A stretch of DNA of 64,000 bases. It comes from Glycera tridactyla (taxonomy: Eukaryota). Each line of letters opens with the position of its first letter. Within the stretch, counting starts at the first letter, position 1. The notes beneath the pieces were generated by a model. The model was not told the DNA's origin, searched no databases, and saw nothing but the letters and a program-made list of their open reading frames with translations. The stretch spans positions 72,106,001 through 72,170,000 of the forward strand of contig OZ286465.1 of the NCBI GenBank assembly GCA_965644265.1. Direction: 5' to 3'. Positions 1 through 64,000 of the stretch are shown in pieces. Position numbers and translations under genes: made by a program.

Positions 1-463
1 TGTTGGAATGCTATGTTGTGGCTGTGATATTTTCAGAAATAATTGTGCTCACCATTGACATGCAGAACATATAGCAAGGTGTAGGAATGTCAATAAACTC
101 ATAATTTGTATTTTTCATAATTGGAAAAATCCTAGAAGATAATATATCTGATTATTTAAACAAACTTCAGAGGGTGTCATGCTAAGAGTTTATAAGATTC
201 CACCTGAATACTGGTGTTTGTTTCATGTTTGAAAAGTTAATTAACCACTCGGGACTTTGATGTTCAGTTGACGTGTGTGTGGATGGGTGTGTGTGGATGG
301 GTGTGTGTTAGTGAATTGTATGTGATAGGTTGTGGGTGAAGACATATTTTATGATTCATGATTTGATCATAATCTGAACTAGAGATTTCATACAGAGCTG
401 GGTATGAGTGACACTGTAAGATGTACTTGATCACATGTACTTGATACATTTCTCATCCTATAG

Positions 464-577
464 AATACACCAGGAGATTTGTGGGGTCGTGCAAATCTCA
501 AGCCAACAGGAGCAGTCTTTACACGGAGTGGGTTGCCAGCCCGCAAAGGCCGTGGAGGACAGGGTGGTGATGACGAG
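464..577 (+). CDS. Phase-0 cassette exon of the low-complexity insert (38 aa, NTPGDLWGRANLKPTGAVFTRSGLPARKGRGGQGGDDE)
   Basis: Acceptor tcatcctatag|aat and donor gacgag|gtatga; 114 nt and stop-free; ends in GDDE like the downstream insert exons. Not in the ORF track. Confidence 0.75.
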
Positions 578-2035
578 GTATGAACTACTGTGATTTTGAT
601 GATCAAAAATGATGCAGGCTTGTTAACCTCTGGGATCCTTGTATTATGCTGTCTTATTGAAGCTAACATGAAAGTCTTCTCCACATGAAAAATATGGAAT
701 TCGCTGACGCACTACTTCAGAAAGTATTGTCATAATATCTATTTGATTCTTAACTTACTCATGATTGTGCTCTTCAGAACTGTATTTTGAGATATAGAAC
801 ATTCTAATACATTTCACTGAAGAGAACGTCGATTCTCTTCAGATTGGATTTCTGCAAATTGAAAAATTGACTTGGTGGTGAAGGATTACATTTTTATCAC
901 TGTAACTTTTATGTTTTTTTCGCAAAAGTGGGGTTAGTCAGTAGTTATGGTTTCATAGTAGCAGTTGATTTCAGGGTGTAAGGAATTTTCCATAGCAGAT
1001 TTGAGAAAATTGAAGGATTCAGTGCTGTAGCCATAATGAAATGCATGCAAGTATTTTTGCTTTTTCTCTCAATACGATCTCACTTATGAATCAATCAGCT
1101 CCATAACTTGCTCATACTTTTTAGCACTTTCTGTTGCATGCAGATATCCCATTATAGATTGCCAAAACACAGATGAATACTGTATTATTCTAACTGCCAG
1201 TGCAAATGTAATATTTAGGATCTAATGAGTATCATGAATAAGACCTGAATTAGAGTCTGCCGGTCATAACAAGATCTTGCTATTGATGGAATTTGAGACA
1301 CAAAAAGCGAAGAAGTTCGCTGGTTTTGGATTCACATTCTTATCTTTCATGCTGATGAATAATTGCTATGATTTCATTTCTCTCACTTCATCCCATACGC
1401 AGCTGTAGTTGCCTTTGAACCAATTCACTTGTCATATGATTGCTTGGATTCACTGTTGGCCGGGCCTATGACTATTTGCCTATTGTTTTTAGTGCGGGTA
1501 TTGAAAATCAGCTGGACTGTATAGAAGGTGCAATTTCCATTCTGGCTTCAGGAAACTGTGGAAAATTTCATATAAAATACCAGTATGAAATGAAATGTTT
1601 TGATGAATGTTAGCATGAGCATTAAAGAATTGTAGTCTGTGAGATAGTTGGTGCATGGTAATTGGCCTATAAATCATCATGGGACATGATTTTAATTTGG
1701 AAGGTCATCTTTCTTGGCTGGAGAATTCATTATTAATCCCTCCAAACATATTATTCTCAGTTTCCAAGGATTCGGCCTGATTTCCCTATCAGCGAATTCA
1801 GATTCAATCCTACTTTCTCCAGCTGTCGGTTCATCCAGCCCTGAAGCTAGTATGATCTGCTCATCCAAAATCTTTTGCAATGTGAAGTGATTTTGGTGGT
1901 CTGGGTGGTGGTCTGCAGAATTCTATGTTTCAATGCACTGAACCACTTTGAAAGATAGAATTAGTGTGTCTTTTCTATCACTCTTTACTCACACTGAAGC
2001 TTAAATGTAAACTAATTGCTTTTCATCACTTCTAG

Positions 2036-5000
2036 ACTTCTCCGCATGATATTGATGGTGATGGCGAGTCCACTGGGAGACCAGGGAGTGGTGATGGTGT
2101 CAATAAAGACATTGGCGGTCATCCTCATAAGCAGGGTCATCTTGATTCTTATCCAGATTTACCAGAAGTGTTAGACACATCATTTGATTCCAATGATATC
2201 CCTGAGCCTACCAGGCTCCCTAGCAGTGTTGATGACTCACATGTTTCAAAGGAAAATATCAGTGGTGATGGCGTAGATATGAAATATGAAATGAAGCATC
2301 CAAGTAATTTGACAAAGGTTCCGGGAAAGTTAGGACCATTTCAAATAAAAGATGGGAGCAAAGAAGATCAAGGCAATCAAAGTAACAAAGCATCCAAACA
2401 TCTATACACACCTGATCTGCAAAATCTAAAAAAATCAGATGATCCATGGGGTAGGAAAAAGCTTCGTGCTGCAAAACCAACACAGCCCAGTGAACCTAGT
2501 AGTTTGAAAGGTCATCTCCTCGGGAGGGAAAATTTTCCTGGTGCACTTGGTCCAGGGAGAAGAGAAGAACATAATCTTCACGATCATCCTGCCCTCAGGG
2601 CCTCAGATCCACACAAATTATTTCCAGCAGATCGTGATGCTAGGGATAGCAATCCTTTAGGCCGAAGTGACAGAGCAGATCCCTGGGGCCCATGGGAGAG
2701 AGGAGGCACAGAAGGGGCCTCTGATCCATACAAAACATTTCCATCAGATTCTGATATCAGCGATAGAAGGGGTCCTTCAGGCCCAAGAAATAGTGCAGAC
2801 CCCAGTGCTCCTTGGGAGAACGGAGGGAAAGATGGGGCCTCTGAGCCACACAAAAAATTCCCATCAGCTTCTGATACCAGGGATAGAAGGGGTCCTTCAG
2901 GCCCAAAAGATAGTGCAGACCCCAGTGCAGCTTGGGAGAGAGGGGGCACAGAAGGGGCGTATGATCCTCACAAAATATTCCCAGCAGATCCTTATGATAG
3001 CAACCCTCTTGGCCCAACCAACAGAACAGATCCCACGGCCCCCTGGGAGAGAGGAGGCACAAAAGTAACCCCCTATTCACACAAACCATTTCCATCAGAT
3101 CCCGATATCAGGGATAGAATTAGCCCTTCAGGTCCAAGAGACAGAGCCGACTCAAGGGCCTCATGGGAGAGGGGAGGCACAAAGGGAGCCTCTGATCCAC
3201 AGAGAAGAGAACCAGCTGGTAATGATCTTGGGCGTGGAATAGCTTCTATATACTCAAGAGTAGATCGGGATCCTCATGGTCATGCCAAGATGTTGCATCC
3301 AGATGATCGCTTGAATGCTGCAAAGGACCCTGGTCTTCGTAGTCCTTCCTATCCTGACCAGGCAAAAGATCTGCTTGACTCTGGTAGTAGGCCAGCGGGT
3401 ACCATTGATCACAGTAAGATGTTAGATCATTCTACTCCACATGACAAAAGTTTGAAAAGTGGTCAAAGTCATCCCCATGGACCACATGGAAAAAGAGGTG
3501 ATATCAAACCCTTCGGCAAGAATGAGTTCCATAGCCCCAGTGAGAGAGAGGGGTTGGGTGGACCTCATGGTTCCAATGACAGATGGTATCCTGACGATCC
3601 CAATGATCCTGCTAGGAAACAGGTAGGTAGCCCTTTTGTTAGTGATAGGAAAGGACAGGATGGTACCTCTGAGAAGAGATCTGATGATCCACATTCACCT
3701 AGTAATCTAGATGATCAGTATCTCAAAAAGAGAGCTGATTTTGATGACTTATCACGCAATCCATGGGAACATGATGATGACCAGGAAAGCCACCCTGAAG
3801 ATCTGGGTGATTCTGATGGTTCACACTCACTCCCTACTTTACCCATGAGGCATCCTAGCGATTTCACCAGTCCCCATGAAAACAGGCAATCACGGGGCCC
3901 CAAAAAGGAATTAGAGCCCGGCAATTCAAGTAGCCCAGTGGGTAGCAGCACAGATGATAGCTATCATCCTAGCCAGACAGGTCAACCAGGTTTTACTTGT
4001 AGTCCAGGTGGAATGCATAAGCCAGATGACATTCTCCATGCTGATGGAGAGCTAGTTGATACTGATGAAAGTGATCTAGATGAAAATCGCAATCTTGGTC
4101 AGAGAAAACACTCAACAGTTAGAGTATCAACTGACTCTCATTCCAGTACAGTTACTAGTAGTGTACATGAACAAAGGACAACCAAACATCGACATGAGAG
4201 GCATGATGACCCTGATCTTTCAAATGAAGATGATCTTAATTTAGGTGATCCTTCGGGTCGAAAAAGACTTCATTTAACTGATGTACTAGGCCAAAGGAGT
4301 AAGAGACATTCTGATGATTTGTTCCCAGCTTGTGACAATGAAGAGTCAGATAGCATCAGCTCTGATCAAGAACTTATGGCACCTCATAGGAATTCGGAAG
4401 TAGCTCACCAAAGACCGAAGAGGATGAAGGGAAATGGTGATCCACACTCTCCCTATAAAGAAAAACGGCTGGATGATCCCAGCGGAAAAGTACATCAAGA
4501 CCACTCTGAAGAATATAGTGGGGAGGATGATACCCCAAATAGGTTTGGTCAAAATCAGATTTCTCAACCTTCTAGCAATCCTATGTCCATCGATGGCGAT
4601 GATGAGCAATGTCAAGGACATGATTTTCCAACAGGTATGATTGAATCTCGAAGAAATAATGATGAAGATCATTCTAAAATTGTGATCACCACTGAACATC
4701 ATTCTAGTTCAGTGTCTAAGAGTATCTTCGAACGAAGGACAAGCAGGCAAACAAATGAAAGATGGGATGATGATTTCATATCAGAGGAAGATAATTCATT
4801 GTCAGATGATCCTTCAGGTGGGAAGAGGCCTCACCCAACTGGCAAGCTAGTCCCTAGGAATAAAAGACCTCTTCATGGTCGCCAGGTTCCTGATGAATCT
4901 GGGGACTCTGATGGCCTCAACTCAGATGAATATAGATACACAACAGATTCACCAGCCACTAGAGATATACGACTGGGTCAGCCCAAACCCAAGAGGGCAA

Positions 5001-8000
5001 AGGGATCCGTTAATAAACACCAATCAGATGCTGAAGAAGAGGTGGGTTCCTTTGATGAAGAATATCCTGACCGACCAACCAAATCTGACCAAACAGCTAG
5101 ACCTCATAAGGGAAACGGTAGAAAAATTGGTATTAGGGATAATTTGGAAGATTGTGATGATTTGGAGGAAGCAGAATTCAGTGATGAATCTGATAGAATG
5201 CTTCCTGATGATGCTGCTACACGGATATCGCGTGTGACCACCGAGCATCATTCATATGAGAGCAAGAGCACAACTGAGCACAGAATAGGGGAACACTCTC
5301 ATCAAGCTAGAAGTAAGAGAAGAGGTTTGCATCCGTATAATTACTCAGATGTCCCCAGTGATACAGATTATACTGATGATCCTGAATGGGGAGGTAGTAC
5401 AGATACTCATCCACAAAGAAGAGCTATTTCAGGTGATCCTGATGACCAATATGGTACATATCCAGACTATTTAAATGGCTCAGGTTATAAGAGGAGACCA
5501 GGTATCACTGATGATCCTTCCATCAGTGATTATTCTGATGGAGGATATGGCCCTGGCTATAACCCTGCTCTGCATCAGTCAAGTGGCAAGGGTAAGAGGG
5601 CAGTCCCTGAGGGCCAAGGCCATGCTAGCCACCAAGATGAGGGAGCAGATATTCTGATGGATCAAGAATCTGATACTCATGGATTAGTCAGCAAGAGGGA
5701 TCTTCAAGATCATCATGCTGATTCTCAAGGTCGTGGAAGGCAAGATAAGCCCATTGACCCAGCTATGGCAGGTACACATGACTTGCCAGATGATCAACAT
5801 CATCCAGGAAGAAGACCTAATTCTGATGATGCAGATGACATGGCTTCACCATTTCATTATGCTCCTGCTGGGAAAAGACATACCATCGACCCTGAAGGGT
5901 CTGATTCTCATGGGTGGCCTGATGATCCAGAGTTAGGTCAAATGAGGGATCCAGGTGACACACACGATGATCCCCGTGATCCTGGTAAAGGACACAAGCC
6001 AAGCAGTCCCAATAGGAGAGGAGTTGATCCAATTGCTCATAAAAGAGGCACACAAGACTATCCTACTGACCCACATGAGGATTTGGAGGAAGCAGAATTC
6101 AGTGATGAATCTGATAGAATGCTTCCTGAAGATGCTGCCACACGGATATCGCGTGTGACCACCGAGCATCATTCATATGAGAGCAAGAGCACAACTGAGC
6201 ACAGAATAGAGAAACACTCTCATCAAGCTAGAGGTAAGAGAAGAGGTTTGCATCCGTATGATTACTCAGATGACCCCAGTGATACAGATTATACTGATGA
6301 TCCTGAATGGGGAGGTAGTACAGATACTCATCCACAAAGAAGAGCTATTTCAGGTGATCCTGATGACCAATATGGTACATATCCAGACTATTTAAATGGC
6401 TCAGATGATAAGAGGAGACCAGGTATCACTGATGATCCTTCCATCAGTGATTACTCTGATGGAGGATATGGCCCTGGCTATAACCCTGCTCTGCATCAGT
6501 CAAGTGGCAAGGGTAAGAGGGCAGTCCCTAAGGGCCAAGGCCATGCTAGCCACCAAGATGAGGGAGCAGATATTCTGATGGATCAAGAATCTGATACTCA
6601 TGGATTAGTCAGCAAGAGGGATCTTCAAGATCATCATGCTGATTCTCAAGGTCGTGGAAGGCAAGATAAGCCCATTGACCCAGCTATGGCAGGTACACAT
6701 GACTTGCCAGATGATCAACATCATCCAGGAAGAAGACCTAATTCTGATGATGCAGATGACATGGCTTCACCATTTCATTATGCTCCTGCTGGGAAAAGAC
6801 ATACCATCGACCCTGAAGGGTCTGATTCTCATGGGTGGCCTGATGATCCAGAGTTAGGTCAAATGAGGGATCCAGGTGACACACAAGATGATTCCCATGA
6901 TCCTGATAAAGGACACAAGCCAAGCAGTCCCCATGGGAGAGGAGTTTATCCACTTGCTCATAAAAGAGGCACACAAGACTATCCTACTGACCCACATGAG
7001 GATAGGAGTCATGGCTGGCCTGATGATCAGCATGATCCAGGGAGAAGGGACATTTCAGATGGAGATGGCGACCCAGGCAGTCCTTATAGGAAAAAAGGTG
7101 ACTCACAAGCTGTTGATCCTGATGCAGATGACAGCCATGGGTGGCCTGGTGATCAGCATCATCCAGGGAGAAGGGACTTTCCAGGTAGAGGAGGTGACCC
7201 AGGTAGCCGGCATAGTAGAAATAAGGATCCATATGCCATTGACCCTGAAGCGGATTATTCTGTTGACCCTGATGAGGATGAAACTGATCCTCATGCTACT
7301 GGTAAAGGAGGTAACCCCACAGATGGCCAAGACTATGCATTTGACCCTCATAATGATGATATTCATGGGTGGCCTGATGATTCAGTGTCAGGTAGAATGA
7401 GTGATCCAAGTGACACAAACGGAGGGTATCCACATGCTCGTGAAACAGATGGGCAAGACTATCCAATTGATACTGATGAGGATGATACCCTTGGTTGGCC
7501 CGATGATCGGCATCATCCAGGAAGAAGGGCCATTCCAGATAGAGGAGACCAGGGTAGTCCCCATATGAGGAAAAGGGGCCCTCGTGCTCATGGAACAGGT
7601 GGAAAAGGTGATCCAATCGACTCTCATGATGATGATATCGATGGGTGGCCTGATGATTCAGTGTCTGGTAGAGACCCAGATGACACACATGCCGATCCTC
7701 ATAGTCCTGTTAGAGAAGGTTACCCCACCAGACCCCATAAGAGAGGAGGGCACCCACATGCTCTCGGAACAGATAGGCATGATGATCCTATCGACCCTGA
7801 TGAGGATGATACTCATGGGTGGCCTGATGATCAGCATCATCCAGGGAGGAGGGGCGTTCCTGGTAGAGAAGGCAGTCCAGGCAGTCCTCATAGAAGAAAA
7901 AGAGATCCACATGCCATTGCTCTTGATCAGGATGATTCTCAAGGGTGGCCTGATGATCTAGTGTGGGGTCAAATGAGGGACCCAGGGGACACAAGCGCCA

Positions 8001-11000
8001 ATCCTAGTGGTTCTGGTAGGGGAGGTGACCCTGCCAGTCCTCAGAAGAAAGGAGGGTACCCACGTAGTCGAGAAACAGATGGGGAAGACTATCCTATAGA
8101 CCCTGATGAGAATGATATTCATGGGTGGCCTGATCGACATCATCCAGGAATTTCCGATAGGCGAGGTGACCCAGGTGGTCCTCATGGAAGAAAAGGGGAC
8201 CCACATGCTATTGATCCTGATGAAGGTGAAGCCGATCCTCATGCTCCTGGTAGAGGAGGTGACCCCACCAGTCCCCATAAGAGAGGTAGGTTCCCAGATG
8301 CTAATGAAATAGATTGTCAAGATGATCCTGATGAGGATGATTCTCAGGGGTGGCCTGACGATCCAGTGTTAGAAAGAATGAGGGACCCAGGTGACGCACA
8401 CGCTGATCCTTGTGGTCCTGGTAAAAGAGGTGACCCTACAAGCCCCCATATGAATGGAGGGTACCAACATAGTCCAGGAACAGATGGGGAGGACTATCCT
8501 ACAGACCCTGATGAGAATGATATTCATGGGAGGCCTAATGATCAGCATCATCCAGGAAGAAGGACCATTCCGGATAGGCAAGGTGACCCAGGTGGTCCTC
8601 ATGGAAGAAAATGGGACCCACATGATATTGACCCTGATGAGGATGAAACTGATCATTGTCCTGGTAGAGAAGGTGACCCCACCCGTCCCCATAAGAGAGG
8701 AGGGTTCCCTCATGCTCGTGAATTAGATGGTCAAGATGATACTGATGAGGATGATTCTCAGGGGTGGCCTGATGATCCAGTGTTAGGTAGAATGAGGGAT
8801 CCAGGTGACACACACTCAGATCCTCGTGGTCCTGGTAAAAGAGGTGACCCCACCAGTCATCGTAAAAAAGAAGGGCACCCACATAGTCGAGAAACAGTTG
8901 GGGAGGATGATCCTACAGACCCTGAAGAAAATGATATTCATGGGAGGCCTGATCAGCATCATCCAGGAAGAAGGACCAATCTGGATAGGCCAGGCGACCC
9001 AGATGGTCCTCATGGAAGAAAATGGGACCAACATGCTATTGACTTTGATGAGGATGAAGCTGATCATGGTCCTGGTGGAGGAGGTGACCCCAACAGTCCC
9101 CATAAGAGAGGAGGGTTCCCTCATGCTCGTGAAATAGATGGTCAGGATGATCCTATCGACCCTGATGAGGATGATACTCATGGGTGGCCTGATGATCAGC
9201 AGCATCCAGGGAGGAGGGGCATTCCTGGTAGAGAAGGTTACCCAGGCAGTCCTCATAGAAGAAAGGGGGATCCACATGCCATTGATCCTGATCAGGATGA
9301 TTCTCAAGGGTGGCCTGATGATCCAGTGTTGGGTAAAATGAGGGACCCAGGTGACACACACGCCGATCCTAGTGGTTCTGGTAGGGGAGGTGACCCTGCT
9401 AGTCCCCATAAGAACGGAGAGTACCCACGTAGTCGAGAAACGGATGGGGACGACTATCCTATAGACCCTGATGAGAATGATATTCATGGGTGGCCTGATC
9501 GACATCATCCAGGAAGATGGGCTATTCCAGATAGGCAAGGTGACCCAGGTGGTCCTCGTAGAAAGCAAGGGGACCCACATGCTATTGACCCTGATGAGGA
9601 TGAAGCTGATTGTCATAGTCCTGGTAGAGGAGGTGACCCCACCCATCCCAATAAGAGAGGAGGGTTCCCTCATGCTCGTGAATTAGATGGTCAAGATGAT
9701 ACTGATGAGGATGATTCTCAGGGGTGGCCTGATGATCCAGTGTTAGGTAGAATGAGGGACCCAGGTGACACACACACAGATTCTCGTGGTCCTGGTAAAA
9801 GAGGTGACCCCACCAATCCCCATAAAAAAGGAGGGTACCCACATAGTCGGGAAACAATTGGGGAGGATGATCCTACAGACCCTGATGAAAATGGTATTCA
9901 TGGGAGGCCTGATCAGCATCATCCAGGAAGAAGGACCATTCTGGATAGGCCAGGCGACCCAGATGGTCCTCATGGAAGAAGATGGGACCCTCATGCTATT
10001 GACCCTGATGAGGATGAAGCTGATCCTCATGGTCCTGGTAAAAGAGGTGACCCCACCAATCCCCTTAAAAAAGGTGGGTACCCACATAGTCGAGATACAG
10101 TTGGGGAGGACAATCCTACAGACCCCGATGAAAATGATATTCATGGAAGGCCTGATGATCAGCATCATCCAGGAAGAAGGACCATTCTGGATAGGCGAGG
10201 TGACCCAGATGGTCCTCATGGAAGAAAAGGGGACCCACATGCTATTGACCCTGATGGGGATGAAGCTGATCGTCATAGTCCTGGTGGAGGAGGTGACCCC
10301 ACCAGTCCCCATAAGAGAGGAGGGTTCCCTTATGCTCGTGAAAAAGATGGTCAAGATGATCCTATCGACCCTGATAAGGATGATACTCATGTGTGGCCTG
10401 ATGATATGCATCATCCAGGGAGGAGGGGCATTCCTGGTAAAGAAGGTTACCCAGGCAGTCCTCATAGAAGAAAAGGGGATCCACATGCCATTGATCCTGA
10501 TCAGGATGATTCTCAAGGGTGGCCTGATGATCCAGTGTTGGGTAAAATAAGGGACCCAGGTGACACACACGCCGATCCTTGTGGTTCTGGTAAAAGAGGT
10601 GACCCCAACAGTCCCCATAAGAAAGGAGGGTACCCAAATAGTCAAGATACAATTGGGGAGGATGATCCTACAGACCCTGATGAAAATGATATTAATGGGA
10701 GGCCTTCTGATCAGAATCATCCGGGAAGAAGGACCATTCCGGATAGGCGAGGTGACCCAGATGGTCCTCATGGAAGAAAATGGGACCCACGTGCTACTGA
10801 CCCTGATGGGGATGAAGTTGATCGTCATAGTCCTGGTGGAGGAGGTGACCCCAACAGTCCCCATAAGAGAGGAGGGTTCCCTCATGCTCCTGAAATAGAT
10901 GGTCAAGATGATACTGATGAGGATGATTCTCAGGGGTGGCCTGATGATCCAGTGTTAGGTAGAATGAGGGACACAGGTGACACACACTCAGATCCTCGTG

Positions 11001-14000
11001 GTCCTGGTAAAAGAGGTGACCCCACCAGTCCCCATAAAAAAGGAGGGTACCCACATAGTCGAGAAACAGTTGGGGAGGAAGATCCTACAGACCCCGATGA
11101 AAATGATATTCATGGGAGGCCTGATCAGCATCATCCAGGAAGAAGGACCATTCTGGATAGGCCAGGCGACCCAGATGGTCCTCATGGAAGAAGATGGGAC
11201 CCTCATGCTATTGACCCTGATGAGGATGAAGCTGATCCTCTTGGTTCTGGTAAAAGAGGGGACCCCACCAGTCCCCTTAAAAAAAGAGGATACCCACATA
11301 GTCGAGATACAGTTGGGGAGGATGATCCTACAGACCCTGATGAAAATGATCTTCATGGGAGGCCTTCTGATCAGCATCATCCAGGAAGAAGGACCATTCC
11401 AGATAGGCGAGGTGACCCAGATGGTCCTCATGGAAGAGAAGGGGACCCACATGCTATTGACCATGATGGGGATGAAGCTGATCATCATAGTCCTGGTAGA
11501 GAAGGTGACCCCACCAGTCCCCATAAGAGAGGGTTCCCTCATGCGCGTGAAATTGATGGTCAAGATGATCCTATCGACCCTGATGAGGATGATACTCATG
11601 GGTGGCCTGATGATCTGCATCATCCAGGTAGGAGGGGCATTCCTGGTAGAGAACGTTACCCAGGTAGTCCTCATAGAAGAAAAGGGGATCGACATGCCAT
11701 TGATCCTGATCAGGATGATTCTCAAGGGTGGCCTGATGATCCAGTGTCAGGTCAAATGAGGGATCCAGGTGACACACACGCCGATCCTAGTGGTTCTGGT
11801 AAAAGAGGTGACCCCACCAGTCCCCATAAAAAAGGAGGGTACCCACATGGTCTAGAAACAGATGGGGAAGACTATCCTACTGACCCTGATGAAGATGGTA
11901 TTCATGGGAGGCCTGATCAGCATCATCCAGAAAAGGGGGTTATTGCAGATCGGCGAGGGGACCCAGGTGGTCCTCATAGAAGAAAAGGGGACCCACATGC
12001 TATTGACCCCAATGAAGGTGAAGCTTATCCTCGTGATCCTAGTAGAGGAGATGACCCTAACAGTCCCAATAAGAGAGGAGGGTATCCACATGCTCATGAA
12101 ACAGATGGGCAAGACTATCCAACTGATCTTGATGGGGATGATAACTATGGTTGGCCTGATCATCAGCATCATCCAGGGAGGAGGGGCATTCCTGGTAGAG
12201 AAGGTTACCAAGGCAGTCCTCATAGAAGGAAAGGGGATCGACATGCTATCGATCCTGATCAGGATGATTCTCAAGGGTTGCCTGATGATCCAGTGTTGGG
12301 TCAAATGAGGGACCCAGGTGACTCACGCACCCATCCTTGTGGTTCTGGTGAAGGAGGTGACTCTACCAGTCCTCATATGAAAGGAGGGTACCCAGATAGT
12401 CAAGAAACAGATGCGGAAGCCTATCCTATAGACCCTGATGAGGATGATACTCATGGGTGGCCTGAAGATCAGCATCATCCGGGAAGAAGAAGCAATCCAG
12501 ATGGACGAGGTGACCCAGGTGGTCCTCATGGAAGAAAATGGGATCCACATGCTATTGACCCTGATGCCCGTGAAAAGGATGGGCAAGACTATCCTACAGA
12601 CCCTGATGAGGATAATATTCATGGGTATCCAGACCAAGGTTACCCAGATGGTCCTCATGGAAAAGGGGATCTACATGCCATTGACCCTGATGAGTATAGT
12701 ACTCATGGGTGGCCTGGTGATCAGCATCACCTAGGAAGAAGGACCATTCCAGATAGACGGGGTGACCCAAACGGTCCTCATAGAAGAAATGGGGATCCCC
12801 ATGCCATTGACCCTGATGAGGATGATACTCATGGGTGGCACGATGATCACTATCATCCCGAGAGAAGAGCATTAGGTAGAGAGAGGGACTCACAAGCTGA
12901 TCCCCATGGTCCTGGCTGGGGACATAACTCAGGCAGTCCCCATAGGAAAGGAACGGACCCACATGATCGTGAATCCTTCGGAACAGACCAACCTATTGAC
13001 CCTTATGTGGACGACAATCATGATTGGCCTAATGATCAGCATCATCCAGGGAGAAGAGCCATTCCAGATAGAGGAGGTGACCCAGGCATTCACTATAAGA
13101 GAAAAGGGGACCCACATGCAAGCCCTCGTGGAAGAAGAGCTGACCAAGGTACCTCTGATTCAGATGAGGGGAATCATCCATTTCATTCTTCCAAGCCTGA
13201 TACCATTGGTAGGCCACGTGGCCTGGGCACAGTTGGACCATATGGTGCTGACAGCCATGGTCCTTATGGCAGGGACTCTGATAGCACTCATACATCAAAT
13301 GCCAGTGATTATGCTGATGACAATTATGGCCCTGATGACATAGGGAGTCGAAGCTATCAAAATGATTGTCCTGGCCAGAGAGGTTCTATTGGTCCAGAAT
13401 ACCATTCAGGAAGTCCTGACGGCTATCTCAATCATGGGGATAGAAGGCCTTCAAAAAGTCAACCCTATTCTGAAGACATTTCTGGAGATTCAGACAATCC
13501 TGGGTTTGGACACTATGGCAACTCCAGGCCTAGCAAAAGAAAAACATACCATCCAAGTCAAAAAAGACACCAATCTGATCCACATAGACCTCGTGAAACA
13601 GAGAGCTCTGTTGATCCCTATGACTCCAGCAGTAGTGGAGGGCCAGGAAGTTGGACTGATCATGGTGGGAGACACCATCCGAGTAAGCACGGTGGCTCAG
13701 GTCATCAAGGTGGAGGGCCTGACAGGCCTAGTGGTAGGCAAGGTAGAGCACGTCCTAGTTTTGATTCTATCCCAGATAGTCCGTTTTTCCCATTTGGCTC
13801 AATGTTCTCAAATTGGCCACATGATCCTAGACCACTTGGTAATTCTGAACGAACTTACAGTCCAGGGAATCTTCCATGCATCCTCTGTGGTCGTGGGGGT
13901 CCAATTACACCATGCAGAATTTGTGGTGTAGGTGGACACAGTGAGCAGTTCTGCCCCCAAAGTCTCGATGGAAATGACACATCTTATGGACCTAGCCTCA

Positions 14001-17000
14001 GTGATCACAGCTCTTTTGGAAGAAGAGGCCCTCGTGTTTCATTCCCATCAGAAGGGTTCAGCTCTCCAACTAGCCCCAATTTTGGCCCTCATGCTTTTCT
14101 GTCTAGCCATAGAAAGCGTGGTGATGGTCCTCACATAAGTTCACTCAATCCTAGTTTGAGTGGGAGTGAGCCATTCCTGAACTATCCTACATACGATGAT
14201 TCCCGGAATCGAGGTGGTGGAACCAACCCACGTGATCCACGTGATAGTTATGACAGCAGAGTTTTTGATGACCATCCTGGGAAACGTCCACCGCGTAGAG
14301 GAAGTCAGGAATTTGGTGGTAGAAGATCTAACCATCATGTGCCAGCAAATAGAAGGCATGATGACTTGTATGACCCTCCTGGCAGAAATATTTCTGGTGA
14401 GAACCAGGACCCGATGGGTGAACAACCTGGCCAGAGGTATCCATATGATCAAAGTGATGAAAGGCCTCGAGGCACCCAATTTGATCCACGTCATGCACAT
14501 GGTTCAGATGATATGCCTCGTCATGAGAGGGATACCAAGCCCAGAAAAAGTGTAGATTTTCAGGAACCCCAAAGTAACAGGAGAGCACCAGAAGCTGAAC
14601 ATGATATCGATAAGAGAAGGTATCCTGGAGCTTCATGTAGAAAAGGCATTGTGGGAAGTGATGCAAGTCTGGATGATCAGTCTTCCAAAGAAGTTGAGAG
14701 AGGCGCAAATGATGATGATGACTCTGATTCTACACACCCTGACAATATATATGAGCAACAAGTCAGGAGATCACCCCATAGTAAACATGGTGCAAGTAGT
14801 ATGGGTGACCATGGTGGCCCATCTGAATCATGTCAGCCTAGTGGGGACAATGATTATCCTGAGTCATATGGTCGGAGAGATGACCCTGAAATGCATTGCA
14901 GTACAAAAGATGGCAAAGATCTTCTGGATGATGGTGGTCCTCATGTAGCAGATAGGTGGAGGGATGCTGATTACCCAGATTCCATGCAAAATAAAGATCC
15001 TTCTAACAGGTATCCGGACAGTACCTCATATGATCAAGAGGTGAATGAGAGGGACGAGGAAGGTGATCATGAGGTTCAATTTGATTTTAGTGGCAACCCT
15101 GGTAAATTATATGGACAAGATGGGTGTGACAGCGATGATCGATATTTTGCAGGAAACAAAGGTGCCAGTGGTATATCTGACCCTTATAGAGAGCCACATG
15201 ATATTTTTGGCCCAGATAGTACAAAACCAAGCCACAAGAGAGAATCAAGACCTCATAGAATCAGCAGCAAAACCTCACTCCCCAATGTTTCATCACAAGG
15301 GTATGAACCAGGCAGCAAATGTACAGGTGATCACTCTGGCTCAGGTGTCCGAAGGAATGATCCACATGGCCAGTCTCAGAGAAGTCCAGTAGATTTCTCT
15401 GGTGACCATTACACATATGAGCCATGTATGCCACATGCTAGTCATGATTCTGCAGTCACTGAAAGCAGTGGTTCTCCTGGTGATTCACCTATACCCTATA
15501 TGAAGCAGCCTCTTGATAATCAGCATGGAACAGGAATTGATCGCCTGGTAGGCAGGGAAGAACCAAGTAGATTGTATGATACAAAGGAAAGTATGGGTGA
15601 TGCAGATGTAGATGCAGATATTGCTAAAAATGTTGAGCCTGGTTATGACAACTGTCCACCCATGAGTACAGGTGAAGGTACCAAACCAGTATCAGCTGGC
15701 CAATATGGTCTCTGTATTGGCATTATTGGGAGCAATGATCAGCAAACTGATTGCAGTGAGAATACAGGGCAAGACATTGATGATAATCATTCTGATATGA
15801 AAAGTGATGATGAATTCCCATGTGGGCCTGTGGGGAGGGATGAGAGGAGAGGGAAGAATAGAAATAGGGTGGGCCAAGATTCCAAGGATGGCCTTGCCCC
15901 TGACTTTGATACTACTGAGGCAGGAGTCCCATCTAAAAGACTAACAAGCAGGGAACCACAGAAACAGGATGAGGACAGTAGTAGGACTGATGGCCTGCCT
16001 GACCCTAGTGCTGAACCGAACTTTCCTAATTCACGTCGAATGGATCAGTATGGTGATGATCCATGTGAGCCGAGACCTGGCCATGATCAGGATAGTGAAG
16101 CTGGTACTGACGCCACAAATGATAATGATGGCCAAGGTGATCCGGTTGACATTCAAAGGTTAGGTCGTGTTCTTGAAGATCCTAATAGTTGTGCTAGAAT
16201 AGACAGATCTCCATACTCAGTAACAGGACCTCTTCCTGATACTGAAAACGATAAGTCATTACTAGACAGACATGAGGCAGGGAAAAATATGGGAGTACCA
16301 ACAGGTGATTCGCACCATAAAAATACAAAAAATGATGAAGATTCCCGAAGCAATACTCCTGTTTCTACCCCTGGTGGTGATGCAGACAAGGGGAGCATGG
16401 TGAATCCATTTGACCTGAGTAAAATTATACGTAGTGAAGATCTTCTTGGTGGCAGGAAGGCCCTCAAGAGATTAGGTGAATCAAGTCAGCCCGATCTCAC
16501 TTCAGGTAGGAAACATATGCCTCAGTCGCACAACAATGGCCTTTATGACTACACAAGTACTGATGATAGCATTGCTGATCCTGATGACCCATTTGTTCAC
16601 CTTGGTTTGCGATCCCCAGAGACCCACAGGAGGAAGCCATTTGGTCGAAAAACACCTCCAGCCAAGGATATTGGCAGATCCCCATCACTCATTCCAAGTG
16701 ATGGAGTAGTCAAAGATCAGCAGCAGGCAGTAGCTCATCAAGCATTGCTGAATGACTTGAATGCAATTTTCAAACAAGTGAGAAAGCCAGAAGACCGAAA
16801 AGATTTACGTCGTCCAAGTAGCCTTGCGAATGATAATGTGCAGATCAGGCGCCCTGCTGATAGGGAATTTAACCGGCCACTTTCTTTCCCTCCACTCAGT
16901 GCATCTGCAAAAGATAATAGTGAATCTGAGGCTGAAGACAATGGTAAGAATATTGCCCAAGATATTGCAAAAAAGCTGCAGAGTATTCTTGCACGTACAA

Positions 17001-17269
17001 AGCCAGATACCGACTCTATTTCCTCAGTAAGTCAGCAACATATAAATATGCCTGGCCAGTCTGGAAATTCAGGGAAATCTCAAAAACATGCTCCAATTAT
17101 TGATGATCCTGTTCCAAAGTCACAAAATAATCTTCTAGAAGATATTGAACCTGACGACTCAGTCAAGGAAGATGACCTTGGTAATGTTGATCACCGCCAT
17201 AGTCTCAAAGGGACACCAGGTGGTTTGGGAGGTGATGGTGATAATCATTTTGGACCTGGAACTGCGAAG
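2036..17269 (+). CDS. Giant 15,234-nt (5,078-codon) phase-0 exon encoding a D/P/G/H/R/S-rich repetitive disordered region; probable filamin insert exon
   Basis: ORF 2168..17275 (5035 aa) stays open 44 codons upstream to acceptor tttcatcacttctag|act (2035/2036). It ends at donor gcgaag|gtatga (17269/17270), two codons before the ORF stop. Length is a multiple of 3. Confidence 0.85.
2599..3200 (+). repeat. Five ~120-bp (37-40 aa) diverged coding repeats ending in WE(R/N)GG
   Basis: GASDPHKLFP...PWERGGTE / GASDPYKTFP...PWENGGKD and three further copies are visible in the translation. Confidence 0.85.
5159..7003 (+). repeat. Near-identical 921-bp (307-aa) tandem duplication inside the giant exon
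   Basis: tttggaggaagcagaattc at 5161 and 6082; ccacatgagg at 6071 and 6992; both offsets are 921. Confidence 0.92.
7000..13100 (+). repeat. Coding repeat array (GWPDD/QHHPGRR/GDPxSPH/DPDE modules) with higher-order periodicity
   Basis: Anchor gatgattctca (DDSQG) occurs at 7931, 8336, 8750, 9296, 9710, 10505, 10922, 11714 and 12263. Confidence 0.9.
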
Positions 17270-17702
17270 GTATGACAACAATTTATTATTGCATATCCAT
17301 ATACTTCACAAAAGATATGATATGAGGATAGGGGTCATGGATATGTATTGGTTAACTAGATATTCATGAAGTCACACATCATTTGTGCCTCATTAGTCAG
17401 ACTTATTTCAACTGACACCAAAACAAGGAGTCAATTCATCAGCACAACCAAGAGTGCTGGGAATCTAATATAATATAGGATGTCTTACTGCTCAAGGCTC
17501 AATATTCATTTATGTTGGTGTTTTTTGACCGATTTTAGTGAAGGCTAAATTTCATGTAAATGTTTTTGGCAGTCGATTGAAATTTGTCTTGCATTTATGG
17601 CATGCAGTAACTTTTCTTCACTAGTTTGAGAATATCATGTTTATTCTTGAGCCCGCCTCAACAAATCATTCTGTTATAGTGCATGATTTAACTTATTTAT
17701 AG

Positions 17703-18428
17703 TATGGTCCTGATGGCAAACCGATTCATGGAGTTGGATATGGACCAGATGGTTCTCCACAGGGAAAGCAGGAGAGTAGTGGCTTGCTTGGATCTAATGG
17801 ACAGAGAGTCAATAGAAGGAGAAAAGATGGGCATGGCAATCATTGTGAGGAGGAGGATGTGAAGGGCATAGATGTGGATGATGATGGAATACCTACACCA
17901 GATGTTCAGAGATATGACTTCAGGTCACCTGGCAATGATGGTGTACAAGGACAAGATCGAGTTGGAGGTCGTAAAGTACTCGGCCATGGTGAAGATGGTA
18001 ACATTGAATCAGATTATAGGAGAGGCAACCAAATGGGGAAAGATGGTGAATTTGGAGTAGATGGCAGTAAGCATGGCCAAGGAAGGAATGAGATGTATGA
18101 TGAGGATGCAGACTCAGGACCAGATGAACAGGCAGGCCATGGCAAGGACGGGCCTAGATCCAAGAGATATGGACTAGATCATCTGAAGCCTGGTCAAGCT
18201 GGAGATGATGAAGGATATGAGCCAGATGGGCTAAGATCTAAACCCAGAAGCCCCAGAAATGACAACTATGGAGCTAACGGCGAGAGATCCCGACATGATC
18301 ATGATGATGATGAGGTAATTTCGTCAAATGAAGAAAAGTACCTTGGGCAGCAACCGGATATTAGTGGTGATCGAGATACAAAGCAACAAGATGGTACAGG
18401 AGGAGGGCATCATCAAAAAAATGATAAG
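17703..18428 (+). CDS. Phase-0 insert exon (242 aa, YGPDGKPIHGVGYGPDG...HHQKNDK); alternative in-frame donor at 18314
   Basis: Acceptor ttatttatag|tat, in frame with ORF 17784..18521. Donors gag|gtaatt (18314) and aag|gtacat (18428). Same G/D/R-rich composition as neighbouring exons. Confidence 0.75.
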
Positions 18429-18605
18429 GTACATCTTCATCTGATTCACGGAACTTTTATATTACTTCCAGTAAATCGCAGTCTTAATTGTCAATGTTTC
18501 ATGAATCGATCTAAAAGATGAGTCTTGTGTATTCTGAATGTCTTAATTATCACTTTTTCATTTACGCCGTTGGAAGAAGCAATATTTACCACATTATTTC
18601 TGCAG

Positions 18606-18731
18606 TTTGATCTACATGGACGTCACAGGAAGGACAAACATACTTCTGAAGAGGGTGAAGAGGATGACTATTCTGGTGATAATGTGGCTGGAGCAGAGAG
18701 CCCAAGTCATCATGGTGGTGATGATGCCGAG
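18606..18731 (+). CDS. Phase-0 insert exon (42 aa, FDLHGRHRKDKH...HHGGDDAE)
   Basis: Acceptor ttatttctgcag|ttt and donor gccgag|gtactt; 126 nt within ORF 18525..18791. Confidence 0.75.
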
Positions 18732-20534
18732 GTACTTCAAAGATTGTGCTTATCAATAGCAACCATGGTAATAGATTTAACATGGACATGAGTGCATATC
18801 ACATGGTCGATCACCTACTTACGATACACAATCTGACATTTCACATAGATGTCACATAATGCTATGTCCATGGCTATGTGCTTGGCAAAGGTCATGGATG
18901 GTGCTGCATAGCAACCACATTTAATCCAGTCAATCAATATCTTCATCTGGGATCCTTACCCTCAAAACCCTTTTAGATATGAATGGAACCTATGGTATAC
19001 ATGGAACTAATATCGTCACATATCCTCCAAATGCACACCAAATCCATTGGATTCACAAATTGAATAAGGAATCATATGCCACTGCTTGAATTCCCCAGCA
19101 TCAGTTGTGATGTAGTTTTATCCCTCACGGACTATCTCTTGTGTTCATATCATGATACCACCTTGCCATATGGGTGCCATACCTATTGTCATACCTTGCA
19201 GTGCTTCGCATATTAGGATGCTATGGTCATGTGGAGAAGTGGATAATCAACATCTAATTTGTGGCTGACATTTCTTGTTAGTACTATATTCAAGAAATGG
19301 TTCTAGGGCTATATGTACAGAGAATAGGAGTAGGGTGAGGATGTGAATTAACATATGTGGTTGGGATTGGAGAGAAAACCCGAGGATCAGATTTGTACCT
19401 TGGTACTTGGCAACATATAATATCATCAATTTCATTGTGAAGTGAAATTTGAAAGGTATTGCCATTACAGGTAGGGTGATGATGAAGCAGTCAAGGCAAT
19501 GATATTTGTTTCATGGGAATTCGAGGGTGCAGTCACTGATGACAAGATATGAGATGGTCAGTATCCTTGATAATTGGGAACATGAATGGATTTTTCGATA
19601 TCGTACAACAGCAACTCTGTATGTTCACTAATATATTTCAATTTCCAAGTGTATTCCAAATAAAAAAGTTGTGGCAAGAGGAAAAGGTCCATCAATCTAG
19701 TGATTGAAACGATGAAGTGATGAGGTGGAGATGGCAAAATGTCTGCCTATGACTCAAAGCTATCGATTCCTGGTGACAGGTGTTTGATGAACTGCTTTCG
19801 CTTCTACTAATACTCCTATGCTACAACAAGGCATACCTTCAGCTATGCAATCCCATGCCACATTACATATGTTCCCATCATGTTTGGTGAGTATTTTCCA
19901 GATGTGTCATGGACATTCATAATTTTGCTTGAATGACTTGAGTTATTTTAATATTTTATACTTGTGAGATCTTGGGAATTTGTTAGAAAATGAGCAGATC
20001 CTATTGCATGAAATCCACGAAATCTTAATGGAGCTAATAAACAAATGAATATCAGGTTAGGTGGTGTTAACATTTCAAGCCTTGAATTCATGAGTAAATC
20101 ATGCTAAGCAGCTTGAATTGTATAGGACTACAATATGCTCCATAAGGCACAATGAACAAACCTTATTGTGTGTAATTTGGGAACATGAATGACTTGGAAT
20201 AACTTCCATCCACATTAGTTGGAGGTTCTATCTTGAGCCGGTATTCAGCATATCTGTAACATAGTTGGGGATTGATTGTGTACATCATGTACAGTATTTG
20301 GTGATCTTGTTAGTTCTATATGGGTAGGTGGCTGACCATTCATCAAAAGAAAATGAGTTTGAATGCATCACAAATGAGATATGATGTTTTACATACTCAC
20401 ATAGGGATGAAAGTCCCAAGGATTGTGGCATGTTATGATCCTCCTCAATATATACTGAGAACCTTGCCATTCCTATGTTGTCATCCTGTATTCAACCTAG
20501 TATAACATGAACAAATGAATCATTGCATGTCTAG

Positions 20535-20606
20535 ATTGGACCAGATGGACGCCATCGACATGGACGTGGAGGAAGATTAGGGGATGGTGATCATGATGGC
20601 GATGAG
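20535..20606 (+). CDS. Phase-0 insert mini-exon (24 aa, IGPDGRHRHGRGGRLGDGDHDGDE)
   Basis: Acceptor tgtctag|att and donor gatgag|gtataa; 72 nt; resembles one unit of the 24.8-27.5 kb repeat. Confidence 0.75.
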
Positions 20607-21200
20607 GTATAACATTTCATTTTTTCTCTGAGTTCTTCATACTTAAATTAGACTTGTGTTGATGGTGTCATTGCATATGCCAAAAGTCCTTCCATATCCT
20701 TGCTAAATATGATAATTCATTCAAATCAAATATTCACCCACTGATGGACGATTTGGGAGGCAGAGTATTCAGCTCCCTATCATGTGCTTATGACCACACA
20801 TGTTTTCATGTCCAATTATCTAAGCGGTAATTGCTTCAGGTTAGACCGAAAAGAAAATTAAACTTGACATGCATTTTGACATGCATTTTGACAGCGATAT
20901 CCCACAACAAAATGGATGAAAGGAATCCAATGTCAGAATCCTAACTGTGAGTCAGATTTTCATTGGGTATTATACTCTCAAAACTTGGATACATGCATGT
21001 TTAAGCCAAATTTAGCTAGTCAATTCTACTAGGAGCACAGGCGGTCATTGTGGGAAGATATCACCGTAGTAGATTTGGCATAGCTAATTCCCAGCATAGC
21101 ACAGTCAACATAGCAAATTCTCATTTGAATGCCTTTCTTAATTTCTGTTGTGGTATTTCATGTACTAGTATTGATTACCGATGGTCTCTCTTCCATTTAG

Positions 21201-21290
21201 TATGACTCGGAAGGCCAGCCAAGATATGGTGATGGAGATGGTGATAGGCGTAGGGGTCGGCGGAGGCCACAAGATGACTTGGGTGATGAG
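21201..21290 (+). CDS. Phase-0 insert mini-exon (30 aa, YDSEGQPRYGDGDGDRRRGRRRPQDDLGDE)
   Basis: Acceptor ctctcttccatttag|tat and donor gatgag|gtacca; 90 nt, stop-free. Confidence 0.75.
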
Positions 21291-21482
21291 GTACCAATGA
21301 TGTAACATTTTTGACAATATAGCTTTCATTTGCACATCTCATATGTCATGTGATCGGACTCTTCTATAACATTTTATGTCATTGTAAGCAGTGAAGTCAT
21401 TGAGCAATTTGAAATGTTCAGCTATTGTGAACCTACCATTCTTACAGCAGCGGTCGTTTGATTTTGATACTATATATCTATA

Positions 21483-21695
21483 GGCCTATTCAACTGGTCG
21501 TTTTTGTTGAGTATGGCCGGTCCGTTGACTATGTTTTGCATTTGGGTGGATGCCTAATGCTTTTTCGTTGCACATGATCTAAACGGTCATTTGACTATGT
21601 TGAACACGTTAAACAAAACCTATTTGGTTGGGCTATGACCATTGAGTACATTTCTGCAACAAACACTCAACAGAAACCGGCCGGTCGAATAGGCC
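21483..21695. mobile_element. MITE-like element with imperfect ~29-bp terminal inverted repeats
   Basis: ggcctattcaactggtcgtttttgttgag ... ctcaacagaaaccggccggtcgaataggcc; no clear target-site duplication (TSD). Confidence 0.55.
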
Positions 21696-23053
21696 AAGTG
21701 TGTGAAATAGGTGGGTGAAGTATGGTTGGCGCTAAATTTTCGCAATCTTGTTAATCCCATGCATGCATGGTGGAGGGATCAGCCGAATGCATTTAGTGCG
21801 AAAACATGATTTTGTAGATAAAAGTGCAAGGATTATTGCTGCCTTTGGAAAGTGATAGAGATGACTTCATCGAAAGGATACAATCTCACAGGTATGTCTG
21901 TGGATTGTCGACAATTTGTCAACATGGTCATAAGCAGAACAGAAGATTGTGACAATCTGCTACAATTGTCAGTCAGCAGAACCTGTCCCTCATCTGCAGC
22001 CATATTATACATGCCTGCTGACTGTTATCAGTCATCTTTGGATTGCTAGGAATTTAGAGCTCTTGGCTTTGCTGCTCTAAGTATTGAAATACTATCATAC
22101 TTGAATATATCTTAGGATTTCAAATGTATCCTAGTATCCACGAGTATCAAGGCATACATAACAATCACAGAACTTTGCATTTTGTGCAAAACATCCAAGA
22201 TGGATAATCTGGGAATACCATTTTCTATCACAAAAAACAATATGTGATTACTTGTATGATTCATTTCAGCATGTCAGCAGTCTGTCTTGCACCTTTATCT
22301 TTTATCAAGAGAATGTTATTGCTGGGGATTTCAGTTACATCATTTCTGGATATATATTCTAGAAGGTGATTGTAACTACACAGGCAGGCACAGAAATATA
22401 GACAGGTGTCCTTTACATGAAAGTGGTGCATATGATCCTAAATGGTTTGTTGCTGTGAGATGTCAGAAAGTAATTATTCTTGATTGTGTGACTGCTTCAG
22501 ACCTCTTGATATATTCAAACCACTTCATTTATAGAATTTGTTTCATTTCGTTGCTGTAGGAGTGCATTCGCTCTCATTCATAACTCCCAACTTCTACATA
22601 TATCTGTAGTGCTAACATATGGTGTGGTGGTTTTATTGCCAAATCATTTTTGTAATAGTCTTTTCCGGCTGTAAAATGATTTTGACTTTTTTCTGTGATC
22701 TTAATTTTCACGAATGAGGGAGAACCGGCTTGTAGCAGAGTCAAACTTGTTTTAAGCATGAGGGACTTGGTGGAGCTGTGTGCTAATAGGGTGTCCCTGC
22801 TTAGTACAAATCAGTTAAAGTGATATTTGCTGTGTTTGGATGATTTCAACCTGTATGTTAGCACAAGTTGTGGTTTGAACAAGTTTGAGCCAACCTATTT
22901 TTATTCTGTAAGGCATATGCCGATGAACTGTCTGCTTGCTCTTATGCTTTTTTAACAATCTTTGATGACTTCTTACACTAGTCTGGCCAAGATGATCAGA
23001 GGGTTTCACATGCAAGAAAACCAGGCACTCATTATGGACATTCATCAAATCAG

Positions 23054-23827
23054 AAAGTGGGGAAAGATCTTGTAGATGATGCTGAAATGAATGATGAAAC
23101 TGCTGGTTCTCCAGTACATGGACTAAAAAGACCAAACCATGATGATGCCAATGTTGATGAACCAGGAGTAAGAAGTCAATATGATAATGACCGATCTGGG
23201 AGAGGACTTGTTGGTAGGAGAGATGGGAGTAATGGGAATTCAGATCCAAGTAGAAGCAAGTACTCCAGTGGGGAAGATAATGTCGATGAAGGTACTAAAG
23301 ATGCCAGGAAGGAATATGGTGATAGTGATCCAAGCATGTCTATAGGACATATTGGAGAGGGAGCGTTATCTGAACATGGAAAACCAGATGATCACAAAAA
23401 CAAATATGACACAGAGGGTAGTAGTGATGGAGAGGGAAATGCTGACAGAGATGGAAAGAAACACAATTATGGACACAGGGGTACATTAAGTGATGATAAG
23501 GAAAATCGACATCATGGAGATATAGACATTGGTGATGAAGATTATGAATATGGCTCTGGTGGGAGAAGGGCTAAACTTCGTCACAGTCACCCAGATTCAT
23601 CAGATGATCAAATTGCATCTGATCCGACCTTGCATGGTAACAATAACGGAAGTGATCCAAGAGGTGGAAGGAGCCATCCACCATATGGCCCCAAAGACCA
23701 GAAATTCGGTTCCAATGGCCAGCAGCCTCCTGGTAGACTTGGACGTGATGACGATGACTTAGATCCAAATGGTGGAGGGTTGTTTGGAAAGGACAGGCAG
23801 CTTAACAGTCCAGATGAGCATCTGGAG
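23054..23827 (+). CDS. Phase-0 insert exon (258 aa, D/G/H/S-rich)
   Basis: Acceptor catcaaatcag|aaa, in frame with ORF 23057..23866; donor ctggag|gtaatt; 774 nt. Confidence 0.75.
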
Positions 23828-24776
23828 GTAATTAGCCATTCTAACAATCATTGTATTGCATACTAATAGCCATTGCATGCTTACAAATAAGTTGAAATGT
23901 AAGGGTAGTAGATGCTGCTGGAATTGATATCATTTTTCAACTATATCTGTCATATACCGATGCAAAGATATTTTGATCCAATAAGTATGTTCATGTGGTA
24001 AAAATTGGATGGTGTGCCATTGCTTCAAACATTGTTTCAGTCATACTGTTGTTTACTCTGAGCATTAACACATTTTTTCTGTCTCATTATCTGGCTTCAG
24101 GTCACAATGTTACTCTAATATACAACCTAGTGTGGCATGAATATTGCCATAATTTATGTTCATCATGCCTGGGCAGTAGAATTTGATTTGTGGTCTTTTT
24201 ACGTTTGTTTCAAACAAGTGTTAAAGAACTGTGTGCTTATCTGCAAGCATGTGATGTAACAAGCATTTTAGCAAATTCTGCATGTCATATGATCTGATGT
24301 AATGATGTAATGTGGTAATTGCATGAAATATTTCAACAGATGACCAAAATTACAACATGGATAGACACTTTCAAAAGTTGTTCAAGAGATTCGGCATAAA
24401 CAAACATTTATGTTGACATGATAGGCATGAGGCTACTTATATTTCTGCATAGACCCACCTAAATTGAGTGAGTGGTTTTGAAATAACACTATTCCATATC
24501 CATGTCAATATTCACCAGTGATTCATGGACAGATGAACATCCAATAGTATCTCTTCTAATTTTATGCTGAACAAGCAGTATTATGGATGATATTTGGAGA
24601 ATTCATGTGTCTCAATGATATTTAATCTCTTGAAATCATCATTGTGGACTCATTTGAAGTCATATTAGATGTTTGTTTTCATTGATTCATTTCTGTTTTT
24701 GCATGTTGCATGTGTTTCTTCTAAAGTGGTAGTTCTGCATAGATTCACTAATTGCATGTTGCCCCATTTCTATCAG

Positions 24777-27467
24777 TATGGACGGGATGACGATCCTGGC
24801 AGAGGAAGTGGAAGCGATGATGAATTTGGACAGCACAGAGGAAAAGGAGATAATGATCTGGATAAATACGGACCAGACGGACAAAGAATGGGAAGAGGGA
24901 AAGGTGGAAGGGGTGGAAGTGGACATGGGGGAGATGGAGATGATGATGAATATGGACCAGATGGTAAAAAGAGGGGTAGAGGAGGGCCAGGAGGAGATGG
25001 CGATGATGGATATGGACCAGATGGCAGACTTAGGGGTAGAGGAGGGCCTGGGGGAGATGGAGATGATGATGAATATGGACCGGATGGAAAGAGAAGGGGT
25101 AGAGGAGGGCCTGGAGGAGATGATGACGAATATGGACCGGATGGAAGGAGAAGGGGTAGAGGAGGGCCCGGGGGAGATGGGGATGATGATGAATATGGAC
25201 CGGATGGAAGACGAAGAGGTAGAGGAGGACCTGGGGGAGATGGAGATGATGATGAATATGAATATGGACCAGATGGAAGACAAAGAGGTAGAGGAGGACC
25301 TGGGGGAGATGAAGATGATGACGAATATGGACCAGATGGTAAAAGGAGGGGTAGAGGAGGGCCCAGAGAAGATGGGGATGATGATGAATATGGCCCAGAT
25401 GGTAGACAAAGAGGTAGAGGAGGACCTGGGGGAGACGGAGATGATGACTATGGACCAGATGGGAGACGGAGAGGTAGAGGAGGACGTGGGGGAGATGGAG
25501 ATGATGAGTATGGACCAGGTGGAAGAAGGAGGGGTAGAGGAGGGCCTGGGGGAGATGAAGATGATGATGATGAGTATGGACCAGATGGAAGAAGGAGGGG
25601 TAGAGGAGGGCCCGGGGGAGATGGAGATGATGATGACTATGGACCAGATGGGAGGCGAAGGGGTAGAGGAGGGCCTGGGAGAGATGGAGATGATGATGAA
25701 TATGGACCAGATGGAAAGAGGAGGGGTAGAGGAGGGCCTGGGGGAGATGGAGATAATGATGAGTATGGACCAGGTGGAAGAAGGAGGGGTAGAGGAGGAC
25801 CTGGGGGAGATGGAGATGATGATGAATATGGACCGGATGGAAAGAGGAGGGGTAGAGGAGGGCCTGGGGGAGATGGAGATAATGATGAGTATGGACCAGG
25901 TGGAAGAAGGAGGGGTAGAGGAGGACCTGGGGGAGATGGAGATGATGATGATGTGTATGGACGGGATGGGAGACAAAAGGGTAGAGGAGGACCCGGGGGA
26001 GATGGCGATGATGATGAATATGGACCAGATGGGAGACGAAGAGGTAGAGGAGGGCCTGGAGGAGATGGAGATGATGATGAATATGGACCAGGTGGAAGAC
26101 AAAGAGGTAGAGGAGGACCTGGGGGAGATGAAGATGATGATGAATATGGACCAGATGGGAGACGAAAAGGTAGAGGAGGACCTGAGGGAGATGGAGATGA
26201 TGAATATGGACCAGATGGGAAGAGGAGGGGTAGAGGAGGGCCTGGAGGAGATGGAGATGATGATGGATATGGACCAGATGGAAGAAGGAAGGGTAGAGGA
26301 GGGCTTGGGGGAGATGGAGATGATGATGAATATGGACCGGATGGAAAGAGGAGGGGTAGAGGAGGGCCTGGGGGAGATGGAGATAATGATGAGTATGGAC
26401 CAGGTGGAAAAAGGAGGGGTAGAGGAGGACCTGGGGGAGATGGAGATGATGATGATGATGTGTATGGACGGGATGGGAGACAAAAGGGTAGAGGAGGACC
26501 CGGGGAAGATGGAGATGATGATGAATATGGACCAGATGGGAGACGAAGAGGTAGAGGAGGGCCTAGAGGAGATGAAGATGATGATGAATATGGACCAGGT
26601 GGAAGACAAAGAGGTAGAGGAGGACCCGGGGGAGATGAAGATGATGATGAATATGGACCAGATGGGAGACGAAGAGGTAGAGGAGGACCCGGGGGAGATG
26701 AAGATGATGATGAATATGGACCAGATGGGAGACGAAGGGGTAGAGGAGGGCCTGGAGGAGATGGGGATGATGATGAATATGGACCAGATGGTAGACGGAG
26801 GGGTAGAGGAGGACGTGGGGTAGATGGAGAGGATGATGAATATGGACCGGATGGAAGACGAAGAGGTAGAAGAGGGCCCGGGGGAGATGGAGAGAATGAT
26901 GAATATGGACCAGATGGGAGACGAAGAGGTAGAGGAGGGCCTGGGGGAGATGGTGATGACGAGTATGGACCGGATGGGAGGCGAAGGGGTAGAGGAGGGC
27001 CTGGAGGAGATGATGATGATGATGATGAATATGGACCAGATGGGAGACGAAGGGGTAGAGGAGGACCTGGGGGAGATGGAGATGATGATGAATATGGACG
27101 AGATGGAAGAAGGAAAGGTAGAGGAGGGCACGCGGGAGATGGCGATGGTGATGAATATGGACCGGATGGAAGACGAAGAGGTAGAAGAGGGCCTGGGGGC
27201 GATGGAGATGATGACGAATATGGACCAGATGGGAGTCGAAGGGGTAGAAGAGGACCTGAGGGAGATGGTGATAATGATAAATATGGACCAGATGGCAAGA
27301 GGAGGGGCAGACATGGCAAAGATAAATTTGGACCTGATGGACGCCGGATTGGTGGACATGATGGATCAGAGGACAGTGATGGAGACTATGATCCAGATGG
27401 TGAACTCGGTCCAGATGGCCAGCCTCTAAAAGGCAGAGGGGGAAGGAGAGGTGACAGGGATTTAGAG
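24777..27467 (+). CDS. Phase-0 insert exon (897 aa) built from ~37 tandem copies of YGPDGRRRGRGGPGGDGDDDE
   Basis: Acceptor catttctatcag|tat and donor ttagag|gtacaa; 2,691 nt within ORF 24669..27512; all length variants between repeat units are multiples of 3. Confidence 0.85.
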
Positions 27468-27928
27468 GTACAAATTACCATTATTTCTTGCATCACCATC
27501 TCAAAATTATGATCCGATGAAATCTTTCATATCTTATATATATATTTTTCATGTCATCGGGAAATCAATGATAACTTGGTGGACTTTATTGTCCTATCTT
27601 TGCACCTAATTTGATTATTCATTTCTCCCTTTGGTCGTTCTCTTAGATTTGCATGTGACTTCCTCCTGTTTCCTTGATGTGTATTACGTGCAGGCAGTCC
27701 AGTTCGGCCAACAGAGAAAACATTAGCCAGATCCCCTACCAAGACTTCTTTGTCTTGAGTGCAACAAAAGAGAATGGGGACTCGACTTCTGTATTAAAAT
27801 ATCACAAAACATTAGGGACCATTAGCTGCAACTGGACAGCCTGCGGGACACTAAACAATCAATAATATTTTGAAAGTTAGGAAGTAGAGTTATCTTTTAC
27901 AAACTAAACTCATTATGTGAATTTCTTT

Positions 27929-28079
27929 NNNNNNNNNNNNNNNNNNNNNNNNNNNNNNNNNNNNNNNNNNNNNNNNNNNNNNNNNNNNNNNNNNNNNNNN
28001 NNNNNNNNNNNNNNNNNNNNNNNNNNNNNNNNNNNNNNNNNNNNNNNNNNNNNNNNNNNNNNNNNNNNNNNNNNNNNNN
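27929..28079. other. Assembly gap (N run)
   Basis: 151 consecutive N. Confidence 0.98.
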
Positions 28080-28892
28080 TGTCATTCATCTGTTCTGTAC
28101 TCTTCCTTTAACCCAGCCGGTACTGAATGGCGGTCTGGGCTCGGCACCTTCTCATAGACACAAGGTATAAACAGTGTTCCTTCCATTTTTTTTCACAATG
28201 AAAGCAAATCAATATAAATGCTTCTTATAAGGGTGCAGAATGATATAACTGTTTCACATAGGCATATATTTCACTCATAATATAGGCTTTCTAATTCACA
28301 AATAATGGATATACCTATTCATAACAGGCTGTGATTGAGATACTCTAGCACATATGTTGGGTGTTCAGGCACTTCCTTACCTGATGTAGCTTACCTGCAT
28401 CCCGTGACAGAGGATATATAAAATATAATGAAAAAAACTATTATGATTGTAAAATGCTGGTTTCAGAAGTTAGTATAGTATGGTGATGTAGAAGTCGGCA
28501 AAGTTGTTAATCCCATAAGCATATATATGTTCCAAATACCCATCTGAGAAAGGTCTTGCTTCCATGTCTAATTCAAGCACCTTAGCCCGCAATTTCATGA
28601 AAAGTATGACATATTTCTCCTATTATGAACTTAAATTCAGGTCAAGATGCCAAGTAGCTTTCCCAGAAAAATTTGTCTGATATCGTAAATTATGATTTTG
28701 GGAAAGGTTTTCATTTAGAACTCATATCTCACTTGACAAGGTTATATATATTCACTGTTCAAACTCCCATCAAGTGCAAACCGACCATTAACTTTTGCTT
28801 GGTAGAACATTCGCATTTTCTAACACATATCCACCTATAGATATCAGCTTTTTTCTACTTGACAACCTGTCCCCATCATTTTGTGTTGAATA

Positions 28893-29074
28893 TACAGTCG
28901 AACCTCCCTATAAAGACCGCCTTCGGTTGCATCAAAACATGGCCTTTATAGGGAGGTGGTCTTTATAGAGAGGTCATTTACTGTTGAAAATACTACTATG
29001 GTCACACTTCAGGGCGGTCTTTATAGGGAGGTGGTCTTTATAGAAAGGTGGTCTTTAGAGGAGGTTAGACTGTA
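28893..29074. mobile_element. TA-flanked MITE (Tc1/mariner/pogo-like ends TACAGTCGAACC...GGTTAGACTGTA)
   Basis: Terminal inverted repeats (TIRs) plus internal direct and inverted ctataaagacc motifs; related copies occur elsewhere in the window. Confidence 0.75.
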
Positions 29075-29569
29075 TGTGAGAATGATGCTTGTAGGGGACA
29101 CAGCATTCAGCTTCAATGATCTGGGAGACACACTACACTTATAATCACACATACACACACACACACACTCACACACACACACATGCGCGCGCGCGTGCAC
29201 ACATGCACAGAATACATGGATAGACTATTCCTCATCACCTTGACCAACATATATTTGCATGAATGCACACAACATGCACACACTGTGATGCATTGAACCA
29301 GCCACCCAGCCATGGAGAAGGGGGGTGGGGGTATTAAAAGGTGGGTCCGGGTCATAATACCATCAAGCGGGCAGGCTGATCCAAGGCAACATATGGTATC
29401 TAGGTGGAACACATGTGATGCATTATGGTCACTAGTAGTTTGTTGATACACTACTAAGGATACCTTTATAACCAGGTATAGCTGGACTGATCCCAATCTA
29501 CCCATGCAAGTTAACCAGTATCAATGGATCAGGGTAAGTGTCTGCTATACCTTACATGATAACCCCCCT

Positions 29570-29591
29570 GTGTGTGTGGCTGGGTGTGTGT

Positions 29592-29650
<59 letters not shown>
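29570..29650. repeat. (GT)n microsatellite
   Basis: Long tgtgtg run. Confidence 0.95.
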
Positions 29651-29654
<4 letters not shown>

Positions 29655-31559
29655 CACACCAGGTATCATGATACAATGTTATCTGGGGGTTGTACATTGC
29701 CAGGCTTATAGCTGCTCACTGAGCATCTCTTTCAGAGAGATGACTCTGTGGCACAGAGGTCAGAGGTGCTAACAGTGAGTTACTGACAGGAGTGACTTAT
29801 CATTCAAAGGTTATGGGTTTGACCCTACTGAAACCCGAAAATTTTTCTTTGCCATTATGTTTGGGGGTTGGGGCTAGGGGTGGAATCAATTGTGGGTGTA
29901 TGTGTGGTGGGAGGGTGGGGGGGGGGGGGGTGAGGGGTTGAGAGTGCTCATGTGCACATTGTATTTCTCAGTGTCAGTTCTGACTGCTGTTTGATGTTTG
30001 TGGGAGAAGTTGAAGGTGAAAATCACCAGTGCACGTACCTTTGCTTACATCCTACCCTCATCACTTGGAGATGGACAAAAACTCCCCAACTATGTTATGT
30101 ATTTGTAAGTTGTATTGGTGTATGCATATATAACATGGTTGCTACATTGATCATCATTGCCATTTTGTGGGTTTAGTTGGTCACCAGAAATAACATGCTT
30201 TTTCTGTTCTTTATTGCAGAAATTATTTTCACCATGCTGCATTCTAACTGTTTATTAATGCCATTTTATTGTATTCACCATGGTAATTCATTGCCCTCCC
30301 CTGCATGAACATCCACTATGATTTGATATTGCTGAATATTGAACTTTTATGATAAATACCGAATATGTGATGCAGATTATGTTGATTGTTGGAAAGGTTG
30401 GCTCATAAGATCACGAGCATGTCATCAGATTATACTTCTTGTTGAATTTTACCAACAATTAGCAGAATCCATCAGTATTTGAATCAACTACATCAAAATA
30501 TTTTTTCTGTTCCTATATATCATGGACAGTCTTTTAAGATTGTGATCAATGAATCAAAAATATGAGTATTGACTGAAAAAAATCACATATTTTTCTTCCT
30601 GGTTTTGCATAGTTATTTTCTGTTGTGTAATCTGTATTACATGCTTGTGTCATCTAGTGGGTTATATTTCTGAGAATAATATGATCCATGAGTCTAGATA
30701 TACATTTGTTATGTTGCAAGTGGGTTCTAACCTCCATTCATCATGTTGGTCTTCTTTCTTGACTTGTTCTATATGCATTATGTATAATGATGATATTCAT
30801 TGATTATTTTGTACCAGTGAATCTGATTATTAATGTACCTTTTCTGTTAGAAAATGTGGAGATGGTTTATGTTTTACACTCAAATGTAATCAGAATTTGT
30901 TTTCGTTCCTGCATATTTTGTATATGATGTTTGTGAATTTTGCCATTTCTTCATTATCCGGAGGTATATATTTGTTATGAATATGTTATTAGGAAGATTT
31001 GTGTTCATGTACAGTATGTTTGTAGGAAAACAAATAGATAGAATTCCGCTCCAATTTATGAGAATTAACAGATAATCCCAAATTCTAAAATGTTCTCAGC
31101 CTTCATTTGGCATTTTATATTCACATGAAAAACTATCGGTGGAAAAATGTGGCTTCTTATTGTGTCCCACATCCACATCTTGAGCCTCACAAGGTGGTAC
31201 TGACAGGTTTTATTTCCCTGCTGCCATTGCCATTAATCTGTGAGATGCTCACACCTGAAGATCTTATGAATTTTGTTAATGTAGATGCTGCTTAAAATAT
31301 TCAATAATCTGATCAGATATGAGTTAAGAATCAGAGGAAGGGAAGAATTTTCCCCAAAAACTACATCAATAGCTGTAATTTGTTGCATAAAGTCATTATG
31401 ATTGTCTTTTTTCTCTGACAGTAATTCAGTTAATGCTAAATTCATATCTACGTTTAAGTCCATTTGATAATCTTAATATTCTGCGCTTGGATAATTTTCA
31501 TTTATTTATTATGTTCCCTTATGTATATTCTGTTTTATTTTTTCCTTACTTCAATTTAG

Positions 31560-31613
31560 AATGGTGTGAATGGTGATGCCAGTACTGATGAGGAGAATCC
31601 AAATGCTGAGGAG
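31560..31613 (+). CDS. Phase-0 mini-exon (18 aa, NGVNGDASTDEENPNAEE); last insert exon seen before Ig5
   Basis: Long polypyrimidine tract tttttccttacttcaatttag|aat and donor gaggag|gtataa; 54 nt, stop-free. Confidence 0.65.
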
Positions 31614-33644
31614 GTATAACCTAGTTACCCACTTCTATATCTGGCCAATCACAAGTGCCTTTTCTAGGTCAAATGCCAGCCAACTAGGGCATTGCTAACT
31701 GGGTCACTTTGGCATTGTAGAATCATCTCCATCTACTGTAGCTGCTGTTTAAATTTCTCAGGCATTATTCTTCTTTCATCAGATATTCTTTGTCTTAACT
31801 TCAAGGGTACTAGTCTTCTGTGTAGATGCTTTTCTATATCTCAGGTGTATGAATGAGATTGCTTGATTGCAAACAGTTTTGAGCCTCATACCAAGTAGTC
31901 ACAGTGACTGAGCACCCTAACGTTCATTCAGGGTTTTGAGTTATCAACTCTTCCAAAATTCTGAATAAGCGGATGCAGGGAAGACCAACATCTGGGACCA
32001 GTCACTTGAAATGTCTGAACAGATGCAGACATAGTCATCACTTATTCACTGCTCCAGTTTGATTCACTCTCATTGAATTTGGAAACTGTTCCCTGTCTCC
32101 AAATAAGGGTTCACACTCTCCAACATTTCCTAGGCAGTGTTAATAGAGAAAAACAAGTTTTTGCCTTGAATATTTGGAGATAATTTATCTCTTGGAAATT
32201 TATGTATGATTGATGCTACTAAAATCAACTGGGCAGAGGGAGTTCTGCTTATTAGATGAAATTTGCTCAGACATTGGTTTGGGAGGCAAAAAATATTCTT
32301 ACCATGCATTGTGTGTGTGGTTGTGTGTGTGCGTGCGTGCACCCCAGCGTACATGTACCTGGGACTGTGTGTACGATGCTGCTAGTCAGGTGTTGGGATG
32401 AAGCATTTCCTCTGAATACATATGTCTATCAATTCTGGTGGGGTTGCTGTCATATTATTCCATTTCTGACATTCTTGGGTGAGATCTGGTTCAATCTGCT
32501 TGTAGAATTATTAACCTACTCATGATCATTTCTACATTGCAGGTGCTCAGAGTGAGGTGGCCAGTCCTTGGGCTATACTAACATGGTTGTGGAAGGGGCT
32601 CCCATCAGTCTATATTATCCCCCCCCCCCCCCCCCCCCCCCATCATCACTGCTGCTCGCTTCTATATTGGACAAAACCATCCATGAGCTAGCCTTAATTG
32701 ATAGCAGAGATATGCCAAATGAGTGATTCATTATGCACCCCTATCAGCACACCCATGATGTATTGTATCTTATCGGCCATGTAGTCTTGCTATATAAGAG
32801 TATAAGTAAAGCAAAAACTGTTATTTGCGCACAAAAAAGAGATCATAGAGGACTGTAGACCATATTACATACTCATACAATGAGTTTTCAAAGCAGCATA
32901 AATACACCATAAATGGAAAGTAATGGAAAGATTATTAATATAAGGAGAAAATGCTATGCGATCTGCATGTACTCATTTCAGTGAACTTGAAAGTGAATGT
33001 TGTAAACTGTACATGTGTATTACGTCCTTTATGGGCATGCTGCTTGGCATCGCATAAGGGCGCATACCTGGACTATCTCTTGTGTTGTTGAAAAAAAGAC
33101 CAGCCAACATCACCAGCAAGCTCACTCCTACCATTCTATTTTTGGTCACTAATGGGGAAATCCAGTAGCACTGGGATACCCGAGTAATCATATATATATA
33201 TTTTGCTGTCATATTGCTTAGCTGATTCGAATGACCTTGGTTTCATCAGATCATGATGTGATTTTCTTTTCATCAGGATGATTGTTTTCATTGTTTATTA
33301 CTGTAAGAATCTGATATGAAAGTGTTTTTCACAATGTTATTTGAATATGATGTGGATTTGTTTTGATATTTGTAATGATTTGAAATAATATTTATGTCAT
33401 ATCTTTACTGCTTAATATTGATGCCTTATACATAATGTACATGAAGCAATGTCTCTGAATTCCCTTGATTTTACGATCACATGTGTTATTCGAATAAGAA
33501 TGAATTAATGTATCATTTGATACTTGCCGTACATGTACTGGTTGCTGGTTTATTGCATTCCACCTATATCTTGTTTGTATAATTTTGTATAGATTACTGT
33601 GTTGACTGCAGAATTATGACACTTTTTTCTTCTTTTCTGTGCAG

Positions 33645-33902
33645 GTGATTGCCACTGGACCTGGTTTGGAGAAGCAGGGTGTCACCGTCAACAAATGGGC
33701 CGAGTTCTCGATCGATGCACGCCGTGCCGGAAAGGCGCCACTCTCGGTGAAGTGCATGGATGCTGAATACAATCCTGTGGATGTGATTGTCAAGGACAAC
33801 CATGATGGGACCTACTGGTGCCAGTACATGCCCACCAAGAACATCAAGCACACCATCACCATCACATGGGGCAACGTCTCCATCCCCAACAGCCCCTTCA
33901 GG
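33645..33902 (+). CDS. FLNA: Filamin exon: Ig-like repeat equivalent to FLNA Ig5 (VIATGPGLEKQGVTVNKWAEF...SIPNSPFR)
   Basis: Acceptor ttcttttctgtgcag|gtg (phase 0) and donor agg|gtcagt. Close match to recalled FLNA VKARGPGLEKTGVAVNKPAEF...KHTAMVSWGGVSIPNSPFR. Confidence 0.95.
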
Positions 33903-33938
33903 GTCAGTCCATTTTCTGATTTATTCCAACTTTTCAAG

Positions 33939-34119
33939 TACAGTCGAACCTGCTCTAAAAACCAACTCTCTATAAAGACCACCTTCAGTCACATCAAAGA
34001 GTGGCCGTTATAGGGAGGTGGTCTTTATAGAGAGGCCATTAACAGTAGAAAATAATACCATGGTCGCAGCTCAGGGTGGTCTTTATAGGGAGGTGGTCTT
34101 TGGAGGAGGTTTGACTGTA
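33939..34119. mobile_element. TA-flanked MITE, same family as 28893
   Basis: tacagtcgaacctgctc...gaggtttgactgta, 36 bp downstream of the Ig5 donor. Confidence 0.75.
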
Positions 34120-36430
34120 CATGTATCCGTAGTGGTTCAAACAGGAGCTGGAACACAATGTTTGCATTCTTGGTAGTTCATTCAGGACAACTTTTGTGAT
34201 GTCGTTGCGAAATTTGTGGTCATGCTGGGTCAGTTTTCCTCGGATTTTTATGGTCTGTGGGTGAAGTTTGGGTTTATTGGGCCATGGAAGTGGTATCTTT
34301 GCATTGCTTTAGAATCAAATGTTCTAAGTGGCTAATATAAAGTCATTTTGATTTATTCATGGGAATTGACCAACAACATGGGTTGTATGATTGACTATCA
34401 CCTCACACGTGTATTTGTAAGTTATAGATAATTTTTTCAAATTGGCATTCAGCATTCCAAATATATTCCTCATTAATTCAGAAATTTACTTCTTCATGTC
34501 ACTTACATGAAAGCTTTATTCTTGAAGGGAACTTGTCTCAAAAGTGTTTTTGTACAGGGACAATATTTCATCTAAGGAAATGATCTTGGATTAATACCAA
34601 TTATATTTAGATTTTCCTGACCCAAGTACATTTCCCACCTTTCCATGAAGAAGGGTGAGTTATATCAAGGATATCAAGATGGAATGGTAAACATCAATAC
34701 ATGTTAGTTCACCCATAATGAGCTCATGAAATTAGAGGGGCTGCATGAATCAATTATCACCCGGAACTGGTGTAATGTATCCTCAATATTGGAAGTATGT
34801 TATGCAGCATTGAGCAGTTATAATTGGTCGAGATACATCATGTCCGAACTAAGAACAATCTATATTCAATTATCATCAATTATACATCTCTGTGGGATGT
34901 ATGATAAGAATGGTATGAACGGGTTTTGATGAGAGTAATACTTATGTGAGTAGTCTCACTATCTGTTTGAAGGATGTGGTGGAAGTGGACGAAGTAAGTG
35001 AAACTGGTATTAAGTTTCTTAATTAAGGATAAAGGAAAGATGGGGGGGGGGGGGTGGAAGAAGGATAGGGGCCGCACTTTTCAGGATTAATTTCATGTTT
35101 TCATAGTATAAATGTCACTCTTTCTACTGGAAAAAGCTCAGTAGCCATGCCAGTTTTCCATCTTGTGTTATTCACATTTTATATCTGTTTATTTCTGGTA
35201 ATTCGGTTATTCAGACTGGCACTGGGAACATATGAGAGATAAGACTGGCACTTGTATTCGTCGCAGTTATAGATTTCAACATTTCATTTATATTTTGAAC
35301 AAGTATACTAATCAAAAAAATGGATTAAGATCTTGCACATGTAGAAGTGAGTCATCTTTATAAAACTCATATCCTTAGTAATCACTTTGACTAGTGTTTC
35401 AAGTTGCCACACTTACATACATTGGGCCGCATTTTCACCACTACGGCACAGACTATGGAATGATACGGGAAATCTTACTTTGAAAAATTGCTGGACTATA
35501 TGGCAACCAAAACGTTGATAGAAGGCTGAAGTATATAGGGATTGAAACAATCTGAGTTTGTTCTTGTACATGGATAAGATTATTTCCAAATATTAACATT
35601 CATTATGTCATTCTGACTAACTCTGTTTTATTCTATTATGAGATGTAAGCTTACTTACCCAAGAATTCTGTCTGTTGCATGGTCTCGCATTGACTTATAA
35701 GAATCAACTGGAGGAAGGTTTATGGTTGAATCACATTAACAAATGCTTCGCGAAAAGAAAGATAATATCATATGTTCTACATATGCATGCAGGTGATCTT
35801 GTCATAATCAATTAAGTGAGTGCTCATACAGAGCATTCCTGTGATTCTTTCATCCACATTTTACCATCTGGATGTAGAATTTGTTCGAAAAAAATTTCAT
35901 CATCAGGAAGAGACTCAAAATTGACTCGTGAGACAAGAACTGGTCATCATAAATTCAGAGCCTAATTTGAATGTTGTCTGTACTCCAGCAATCATGGCGT
36001 TTTATAAGTGTATGCATAGCATACTTCTATCACATATTTGGATTGTGAGTTGTCAGCTCACTGCATCCAAGCAGGAGTACTTTCACATTGCAATATATAC
36101 ATATGTCTGACTTTCATGCATCAGAGTGCGGGAACATTTGCATAGAGTTCAGGTTGTGTGCTACAGATCAACTGTACAGATCAGAGAGATAGGAAGTGTT
36201 TTGATGCATGATTGTGGGTTGATTGTCATCAGCTGTAGTCCTGCCTTATGTGAAATTAGTGAAATTGAAGGTATACAGGTTGTATCATGTCTTGGTTCAA
36301 CTGCAGATAGACATCCAGCATCCTTTCTGAAATTACCTCTTTCTTAGTGACCCCCAAAGACAGAAACTTCAGTGGACATACAATGTAGTTGTTGATTCTA
36401 TCTTATGGTATTTTTGTTTGGTTTTGATAG

Positions 36431-36776
36431 GTATATGTGCAGGAGGCCAGTAACCCAGCCAATGTCAAGGTCTTCGGACCTGCCCTTGAGGGACCCGTCA
36501 AAACGTTCAGCCCAACTCATCTCATTGTCGACTGCTCGCAAGCTGGACCCGGCGATGTCGCCATCGCACTCACGGACGAGCGCGGTCTCGACGTACCCGT
36601 TCACACCACAGATAACAACAACAACACCTTCCGTATTGACTTTGAGCCACGCACAGTTGGAATGTACACATGCAGTGTCTTCTTCGCCGAGCAGGAGATT
36701 CCAAGCTCGCCCTACCAGATCAAGGTCGAGCCCAGCATTGACCTCAGCAAGGTCCATGTAGATGGACTGGAAAAGA
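36431..36776 (+). CDS. FLNA: Filamin exon: Ig6-like repeat running directly into the start of an Ig8-like repeat
   Basis: Acceptor ttttgatag|gta and donor aaga|gtaagt (phase 1). Reads VYVQEASNPANVKVFGP...VDCSQAGPGDV...SPYQIKVEPSIDLSKVHVDGLEK. Confidence 0.92.
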
Positions 36777-36850
36777 GTAAGTCCAAGTATTCTGTTTAAT
36801 TCATATAACTATTATGATCCATGGGCAATAGGTCCATCAAATATGCCAAT

Positions 36851-37005
36851 NNNNNNNNNNNNNNNNNNNNNNNNNNNNNNNNNNNNNNNNNNNNNNNNNN
36901 NNNNNNNNNNNNNNNNNNNNNNNNNNNNNNNNNNNNNNNNNNNNNNNNNNNNNNNNNNNNNNNNNNNNNNNNNNNNNNNNNNNNNNNNNNNNNNNNNNNN
37001 NNNNN
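36851..37005. other. Assembly gap (N run)
   Basis: 155 consecutive N. Confidence 0.98.
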
Positions 37006-38135
37006 CACACAACCATTCATATGCATGCACACACCCAAATACATGTACACATATACAAACACCATACATTCACAAACTTGCATGCACAAATATGCTCGTG
37101 CATACACAGAAACCCACACAAACACACATACTGAAGCCACCAAGCTGTATACCATTCACATGCACTTTGAGTCATTTTCCTTAATCATGATTCCATTCTC
37201 ACTCTTTTAGCATTACTTCAATATCATTTACACTGCTATCTATTATATTTGAACTATATAGAATCATTTATCCAGCTTCTCCCCTTGTTTCAGTTCTGTG
37301 AAAGTCAAATATTCTGTTTTTGTGTCCTTACAGAAGCTATAATTAGGAAGCCACAAGAGTTTCGTGTTATTATTCCCCAAATTCATGGTAAATTCAAGCA
37401 GATAATGGAATCTGTATCGAGAGAATTATTCACCAACGAAGGTGACACCTGCACTTGCCAATTTCATCACTTTTCCAAATTTGTCTTCACAGCTTTCATG
37501 TGAACGCACTCCGAGAATCCACTCTCTACAATCTCTATCTGATACTCTACTTCTGTATAAAGTTCATGACTTTATGGATCCATATCTATGACACATAAGG
37601 TCAGATGTCACTGACAGTGGTCGTATGTAAAGCTGCCGTTACGAGGTCTTACTATGATAAAGGTAGAAATATCTGCTTGGCAGATACCACAAAAATTGAG
37701 TCATGTCCATTTGATTGCTAATATCAGTATCATGGTATGTGGGTTCATATCTGTCATGTACTGCAATGAAACTACATGTTGCACATCTTAACCATTACTT
37801 GGATTTGATATTCCTTTTGCTTTGACACTGTCTTTGTATTTGTTTTCTTCAGTTCTCATTCACCCATTTGTTCATTCCTTCTGTCATTTGTACATCCATT
37901 ATACTGGGTTATCAGAATATGTCAAATCCGGAATCTACCGAGCATAAATTGTGTTCAGAATCTGGCAGTTTCGACACGCTATTCTTCTATCAGTCATGTT
38001 TGAATTGGGAATGGATTATAGAAAAGTAAGTGATTGCCAACAGATCAGAAACTGGATCATTATGTGTTGTTGAGTTTTCAGTATGTACAGAAATCAGACA
38101 TAGGTGCTAAGCCAAGTTTTCTTCCCCTACTATAG

Positions 38136-38729
38136 CTGTACCTGTTGGCAAGGAGAAGGCATTCAACATTGTCACGGCTGGTGCTGGAACGGGTGTCGTA
38201 CAGGTGGCACTTGTATCACCAACTGGCAAAGTGACGCCAGCTAGCGTCGCCGAAACTCCTAATGGATTCACATCCAAATTCACTGCCTATGAACCAGGAC
38301 CCCATCAGATCCACATCACCTTTGCTGGCCAGCCAGTATCCGGGAGCCCATTCACTGTTGAGGCTGTTCCTGACAAAGCCGTCACTGTCCCCAAGGGAGA
38401 CCCAACCAAGGTGAAAGCCTATGGTCCTGGTCTGAAGGGAGGCACTGCTAATGTGCCTGCGGAGTTCACTATTGATACTCGTCAAGCTGGTCCAGGTGGT
38501 CTCGGTCTCACTATCGAAGGACCATGCGAGGCTAAGATTGAATGCTTTGACAAAGGCAATGGCACCTGTGATGTGCGTTATTATCCCACCGAGCCTGGAG
38601 ATTACAAGATCAACATCACCTTTGCTGACAAACCAATCACCAACTCACCATTCACCTCTAAAATTCAGCCGTCCAAGCGTGTTGATGTCAGTGGTATCAA
38701 AGCCTATGGACCTGGCTTGGAGCCAACTG
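38136..38729 (+). CDS. FLNA: Filamin exon: Ig8-like, Ig9-like and start of Ig11-like repeats
   Basis: Acceptor cccctactatag|ct and donor actg|gtaaac. Contains KVKAYGPGLKGG...GGLGLTIEGPCEAKIECFDKGNGTCDVRYYPTEPGDYKINITFAD. Confidence 0.95.
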
Positions 38730-39489
38730 GTAAACTACTCCATCTTGTGGATTGGCATGGCAATCAGTGTGACCCACTTTCTAATCATGAACTGCATCCT
38801 GATTGGCTAGATTGATATAGAAGCTTGTTGAATGTTTCCAGCTCTCTCATAGGTCAGCTCCTTGTTACCAACACCCGGATCGGTTCCTCTTGCAAGCTAT
38901 GATGTGTCAGGATGTTTGATTGGTTAATGATGACAGTTCATTTGCAGCTCAATCACTGTATTGCTGATATGGCAGGATACATGTGTTTGTGTACTCCCCT
39001 CTGTGTTTTCACTAATAAATGTGTGGATATTGATACTTTACTCCCCGACTACATCAGTTCAATGTTGACTAACCAGTGTGGTGATGCCTGCAGCATGACT
39101 CTCTAATATACCTTTTTGCCTTATCGGCAGTACGTTGTTAGATATGAAATGTAACAGGGGCAAATTTTGAACTATTTTGATGAGAATATTGAGAGTGAAA
39201 TTGAAATTGAGGTCTATTTACGGGGACCACAATATTGTAACTTCTGCAGTGTGCGACTTATGTTCTGCTCAACTCAATCTCTTGAGATGATTGCTAGTGT
39301 GAGGGAATCAAAGGGATGTATTCCGGGAAAAAATCCACTTACCTAGGTCAGGTAATCCATCACCTCTATGATCATATCTCATGAGTACATGTTTCAACAA
39401 TAACCTCATAAAATAGATTCTTGTTATCTTTTTGCATCATTTGGATTGCTTGAGAATGATACACATTCTCATCAGCTCACTCTATCATA

Positions 39490-39845
39490 GGCAGAACTTT
39501 TTCAGCCACTCTCCCATCGGTAGAGCAGATTGGGAGAATCACTCTCCCGAGAATGAATTCACTCTCCTGAATTTGTGCAAGTCCCACTAACATATATTTT
39601 CCTGAGGTTAGTTCTTCAGAATCATACATGTGCAGGCAAATGCAATGCCTACTCACAGGGACTAGGGATTATTGTTGGTGTAATCAAAATTGTGGTTTTC
39701 TGTCTTCACAGAAAATCCATCACTCTCTCATCAACTGAAAATTCCCACTCTCCCCATCGGGAGAGTGAGTTGGAAGTTTCACTCTCCCGAAATCAAATCC
39801 ACTCTCCCCGGGATTCGGGAGAGTGCTAAATATGAAGACTGCATA
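39490..39845. repeat. Cluster of CACTCTCCC direct/inverted motifs; possible MITE remnant
   Basis: About 7 cactctcc(c) copies plus inverted gggagagtg; termini not clearly defined. Confidence 0.4.
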
Positions 39846-39908
39846 AGTAAATCATAACCAAGAACATTTATACTGGATGAAGCTATCTTTCATCTGTCTG
39901 AAATTGCT

Positions 39909-40106
39909 CAGTCTTGCATCTAGGAGGGGCCATTTGACACCTTTATTTCAGTTTTGGCCCCTTTTTGAAATTCATGTGGGCCGAGATCCCCCCATATTTT
40001 CAAGGGGTTTTCTTTATTTTGATCATATAAGCCTCTTTTAATCCAGTATTGGCCCCAGAGAGGGGCCAAATTGTCCCCAAAGTGTGAATTCCTAGATGCA
40101 TCACTG
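39909..40106. mobile_element. 198-bp non-autonomous DNA transposon with 17-bp TIRs and an apparent 5-bp TSD (TTGCT)
   Basis: cagtcttgcatctagga ... tcctagatgcatcactg (15/17 match); ttgct flanks both sides (39904-39908 and 40107-40111). Confidence 0.65.
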
Positions 40107-41266
40107 TTGCTGCAGTATGCTACCATGCTGGTTCCAATGTTGTAGTTGGGCGGCTTTCTGGTGTACAAATAGGGATGTCTTATGTCATTGTGATTTTGGC
40201 AAAATGATTACTATTTTTGGCACAATCTTAATCCAGAATTTTCAACCCTCCTCATTTCATTTTTGCCTTTCATTAGATTTCAAAAGTATCACTCGTACAC
40301 GTATTTTTCATGTACCCTGAAAGCTGTTCATGTGGGAGTCGTGTGTGGAATGTTTGTGATCCCATGTGGTTGCTTTTCAGGAGGTTTATTCCCTTACAAA
40401 TTTGATGATACTTGTCCTTTGTTCATACTAATTTCATGTGTGATTTGTTCATTAGGAATGCATTGATAACATTTTCAGTTTGCGTTGTTATAACTAGAGG
40501 TATTCCTCTGTGCTTGCGATCAAAGCTTCTTGTCACCCTACTTTTGTCAGGCATGGTTATCTATTTTTTGACAGTTCTATCATTTGACCCATTTTACCCA
40601 TCAGACAATCAGATCCATTCCACTTGATTCAGCTCAGTATTCAAGTGAAATAAGTCATTTACCTGAGAATATATCAGTATGTAAGTGTGCCCTGTTTTGT
40701 CTTAAGCCTACTATCTTTTGGATCAATAATTTACTTTGTAATGCTCATTGTCCTTCAGACTATTTAGTACAAGTGGCACATTCCCAATATATTGTGAAAT
40801 TTTCTCTATCTCTGGTTGACCAAATATTTTGAAATTTTACTCATTCTCAAGAAGAGAATACCCAAGGATTATGAGGTAGCTCTGTTTTAATGCGGACATT
40901 CTATATTTCTTCTGCTCTATCATTTTCCATTTCATATTGTATTGTTATATCTTTTCTCTGATCGACAGGCATAGTATTTTTCAGCTGTTTTCTTACACTT
41001 TTTATGCCATCATTTGGTTCCATTATATCATCATAATAGGTAGGCTAGTGTCTGAACCAACAAGTAATTCCACCAAAAATTGTCCTCATCTTATGTTTAG
41101 GGTTTGTGTGAGTGATGCCTGGAGGGGATGGAGCATCGAGCTCTCATTAATCAAGGATACACTGCATACATGAACGTTTGTGATGATACATTCCTCTAAA
41201 TTCCAATCAATCAATCAGTCAATCATTTAATCAACAGGGGGTTATATAAGTTTGTTTTCTGTGCAG

Positions 41267-41440
41267 GTGTCTTCTTGGAGTCGACTACTGACTTCACCGT
41301 TGATGCCAAGTCCGTGACAACGAAGGGCGAAGGTGCAGTGAAGGCGTTCATCACATCACCAAATGGAACCCGCATGGAGATGCTCATCAATAACAACCAG
41401 GATGGCACGTACAAGTGCATGTACACACCCATCGAACAAG
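41267..41440 (+). CDS. FLNA: Filamin exon: Ig11-like repeat core (GVFLESTTDFTVDAK...YTPIEQG)
   Basis: Acceptor ttttctgtgcag|gt and donor caag|gtcagt; phase 1-1, 174 nt. Confidence 0.93.
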
Positions 41441-42117
41441 GTCAGTGTCTACTCAAGTTTCTGTCTCATCACCCCCTTGTGGTATTCTTCAAAGGTGGGG
41501 GAAATGAGGGGATCTGTTACTTAAATGAAGTAAATATTGTCTCTACCACAACTGTCAATGCTGCCACTGTCACCATCACCACCACTGCTACCATCATCAC
41601 AGAGAAGCCAATCATTATGACTTTGGAGTAATTACTCTTTTTGAGCCAAAGTTTGGCCTTTTATTTCAAACGTTACTCAAAAATTTCAGGACCCTCCTAT
41701 CTTATCATTGCAAATACTGCCATCATTACTCTTGAAAATTTGCATCATTACTATTTTTGTTCATCAAAGGTTAACATCTCTGACTACCACCACCACCACC
41801 ATATGGTAGTCTCATCCCTATTTTCCACCAAAAAACTATGGACTCGATCAAGAAATTATGCTCACTTCATTTGCTGTATTCCTTCACTTGGTAGATCTTT
41901 GAGAATGCTGCATATCTTCCTGCTTTCTTGGCCAACTTGCTTGGATATTTATCGAGACATATAGAGAATGGAGCAGACCATCAATGTAGTATCAATTATC
42001 TAATGCTTTCAGCATGAGAGACAAGGTTCAATTTTGATGACATATTTTACACAAGTTGGTCAGTCAATAGATTGAGTATTGATCATGATTGGTTGATTAT
42101 TGTGTTGCGTCTTTCAG

Positions 42118-42228
42118 GTCCACACAAGGTCGATGTGACGTACGAGGGCATGCAGATCCCCAAGAGCCCCTTCTCTGTGGAGGTCGTACCTGGATGTGAC
42201 CCCAGCAGGGTGAAGGCTTATGGCCCAG
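42118..42228 (+). CDS. FLNA: Filamin exon: end of Ig11 / start of Ig12 (PHKVDVTYEGMQIPKSPFSVEVVPGCDPSRVKAYGP)
   Basis: Acceptor gcgtctttcag|gt and donor ccag|gtacgt; 111 nt; read by hand, not in the ORF track. Confidence 0.92.
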
Positions 42229-42640
42229 GTACGTGATACTAATGTAGTGGGAAAACAAGAGACCATCATGAATGACAATAATAAGTGGTCACTCGGGAGA
42301 GGTGGTTTCTTGTAAAAGGTATATCTAAGTTGGTTAAAGAGAGGTTTCCAAACTTATGTTTGTTATTGTTTATTATTACTGGGCTGATCCCTCAGAAGGA
42401 TATGTCACATCATTGGTTTCATTGTATGTCCTTTGTAATCATAAGCAAAACAAATAGTATTTCTCAGAGGGTTTACCGATATTATATCATTCTTAGATGT
42501 GATGTTATTGTCTCCCAATCCGGAAGCATTTCCTCAATTCCAGCCTCAGAATCATGCCTGAAATATTTCGCCTCTCTTTGTGAGTCAACCAACCGATGAC
42601 CATCCTGAGCCACTCCAACATTCTGTCACCAATGTTACAG

Positions 42641-42853
42641 GTCTGACTGGAGGTTTTACTGATCAGCCAGCTGTTTTCACTGTGGAGACCAAGGGTGCTG
42701 GCCAGGGTGGTATTGGACTCGCCATTGAGGGACCAGCCAAGGCTAAGATGACTTGCAAGGACAACCGTGATGGCTCCTGCACTGTTGAATACTTCCCAAC
42801 CAAACACGGAGAATATGACATCACCGTCAAGTTTGCCGATCAGCATGTCCCAG
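42641..42853 (+). CDS. FLNA: Filamin exon: Ig12-like repeat (LTGGFTDQPAVFTVETKGAGQGGIGLAIEGP...QHVPG)
   Basis: Acceptor aatgttacag|gt and donor ccag|gtatgt; 213 nt. Confidence 0.94.
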
Positions 42854-43477
42854 GTATGTGACGTTCATTTCTCATGGTCATATTGATAAGGTTTTTTGTC
42901 ATTTTGAGGAGTGAATTTTACCATCTTAAAATCATATTTTAATTCATGGAAGTACTTGCGATCGCAAATCTAGAAATTGCCTCAGCTGTGACAAAGCATT
43001 CTGAAATAAATAATGTTCAGTCAAATCAATACTAAGCAGTCATGATTGGGGAGGGCAGTAGGTGGTTTCTGTGGACAGGTGGTTGCTTAGGCAGGTGCAT
43101 TATAGTGAAAGGCCTTCAGTGGGAAATCCAAAATTGGCTGCTTGAGACAGGTGGAAACATGGAGGATTCAACTTTACCGAGATGCATTCATTAAGATTTG
43201 TTGAAAAAGGAACAATACAGGAGCCATCTTGCATGTAAAAGGGTGATTGAATAGAATAAAATTTGGGGTGGTGCATCAACTCTGCAGATGCTAAAATTTG
43301 CCCATCATGCCTCATCCTGTGTTTGTACCAAAAAAATAACTGGATTGATCGGAGGAAACAAGGAAATATCAACTTCTGATTTTATCACTCTGTGAAATTT
43401 GTCTTTGTACCCAAAATTCAATTGAGTCCCTGTTTGATTGAAGAGTTAATAATCCTGTGATTTTTTGTGATTTCCAG

Positions 43478-43772
43478 GCAGTCCATTCAAGGCCAAGATC
43501 TTGGATGCCATCTGCCCAGACAAGGTTTACTGCTATGGCCCCGGTATCGACCCCAAGGGTGTCCATGCTTCCGTACCAACTGAATTCACAGTTGATGCCA
43601 CAGATGCCGGAACGGCTCCAGTCGATGTTGTCATCACTGATCAGAACGGACAGCGTAAGCCCTGCAAGATCATCCCTCAGATGGAGAATGTGTACAATGT
43701 TGCATACACCCCTGAAAAGGTCGGCTCATGCAAGGTCGAAGTGAAATACGCCAATGCACCAGTACCTGGCAG
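43478..43772 (+). CDS. FLNA: Filamin exon: Ig13-like repeat (SPFKAKILDAICPDKVYCYGPG...APVPG)
   Basis: Acceptor tttccag|gc and donor ggcag|gtgagt (phase 2). Confidence 0.93.
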
Positions 43773-44241
43773 GTGAGTGTACAGCCAAGACTTCTGGTTA
43801 CATGACCCTAAATATGTTGTGAATAACTACCTTTCACAGTACCTTTGGTTGGATTTGAAAGTTGAAGTTTCTACGACCATCTTAATTCTTTTACTTCATG
43901 AGTTAGTGTTGTTGTCATGACATCTGCAGATCAATGAAATCATGATATTCAAAAAGTCCTAGAAGATCCGGATCGACCAAAATATAGATTTTATTCTTCA
44001 TCTCAATTTATTAAGTTTCGGGCATAGATATACATGTACACTTCTTGTTTGGATTGGTGTTCAGAATGGAGGAACACAGTTCAGGTCATCCCCATCACGC
44101 AGAAGAGTTACCCCCCCCCCCCCCCCCCCCCATTTGAGATTAGTGGAGTAGCCAGACCAAGTTGACTCTGTTTGAATCACTCCACAATTCTGATCAGGGT
44201 GAAATGTTATGAATACTACACCGATATTGTTTTGTTTTCAG

Positions 44242-44398
44242 TCCATTCAACGTCAAAGTGAACCCCACATGCGACCCCAGCAAGGTCAAGGTGTATGGAG
44301 ATGGAGTACAGCCACAAGGTGTACTCGCCAGTATCCCAGTCACATTCGTTGTTGATGCCAAGGAGGCTGGACTCGGTGACCTCGACATTGCTATCAAG
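44242..44398 (+). CDS. FLNA: Filamin exon: N-terminal half of Ig14-like repeat (PFNVKVNPTCDPSKVKVYGDG...DLDIAIK)
   Basis: Acceptor ttttgttttcag|t and donor aag|gttagt (phase 0). Confidence 0.93.
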
Positions 44399-44799
44399 GT
44401 TAGTAAATCAGTAATACCCCCCCCCCCCCCTCCTCTTCTCTGCAGGTAAAATCAGCACTGAATCCTTGAAAACTTCAATCTCGTGGTTGCAATTGTCACT
44501 CAGATACCACAGATGAATTTCACCATTAATTTTCATGTCATGTATAAGCTGATTTTTTTCTGTCCAGTAGGGGGTATTATTTTCATCACTCACAATGAGG
44601 GATCAGGAGATTATAAGGATAACATCAGGCTTTCAATGTTTTAGTAAGAAATTATGAAATCCTGTGATGGATTCTTATGATAGACACCTTGTTTTTGCCT
44701 GATGATCAGTATTACTGTAGACTGGCCTGGAATTTTAGCAAGTAGAGTAGCAGCATTTTGGTGTTGATTTAACTAAACATGCGTCTTACCGCTTTGTAG

Positions 44800-44989
44800 G
44801 ATCCAGAGGGCAACTTCCTTCGTCCAAAGGTTACCGATCTTGGTGATGGAACATATGAAGTATCCTACACTCCAGAAGACATCGGGTGTTACAACATTGC
44901 CATCAAGTTTGGTGGTGTCATGGTACCCAAGGCACCCTTCCTTGTCAAGACATCGCCAACTGGTGATGCCAGCAAAGTCAAGGTGCCCG
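44800..44989 (+). CDS. FLNA: Filamin exon: C-terminal half of Ig14 and start of Ig15 (DPEGNFLRPKVTDLGDGTYEVSYTPED...GDASKVKVP)
   Basis: Acceptor gctttgtag|gat and donor cccg|gtaagt; read by hand, not in the ORF track. Confidence 0.93.
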
Positions 44990-45548
44990 GTAAGTTTCCC
45001 TGAATAATTTTTCTCATTTGATATTTATTTGCTTTACTTCCTTGTGTAGCAACTCTACTGATACCTTTGATGGTTAAATGAGATGTACTTTGACTAATAT
45101 AGTCAGAGGATGACTGAAAACATGATGACTATTACTCATCAATTTTGATTGATAAGTAATGTATTCATAAAGATTGCTTGTGAAAGTTGACATACTCTCC
45201 ATGATGCACAGTTCTGCAGTAATGCTATTCCATGCATCTTAGTCACTCTCTCCCCTAAAACATCTCTGGGTGCTCAGTTACATTAATCAAATGTTTCTTT
45301 GGTCATCTGTTAGACTCAGAAATATCAATTTATCCATGGAAATTACAGTTGCCTCCATTCATATGTCTCCATTTCATTGTAATTATGGCAGTATTTGGCT
45401 ACACACTTTATCACTTGTCAATTTGATTAATGCCCAAGAATCACACCCAACTTATTTATTCGTAAGGAGAAGATGTGAAAACTTCCATACTGTTCATAGC
45501 GGACATTTCTGCATAACTATGGCTACATTGCACTCATTCTATTTTCAG

Positions 45549-45793
45549 ATAACATCCCGACCACAATCCCCGTTGGTGAGGAGTGTGTGATCACCGTCAA
45601 TGCTGCTGAGGCAGGACATGGTAATGTCACTTGTCGTATCCGTAGCAACACAGGCAGTGATGTTGATATTGACATCGTTGATAACGGCGATGGCACCGTC
45701 AGCCTCATGTACACCCCACGTATCCCAGGTGCTTACACCCTTAACATCAAGTTTGGTGGCCAACCTGTACCCAAGGGACAGATCACACAAACG
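45549..45793 (+). CDS. FLNA: Filamin exon: Ig15-like repeat (NIPTTIPVGEECVITVNAAEAGHGNVTC...GQITQT)
   Basis: Acceptor cattctattttcag|at and donor acg|gtgagt (phase 0). Matches recalled FLNA Ig15 IQIGEETVITVDTKAAGKGKVTC. Confidence 0.93.
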
Positions 45794-45879
45794 GTGAGTG
45801 TTCCTACTATCTATATGTAGATATACCCTTTCATTCATTATTTATCCATCCATATATTCATTCATTCATTCATTCACAG

Positions 45880-46055
45880 TACAGTCAAACCTGCTCAAGA
45901 GGCCACCTCTCTGTGAAGGCCACCATTGCCTACAAAGGCCACCCTGAGCTGCAACCTGACAGTATTTTCAACAGTAAATGACCTACGAAAGCCACCTCAT
46001 GAAGGCCACTTTTTTATGCGACCGAAGATACCCTTTATAGACAGGTTCGACTGTA
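45880..46055. mobile_element. TA-flanked MITE, same family as 28893
   Basis: tacagtcaaacctgctc...acaggttcgactgta. Confidence 0.75.
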
Positions 46056-46918
46056 CCTTGTTTCATCATTATTCTCGTTTTTATTATCTGTATCATTGTA
46101 CTCCTTTTATGTCCAGTTAGCACCAGTCATTTTGTGGCACTTTCCATTTGAAACCGCAATATAACTTTCATGCAAAATGAATTGTTTTTGTGCTCCCTTT
46201 CATATCCTCCAACTTTGGCTTATATCTTCAAATATCCAAGCATTTGTTGTATTTGAGTGGCTTTTTTTCACCATGAAACATGCATATTTCACATCTCTTC
46301 TTACCCAATGGAACATACATATTGTAATGATCTTTAAAAAAAGACTGTTTCGGTTTTTTGGAATCTAAATCTATTCTTTCATAACATTCTCAAGGCTTCA
46401 GTGTGAATTTAAAAAGAGAAATGAATCATAGAATATCACGATTTTCGTTGAAATCATATTTTCAGTCACGACTTTCTTGCATTTAAGCATGCCATGCCCA
46501 TGTGCTGTGCTTCAAATAATTGGATTTCCACACTGCATTTCACTTGCTTTGTTTTGGCTGTACTGCAGTTGCAAACAAAAAATCTCTTTTGTAAAGTTAC
46601 ATATCGGTTATTGCAGTGATATATTTCATATTCGATTTGGTACCATTCTCTTATGTTACCAGTTTGTTTTTTACGTTCAACATTTTTGTTTCCTGTATAA
46701 TTGGTCAGGAATTTTGACCTTATTAACCTTCATACATGTTGTAATATGTCAGTACCCTGCACTCTCTCCACTCACTTTACACACTTTTACCCCTGATGAC
46801 ATCAGTATTTCTACACACACCCAGCACATCCATCAATAGTACCGTGAAACATTTTTCTCTACACACATTGAGCCATGCACCATTACTCACTAGTTTATTC
46901 AACATTATGATGTTTTAA

Positions 46919-47235
46919 TACAGTGGGACCAGTGATGAGACACCACCTGATGAGAGACCACTCCATTCAAGAGACCACTTTTCAGAAGCCTCCTTTTCTA
47001 TTGGTCTAGTGGTGCCAATACATTTTTGGAATTCAGAAAAATTTGGTGAAAATTCAAGCTAAGAAATTGACTAAATTCTTGCTGGATGTTTCAGAACATA
47101 TCCATATAAGGACATGTTTTAGAAAAATTATCCATATTTACAAAAATTCCAAAGCAGCTCATACAAAAGATCGGCCCATTTGTAACAATTCACTGAGGAC
47201 ATTTTGGGTGGTTTCTCATCGCGAGTTTCACTGAA
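46919..47235. mobile_element. MITE of a related subfamily (CAGTG...GATGAGA-ACCACC ends)
   Basis: 5' tacagtgggaccagtgatgagacaccacc versus the reverse complement of the 3' end, ttcagtgaaactcgcgatgagaaaccacc. Confidence 0.55.
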
Positions 47236-47321
47236 TATGTCTATAAAGTAGCACCCTCCATCATGTGAGTTGATTCGTTAGTGATAAGAAAGTCTCATCA
47301 TGTTGTCATGCTGTCAACTAG

Positions 47322-47615
47322 GTGGAATATTTAGACACTGATCTCCTAGATCAGGTATGTGAGCCACAATTTGAGCAGTCCATCGTTGATGAGCAGCTGA
47401 TGGCCCAGGTTAGTGAGCCACTATCACAGGCTCCTCTCCGTGTCCGAGACCCCATGGCTGATGTCACAGAAACCATAGATGGTGTTCCTCTTGGCAAGGA
47501 ACATGTATATGAGAACATTCCCGGTATCACGGCTGATGAAATGAGCCTCCCTGGTGTAACCGTTGATGAAAGCACCACTGATGGGTCGCATATATACCAG
47601 TGTATCGATGAACTG
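47322..47615 (+). CDS. FLNA: Probable alternative hinge-1 cassette exon (98 aa) with internal in-frame donors at 47354 and 47408
   Basis: Acceptor tgtcaactag|gtg and donor ctg|gtatgt; phase 0-0; ORF 47322..47633; acidic non-Ig sequence located between Ig15 and Ig16. Confidence 0.6.
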
Positions 47616-47667
47616 GTATGTGGTCGTAAATAAGGAAGTTTCAGATTAAGTTCAAACAGCTGGAATT

Positions 47668-47722
47668 AATAATAATGATAATAATAATGATAATAATGAT
47701 GATAATAATAATAATAATGATA
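47668..47722. repeat. (AAT/GAT)n microsatellite
   Basis: aataataatgataat... run; a similar run lies at ~56256-56310. Confidence 0.9.
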
Positions 47723-48332
47723 ATGTGCATTTATGTAGCGCTTTTTCCTCATAGAGCTCAAGGGCGCATTACATAGGCATGTACCTGGAAAATAAATGTA
47801 TGGATTCTGTATGTCTCCAATGTAGAAACAAATTTGAGATGAAAAAGTGATTTCTGGATTATTGGACTTTTGGCTTCTTGTAATTGCCAGAATATAAGCT
47901 GATTCAATGTATGAGTTGACCCCATCATCTTGCCTTGAAAGGGTGATTTTAGTCACCACACAGGTTCGGATGATGAAAATCTGCTTCATTCAATCCAGAT
48001 GAGATCATGTCATAGAAATTTCTACAAATCACAATGGGAAAACCCACATGCCCATGCCCATTTCTTGTAGATAAGGTTCAATAAGTTCTGCTTCAGTAAT
48101 TATGTGGTTATTATCATAGTCAGCACGCAAACACTCAAGTACTATAAAAGTGATTTACAAACTTGATGATTCGTCAAAGTAATCAGGCTCATTTTTGGAA
48201 CTCAGTGAATTAGGACCCCGTTTAAAAAGATTGCTCTTTATTACCGGATTCCTGTGTAGGAAGAAAATGAACTTTGCCACCAGTCACAGCAACACCCAAT
48301 ATTTAATTGGGAGAGTTGTTCATTTCTTTGAG

Positions 48333-49837
48333 TTTTTGTCCCCCGCCGGAACACCGGAAGGAGGACTATAAAATAGTGGGCGTCTGTCCGTCCGTGTGTC
48401 CCTTGTCCGTCCGGTGTCCGTCCGCGCACGCCAACTTTGCGGAACCTGTATCTCTGGAACCGCTGCACCGATTCACACCAAATGAAGTTTCCTGGAAGCG
48501 TCTTGATGTGTAGGTGTGCACTGGCACGTTTATTCTGGATTTGGGCATGTGATTGCCTGCCCATGGGCAGGTGAAATGTGAAATACTTCAGGATGTCATC
48601 AGGATTTTGTGGAACTCATATCTCCACTATGGCTGCTCCGATTCACACCAAATCATGTTTCCTGGAAGCGTCTTGATGTGTAGGTGTGCACTGGCATGTT
48701 TATTCTGGAATTGGTCATGTGATAGCTTGCCCACGACGGGCAGGTGAAATGTGAAGAACTTCAGGATGTCATCAGGGTTTTGCGGAACTCATATCTCCAC
48801 TATGGCTGCACCGATTCACACCAAATCAAGTTTCCAGGAAGCGTCTTGATGTGTAGGTGTGCACTGGCATGTTTATTCTGGAATTGGGCATGTGATTGCC
48901 TGCCCACGGGCAGGTGAAATGTGAAAAACCTCAGGATGTCATCAGGATTTCCACTATGGCTGCACCGATTCACACCAAATCAAGTTTCCTAGAAGTGCTG
49001 TGATGTGTAGGTGTGCACTGGCCCATTTATTCTGGCTTCTGCCATGTGATGGGCTGCCCATGGGCAGGTGAAATGTCTGAATGCTGGGCACTCCCATCCA
49101 CACTTTGCAGAACTCATATCTGCACAACCGCTCCACCGATTCACACAAAATAAAGTTTTCTTGAAGCGTCCTGATGTGTAGGTATGCACTGGCAGACTTA
49201 TTACAGATTTGTACATGCAATGGGCTGCACATGGGCAGTTGAAATATCTGGAGGACTTCAATATGGCATGCACTCTTATTTGGACTTAATGGAACTCATC
49301 TCTCCAGAACGGCTTCACTGATCCACATCAAATGAACTTTCCCTGAAGTGTCTCGATGTGTAGCTGTGCACTGACATCTTTATCATGGGTTTGGGCAAGT
49401 GATGGGTAGCATAGGCTGCCCATTGACATTTGAAATGGTCGATGGTATGGACTTATAGGAACCCATGTAGTGTGGACTGCTGCACCAATCCACACTGAAT
49501 CAACCTTTCTGGAAGCATCTTCTTGAAGAGCTTCAAACACTTCAGGATGGTATGCGCTGTGCAGAACCCATGTATTCAAAACAAATGGACTGTTTCATAC
49601 CAAATCATATCTTATTGATCTTGCTCATTGTTCAAATATGCACTGGCACATTTATTCTGAGCTTGGGCAAGTGCTGGGGTGCCCATGGGCATACTTGAAA
49701 CATTCCATAATGGCATGCACATTGTCAACCACATATGAAGAAAACCAACACATTTTTTCTGCGCAGTTCAGGAAGCAGAGGTGCTCACTGTCATAGTCCC
49801 ACATCGGCGGGGGACCCCGCATCACTGATGCCTTGTT
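48333..49837 (+). mobile_element. Helentron-associated (HINE/DINE-1-like) non-autonomous element with ~170-bp internal tandem repeats
   Basis: 5' subterminal inverted repeat (subTIR) gtcccccgccg (48338-48348) and exact inverse cggcgggggac (49805-49815); ggactat/atagtcc inverted pair; (GTCC)n-like tract; 3' hairpin gcatca-c-tgatgc (49819-49831); repeat anchor attcac at 48471, 48641, 48814, 48968 and 49139. Confidence 0.75.
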
Positions 49838-51388
49838 GTGGACAATTCTTGAGGATATTATTCAAGATGAAAGCATATGAAAATGAGGACAAATTAGTGG
49901 TAAGAGATCAATCAACTATTAATGCCATTTGAATTAGCGGTAGTTCTTATCTGTCGTAAAGTATTTCTCATACTATAAAGTCCATTTAATCAACATTTCC
50001 TCTTTAATGATGTAAGTGTAATTAATTTCACATCATGTTCAAGATAACTTTCATGATGGACTTTGCAAAACAGAAGGCAAGTAATCATATCTATTCAAGG
50101 GATTCGACTACATGGATTTGCCTTCCACAGGATCTCTATCACCCCAGGTTCCAATGGTGACTACTATTTTAGGAGTGGAAGTTACTTGATCGGAACAGAA
50201 TTACCAGACCTGTTTTTTTTTCCTTCGAAATCATTTTGGTTGGGGAGATAATCTCATAGTTGACAAGAAGACGAAACTCAATTATGGTCGTAATTCTTCA
50301 GTAAGAGCATAAGTGATTGTTCGTCGTCTCAGATCAAGCCTCAATGTGACATCAGAATAGGAGCCATCCCCCTTTGGGAGCCATCTCTGATAATTCACGT
50401 TATATTTTTTCAGCTGATTCGAGACCCACTTCAGCCAGAGGTGCTACCTTCTTATTGTTTGTTCTGAATAGAAAATTAAGAAGCTCTTAGTCTTGAAAGA
50501 AACTATTATTCTCCATTATCACTCTTCATCGTAGTCCATCGTCTAGTATTCACAGTATTTGTCCTTCTGAGTCTCATCCCCCCGCTGATACCAAATTGTT
50601 CCATTCTTTTGCAGTACACTCTCAAATAGTCCCAGTGATTCATTTGCCTTCTTTGTCACCATTTTAGTTTGGGACAGTCTTGTCCACCAAATCTTCATTT
50701 TCAGTTATATTCTATTATTTATGTATGTCATGACTATGCATTTTGTGCATTCCACTGTATTACTGTATGAGATCATGTCCTTTGTGTCACTGTATTTCTA
50801 TGTTTTTATGTATTATCTCTGGCTCTATTGACCCTGCAAATCCAAGATGGCTTCCCTATTGTCGATAACTTTGTCTGCAGTTCCCATCATCCTTTGCACA
50901 TTCCCATGGCACCGATGTGATATCCGTGTGAGAAAACTAGTTTTGCCGAGATGCCAACCATTATGATTTTGGAGTATTAATCACTCATTTTTGACCTAAA
51001 ATTCTGTCCATTTCTACATGGAATTACTCCAATATTCACGTTTTTTTGTTTGATCATTGCAAATATTACCATCATTACTTTTAGAAATTGGTATCTACAA
51101 ATTTTGGTCTACAAATGTTGGCATCTCTGGTTTAGGGTGACTCGAGTCCCTTCCCCCAACCAGCGTTGAGGCTGATTATTGTTCCCGTTGCAGAAATTTT
51201 CCACATGAGACTTCGACTTTTCCTGATTATGTAGTGCTAATATCAGACTTGTGACTGCCTAATGTCCAGGGCAGGCTCACAAATTGTCTTCCTCCATATA
51301 TTTGCATCACAACCAGTTGAGATGTATTTCATCCTCTCAAAAGAAACCTATTTCAGATGTTTTGAAATAGAAGTTTCAGGGTACTCAC

Positions 51389-51870
51389 AGCGTAAATATT
51401 CTTGGTGTAGAAGCTTTCTGGAAGTGTCCACTCCCTTTCATCAGCTACAGGCTTCTGTCCCTGTTGAAATAGGGATAATCCTAGGCTGTTTCTCAGCACT
51501 CTGGGCACATTAATGTAAGAAATGGATCATAGTTCCTACAAAGCCGTGCCCATATGGCACACATTCTAAGCAAAACAGAAACATCAATGATTATGTTTGT
51601 TCATCGAAGAAGACCTTGCAATACATTTCTTATAAAGTCATATTCTTGTTTGTGACCCTAATATGCTTCAGTGTTCACATCCACAGGTCCCGATCCTTGA
51701 ATTTCAAAGAAAATGGATCCCATTTTTAAGCCAAGAACCCTATTTTTGCAAACTTCAGTTATCTGAGGATCTTAGAATTGATGGTGAAGCCCTCAATTGT
51801 GTGATTTGCTTACCAATAGGTATCCTGAGTTCCATCTTTTATTAGCAATAATTGATATGCAGCTTATATC
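51389..51870 (-). pseudogene. Two exon-like minus-strand segments (51814-51870 and 51389-51460) of a possible decayed gene nested antisense in the filamin intron
   Basis: Minus strand: ttgatttgacag|57 nt (DISCISIIANKRWNSGYLL)|gtaagc and ccctatttcaacag|72 nt (GQKPVADEREWTLPESFYTKNIYA)|gtgagt. Both are phase 0 and stop-free; flanking coding-like sequence contains stops. Confidence 0.3.
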
Positions 51871-51922
51871 CTGTCAAATCAACTAGCATCATGTGTGTAT
51901 TCTTAATGCTCAATTATTTCAG

Positions 51923-51964
51923 GCCGTCGCTCCCGGCGAATATCAGGCTATCATGCAAGCCGAG
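51923..51964 (+). CDS. FLNA: Filamin hinge-1 mini-exon (14 aa, AVAPGEYQAIMQAE)
   Basis: Acceptor caattatttcag|gcc and donor gag|gtaccc; 42 nt, phase 0-0; GC-rich codons like the Ig exons; plausibly completes the last strand of Ig15. Confidence 0.7.
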
Positions 51965-54900
51965 GTACCCACCCTCTCTCCTTCTCCTTGTGTGCAAACC
52001 CTTAGTAGGGCCCTCCTTTACTAATATTTCAGACCCAACCCGGTTTGAGCATCCCACCAAGTGTGTGCATGTGTCTGTGTGTGTGATCTTTCACTAACAC
52101 TATTACTGGTCTTCTAGCGAGTGATAATAGGGGGATGTTCAGTATCATATCATGATCAGTCATTATTTGGTTGATTTCTCATGTATCTTCCATTTAGCGT
52201 ATTTCATCATTTTTTATCAGGATTTTTTTGGTGCTGGGAATTGATCTATCAAATCCATCTTTTTCATTGATTTTCGATCAAGCTATATGTGGAATAGACT
52301 CTTTTTTAAAATTCAAAATGTTATTGAGTTTGGAACTGGAGTTATATTTCATTTCTGAACAAATACTCCACTGATAGGTCTTTCAGTGGTGGAAGCTGTA
52401 CAATTCTACTATTTCGTTTGTCTTATCCTCATATTTATTTGATCCTACCAATTTCATTGAACTTCCTGCCCGTCATCTGCTATCGACTGATATTTAGGCA
52501 AAATGAATGCTTTTCTCGCAACTGCCGCTATATCAGTATAGAGCGGGGAGAAAACTATAATGCTGATTCTCCGGGTATTCATTTCTCACCTGTCAATATA
52601 TACATGCCTTTTCTCTCATTTTATCATCACTTTTCGCTCTTCATCTTTAGGAGTCTTCATGAAGATCTGTTTGAACCAGCATAAATGACAATTGATTTCC
52701 GATGAAGGCAATATTTATCAAATATGAAGCCTGTAGTCTCAGTCTCATGAAATATGGAAGCACATATTCTTCAAACATTTTGTCAAGAATACAAATTTGC
52801 TTTGGTAAGAGTAGTTAGTACACTGCTGGAAGGAGAAGTTCATGATGAGGGAAAAAGTTTCACATAACATTTCATTGCTGATGATGTATTTGAGAATAGA
52901 ACTGAGTCTATGCCCAAGCTGGGTCAATGCCTAATATAGGTCCTTATTATGCATTGGGTACTAAATTTTAAGGCTGGGCATTCTCAGAAATAGTCTCTGT
53001 AAATCTAAGTTGAAAATGAATAATTCATCAATGTCGATTACTTTAAATGCCTGCACCATTTATTCCATGCAATTAAGGTTTGCCTGGATTTATGAGCAGA
53101 TGAATTGCATGATGACAAAGAGAAATGATCCTACTGCTCCTGATCATTGATTCCTCGACGACGATGACTGACGATATTTTTCAGACCCAGGCATCAGATG
53201 AAGATTACAATGATGATTCCATCACAAGGATCTCTCGATTCTATAGATTGTGGCATGCACACGGTTTATTATGATTTGATAAGATTGAATGATATTGGGA
53301 ACTTGTTGTATTCTGATCAAGGAAAGATTTGGTGTTGGGAACTTATTTTTAGTTTGACAAGTTCAAGTAGTTATGGTTGCATTCAAATTTTATTGAGATT
53401 TGCCATTCATGATTCACACATTGTTCATGGTAGTCAAGATTTCTTTTTTAATTTGAAGTTTTTCAAAGCTTTCTTCTTGTTCAGCAAGATTAGAGGCTGC
53501 ATTCAATATTTTGAATATTTTGAGCAATATATTGTTTAAAAGACAGTATGGATGCACCTCAGCAAAATGCAGCTTTTGTTGAATCTTTTCTGTTGTCATT
53601 CAGTATTTCTTTTACATTCCCACAAGACAAAATACAAAATGAAATCAAGAAATCCTGCCTGTTGCTGACTGAACAAAGTATGGTCCTTCTTGTTCAAATT
53701 GATTAAATCGATGTTTTTAGCAACATTACACTACATCAATTGAAATCTCCTTTTTGTTCTAGAGTGTAAGTTGATTACACTGCTAATGTTGGCATAGTGG
53801 TTGTATCAGGTTACTCTAGTGTATATTTGCTACACTAGATGGCTGAATGTGAGAATGATTCTGCATTCAACATGGCAGTTATTGCCACTTTTGCATGACT
53901 AGTATGATAAGTAACAATTTCCCTCCTGCATAGATCATTCATTTCAATCACATCATCTTGAATCACTGAATGGTATATCTGAAATTGTTGATTTGTTGTG
54001 AATGATATAGATTGTCATATCTGGGATATGACTTGAACTGGTTGAGAATGGTTGTCGCGATAGCAGTGTGGTTCAAGGTTTTACTGTATGGATGTTGATG
54101 TAGTTGGAATTGGCAGATATTTGGTAGATGTAGGAATGATGGTTCTACTTAGATTGATAAGATGCATTAATAATGGGAGAATGAAAGACAGGACGATTTT
54201 GGAAAAGTGAGATTTCTCCTGTAGGTGCATGTCAATTGATTGAGCCAGTGCAGTGGATAGACTTCCATCAGACTTCTACTCTGTATTCATTACAAAGTTA
54301 ATATAAATCGATGATAATTCTATGATATATTCTACAGTCTATCCCAGTTAGTTGGAGAGTATATCCTCAATCAAATCAACCAGGTAGAATTTTTGTCTAT
54401 AAATCATAGGTTTGTTGACTTCTGCCAATTGGAATATGGTGACAGGGCCAGAGATGAAATTTTGGTTGAGATTATTTCATCTTCTTTATTACGTTCACCA
54501 TAGAGAAGAATACTGGAAATAATTTTGAGAGATGACACCGCTAGTGTTGATTTCAGTTGATGTGGGTTTGAGAGACAGGTCTGAAGGGTGGATGTAAAAA
54601 ATTGGCACCTCACCAGGCACTACTGAGCCAAATTAGCATTTAGTGAAATGACGTAAGCCATTATCACAGCATGCATTATTCAAACATAGTCAACCAATGA
54701 CAAGAAAAAGATTTCAATATTTTTCTTGAACAGGAATGTTGCATCATCACAATTCTTTCAACAATTGTCAGTTACCATACTACATGAGAGGGTGAGTTAG
54801 TTTCTATGCTACATGCACATAGAAGATCAATCCGCTTATTCCGAGGTATGGGGAACTCCCCCTGCAGGAATGCACGATTCTCCAGCCAGTAGGTTTTTTC

Positions 54901-54986
54901 ATGAAATAAAAGATTAAAACACCACAAAAAATTAAGGAAAAAAAGCTATTAGGAAAACCTTTTTCCATTCCAATATTTGTCTAGAC

Positions 54987-55437
54987 TAGTGTTCCGCCGA
55001 TCGATGCAAAGATCGATTTGATCGACGATTCTGGGTGCGATCCGATTGATCGGTGCTCATTTTTGGGATCGATTAAAAATCGTTCAAATGAGCAGATAAG
55101 CACCATTTTCCCAAGAGTAGAAGAAATTATCAAAATACGGTTAATATTTACCGAAAGCAGATTGACGTCTATATAACCACTCATTCTGACCTGTAAATCT
55201 TCAGTTTTCATTGATAACAAGGGTGTCGAGTATATACCATCGCTTCATCAATACTGGTCAGAACTGCATGAATCATATATCTCTATACTCCCTAGACCCT
55301 GGCACATACGTGTGGGAAGGTGGCATGTAAATATCAGGGGTTTCCCAATCTAAGAAAAGACCGATCTTAGATTGATCATCGCTCGCTCATCATGCCGATT
55401 AATCGATCCTGGTTTTCGGCTCCGAGTCCGAGCACTA
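54987..55437. mobile_element. 451-bp hAT-type MITE with perfect 8-bp TSD GTCTAGAC
   Basis: TSD at 54979-54986 and 55438-55445; ends TAGTGTTCCG / CCGAGCACTA (8/10 inverted match); CpG-rich ccgatc subterminal motifs. NTCTAGAN is the known hAT/Charlie target consensus. Confidence 0.8.
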
Positions 55438-57782
55438 GTCTAGACTAACGTAAATGTCTCAGAACCGACCATAACTTCATTCTTGAAAATTTTGCCTGGG
55501 TGGAAGAGTTGTTAAGGCCTACTAAATCAATCAATAAGTACGGGGGAGAGGGGATAATTACTGCAATCTCGCAGACCATGACTGTCTGGTGTGCCCACTC
55601 AGCCAGTAGTGCTGGAGGCAATAGGGGAGTTCCATGATTTGCTGACATTGGTGCAGGTGTGACCCATGCCCTCTTGTGGTCAATGAGAGAACTGTAACAA
55701 TGGCTCCTTCAGGCCAAGTGCCAAACCCTCACCAGGGCAGGTTATTTACATGTGTACTGACACTGGAAGCAGGTCAGGTTAACATGGTTCTAACAGTATG
55801 ATTTGCACAAGAGGAACCTTACACTGTGTTCAAAATTTCATCTTATAATCGAGATATTCATAGCAAATTCAGAATATCTTTGGAACACAGAAATCAATCA
55901 GTATTTTAAGAACATGATACATCCTCTGTAAAATTTGATCCATCTTTCTGGGCTGGACTCTGCAAGTGTGAATAACAATTCCGCTCTTAAGAGATGAATC
56001 ACTCTTGTGAGTTAGTATTCAACCCAAGAGCTCATTGTAGTCACAACCATGCACTTTTCATTGGACTGATTTAGGTTTTTGTTCTCAACACTGTGACACT
56101 GGGCAGAATGTTTGCACTTTCTAAACATAATAATCCCCGGATATGATATTTATAGTGAAGATAATTGTAACAGAGAGATTGTATTAGAAGCATTATGAAC
56201 ATTTTGTGATCGATGATAACAAATGAAACTTAGTGTGATTTTGAAATCCTTAAATTAATAATAATAATGATAATAATAATAATTATTATGATAATCATAA
56301 TAATAATAGTGTGTGACGTATGTGGATGCTGTCCTAACATGAGGAGGTAATAATGAACAGTGTTGCTGATATGATAATGATGAAGATTCTTTTTGCGATG
56401 TGGTTTGAAAAATTGATAAGCACTGAGTGTATGTGTTTGATAATAATGATGATAATAATGATAATAAACTGAAATCATGATACAAAAATCATGATAGTTG
56501 GAGAAACAAAAGCATTGTCTTGTATCACCCACAAATAGTTGTACTGATACATTTGATTGTGATTTTGGGAAGATAACAAAATATTAGTGGAATAGTTTTG
56601 AGTTCGCCCTTTCATCAATAATTTGTCACCGTTGCTCATCCATCAATGGTAATTGAGTGATACAAGTTGACCATTCCATTCAGGCAGTTAGAGATGTGAT
56701 GCTTCATGGATGTGTTTTATTAGAGTATTAGGAGCAGTAGGGTTAATATAGGGTAGTGTACATAGCATGTTTTGGTCAGCGTGACCTGATGTAGTAGGCT
56801 ACTCTGGCACCGGTGTGTTGACCGTCTACGTGATTCACCATGTGTTTGTATACGCTCATTATCACATATCATGAAAGGTGATTCACACTAGCAACTCATC
56901 CGTGTACATCATGTTGTGACTTCTAACATGTGATGCCATCATGATTGCCCTCTGGTGAGAGAACCCGTCATCATCGTCACACTCATTATGGCTAAATGTG
57001 CGAGGAATATATTCAGAGGATTATTCACTGGATATTGCCCAAATAATACCGGGTACTTTACTCCTGAATATTCATGATTCCTGGATGATTGGAAGGTCTA
57101 TGGTATTATTTTAACATAAGATAGTCAACTGTAAGATTCCTGTCAATCCAAGATATTATGAGGGTGTCTATTTGAGAAGTGGCACTCAGGACCTTCTAAT
57201 CATCTACGGATGGTATAGAAGTATTCCAGTGACCAACCTATTATCACCCAATACATCTCTTCATTTATTGGGGGTTAATTGTTGCTATGTTTAAGTTTTC
57301 ATGTTCTGTGCAAGTGCAGCGATTATACTTGTACATGTCGAGAATATATCGAGAAAGTTTTATATTTAGTTGATATTCCATACATAAATACATGATCCTC
57401 TGGGTTGATACATGCCGTTAGACATCGATCAATCAATCAATCAATTAATCAATCAATCAACTACCCACATATATCATTGTCAAAACCTGCATTGACATTG
57501 GTCTTTTGGTTGAATGGGAAGTCAATGTTGTGTTTTCTGTTGAAGGGATATTTTGTGATGTATCATCCTTCTGTTCGACTATTTTGTGACATCTTCTCAT
57601 TGTTTGATTATTTTTTGACATTTTCAAATCAATTGATTTTTTTGTGGCATCAATCATTTTATCATTTTGTGACATTTTCCCATTATTTTATATTTTGTGA
57701 CATTTTCCCATTATTTGATCATCTAGTGATATCGACACATTGTTTGATCATTTTGTGATGTCTTCCCATTGTTTGATTGAAG

Positions 57783-57912
57783 GCGGATGAGGGAATGATC
57801 CGACCCGACCAGGCGCCAACAGCCAAGTCAGCGGCTCCTGGCCAGACTGCTGGTCTCTTCCACCCAGTCGACTTCTGCATCCCTGTAGGACCCATCTTCA
57901 ACTTCGTCTCAG
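57783..57912 (+). CDS. FLNA: Filamin exon: end of hinge-1 / start of Ig16 (ADEGMIRPDQAP...FHPVDFCIPVGPIFNFVS)
   Basis: Acceptor gtttgattgaag|gcg (phase 0) and donor tcag|gtacat (phase 1); joins in frame to the next exon. Confidence 0.85.
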
Positions 57913-58421
57913 GTACATTCATTTCACTCTCACACAAAACACTAGTTACACTACTGCTGCCAATCCATCTTTGATATTATCAGGGATGCGATTGTTCTCC
58001 CGATCCTCGAATGGTCATGAATGCATCAATCCATGCATGTGACAGGGAAGATGACTTTATGCTGGCCATTTAGGGTTTTGAATCATACAGATTGTGTCAG
58101 GATTATTTGAGATGGATTTATAGTGATTTGCCAGTAGTTTCTAGGACTGTTTTGCAGACCGTCAGAGTTTCTAATCAGTTATTGGGCCTCTGTAGCCCAT
58201 GAACTAGATATATCATGGGTCATGTCCCAAATTGATGAGTCATCTATTCATCCATGGTTAACAGGGAACAAAAGTATCTTGCTCCTGGCCCATAGTGGAA
58301 AATATCTGGTGTTGAAAAGGGCAAGGGTGGGGTATGGCTGAGGGCTAGGCATCAAATAATAACAAGCATTGGCACCATTGCTTTCGGAAATTGTCATCAC
58401 TTCACTTTTTCTCGTCTGCAG

Positions 58422-58562
58422 CTATCGTGACAACCCCATCTGGTCGCAAGGACTATCCTAAGATCGAGGATAACAAGAACGGAACTGTGACGATGAAGTA
58501 TCAGCCATCGGAGCCTGGACTGCATACACTGGAGGTGCTCTACAACAAGCAGCCAATCCCAG
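58422..58562 (+). CDS. FLNA: Filamin exon: Ig16-like repeat (AIVTTPSGRKDYPKIEDNKNGTVTMKYQPSEPGLHTLEVLYNKQPIPG)
   Basis: Acceptor ctttttctcgtctgcag|ct and donor ccag|gtgagc. Matches recalled FLNA Ig16 [33 protein letters not shown]. The gene continues beyond the window. Confidence 0.93.
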
Positions 58563-58620
58563 GTGAGCACATGTCTACACTACCTTACTTTTATACTCAC
58601 TAGTTGTAGCTCCTTTCATT

Positions 58621-58783
58621 TACAGTCAAACCTGTTCTAAGTAAGACTTGTAGTAGGCAACAAGTCTCTTTTCTTCCCACCAGATTATTTTTGATTATAT
58701 CTCACCTGTAAAAAGCAGGGACTTGCTCTCAGCACACTTTTGTCACATCCCTTGGCTTCAGGCTTAGGACGGGTTTGACTGTA
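58621..58783. mobile_element. TA-flanked MITE with the same TIRs but a different interior
   Basis: tacagtcaaacctg...cgggtttgactgta. Confidence 0.65.
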
Positions 58784-59008
58784 TTATTTATTGCGACGTC
58801 TTTCCATTTGCTTGAGATCAGCTCGCCAGGTGTCTCATCTCGATGAAGGGAGGTGCCATTGTATGTGGAATAGACTCATCTGTGACATTGATATTGGTCT
58901 CAGACATGGTTCAATGCCAAGAGAGTTCATGCTTGCACCATCTCATTACATGCGTGCATGCATGCATGCATTTATGCCCATACTTATACATACACATTCA
59001 TGCTTACA

Positions 59009-59009
<1 letters not shown>

Positions 59010-59071
<62 letters not shown>
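59010..59071. repeat. (CA)n microsatellite
   Basis: About 30 CA units. Confidence 0.95.
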
Positions 59072-59074
<3 letters not shown>

Positions 59075-60318
59075 ATCATTCCCTTGTGTCATTTGCGGGG
59101 CGCCATGCAGTTTCCGGTCCATCGAGACAAATGTCAGGTTTATATCTCCCTTGATGTGTCTCATCTACTATTTTACATGGCACAAACACCAATAATCAAT
59201 ACTGATGATAGACATTAATATCATGAAACCTCATCAGTACACTCATCATGCAGTCCCAAGCTGCCCCCGCCCTTCGATTTCAGGAGCAGATAATTACTCC
59301 CGTGCCTCCTTTCCTTGTCTTTGATCTCAAATTGGGCATGATGATTTGATAGGAACTTTCGTGTGCCAAGGATGAACTCCATCTTGGGGGATGGCATGCA
59401 TTTATTTACTATTATGTCATCCGTGGGTATTCTCTATGTCCATTTGTATGCTCCGCGGGAAGGCTGATTGTATGACTGCATCATCATGGCTGGTCATTTG
59501 CTTGCCTATTGGTGACCGCCACTAATATTCATCGCTGGCCTCCAATGCAGAAGGGACAGTTTCCGTTTGACAAGGCCAGCCTGTATAGAGGGGCAGAGTT
59601 CTGCATCATCAGTCACTATTGATAGGGACACTGTATTATCCGGTTGCCATCAGAATGCATCCCATGACATATGTCTGATGCTGATAAGAAGGATAAATAT
59701 TGCCAAAAGGCTTCGCTTTTAATTATGATTCACAGAAAAGCACACTTTGTGCAGTCTTTGTGGGCATGTGCATTGCCATTATTTAGTCCATAAATTAATG
59801 CAGGAAGAAAAAACAGATGAAAACTTTGGGGAGGCTGTGGAAAAACCAACTTCACCCACCCAAAAGATAAGTGAAGTAAAAGTTTTAGTGCCTCGATAAT
59901 GTACAAAGGCTACCTTTCTACGATGACCACTGTTACCAATGGTGGTTTTTGTAGATAACTTTGTCTGTAATCTTGACTGGTGGAAATCCTCTCTCAGTGA
60001 CACATTGCATGAAAATGAATGCTGAATGTGGGTGTACAAGAGTTAAATGCACTGTGTAATCCTACATCACCACCATATTAGGTTTCCACTGGTAGGGGAA
60101 AGAATTGCCTCCGCTGTGGTCTCAGAGCAAATATAATCATGCAGATTGGAGCACTACCCTATATACCTGATACAGGGGCTGATGGATTCCACAGATAACC
60201 CCCTCAGGGCCCTTCAGAATTTGCCCGAATCATTATATCCTAACAGATTTCCAAATTGGATAATGTAAGGAACATATCGCATTACTGTCATAAAAAATTC
60301 TCAATGTTCATACCATAA

Positions 60319-60630
60319 TTATCCCCCGCCGAAACACCGGGAGGGGGACTATAAAAAGTCTCCATCTGTCTGTCCGTCCCTGAGTCTGGGCAGACCAACT
60401 TTGCAGAATCTGTATCTCTGGAACAGTTTCCTTGAAGTGTCTTGATGTGTAGGTGTGCACTGGCCCATTTATTCTGGCTTTGGCCCACAGGCAATTGAAA
60501 TGTCTGAAAAACTTCAGGATGGTATACACTTGATTTTCCATAACTCATATCTCCAGAAATACTGCCACAATCCACACCAAATAACTTTCTTTCAAGCACC
60601 TCAATGTGAAGATTGAGACATACATGGGCC
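60319..60630 (+). mobile_element. 3'-truncated second copy of the HINE-like family at 48333
   Basis: ttatcccccgccgaaacaccgg...ggactataaa...ctgtctgtccgtcc...gtcttgatgtgtaggtgtgcactggcccatttattctgg is shared with 48.3-49.1 kb. Confidence 0.7.
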
Positions 60631-61004
60631 ACCAGCGACGGAACATTTCTTTACACTTGAGAACATAGACCAAAAATGGAAAGGGAAAACAGTGCAGGTT
60701 TTTTAATTACTAAGCGATATGATTCAAAATGAACCTTGATTGTGTAGTGAAATGTGGCCAACTTTACAGATAATTCCAATCTTCCATGAATGGTAAATAT
60801 TGACTGGAATTTGGCAGGATATAAATCAAACTAATTTGATTATGATGTCAGGTCTGAATATTGTCCCCAGTTTGCCCTTCTAATTCAATAGAGTTGACAC
60901 CAGATCATGACGATCAATCGATATCTGTCATCCCCACACGTCCAACTCTTCACTGATTCATTATTCCTGCCAGTACTCAGTCTGACTGGCAAACCATCCC
61001 TACT

Positions 61005-61130
61005 TACAGTCAAACCTGTGGTGAGGTACCGACCTCTGATAGGACATTGCTTTCTATGGGCTGACCTAACTGACAGTCAAATCTTCATCTGATGAGAAAC
61101 CACCTTTTTCAGAAGACGGCTTCTGTTGAA
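61005..61130. mobile_element. Partial MITE (TACAGTCAAACC start; gatgagaaaccacc motif)
   Basis: Left TIR only; internal motif shared with the 46919 element. Confidence 0.45.
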
Positions 61131-62067
61131 ATTCGTACCAGTCTGTTGCCACATTTTTCTCTGTCTATAAAAGGGGTGTAGCCGATTAATCATGGAATAT
61201 GAATACAGCAAAATATCCAAGAAAGGCTTACCAGGCAGTAGGATATCAGTGTGTCAAACCTAAAGGTCTATCGAACTTTGCATAGGAGTTCTGAACTGAT
61301 CATGGGGAAATGCTTAAACTTTTTGGAGGGGGGGGGGGGGGGGGATGTTTGAAAGACATTTGTGCCAATTCCAATGGGTCATTACTGATGCCCAATTTGA
61401 TAATGCCTGTGTATGGGCATAATACATCAATCAAAGGGAGAATCTGCGTCATTATGCACCAGGGTCACTCCCCATTACTCCAGTAAATAAATTTGGGGTC
61501 GTCCGGAATTCAGCATGATGTCATCTCAAATTTATGTTGGGTTACCACTAATTTGACAAGTACTTGAATAAATCATGTTAGGACCAAAACCATAATAACC
61601 TTAGACTCTTTCTGAATCCAGGGTGAGTCGTTTCAAATTGAGTTTGGTTCACTATTTGATAATAGACAGCTGGATTAGAATGAAACAACCCCATGCTCAT
61701 CACAATATCTGAACTAAAGAAGTTGGTCCAGTAGTGATGGGCAGTTCGGTTGAGTTATTGATCCTGGGCTGCATATTTGCTTGGACAGCTCATGAAGTAT
61801 CTAGAGCCACTTAGAAGTCATCGGCAGGAGGGAGTGTATGATTAATTGATTGATTGATTGATTGATTGATTGAGTAGGGCTTAACATCTCTTCAACCCAG
61901 GCATGATTGATGAAACTTAAACCCATAGTTTGTTTGGATAATGTAGAATACTGTGCAATCAAGAGATGAGAATTGGGGTTGGAAGCTTGAAATTCCCGTT
62001 AGAAATGCAGATTGTATTTGGAAAATTCCAGTCTCATGATTATCTATTTTCATGGACTAGGATGCTA

Positions 62068-62232
62068 TACAGTCAAACCTGCTCTATAGAGACCACCTCT
62101 CTATAAAGACCACCCTGAGCTGTGACCATGGTAGTATTTTCAACAGTAAATGACCTCTATAAAGACCACCTGCCTATAAAGACCACTTTTTGATGCGACT
62201 GAAGGCGGGATTTATAGACAGGTTCGACTGTA
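62068..62232. mobile_element. TA-flanked MITE, same family as 28893
   Basis: tacagtcaaacctgctctatagagaccacc...acaggttcgactgta. Confidence 0.78.
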
Positions 62233-64000
62233 TATGTGAAGTCCATTGGAGAGAAATCTGCATAGCATCAGCAGACTTTAGTAATGCATTTTCCTGTATA
62301 GGTCATAAGTCAGAATACTGAAACTAGGCTGAAATGCTGGTTGAATACAGTGAATTCCAGCCGTTGAGTGATGCTCCTATCAGTGAGCTGGGATGGCAGT
62401 GATGTTCGCTGGTGAGCAGCAGAGTAGACAGCTTCCACCGCGCTCACTCCCCACATTGACTCACGGGCCTGCATACACAGCATTGCTTCACTGACTGTAG
62501 TAGTGGAAGCGAGTATGTCTCCTTAATCACACAGTTACTGACTACTTCATACTGGACACCCTCTCCATCCACCAACCTCACTTCTCCAACACTATTAAAG
62601 GATTTAATCTGTATTTGTACAGTTAATATGTAACATCATCATCATCATGGAAGGATTACCAGTACGATAATATCACCATCATAAGATACCGGTTACAGCC
62701 AATGGGATGGAACTAAGTTACATGTAACTTTACATGGGATCTACACTTTTTAATATGCAAAGTTAGCCAGTGAAGCAATACTGATTAGTGTAATACGAGC
62801 AAGTCCACTTTCAAACATTTTGAATTGGTTGGATTTGTCCCCGTCCAAATCGAGGTCAATTTTTTCACGAATTTAAAACTCACTTCTCATGAAATTTGAA
62901 TCAAGTTCACATTGGAAAGCTCCTGAATGAGTGGGATTTGCTCCTGCCAAAATCTGAGTTAATTTTTTCATAGAAGTTTTTTTCCTGTCAACGGTTGAAT
63001 GTAAGCCATTGACTCATTAATAGGTCATATTCATGGATGACCTAGTTTAGAAAGAGAAAGTAGTTGTATCTAATGAGGAGCATATCTTGCACATGGTCAG
63101 CTTTGGGCTCTTCGAGGGGCTTAAGAATCCTGAATCGACAGAGAGGTCTCCATCCTCCCATATTGGATAAACTCATTCCAGCGGTTTCTCATAAGTCCCC
63201 TTACTTTGATGATCAGAGTGAACAATCCTGATTGATTGAGTGATGCTTGGAGTCTCTCTAATCAAGGTTTTAAACATTACTCAATCAAATTCTATCCAGG
63301 TATTTCAAACTCCGAGATGCTCCCTCTGGTTGCAAAATACAGGGGGACATGAGCCCCTGGAATTAGTTCATCTATCTCTATCCTAAAATTCCAAACTTCG
63401 GAGATGTTCACTGGTCTTCAAGTAAAATGGGACCTTTGCAAGGCCCTAGGATGAGTTCATTCAGTATTGGATGGTGGGCTTGAATGGAATGAATGCGCTA
63501 TAGGGCATGTGAGTGGCAGTAGTCGCTGACTGAGGTGACTGAGTAGCAGCGTATTTGTACACATATTATTACACGGGTGGATGTTACATTGATCCGGCAG
63601 CCTGCCACTGGATTCATATGTACTGTATCAAACAAGACAAGTGAGCTCACTGTGTAAGCTCACACATGTGTGCGGGAGTGTGCTCAGTGTCCTGCTCATA
63701 CCTCACCCTCCAAGGCTTGTGAGCACATATGAGCATCTGGAGGCTTGTGAGCCCAGAGGAGCAACTGAAGGATTGAAACGATTGCTTTGCTCATGTTTGT
63801 ACCTCACAGCTGATGTTTAATTACGCACTTGGATTTCCAAAACTCCTGAGAGTTGTGAATTGAAGAGAGGAGTAAGCTAGGGTCAAAGACTTATGCTCTT
63901 ACTCGACACCTCAAAACAATCGAAACACATTCATGGATTACTGGGAGAGATATGATTTGAGGAGGAGAGGTAGGTTGATTACTTGAAAGGTAATTTCAAT

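Follow-up and report, generated by a model that had tools for sequence, protein, structure and literature searches.

Introduction

Few mechanosensitive actin cross-linkers have been studied as thoroughly as the filamins, whose length, ~24 Ig repeats, is strongly conserved. The canonical members, namely vertebrate FLNA, FLNB and FLNC and Drosophila Cheerio, consist of an ABD and ~24 Ig repeats with hinge regions, while Drosophila cheerio also has filamin isoforms without the ABD. The unstructured segments of known filamins are short hinges and inserts, subject to alternative splicing, such as the 82-amino acid insertion in Ig20 of FLNC; these hinges and inserts are tens of residues long and are located at Ig15/16, Ig23/24 or within Ig20. 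Here we describe a locus of Glycera tridactyla, contained in a stretch of 64,000 nucleotides (hereafter the window), whose repeats from Ig5 onward are orthologous to those of the canonical genes and in which the position and phase of the intron are conserved. Unlike them, it presents a candidate insert of ~6,600 residues, in nine exons (E1 to E9), that would interrupt the compact Ig3-5 module between its Ig4 and Ig5 domains.

Giant exons and arrays of small exons are known from other proteins. In the giant ankyrins (480-kDa ankyrin-G and 440-kDa ankyrin-B), one giant lineage-restricted exon resides in a conserved cytoskeletal adaptor; E2 is similarly a very large, frame-compatible and lineage-specific exon for an extended, apparently unstructured polypeptide. 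Its size and phase fit this pattern and it is restricted by comparison with six of six relatives, the flanking Ig4 being outside the window. However, it has no sequence relationship to the ankyrin exons, is accompanied by eight more in-phase exons, is strongly acidic and His-rich, and is a candidate for, rather than a known case of, inclusion by splicing. The PEVK/N2B regions of titin, and also Sallimus, offer a second parallel, having short phase-compatible exons with about one charged low-complexity unit each, as in E1, E4 to E6 and the 21-amino acid units of E8, along with predicted disorder and a length that exon number could tune. An array of such short, charged, phase-compatible exons is indeed seen in E1, E4, E5 and E6, all nine exons of the insert being 0-0 in phase, whereas the composition of the insert is D/G/P/R/H and not P/E/V/K; moreover, the host is an actin cross-linker rather than a sarcomeric ruler, and differential splicing of the insert exons is at most a prediction. 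In AHNAK and periaxin, an exon of ~15-17 kb is made mostly of ~130-amino acid tandem units, comparable to the 138-amino acid units in E2, although the insert has no detectable homology to them and is poor in V and K and rich in D, H and R. The giant exon of AHNAK is then followed only by a short C-terminal region and no folded repeat rod, whereas the insert exons precede a folded Ig-repeat rod. A relationship to AHNAK or HRC was considered and rejected, there being no homology and a different composition. No precedent was found in the literature on a giant filamin isoform or exon, invertebrate filamin evolution, a nested gene or the repeat motifs; a proteomic study of scallop muscle names filamin and no giant form (PMC5963113).

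Results

Filamin repeats from Ig5 onward and the Ig4-Ig5 intron

The preliminary description of this DNA had placed a filamin Ig5 exon at 33645 and had proposed that the phase-0 exons insert at the Ig4/Ig5 boundary; the former was borne out and, for the latter, the phases proved compatible. The exon at 33645-33902 (+ strand) matched Pfam PF00630 (E = 1e-22) and scored 107 bits against the third domain (Ig5) of the human FLNA Ig3-5 structure 4M9P, compared with no more than 35 bits for the other repeats; it was also 65-72% identical to Ig5 of the relatives L002-L004. It is thus the orthologous Ig5, by its 4M9P score and by collinearity. Its phase-0 acceptor, cag/GTN, is the same as in the relatives and has a pyrimidine tract of 0.89. 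The repeat exons from Ig6 onward followed at 36431-45805 (+ strand), recognized by Pfam and collinear with the relatives; by tblastn, the exons at 33645-45805 were collinear with L003 and L004, with 52-87% identity. PF00630 was matched by ten exon translations between 33645 and 45817 and additionally by 58349-58600, with E values from 1e-5 to 4e-45; the last of these (+ strand, E = 6.6e-11) is a further repeat exon that comes after an exon-poor stretch of ~12 kb, and the filamin gene continues past the end of the window. The closest protein matches were all from other species, with 77% identity for the Ig5 exon and about 72-75% for the 234-amino acid Ig7-8 exon, and these searches, in collections that do not include G. 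tridactyla, yielded no transcript or protein fragment that spans a junction of insert and filamin. No filamin-like sequence, including Ig1-4 and the ABD, was found in positions 1-33,600 on either strand.

The Ig4-Ig5 intron is in phase 0 at exactly the same position in all four relatives for which DNA was available, where it is 317-1,694 nt long; two further relatives are also compact here, and the insert is absent at Ig4-Ig5 in six of the six relatives examined. Since this interval is short in every one of them, the stretch of at least 33 kb in G. tridactyla represents a lineage-specific gain. Moreover, as the intron and the insert exons are all in phase 0, inclusion of the insert exons would preserve the reading frame, as would the skipping of any subset of them.

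Layout and coding potential of the insert exons

Nine exons on the + strand, at 464-31613, total 6,627 codons, each being free of stops, bounded by AG/GT and in phase 0 at both ends; a set of nine such exons had been claimed, and all were present at the claimed sizes with the same sum. E1 (464-577; 38 codons) ends in ...RKGRGGQGGDDE and has the splice sites tag/AAT and GAG/gtatga; since it opens with an acceptor, the transcription unit extends upstream of the window. E2, by far the largest, occupies 2036-17269 (5,078 codons, 15.2 kb; acceptor ctag/ACT, donor AAG/gtatga), and E3 (17703-18428; 242 codons; tag/TATGGT, AAG/gtacat) begins with YGPDG. Three mini-exons then follow, namely E4 (18606-18731; 42 codons), E5 (20535-20606; 24 codons that constitute a single repeat unit, IGPDGRHRHGRGGRLGDGDHDGDE) and E6 (21201-21290; 30 codons); together with E1, these exons of 24-42 codons have a common ...RGRGG...GD(D/E)E ending. 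E7 was claimed at 23054-23827, with 258 codons, although an acceptor at 22982 (tag/) is better, with a pyrimidine tract of 0.67 as opposed to 0.50, and would make it 282 codons. E8 (24777-27467; 897 codons; cag/TATGGA, GAG/gtacaa) shares its donor type with the other eight insert exons, and the last candidate exon, E9 (31560-31613), comprises 18 codons, NGVNGDASTDEENPNAEE. All nine are on the + strand.

Several features showed that the large insert exons are clearly coding, far past chance. E2 had no stop in the claimed frame and 103-869 stops in the other five frames; it includes ~2,400 non-repetitive codons, which are also open, while the other frames there carried 30-221 stops. The tandem periods in the insert (120, 126, 414, 246, 243 and 63 nt) are all multiples of 3, as are 620 of the 620 self-match offsets. 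In the E8 repeats, differences between copies were distributed over the three codon positions as 581/1216/2394, and the dN/dS in the claimed frame was 0.18, the lowest of the six frames; at least a part of the insert is under clear purifying selection. The corresponding value for the E2 repeats was 0.58, and a recent duplicate of 290 amino acids had 16 non-synonymous and 2 synonymous changes. For the mini-exons, 80 chance-type AG..GTA candidates were ordered by composition, and the top ten were found to be E1, E4, E5, E6 and sub-versions of claimed exons. E5, E6 and E4 ranked 1, 3 and 4, respectively, and E1 ranked 10, all nine places above it being taken by other claimed mini-exons or by sub-versions of claimed exons, with a shorter E1 at place 8. 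Antisense open frames over E2 and E8 were also considered as real genes and rejected, as they had higher dN/dS and no splice signals. Scans of the window for Rfam families and tRNA returned nothing, and a promoter/terminator scan revealed no enrichment, its models being of bacterial type and unsuited to a eukaryotic locus.

Composition and predicted disorder of the insert protein

The insert polypeptide is acidic, with a mass of about 720 kDa and a net charge of about -518. The composition of E2 is D 15.5%, G 12.1%, P 11.8%, S 8.6%, R 8.3%, H 6.5%, K 4.2% and V 1.9%, and its repeats fall in families of 40, 42, 82 and 138 amino acids, with the conserved core P.DP.E.D.HG.P.DQHHPGRR. E8 consists of about 38 tandem units of 21 amino acids, YGPDG(R/K)RRGRGGPGGDGDDDE, in which basic and acidic blocks alternate; TRF reported a period of 63 nt in 37.9 copies. 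The insert also carries RGG-like blocks. A zinc-knuckle-pattern motif, CX2CX4HX4C, is encoded at 13913-13954 (+ strand) inside E2, where the translation reads CRICGVGGHSEQFC; it falls where Cys is locally enriched, the protein containing otherwise 0.6% Cys, and scored 15 bits against Pfam zf-CCHC_4, for which the cut-off is 27.

The insert had been claimed to be disordered, which matched both its composition and the structure predictions. In the charge-hydropathy analysis, every insert exon was on the disordered side of the boundary, and AF2 assigned the 138-amino acid unit of E2, given as a 12-copy alignment, a pTM of 0.10 and no secondary structure, and the E2 tail a pTM of 0.19. The product of the insert exons thus looks disordered by these predictions. 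No Pfam family scored above threshold on any of the insert exons, and no filamin Ig fold was found in the insert residues, the AF2 unit being unstructured. Searches for homologues were equally blank: a HMMER search of 1.84 billion representatives with the last 1,199 amino acids of E2 as query returned 0 matches, self included, and when E8 was compared by word index with proteins of 493-1,570 amino acids, no homologue was retrieved.

The region between the insert and Ig5

An assembly gap of 151 N, non-coding, lies at 27929-28079 between E8 and E9, 461 nt past the E8 donor and 3.5 kb ahead of E9, and breaks none of the claimed exons. Of the claimed insert exons, only E9 lies between this gap and the filamin exons. 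It has a good pyrimidine tract (0.83) and a donor, GAG/gtataa, that is identical to that of E5; nonetheless, considering that it ranked 14 of 80 in composition and had no significant similarity to the other insert exons, it is no better than chance. No insert-like open frame enters or leaves the gap, and no shared interspersed repeat bridges it; since its flanks are unique sequence, continuity across it is neither supported nor refuted. A second gap of 155 N, at 36851-37005, lies between correctly ordered, collinear filamin exons, and such gaps in this assembly therefore need not be misjoins. GC content and T>A skew are equal on the two sides of the first gap, and copies of a SINE-like repeat are all to the right of it.

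If the E8 donor were unused, E8 would read through for 14 codons to a stop at 27510-27512, followed by ATTAAA at 27793-27798 (+ strand), so that 27468-27798 forms a possible alternative 3' end. The T>A strand skew of the flanking introns is shared by the interval from E8 to Ig5, in which AATAAA occurs 0 times on the + strand and 10 times on the - strand (p about 0.08). This depletion of poly(A) signals is suggestive only of intronic status, and was rejected as proof of an intron because at such a p value it is too weak.

Discussion

The Ig5 exon is internal and has a strong, positionally conserved acceptor, and must therefore join some upstream donor; in the upstream 33.6 kb, no + strand donor of a demonstrably coding exon is present other than the insert donors, all in phase 0. 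The single most likely reading of the sequence, which we put forward tentatively, is a giant filamin isoform with the insert between Ig4 and Ig5. Its product, no less tentatively, would be a filamin of ~9,000 amino acids and about 1 MDa, with a lineage-specific, strongly acidic polyampholyte of 6,600 residues between Ig4 and Ig5. Three elements of this reading are inferred, namely that the insert is spliced to filamin, that ABD-Ig4 is present upstream, and what the insert does. Against this reading, the gap at 27929-28079 parts the well-supported insert exons from the filamin exons; the linkage is not conserved, as the insert is missing in six of six relatives; the ABD and Ig1-4 fall outside the window; and E9, through which the insert had been proposed to join Ig5, is a weak candidate. 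The RGG-like blocks and the CCHC-pattern motif could also suit an unrelated nucleic-acid-binding protein.

According to the giant filamin reading, a lineage-specific, acidic and unstructured polypeptide of at least 6,627 residues would occupy the phase-0 Ig4-Ig5 intron of the orthologous filamin, and would have grown through in-frame duplication of repeats and of whole mini-exons. The filamin pre-mRNA would be transcribed through the insert exons, some or all of which could be spliced in between Ig4 and Ig5, as symmetric phase 0 permits, such that the ~9,000-amino acid isoform would be made alongside ordinary filamin. The insert may then serve as a tether or entropic spring of great length and flexibility, patterned in charge, that separates the actin-binding head and Ig1-4 from the Ig5-24 rod and the dimerisation end. 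With the blocky polyampholyte of E8 and the His/Asp-rich repeats of E2, its extension or self-association could respond to ions or pH.

Alternatively, E1-E8 may be a separate orphan gene, nested on the same strand in an enlarged filamin Ig4-Ig5 intron, which we regard as unlikely, though worthy of serious attention. Such a gene, and this arrangement is equally doubtful, would have its own promoter upstream of the window and a 3' end just after E8, with filamin joining Ig4 directly to 33645. The read-through stop 14 codons past E8, with ATTAAA 283 nt further downstream, would provide that end, and the weakness of E9, the lack of homology of the insert to filamin or anything else, and the unrelated function suggested by its RGG/acidic blocks and CCHC-pattern motif all agree with it; the phase-0 symmetry would be expected anyway if the gene was built by exon duplication. 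However, same-strand nested genes are uncommon and depend on a poly(A) site being ignored by the host transcript, AATAAA is absent from the + strand throughout the 6 kb after E8, and the E8 donor matches the other eight donors in type. In addition, all nine exons are free of internal stops, and a separate gene would match the phase of the host intron only by coincidence, with a chance of roughly 1 in 2-3. That the open frames are no gene at all, but chance openings in a dead pseudogene or in expanded satellite or minisatellite DNA, is barely credible. E8 is wholly and E2 largely tandem-repetitive, several other frames of E8 are also open, and constraint is weak both in the E2 repeats (0.58) and in the 290-amino acid duplicate (16 versus 2 changes). 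Nonetheless, the open non-repetitive codons of E2, contrasted with the stops in its other frames, the periods and offsets that are all multiples of 3, the dN/dS of E8 that is low in the claimed frame only, and the canonical splice sites flanking every open frame leave it already close to refuted.

Two further explanations, each of which we consider improbable, concern the junction itself. In one, filamin from Ig5 to the C-terminus was rearranged behind an unrelated gene for a giant disordered protein, and the insert exons would be spliced to Ig5 to give a chimera without the ABD and Ig1-4. It accords with the 33.6 kb upstream of Ig5 being devoid of Ig1-4 or ABD sequence, with E1 running on upstream with the repeat theme of the insert rather than filamin sequence, and with a breakpoint at an exon boundary, as intron-mediated fusion predicts; the ABD-less isoforms of Drosophila cheerio offer a precedent. 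The exons from Ig5 onward, however, are collinear with and 52-87% identical to their orthologues, and look like the main filamin gene of the animal, which by loss of the ABD would forfeit its core function unless another copy exists; the window alone does not separate a chimera from a giant filamin. In the other, the gap at 27929-28079 is a scaffolding artefact that joins unlinked contigs, E1-E8 being derived from another locus. It is in keeping with the well-supported insert exons all lying to the left of the gap and the filamin exons all to the right, with the confinement of the SINE-like copies to the right side, with unique flanks that give no sign of continuity, and with a possible 3' end of E8 only about 110 nt before the gap. 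On the other hand, the size of the gap (151 N) is an estimate and not a round number, as is that of the 155-N gap amid ordered, collinear filamin exons; neither GC content nor T>A skew changes across it, and orientation and phase agree on its two sides.

If the giant filamin reading is true, rod 1 of a natural isoform would contain an unstructured spacer of 720 kDa, a new filamin architecture and the first giant filamin, in which a 160-nm actin cross-linker becomes an elastic tether that is micron-scale, tunable in length and possibly sensitive to ions. It would amount to an independent reinvention of the giant-ankyrin and titin-PEVK strategy, i.e., the route of a giant exon into a cytoskeletal adaptor would have been taken independently of ankyrins and titin, and it would provide a natural experiment on the reach and compliance of a cross-linker in relation to cytoskeletal or muscle mechanics. 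Even under the rival explanations, the locus is notable for a coding exon of more than 5,000 codons and an orphan disordered protein; the insert has no known relative, none having been detected among 1.8 billion representative proteins with the E2 tail as query. Lastly, a possible small P/K/E-rich cassette exon is seen between Ig2 and Ig3 in the relative L003, which hints that disordered cassettes in rod 1 may occur within the clade.

Insert exons and their coding status

The preliminary description had placed nine phase-0 exons (E1 to E9) in front of the filamin Ig5 exon (33645-33902, forward strand). Guided by its codon counts, we recovered all of them on the forward strand at the claimed sizes: E1 at 464-577 (38 codons), E2 at 2036-17269 (5,078 codons), E3 at 17703-18428 (242 codons), E4 at 18606-18731 (42 codons), E5 at 20535-20606 (24 codons), E6 at 21201-21290 (30 codons), E7 at 23054-23827 (258 codons), E8 at 24777-27467 (897 codons) and the candidate exon E9 at 31560-31613 (18 codons), which indeed sum to the same 6,627 codons, referred to here as the insert. 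E2 lies in a stop-free span of 5,079 codons (2036-17272, forward strand). All nine follow an AG with its pyrimidine tract, precede a GTA and are in phase 0 at both ends; in six, the open frame is bounded exactly, by an in-frame TAG at the acceptor and a stop within or just past the donor (GTA TGA or GTA TAA). For E7, a better alternative acceptor exists 72 nt upstream, at 22982, giving 282 codons. Since E1 already starts with an acceptor, the transcription unit extends upstream of the window.

As a chance set, 80 AG..GTA stop-free segments of 15-60 codons were collected from the non-coding parts of 1-33.6 kb and ranked by charged and glycine composition. The ten best were E1, E4, E5, E6 or their sub-versions. 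E9 ranked 14th of the 80 and has no similarity to the other insert exons; it is thus retained as a candidate only, the one part of the nine-exon claim that did not stand in full.

In E2, no in-frame stop was found, against 103-869 in the other five frames, and its non-repetitive parts (amino acids 1-1040 and 3700-5078) are equally open, against 30-221 stops in the other forward frames there. The tandem periods of E2 (120, 126, 414, 246 and 243 nt) and that of E8 (63 nt, 38 copies) are all multiples of three, as are the offsets of all ungapped self-matches in the insert (620/620). Differences between the E8 copies number 581, 1216 and 2394 at codon positions 1, 2 and 3, respectively, and the dN/dS of 0.18 in the claimed frame is the lowest among the six, the best antisense frame scoring 0.33. 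The E2 repeats, with a dN/dS of 0.58, are under weak constraint, which fits a fast-evolving disordered protein. That the locus is non-coding or a pseudogene is extremely improbable, and a non-coding reading of the insert is essentially excluded. A recent internal duplicate of ~290 amino acids in E2 (5159-6028 and 6080-6949, forward strand) differs at 18 of 870 nt, with 16 non-synonymous and 2 synonymous changes; E2 is still growing through in-frame segmental duplication, with little constraint.

Encoded polypeptide

The composition of E2 is dominated by D (15.5%), G (12%), P (12%), S (8.6%), R (8.3%) and H (6.5%); hydrophobic residues make up only ~14%. The exon carries several repeat families with the conserved core P.DP.E.D.HG.P.DQHHPGRR. 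Motifs are shared among exons: YGPDG starts both E3 and E8, with the close variants IGPDG in E5 and YDSEG in E6, while the C-terminal ends of E1, E5 and E6 run from basic RGRGG to acidic ...GD(D/E)E, like the 21-residue units of E8, and E4 ends in ...GGDDAE. The entire insert would have a mass of ~720 kDa, a net charge of -518 and a pI of ~5.0. By charge-hydropathy, all insert exons fell far to the disordered side, whereas the Ig exons fell on the folded side. AlphaFold2 returned a pTM of 0.10 and no secondary structure for a 138-residue unit (aligned with its 12 paralogous copies), and a pTM of 0.19 with three isolated helices for the last 300 residues of E2 (single sequence).

No Pfam match was obtained in the insert exons. 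The last 1,199 residues of E2 matched nothing among 1.84 billion representative proteins, self included, and E8 had no match among proteins of 493-1,570 amino acids; by these searches, in collections without annotation of this genome, the insert protein is thus an orphan. Within E2, CRICGVGGHSEQFC (13913-13954, forward strand) conforms to a CX2CX4HX4C zinc-knuckle pattern; with CILCG....PC ahead of it, five Cys fall within ~26 residues of a protein with 0.6% Cys elsewhere. The score of this motif against Pfam zf-CCHC_4 was a sub-threshold 15 bits (cut-off 27).

Filamin exons and the Ig4-Ig5 intron

Filamin repeats occupy the exons from 33645 onward. The 33645-33902 exon scored 107 bits against Ig5 in 4M9P, a crystal construct of human FLNA Ig3-5, and at most 35 bits against other domains. 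From 33645 through 45805, the exons show perfect collinearity with those of L003 and L004, the filamin loci of two relatives with which they share 52-87% identity. Identity to the nearest filamins in the collection is ~72-75%, to that of the annelid Owenia 62%, and to those of vertebrates ~45-50%; these values place the window in an invertebrate, probably a lophotrochozoan. By the tests available, the downstream exons are those of a filamin; the insert itself is not filamin-like.

In all four relatives with DNA (L001-L004), the Ig4 exon ends in ...[F/Y][D/N]P[S/T]K|gta and the Ig5 exon starts with ag|GTN..., both in phase 0, the latter at precisely the same position as in the window. The earlier inference that the insert is phase-compatible with the Ig4/Ig5 boundary is thereby borne out. 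This intron measures only 317 nt in L003, 569 nt in L001, 966 nt in L002 and 1,694 nt in L004, and in two further relatives, judged by ORFs, Ig5 is immediately preceded by filamin ORFs. Thus, the insert-bearing sequence of at least 33.6 kb is a derived, lineage-specific state. Search of the window by tblastn with the relatives' Ig3 and Ig4 exons gave no match before 33,630 on either strand.

Models for the locus

The Ig5 exon is internal and its acceptor is strong and conserved, so it needs a donor upstream. If the assembly is right, a filamin pre-mRNA reaching Ig5 must cross E1-E8, which have usable splice sites and matching phase. The leading hypothesis, supported in part but unproven and given somewhat less than even weight, is that E1-E9 are alternative cassette exons of filamin; no insert/filamin junction was found in the transcripts, protein fragments and relatives searched, in collections that hold no entries of this species. 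Rather less probable, at roughly one chance in four, is an independent gene, nested on the same strand and ending after E8: were the E8 donor unused, the frame would close after 14 codons at 27510, and this stop together with the ATTAAA at 27793 could plausibly form an independent 3' end, shortly before an assembly gap. A chimera, in which the giant protein replaces the actin-binding domain through Ig4, is unlikely.

The gap (151 N, 27929-28079) is 461 nt from the E8 donor, with E9 3.5 kb further on. None of the claimed exons is broken, nor does an insert-like open frame extend into the gap from either side, so that the reading frame across it is no issue for the cassette model. Its flanks are unique sequence with no repeat copy spanning it, as a scaffold misjoin would allow. 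On the other hand, another gap of this type (155 N, 36851-37005) separates collinear filamin exons that are in the correct order; GC content and T>A strand skew do not differ between the two sides of the first gap and match bona fide introns; and the interval from E8 to Ig5 contains AATAAA 0 times on the forward strand against 10 on the reverse, although only at p ~0.08 versus dinucleotide shuffles. These three observations favour continuity, albeit indirectly, and we regard a misjoin here as improbable.

Predicted role of a spliced-in insert

As cassette exons of filamin, E1-E9 would be positioned between the actin-binding head with Ig1-4 and the Ig5-24 rod, lengthening the contour of each subunit by a calculated ~2.4 µm (6,627 residues of ~0.36 nm each), and might act as an entropic, strongly charged tether. 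Since every exon is phase 0-0, tether length would be tunable by exon choice. From sequence, compaction or self-association that is sensitive to ions or pH may occur, as suggested by the blocky basic/acidic units of E8 and the His/Asp-rich repeats of E2. In function, the insert would come closest to the giant exons of the 480/440-kDa ankyrins and to titin's modular PEVK exons, although it has no sequence relationship to either and differs from PEVK in composition. Literature searches returned no giant or insert-bearing filamin and no account of the insert repeat motifs; a giant filamin, if true, would be a variant without precedent in these searches.

Other features of the window and related loci

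An interspersed element of ~150-200 bp, probably a SINE-like repeat, has four copies of 76-88% identity, all on the filamin side of the 27929-28079 gap: 28890-29085 and 33966-34101 (forward), and 45866-46055 and 62083-62235 (reverse); Rfam and tRNA scans of the window gave nothing. Three tandem copies of a ~170-nt unit (frames ...CRCALACLFWNWACDCLP...) at 48183-48914, and a related copy near 60.3 kb (60269-60613), both on the forward strand in filamin introns, are probably another repeat family. A 103-codon acidic open frame (VEYLDTDLLDQV...; 47322-47630, forward strand), in the ~12-kb exon-poor stretch after the 45.5-45.8 kb Ig exon, matches no Pfam family, lacks a counterpart in L002-L004 and is not flanked by convincing splice sites.

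In L003, from a relative ~72% identical, a P/K/E/A-rich open frame (EAIKPEAAKPAAAGPPKKPDGPKK...; 4884-5023, forward strand) between the Ig2 and Ig3 exons is readable as a cassette exon that is phase 1 at both ends, like the Ig2-Ig3 intron, and has a perfect GTAAGT donor. Similar P/K-rich frames occur at 1590-2170 of L004; the two may set a small-scale precedent for disordered rod-1 cassettes. Directly after Ig5 in L004 (7500-8115, forward strand), a tandem array of ~20 copies combines the last codons of the exon with the first part of the intron (..KSPYRVSPCY..), and a separate minisatellite (GGAVYCKQYS frame) lies within the Ig4-Ig5 intron (5940-7160); both look non-coding. L001 (GCA_013332715.1) carries at 1-3377 (forward strand) an uninterrupted filamin-repeat frame of at least 1,124 codons, upstream of normal intron-containing Ig3-Ig5 exons; this frame may represent either a filamin-repeat gene without introns or a retrocopy. 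In the locus of the closest relative by identity (P0035, ENA ERZ26052378; 75% over 71% of the Ig7-8 exon), a same-strand ORF of 446 amino acids with no Pfam match (13693-15033, forward strand) lies between filamin-repeat ORFs; it may represent a transposon or a further case of a non-Ig coding insert within a filamin gene.

Follow-up and report, generated by a model that had tools for sequence, protein, structure and literature searches.

A 15.2-kb open reading frame with internal-exon anatomy within a conserved filamin intron of Glycera tridactyla

Results

We found that the window (the whole 64-kb stretch of DNA analyzed here) covers part of a filamin gene, which extends beyond both window ends; its N-terminal CH-CH actin-binding domain and C-terminal dimerising repeat would fall beyond them. 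Canonical filamins consist of two CH domains and about 22-24 Ig repeats, and Filamin-A of Lamellibrachia satsuma (P0144) has two CH domains and 22 Filamin repeats. Residues 731-1662 of P0144 are matched by the window exons in the same order, with 52-89% identity. The first filamin exon after the insertion described below (33645..33902, + strand) encodes Ig repeat 5 (Pfam Filamin, 8e-23) and has a phase-0 acceptor, which falls at the same codon as in relatives; it matches best to the Ig5 portion of a human FLNA Ig3-5 structure (PDB 4m9p, 104.7 bits). Further filamin repeat exons (36431..58564, +) are collinear with residues 822-1662 of the Lamellibrachia protein. Downstream of the insertion, four exons match Pfam PF00630 with E-values of 8e-23 to 2e-41, the exons match PDB chains of filamins A, B and C, and a profile made from the window's own repeats delineates about 11 filamin repeat segments from 33.6 to 58.6 kb. 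Among named organisms, annelids are nearest (62-67% identity), and identity to vertebrate filamins is only about 50-65%. The best matches are metagenome or Logan contigs, with identities of 74% or less. In the relatives, Ig2 and Ig3 are joined by a short linker rich in Pro and Lys.

Five candidate exons (E1-E5) lie in a conserved phase-0 intron that separates Ig repeat 4 from Ig repeat 5, and the insertion point is between K735 and V736 of P0144. At exactly the same codon, and likewise in phase 0, three distant orthologous loci carry an intron (1,694, 316 and 345 nt), and exons comparable to E1-E5 are found in none of them. In a closer relative (L008), the Ig5 exon is 93% identical, and the 1.7-kb contig is too short to cover the insertion. 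The same intron of the relative L001 carries a 1.1-kb tandem satellite. We know of no such exon in vertebrate filamins, and our literature search for a giant filamin or a giant exon in a filamin found no paper. The preliminary description of this DNA overlooked this context: E1 is inserted in a filamin gene and is specific to this lineage.

The giant exon E1 (2036..17269, +) is 15,234 nt long and in phase 0-0. As the preliminary description had reported, its frame runs uninterrupted between a polypyrimidine-AG and AAG/GTATGA; our count gives 5,078 sense codons and no stop, and both boundaries are present. At the 5' edge, a pyrimidine tract leads into ttctag, whose TAG (2033-2035) is in frame and doubles as the acceptor AG. 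At the 3' edge (GCGAAG/gtatgaca), the frame stays open through 17272 and meets a TGA at 17273-17275, one codon past the proposed donor. The remaining five frames of 2036-17269 contain 103-869 stops. Stops are also frequent outside the exon, as had been noted: between 28 and 64 kb of the window, we counted 598-638 per 12,000 codons, or about 1 in 19. Since 3.1-3.5% of the possible point changes in E1 would create a stop, chance is excluded as the cause of the open frame. Unique sequence makes up 44% of E1 (about 6.7 kb) and self-similar sequence 56%, and thus the open frame is not merely one stop-free unit multiplied. The sequence supports a protein-coding 15.2-kb frame with the anatomy of an internal exon, which agrees with the earlier description: acceptor and donor follow the consensus, the length is 3 x 5,078 nt and the phase fits the next exons. 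Two long minus-strand open reading frames (9743-10906 and 24687-27359) were taken as by-products of repeat composition. An Rfam search of the window found no RNA family.

We then investigated the internal structure of E1. An N-terminal repeat block (2598..3201, +) contains about four copies of a 120-nt (40-aa) unit (TRF period 120, 71% matches). A young tandem duplication of a 921-nt unit (5155..7003, +) is gap-free and 97.8% identical, and its only 20 changes make dN/dS uninformative there. The main repeat region (7691..13119, +) is built of 41-, 82- and 138-aa modules whose copies are 71-90% identical, and it holds most of the 19 'HHPGRR'-type motifs that occur across E1. A zinc-knuckle pattern, C-x2-C-x4-H-x4-C (13913..13954, +; aa 3960), is the sole one in E1 and is preceded by a degenerate copy; the Pfam zf-CCHC_4 score in E1 is 16.7 bits, below the cut-off of 27.

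Comparison of E1 repeat copies at 10-25% divergence shows 23 indel runs, every one of them 3 or 9 nt long, and the repeat offsets are likewise all multiples of three. Because stops are absent and every indel run between the diverged copies is a multiple of 3, the E1 reading frame is, on this evidence, maintained by selection, as the preliminary description had supposed. Three-base periodicity is strong (GC1 0.64, GC2 0.50, GC3 0.29) and alike in the unique and the repeated parts. The dN/dS between internal repeats (0.5-0.8) is close to that of off-frame controls; as true and shifted frames are not separated, we did not count it as support for residue-level selection. These values give no sign that particular residues matter, suggesting that selection keeps the frame and constrains the residues weakly. 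GC3 is 0.29 in E1 versus 0.55 in the filamin exons, the RSCU correlation is about zero, and the third positions of E1 are AT-rich, as in the surrounding introns. This divergent codon usage suggests a young, lineage-specific origin. It is also consistent with a separate or rarely translated unit.

These data also bear on whether E1 could be a functionless open frame, either a very young exonised or never-expressed product of repeat expansion or a mis-assembled repeat array. The self-similar 56%, the dN/dS near that of the off-frame controls, the intron-like third positions, the satellite in the same intron of L001 and the lack of homologues in the protein and metagenome searches described below are all in line with this. 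However, repeat copies that are 10-25% diverged still have no stop and only in-frame indels, the unique 44% is likewise open, and the periodicity is clear throughout; such diverged copies would also be hard for an assembly to collapse or inflate. Thus, we consider a functionless frame highly improbable.

Four more candidate exons follow E1, all on the + strand and in phase 0-0. E2 (17703..18428, 242 codons) is Gly/Asp-rich and disordered by composition, and E4 (22982..23827) has 282 codons. Among the five exons, we are least sure of E3 (18606..18731, 42 codons). E5 (24777..27467, 897 codons) consists nearly entirely of a 63-nt array of about 38 copies, whose product alternates acidic and Arg/Gly blocks, with a peptide motif in register 39 times. 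Its composition leaves E5 open in several frames, and its open frame alone is therefore weak evidence. No similarity was found among the E1-E5 sequences at E 1e-3, and composition alone is alike. Altogether, E1-E5 comprise 6,541 codons. Each length is a multiple of three, the acceptors are of the Y-tract/YAG type and the donors RAG/GTA, no exon closes the frame before its donor, and the last disordered exon, E5, is phase-compatible with the Ig5 exon. E1-E5 thus have the hallmarks of internal cassette exons, namely consensus 3' and 5' sites, lengths divisible by three and compatible phases.

Alternatively, E1, with or without E2-E5, might be a separate gene nested on the same strand in the filamin intron and encoding a free giant disordered protein. 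Nested genes are common in long introns, the insertion is absent from the relatives' loci, and the codon usage of E1 is quite unlike that of the host exons. A mono-exonic reading also exists, from the first in-frame Met (residue 82) to the stop one codon after the putative donor. However, the open frame starts exactly at the pyrimidine-tract AG and has no Met among its first 81 codons, and neither AATAAA nor ATTAAA occurs between 17270 and 17702. The nested gene is also opposed by the five successive units that keep phase 0-0 and consensus sites with none closing the frame before its donor, and by the fit of E5 to the Ig5 exon. We regard it as rather unlikely.

E1 might also be coding while internal splicing trims large parts of it in most mRNAs, producing a family of shorter inserts. 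We found 11 donor-like and five acceptor-like sites inside E1, and modular repeats at multiple-of-3 offsets would tolerate in-frame removal. On the other hand, acceptor-like sites are several-fold rarer in E1 (0.33/kb) than in long introns (0.7-2.9/kb), and the full 15.2 kb is stop-free, including 6.7 kb of unique sequence, as expected only if every part is sometimes translated. Predominant trimming therefore seems quite doubtful to us. The preliminary description proposed that recognition of such an exon would require special splicing control. GAR-type purine motifs occur at 5.8/kb in E1 versus about 1/kb in long introns; these many motifs and the few acceptor-like sites may be a simple consequence of amino-acid composition.

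The E1 chain is an acidic protein of 557 kDa (pI 5.1), rich in Asp, Gly, Pro, Ser, Arg and His. Asp is the commonest residue (P 11.8, E 4.7, V 1.9, K 4.2, S 8.6 and T 4.1%). The hydrophobic fraction is 0.10-0.26 per 250-aa block, with a GRAVY of -1.59. Charged residues make up 33% of the inserted chain, an acidic polyampholyte, with Pro+Gly at 24% and His at 6.5%. AlphaFold models made from a single sequence or a shallow alignment, and thus supportive only, gave a pLDDT of 43 with two lone helices for the last 578 aa of E1; in the model of the 82-aa repeat unit, no secondary structure formed (pLDDT 54). Poor in hydrophobic residues, rich in charge, Pro and Gly, and without a confident predicted fold, the inserted chain is predicted to be intrinsically disordered, with no folded domain.

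Pfam scans of E1 (as halves and as ten pieces), E2, E4 and E5 gave nothing above the cut-off. A word-index protein search with E1 residues 1-3500 and 3500-5078 gave no match among proteins of 2,800-8,900 aa, a range that an annotation of about 9,000 aa would escape. An exhaustive HMMER search with the last 1,200 aa of E1 against 1.84 billion representatives gave no match, and none of the 600 pattern matches from a JGI metagenome scan with the repeat-unit alignment was confirmed. We rejected a reading as a mucin or an acidic secreted matrix protein, because there is no signal peptide context and the host gene is cytoplasmic.

Discussion

We think that E1 is probably a genuine coding exon, the largest of five lineage-specific exons between filamin Ig4 and Ig5. 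E1-E5 most likely provide filamin with a disordered, cassette-like spacer. Their phase and the anatomy of their splice sites lead us to infer that they would be included in filamin mRNA and behave as cassettes. The Ig4 exon is outside the window and its join into E1 is out of view, which counts against this fused reading, as does the TGA one codon past the E1 donor, which would permit E1 to be read unspliced or as a terminal exon. As all five exons are in phase 0-0, any combination could be included or skipped with the filamin frame intact. Skipping all five would yield an ordinary filamin, and a product with all of them would reach about 9,000 aa. The added chain might then act as a long flexible tether or an entropic spring, with a contour length of about 1.9 µm for E1 and 2.5 µm for all five exons, a role suggested by composition only. 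It would part the actin-binding head and Ig1-4 from the remaining rod and the dimerisation end, and would work as titin PEVK segments or Big tau exon 4a do. The five exons probably originated recently from intronic sequence and were enlarged by in-frame tandem duplication. In eight eukaryotes, disordered regions are more often encoded by longer internal exons (PMC9825244).

If E1-E5 are included in filamin mRNA, the product would be a cross-linker with actin-binding heads on tethers of more than 1 µm, and network compliance or Z-disc mechanics should change. To our knowledge, this would be the largest filamin insertion. It would furthermore offer a dated case of how a giant disordered exon is born, through exonisation in a conserved phase-0 intron and then in-frame tandem duplication, with the frame selected, the residues hardly so, and the codon usage still intron-like. 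The model that long exons encode disordered regions (PMC9825244) could thus be tested on a very recent case. If they are not included, E1 nonetheless stands as a giant orphan open frame, selected as a frame and nested in a conserved gene.

A bolder reading is that an invertebrate lineage has turned filamin into a titin-like elastic filament of micrometre scale through a disordered spring of about 6,500 residues, assembled de novo from intronic repeats at Ig4/Ig5, with a stiffness that would be tunable by pH or divalent metals through its many His/Asp motifs, such as the 19 of 'HHPGRR' type. We consider this unlikely; if true, a giant elastic cytoskeletal protein would have evolved independently, and more than 700 kDa of coding sequence would clearly have been born de novo.

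The preliminary description compared E1 with the largest titin, AHNAK and mucin exons. The comparison holds for size, E1 being like them a single internal exon in the 15-20 kb class made largely of in-frame repeats, and fails for kinship, as no sequence relatives were found, and for composition. E1 has no 128-aa AHNAK repeats and no protein or Pfam match. Its S+T+P content of 24.5% differs from the Ser/Thr/Pro-rich PTS composition of mucins. Unlike the large titin A-band exon, it has no folded Ig or FN3 domains.

Titin PEVK and the spring segments of invertebrate titins (Sallimus, I-connectin, TTN-1) are disordered entropic springs. They share with the proposed spacer a long, proline-rich, highly charged and repeat-built disorder between Ig-type domains of a muscle or cytoskeletal protein, and in PEVK, as proposed here, exon inclusion sets the length of an entropic spring. 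However, there is no sequence similarity, and the host is filamin rather than titin. Pro, Glu, Val and Lys make up about 23% here versus about 70% in PEVK, and the dominant residues are Asp, Gly and His. The modules of 41, 82 and 138 aa carry motifs other than the 26-28-aa PPAK or polyE repeats, and PEVK is spread over many small exons, whereas here a single exon spans 15 kb.

A further parallel in design is Big tau exon 4a, a large cassette exon encoding an acidic disordered spacer whose primary sequence is little constrained (PMC12896622). Like it and the large MAP2 exons, E1-E5 would insert a disordered acidic spacer into a cytoskeletal binding protein. Exon 4a is about 250 aa long and vertebrate-wide, whereas the filamin insertion exceeds it about 20-fold in length and is missing from all three orthologous loci that we compared. 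In flies, filamin acts at the Z-disc together with titin (PMC5521747), and the Drosophila Z-disc scaffold Zasp52 has an alternatively spliced long disordered region (PMC13521563). That protein is a different one and its region is much shorter, and to assign the filamin insertion a role in muscle is speculation.

Within the filamin family itself, hinge 1, hinge 2 and the 82-aa Ig20 insertion of FLNC are flexible, partly alternatively spliced segments that tune flexibility and binding. E1-E5 resemble them as flexible non-Ig segments between or within repeats. Those segments span tens of residues at Ig15/16, Ig23/24 and Ig20, whereas the insertion described here would place about 6,500 residues at Ig4/Ig5.

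A giant open exon and four smaller exons

The plus-strand stretch 2036-17269, which we call E1, comprises 5,078 sense codons with no stop codon. Its frame is closed upstream by a TAG (2033-2035) that doubles as the AG of a pyrimidine-tract acceptor, and downstream by a TGA at 17273, four bases past the AAG/ of the donor AAG/GTATGA. The preliminary description of this 15.2-kb uninterrupted frame was exact. The five remaining frames of this stretch contain 103 to 869 stops, the stop density at 28-64 kb of the window is about one per 19 codons, and about 3.5% of the possible point substitutions in E1 would create a stop. The open frame far exceeds chance expectation. A minus-strand ORF of 387 aa (9743-10906) lies within the E1 repeat region, and we take it to be a by-product of repeat composition. 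Two runs of N, at 27929-28079 (151 bases) and 36851-37005 (155 bases), are both intronic.

Four smaller exons follow on the same strand: E2 (17703-18428, 242 codons), E3 (18606-18731, 42 codons), E4 (22982-23827, 282 codons) and E5 (24777-27467, 897 codons). They are open and similar in composition to E1. Each of the five units has a pyrimidine-tract YAG acceptor and a RAG/GTA donor, and each length is divisible by three, so that all five are phase 0-0. Together they encode 6,541 aa (711 kDa, pI 5.0), and comparison of the five with one another gave no alignable pair. E5 contains a 63-nt tandem array of about 38 copies (24926-27311), whose peptide alternates acidic (Gly/Asp) with Arg/Gly blocks and repeats its motif in register 39 times. 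ORFs of 890 and 560 aa show that the array is also open in further frames and on the minus strand, as it is almost without T and C.

The insert lies in a filamin gene

From 33645 onward, the strand of E1 encodes Filamin/ABP280 repeats (Pfam E-values down to 2e-41), and the PDB matches of these downstream exons are filamins A, B and C, with only about 50-65% identity to the vertebrate proteins. The first filamin exon 3' of the insert (33645) starts with a phase-0 acceptor and best matches Ig repeat 5 (Ig5) of human filamin A (PDB 4m9p, 104.7 bits). Window exons at 33630-58564 align in order with residues 731-1662 of the Filamin-A of the tubeworm Lamellibrachia satsuma (2,468 aa, two CH domains, 22 Filamin repeats), placing the insertion point between K735 and V736, that is, at the Ig4/Ig5 boundary.

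A filamin exon of the window used as query matched only contigs at up to 74% identity, and three of these contigs (L001, L005 and L006) are collinear orthologous loci. All three have a phase-0 intron at exactly the insertion codon (1,694, 316 and 345 nt, respectively), and none of the three introns has an exon comparable to E1-E5. The corresponding intron in the window exceeds 31.6 kb and holds all five exons. In L001 the intron carries a 1.1-kb tandem satellite (5916-6998) that reads as a 360-aa minus-strand ORF, indicating that this intron is able to host repeat arrays. A closer relative, L008, has an Ig5 exon with 93% amino acid and 86% nucleotide identity; its introns are unalignable, and the short length of its contig keeps it from informing on the insertion. 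The sequence shows a coding unit placed in the Ig4/Ig5 intron of filamin. These same-strand exons could instead form a separate gene nested within the intron, which we regard as unlikely; all five are phase 0-0, as is the interrupted filamin junction.

Relatives also have a short, disordered, Pro/Lys/Ala-rich Ig2-Ig3 linker (L005 4857-5141; residues about 478-550 of the tubeworm protein), at a position different from that of the insertion. Elsewhere in the window, the 12-kb intron that separates the filamin exon ending at 45790 from the one starting at 57789 contains an acidic open frame of 103 codons (47322-47630, plus strand) with no Pfam match and no counterpart in relatives; it might be another lineage-specific exon or a chance frame. 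An interspersed element, probably a SINE- or TE-like repeat, has intronic copies at 28914-29141 and 33976-34173 that share an open frame in which motifs such as 'RPPSV' and 'LYREVVF' recur; pieces resembling it lie near 45745-46161 and 62163-62318.

Composition and repeats of the E1 product

The predicted E1 product (557 kDa, pI 5.1, GRAVY -1.59, charged fraction 0.33) is rich in Asp (15.5%), Gly (12.1%), Pro (11.8%), Ser (8.6%), Arg (8.3%) and His (6.5%), and hydrophobic residues make up 10-26% of each 250-aa block. On this composition, the chain is intrinsically disordered. For the last 578 aa, AlphaFold gave a mean pLDDT of 43 and no secondary structure beyond two lone helices; for the 82-aa module the pLDDT was 54, with no secondary structure at all. 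The alignments were shallow, and the models agree with what the composition already indicates.

Self-similar sequence accounts for 56% of E1, and the other 6.7 kb is unique. Among the repeats, a 120-nt block lies at 2598-3201, and a young duplication of 921 nt, 97.8% identical, at 5155-7003. The large region at 7691-13119 consists of 41-, 82- and 138-aa modules with motifs such as 'HHPGRR'. RGD occurs 19 times, mostly within repeat modules, against 7.9 expected from composition, probably as a side effect of repeats in a cytoplasmic protein.

A Pfam scan of E1 found no family at or above its cut-off. The sole zinc-knuckle pattern, C-x2-C-x4-H-x4-C at aa 3960 (13913-13954, plus strand), scored 16.7 bits, short of the cut-off of 27, and could be a retroelement Gag relic or a chance match; a degenerate copy lies just before it, at aa 3948. 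Word-index searches with E1 residues 1-3500 and 3500-5078 found no homologues among proteins of 2,800-8,900 aa, nor did an exhaustive HMMER search of 1.84 billion representatives with the last 1,200 aa, or a scan of JGI metagenome contigs with the back-translated repeat-unit alignment.

Selection on the frame and origin of the insert

The E1 repeat copies are 10-25% diverged, with all offsets multiples of 3. All 23 indel runs between copies are 3 or 9 nt, although these runs are not fully independent because the compared pairs share copies, and no stop has arisen. Three-base periodicity (GC1 0.64, GC2 0.50, GC3 0.29) has the same values in the repeated parts as in the unique N- and C-terminal parts, indicating that the frame is maintained. 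The earlier proposal that the frame is under selection is borne out by these in-frame indels, the lack of stops and the periodicity. A young open frame without function, or an assembly artefact, is accordingly very improbable. The dN/dS between copies is 0.5-0.8, barely apart from shifted-frame controls; judged by these ratios, the residues of E1 are weakly constrained.

E1 has a GC3 of 0.29, and E2, E4 and E5 have values of 0.21-0.28, whereas the gene's filamin exons stand at 0.55. Across all inserted exons (2036-27467) the range is 0.21-0.30, roughly half the value for the filamin exons at 33645-45775, with an RSCU correlation close to zero. We infer that the insert is a young, lineage-specific addition that arose from AT-rich intronic sequence and expanded through tandem duplications that kept the frame.

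Splicing and a possible function

Acceptor-like sites occur in E1 at 0.33 per kb, compared with 0.7-2.9 in the long introns, and GAR-type motifs at 5.8 per kb, compared with about 1. These densities fit exon definition, and may simply reflect amino acid composition. Eleven donor-like and five acceptor-like sites are left inside E1; splicing among them, cutting the exon into shorter inserts, seems less probable even than a nested gene. The preliminary interpretation, which added special splicing control to a selected frame, is as a whole partly right.

On their sequence, the best description of E1-E5 is a giant cassette insertion in filamin, orphan and disordered. Given the anatomy of the locus, the five phase 0-0 exons would be spliced into filamin mRNA and could be skipped in any combination, so that the products would range from ordinary filamin to isoforms of about 9,000 aa. 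The composition suggests that the insert may act as an entropic spring or flexible tether, separating the actin-binding head and Ig1-4 from the remaining rod, with a computed contour of about 1.9 µm (E1) or 2.5 µm (all five). Disordered regions tend to be encoded by long internal exons (PMC9825244), and filamin works together with titin in the fly Z-disc (PMC5521747). The titin PEVK region and Big tau exon 4a (PMC12896622) are analogues of the proposed tether.

Follow-up and report, generated by a model that had tools for sequence, protein, structure and literature searches.

What does a zinc knuckle do inside a filamin? The question is raised by a 64,000-nucleotide stretch of DNA from Glycera tridactyla (contig OZ286465.1, positions 72,106,001 to 72,170,000; termed the window), for which an initial annotation had reported a CX2CX4HX4C motif and an additional CxxC within a giant exon assigned to a filamin. 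It had proposed that the motif, together with the RGG exon, marks an RNA-binding or condensate-anchoring isoform, or that it is a captured retroelement fragment.

The filamin gene and its giant insert

Filamins are described as an actin-binding domain followed by Ig repeats with short hinges. Assignment of the locus to this family was borne out by tblastn, which revealed a calponin-homology actin-binding domain and an Ig-repeat rod in 34 exon matches comprising about 2,500 aligned residues, with 59-63% identity to mollusc filamins; PF00630 matches flank the insert on both sides. The actin-binding domain and four Ig repeats lie upstream of the window at a distance of 7-39 kb; position 33645 marks where the remaining filamin exons start. 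In a quick tree of 17 rows, the gene grouped with four other sequences and fell within neither the gastropods nor the bivalves, as would suit a spiralian belonging to neither group. It is the main filamin (FLNA/cheerio type) of G. tridactyla. Further filamin-repeat clusters were found at G000:C34:18.36-18.48 Mb and G000:C18:90.75-90.78 Mb; they likely represent other filamin-like genes.

The insert is located between Ig4 and Ig5, numbered after a gastropod filamin. It begins upstream of the window with two phase-0 exons of 9 and 29 codons (L018:759-785 and 3940-4026) that have AG..GT ends. Within the window, phase-0 cassette exons follow on the + strand at 464-577 (38 aa; joints into the exon in 4/4 runs), 2036-17269 (the giant exon), 17703-18428 (242 aa; GT..AG joints), 18606-18731 (42 aa) and 20535-20606 (24 aa; for both, GT..AG joints in 4/4 runs), and 21201-21290 (30 aa). 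The last of these is entered by a joint, and a loose end after 21290 matches 24777, the start of the RGG exon, in two of the four runs. This RGG/acidic repeat exon (24777-27467, +) encodes 897 aa with 37 RGG and is net acidic (174 K/R vs. 246 D/E); its predicted joint to 33645 is phase-compatible. A candidate acidic exon or exon part lies at 22982-23827 (+), where a loose end at 23827 in one run suggests a donor leading to the RGG exon. The constitutive rod resumes with the filamin Ig5 exon at 33645-33908 (+), identified by tblastn. The insert exons of 9, 29, 38, 5,078, 242, 42, 24, 30, and 897 codons, all bounded by AG..GT, add up to 6,389 codons; with the ~2,500 constitutive residues the longest form, assembled piecewise from the joints of separate contigs, would come near 9,000 residues.

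Viewed as a whole, the insert between Ig4 and Ig5 consists of nine or more phase-0 cassette exons arranged like a ladder, with ~6,400 residues and several skipping patterns, which may make this tunable giant filamin a more striking finding than its knuckle. Two other regions attracted attention. An Asp-rich exon or exon end at L018:6054-6161 provides a donor to the 464-577 exon in 4/4 runs and may be an alternative start for forms lacking the actin-binding domain. At 47322-47633, in the intron after the filamin exon at 45545-45799, an acidic frame of 103 codons (with HVYENIPG and HIYQCID) is a possible second alternative hinge exon.

Transcripts were analyzed as contigs of four runs from two studies; none of the listed runs is recorded as RNA, and their spliced nature rests on GT..AG joints. 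Two organism labels among the runs share the same alleles and do not amount to a cross-species comparison. The knuckle is present in spliced RNA, being covered by spliced contigs in 4/4 runs from both studies, and there are also forms from which the giant exon, or the insert as a whole, is missing. One contig covers the sequence between 13000 and the donor at 17269, knuckle included; the joint from 17269 to 17703 was found in three of the four runs. Beyond 17703, joints link the small exons, and the beginning of the RGG exon is recognized in loose ends of contigs. On the upstream side, the Ig4 exon is followed by small exons joined in series, the last of them at 464-577. The same Ig4 exon is joined directly to Ig5, skipping the whole insert, in 4/4 runs, and a joint from 577 to 20535, skipping the giant exon, is listed for 3/4 runs.

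At the 5' end of the giant exon, splicing is only indicated, in one of the four runs, by a record beginning at the acceptor and bearing 18 unaligned letters there. The other evidence at this end consists of contigs from three of the four runs that continue without a joint 170-560 nt past the acceptor at 2036 into the upstream intron (1245-2035). Since the frame opens exactly at this acceptor and runs for 81 codons before an in-frame ATG is reached, and since about 20 ATGs further upstream begin short frames, splicing at 2036 in libraries that also contain unspliced RNA is favoured, and an alternative first exon upstream of 2036 is less likely. Elsewhere, between 21509 and 24600, intron coverage continues from ~21500 through the frame at 22982-23827, pointing either to an internal start before the RGG exon or to RNA left unspliced over a long stretch.

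The giant exon comprises 15 kb with AG..GT ends and an open frame of 5,078 codons; the surrounding stop-free frame spans 2036-17275 (+). Its product is rich in D, G, P, S, R, and H, net acidic (635 K/R vs. 1,026 D/E), contains 19 RGG and 28 cysteines among 5,078 residues, and is predicted from this composition to be disordered. Self-similarity identified an array of tandem repeats at 5155-13119 (+). Neighbouring repeat units showed dN/dS values of 0.39-0.73 (about 0.55), and a recent 307-residue duplicate differed by 2 synonymous and 17 nonsynonymous changes. Among the within-species differences listed for 13000-17269, 13 of 16 were nonsynonymous and 3 synonymous (P = 0.3-0.5 vs. no constraint). 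Judged by these allele differences, the sequence around the knuckle drifts nearly neutrally; none of the listed differences affects the motif, where ~0.3 would be expected, and one run was letter-identical across the knuckle. Because of the dN/dS between repeat units together with the allele differences, the giant exon looks translated and loosely constrained.

Two further features of this exon are recorded here. The repeat array is rich in His, Asp, Pro, and Gly with recurring GWPDD and HHPGRR motifs and might bind metal ions. Near the exon end (16361-17000), three short amphipathic-helix-like stretches (~16390, 16730, and 16955) are candidate binding motifs; a search with these stretches gave no Pfam or Atlas match.

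The knuckle motif and its probable upstream half-copy

Translation confirmed the CX2CX4HX4C motif CRICGVGGHSEQFC at 13913-13954 (+), in frame within 2036-17275. Including the following residue it reads CRICGVGGHSEQFCP (13913-13957, +; exon residues 3960-3974), which matches the full consensus C-x2-C-G-x2-G-H-x4-C-P with Gly, Gly, and Pro all present; these three positions are invariant in an alignment with four knuckle proteins. The additional CxxC, within CILCG starting at 13877, was likewise confirmed, and both lie in the stop-free context ...NLPCILCGRGGPITPCRICGVGGHSEQFCPQS... The motif had been placed right after the repeat array; in fact it is separated from the array end at 13119 by 758 nt (~250 residues). 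The locally hydrophobic island seen around it proved to be the most hydrophobic of all 31-residue windows of the exon, with a Kyte-Doolittle value of 0.23 at the knuckle as compared to a mean of -1.59.

The spacing of the motif is non-random. CX2CX4HX4C occurs once in the six frames of the window, namely at the knuckle, and the only further match, across 204 kb of the locus, falls in a single simple repeat rich in Cys. From composition, the expected number of four-ligand motifs ranges from 5.5e-5 for the whole exon to 1.6e-4 for the local 200 aa; the expectation falls to 8e-7 to 3e-6 (~1e-6) with the two consensus glycines and to ~1e-7 with the proline. Shuffling yielded the strict motif in 0/3,000 cases for the whole exon, 1/20,000 for its C-terminal part, and 1/20,000 for the local sequence. 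A loosely defined finger arose in 1,177 of 20,000 shuffles (6%); hence, only the strict spacing is informative.

A Pfam scan, initially proposed as a check for zf-CCHC, did not list that family and returned zf-CCHC_4 only, at 12-16.6 bits and thus under the gathering cut-off of 27. In the Atlas, zf-CCHC clusters came nearest (score 0.90, 154 features), which we take as a lead only. The best matches of a PDB sequence search were the knuckles of TUT4/7 (E 0.003-0.04); beta-arrestin matches (E ≥ 0.14) were dismissed as the ligands are not kept. AlphaFold models of the knuckle region were of low confidence, with a mean pLDDT of 45 for the sequence alone and of 48 when a 5-row alignment was supplied (59 for the knuckle block), and a Foldseek search with these low-confidence models gave no match at E ≤ 0.001. 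The motif is likely to be a real zinc-folded knuckle.

The additional CxxC belongs to a half-knuckle, PCILCGRGGPIT, at 13874-13909 (+). Of its 36 nt, 21 are identical to those at the corresponding positions of the 36 nt that follow, as compared to a background mean of 11.2 (sd 2.9), and therefore it is likely a tandem copy of the first half of the knuckle, the second CxxC having probably arisen via this 36-nt duplication. Only 5 of 1,334 windows reached 21 matches, three of these at the half-knuckle itself. Half-copy and knuckle both retain Pro, both Cys, and three Gly, and their variable codons differ; dS was 1.2 and dN 0.34, determined from only ten codons with little power.

Proposed protein docking and the competing readings

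The leading reading, although a tentative one, is in our view a knob folded by zinc that docks a protein partner and is situated in a giant disordered spacer. Three cysteines and one histidine would bind one Zn2+ and thereby fold ~18 residues. Alternative splicing would insert the very long, acidic, predicted-disordered spacer between Ig4 and Ig5, and exon inclusion would convert a filamin of ~2,500 residues into one of up to ~9,000 residues. The actin-binding end would hang on an extensible tether, separated from the remaining rod, and the knuckle would be the one rigid knob near the end of this tether and its most order-prone patch. It may fix the tether to a partner or to another part of the filamin, comparable to CLIP-170, whose knuckles engage CAP-Gly domains and LIS1. 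With the extra CxxC, the metal site may be larger.

A protein is more likely than RNA as the ligand. The alternative, that the knuckle binds single-stranded RNA and together with the RG/RGG tracts anchors RNA granules on actin, is unlikely in our view. Its spacing is common to the knuckles of nucleocapsid, Lin28, and TUT4/7, RGG are found both in the giant exon and, in larger number, in the downstream exon, and among the TUT4 knuckles one has Arg after the first Cys and another Ser after the His. Here, Arg-Ile follows the first Cys and Ser-Glu follows the His, so that no aromatic residue occurs at the pocket positions, the exact guanine-pocket positions being, as we assume, those after the first Cys and after the His. 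Lin28 knuckles, on the other hand, grip guanines between Tyr/His and His/Met side chains and by backbone hydrogen bonds (PMC3759924), and no pocket residues of this Tyr/His/Met type are present. Furthermore, the knuckle is the single complete one, its net charge amounts to 0 to -2 over flanks of 10-100 residues (-1 over ±15), both long exons are net acidic, and the RGG exon is 1,443 residues away.

Pocket residues, basic flanks, and tandem copies, which characterize the nucleic-acid-binding knuckles of nucleocapsid, Lin28, and CNBP, are thus all absent. Within the same genome, the top-scoring knuckles (14 distinct, 30 loci), a set biased toward the Pfam consensus, included 9 with a pocket aromatic and 11 with basic character, and 0/14 lacked both. 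RNA binding, and with it the proposed RNA-binding or condensate isoform, is therefore unsupported, the knuckle being single, its pocket without an aromatic residue and its flanks at a charge of 0 to -2. The side chains nevertheless leave the RNA question unsettled, because the base contacts of Lin28 come partly from backbone groups (PMC3759924).

More far-reaching versions of these ideas would make the protein a filamin of ~1 MDa with a tunable tether of 6,400 residues, in which the knuckle serves as an RNA-binding anchor between actin and RNA granules or, with the second CxxC, as a zinc clasp of both chains acting as a metal- or redox-switched brake; we regard this picture, too, as doubtful.

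A functionless chance motif with a small duplication in a fast-evolving disordered exon is improbable. Very many windows were scanned, so that events of 1e-4 will appear; moreover, loose fingers are frequent among shuffles and the allele differences look neutral. Against this stand the expectations of ~1e-6 with the glycines and ~1e-7 with the proline, and the coincidence of the motif with the most hydrophobic window of the exon.

More improbable again is that the two CxxC form another metal site, either a Cys4 ribbon in one chain or a zinc bridge across the filamin dimer, which would act as a zinc- or redox-sensitive clasp. Five Cys within 26 residues (P ~0.003) would fit such a site, as would the preservation of the ligand codons in both CxxC-G units next to diverged variable codons. 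However, the His and the last Cys match the CCHC spacing exactly, tandem duplication alone explains the first CxxC, and the divergence was estimated from too few codons to carry much weight.

Least probable of all is a functionless piece of LINE ORF1 or of a retroelement gag that was taken up by a permissive exon. In favour of this, knuckle-bearing elements abound in the genome (12,740 zf-CCHC candidates, 150 of them scored), the top Atlas clusters have a viral record (with the phylum known for only one member each) and the exon tolerates amino-acid change. Against it, the 501 nt at 13650-14150 are single-copy in the genome, a protein search gave no match better than E 1.3, flank scores were negative against 14 + 27 same-genome knuckle contexts (top-scoring candidates only), the exon parts scanned contain no other retroelement domain, and four intact ligands with both glycines are unlikely in a neutral relic of such age that its donor can no longer be recognised. 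The closest knuckle core, 9/14 identical, belongs to a fungal protein that shares no flank. Capture from an element, the second origin suggested initially, is possible but unsupported, because there is neither a further DNA copy in the genome nor similarity of the flanks to those 14 + 27 contexts.

Relation to known systems and significance

Relatives of the insert or the knuckle were sought in several collections, which yielded no ortholog. A word search with exon residues 3890-4060 against proteins of 2,793-8,889 aa gave 0/132 candidates, and phmmer against 1.84 billion representatives gave seven matches, none below 1e-10, consisting of four unrelated multi-knuckle proteins and three without the motif. 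A metagenome scan gave 0/335 stretches. The Ig4 exon occurs at 143 metagenome loci; in 80 of these, most of them with little downstream DNA, there was no insert homolog and no knuckle on the + strand. An Atlas search with the last 328 residues of the exon gave no usable match. The earlier statement that such a knuckle is no known filamin feature holds: CX2CX4HX4C was found in 0/189 proteins from filamin searches (up to 5,000 residues, below the size of the giant isoform), and titles and abstract starts in the literature, with subscription papers mostly outside this scope, describe neither a filamin zinc knuckle nor such an insert. The novelty consists of known parts, namely a filamin, an alternative disordered insert, and a zinc knuckle, in unusual size and combination.

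With regard to the motif, the knuckles of nucleocapsid, Lin28, and TUT4/7 (zf-CCHC, zf-CCHC_4) share CX2CX4HX4C with Gly, Gly, and Pro, and the sequence match to TUT4/7 is weak. The knuckle described here differs by its single copy with an orphan CxxC, by the lack of an aromatic pocket and of basic character, and by its occurrence in a cytoskeletal protein. For the docking reading, CLIP-170 provides the likeness of protein-binding knuckles in a cytoskeletal linker, an analogy and not a homolog. The His spacing of the CLIP-170 knuckles is different from that of the knuckle in the filamin insert; CLIP-170 also belongs to the microtubule system and carries two knuckles at its chain end. These C-terminal CCHC-type knuckles are reported to bind p150Glued, LIS1, and the protein's own N-terminus (PMC2172020).

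With regard to the insert, the closest likeness of a long alternative disordered linker exon in an actin-associated scaffold is exon 15e of Drosophila Zasp52, which encodes 1,475 aa and stabilises Zasp52 at Z-discs (PMC13521563). It differs in that the protein is another one, the exon is 1,475 as compared to 5,078 aa long, its function was demonstrated in flight muscle, and it is not known to contain a knuckle. Several isoform size classes are reported for fly filamin (PMC5521747). Filamin models of Ciona and Branchiostoma contain inserts of 620-945 aa between Ig repeats, much shorter than the one found here, and the Ciona models have either a 775-aa insert after four Ig or a leader of 1,300-1,720 residues before the first Ig. 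None of these inserts shows sequence similarity to the Glycera insert or contains a CCHC or a CxxC. In the named mollusc, amphioxus, and vertebrate filamins with a placeable junction, the Ig4/Ig5 linker comprises 2-3 residues. As a separate observation, the number of Ig repeats amounts to 30-45 in filamin models of molluscs and cnidarians; the Glycera gene, by contrast, leaves its rod at ~2,500 residues, and its extra length comes from a disordered insert.

The size of the insert and the presence of the knuckle would be surprising to filamin specialists. If the motif is lineage-specific and unconserved, it would be a curiosity of one fast-evolving exon. If the docking reading is true, up to ~6,400 extra residues at the Ig4/Ig5 junction together with a zinc module would make this filamin a length-tunable tether with its own docking site.
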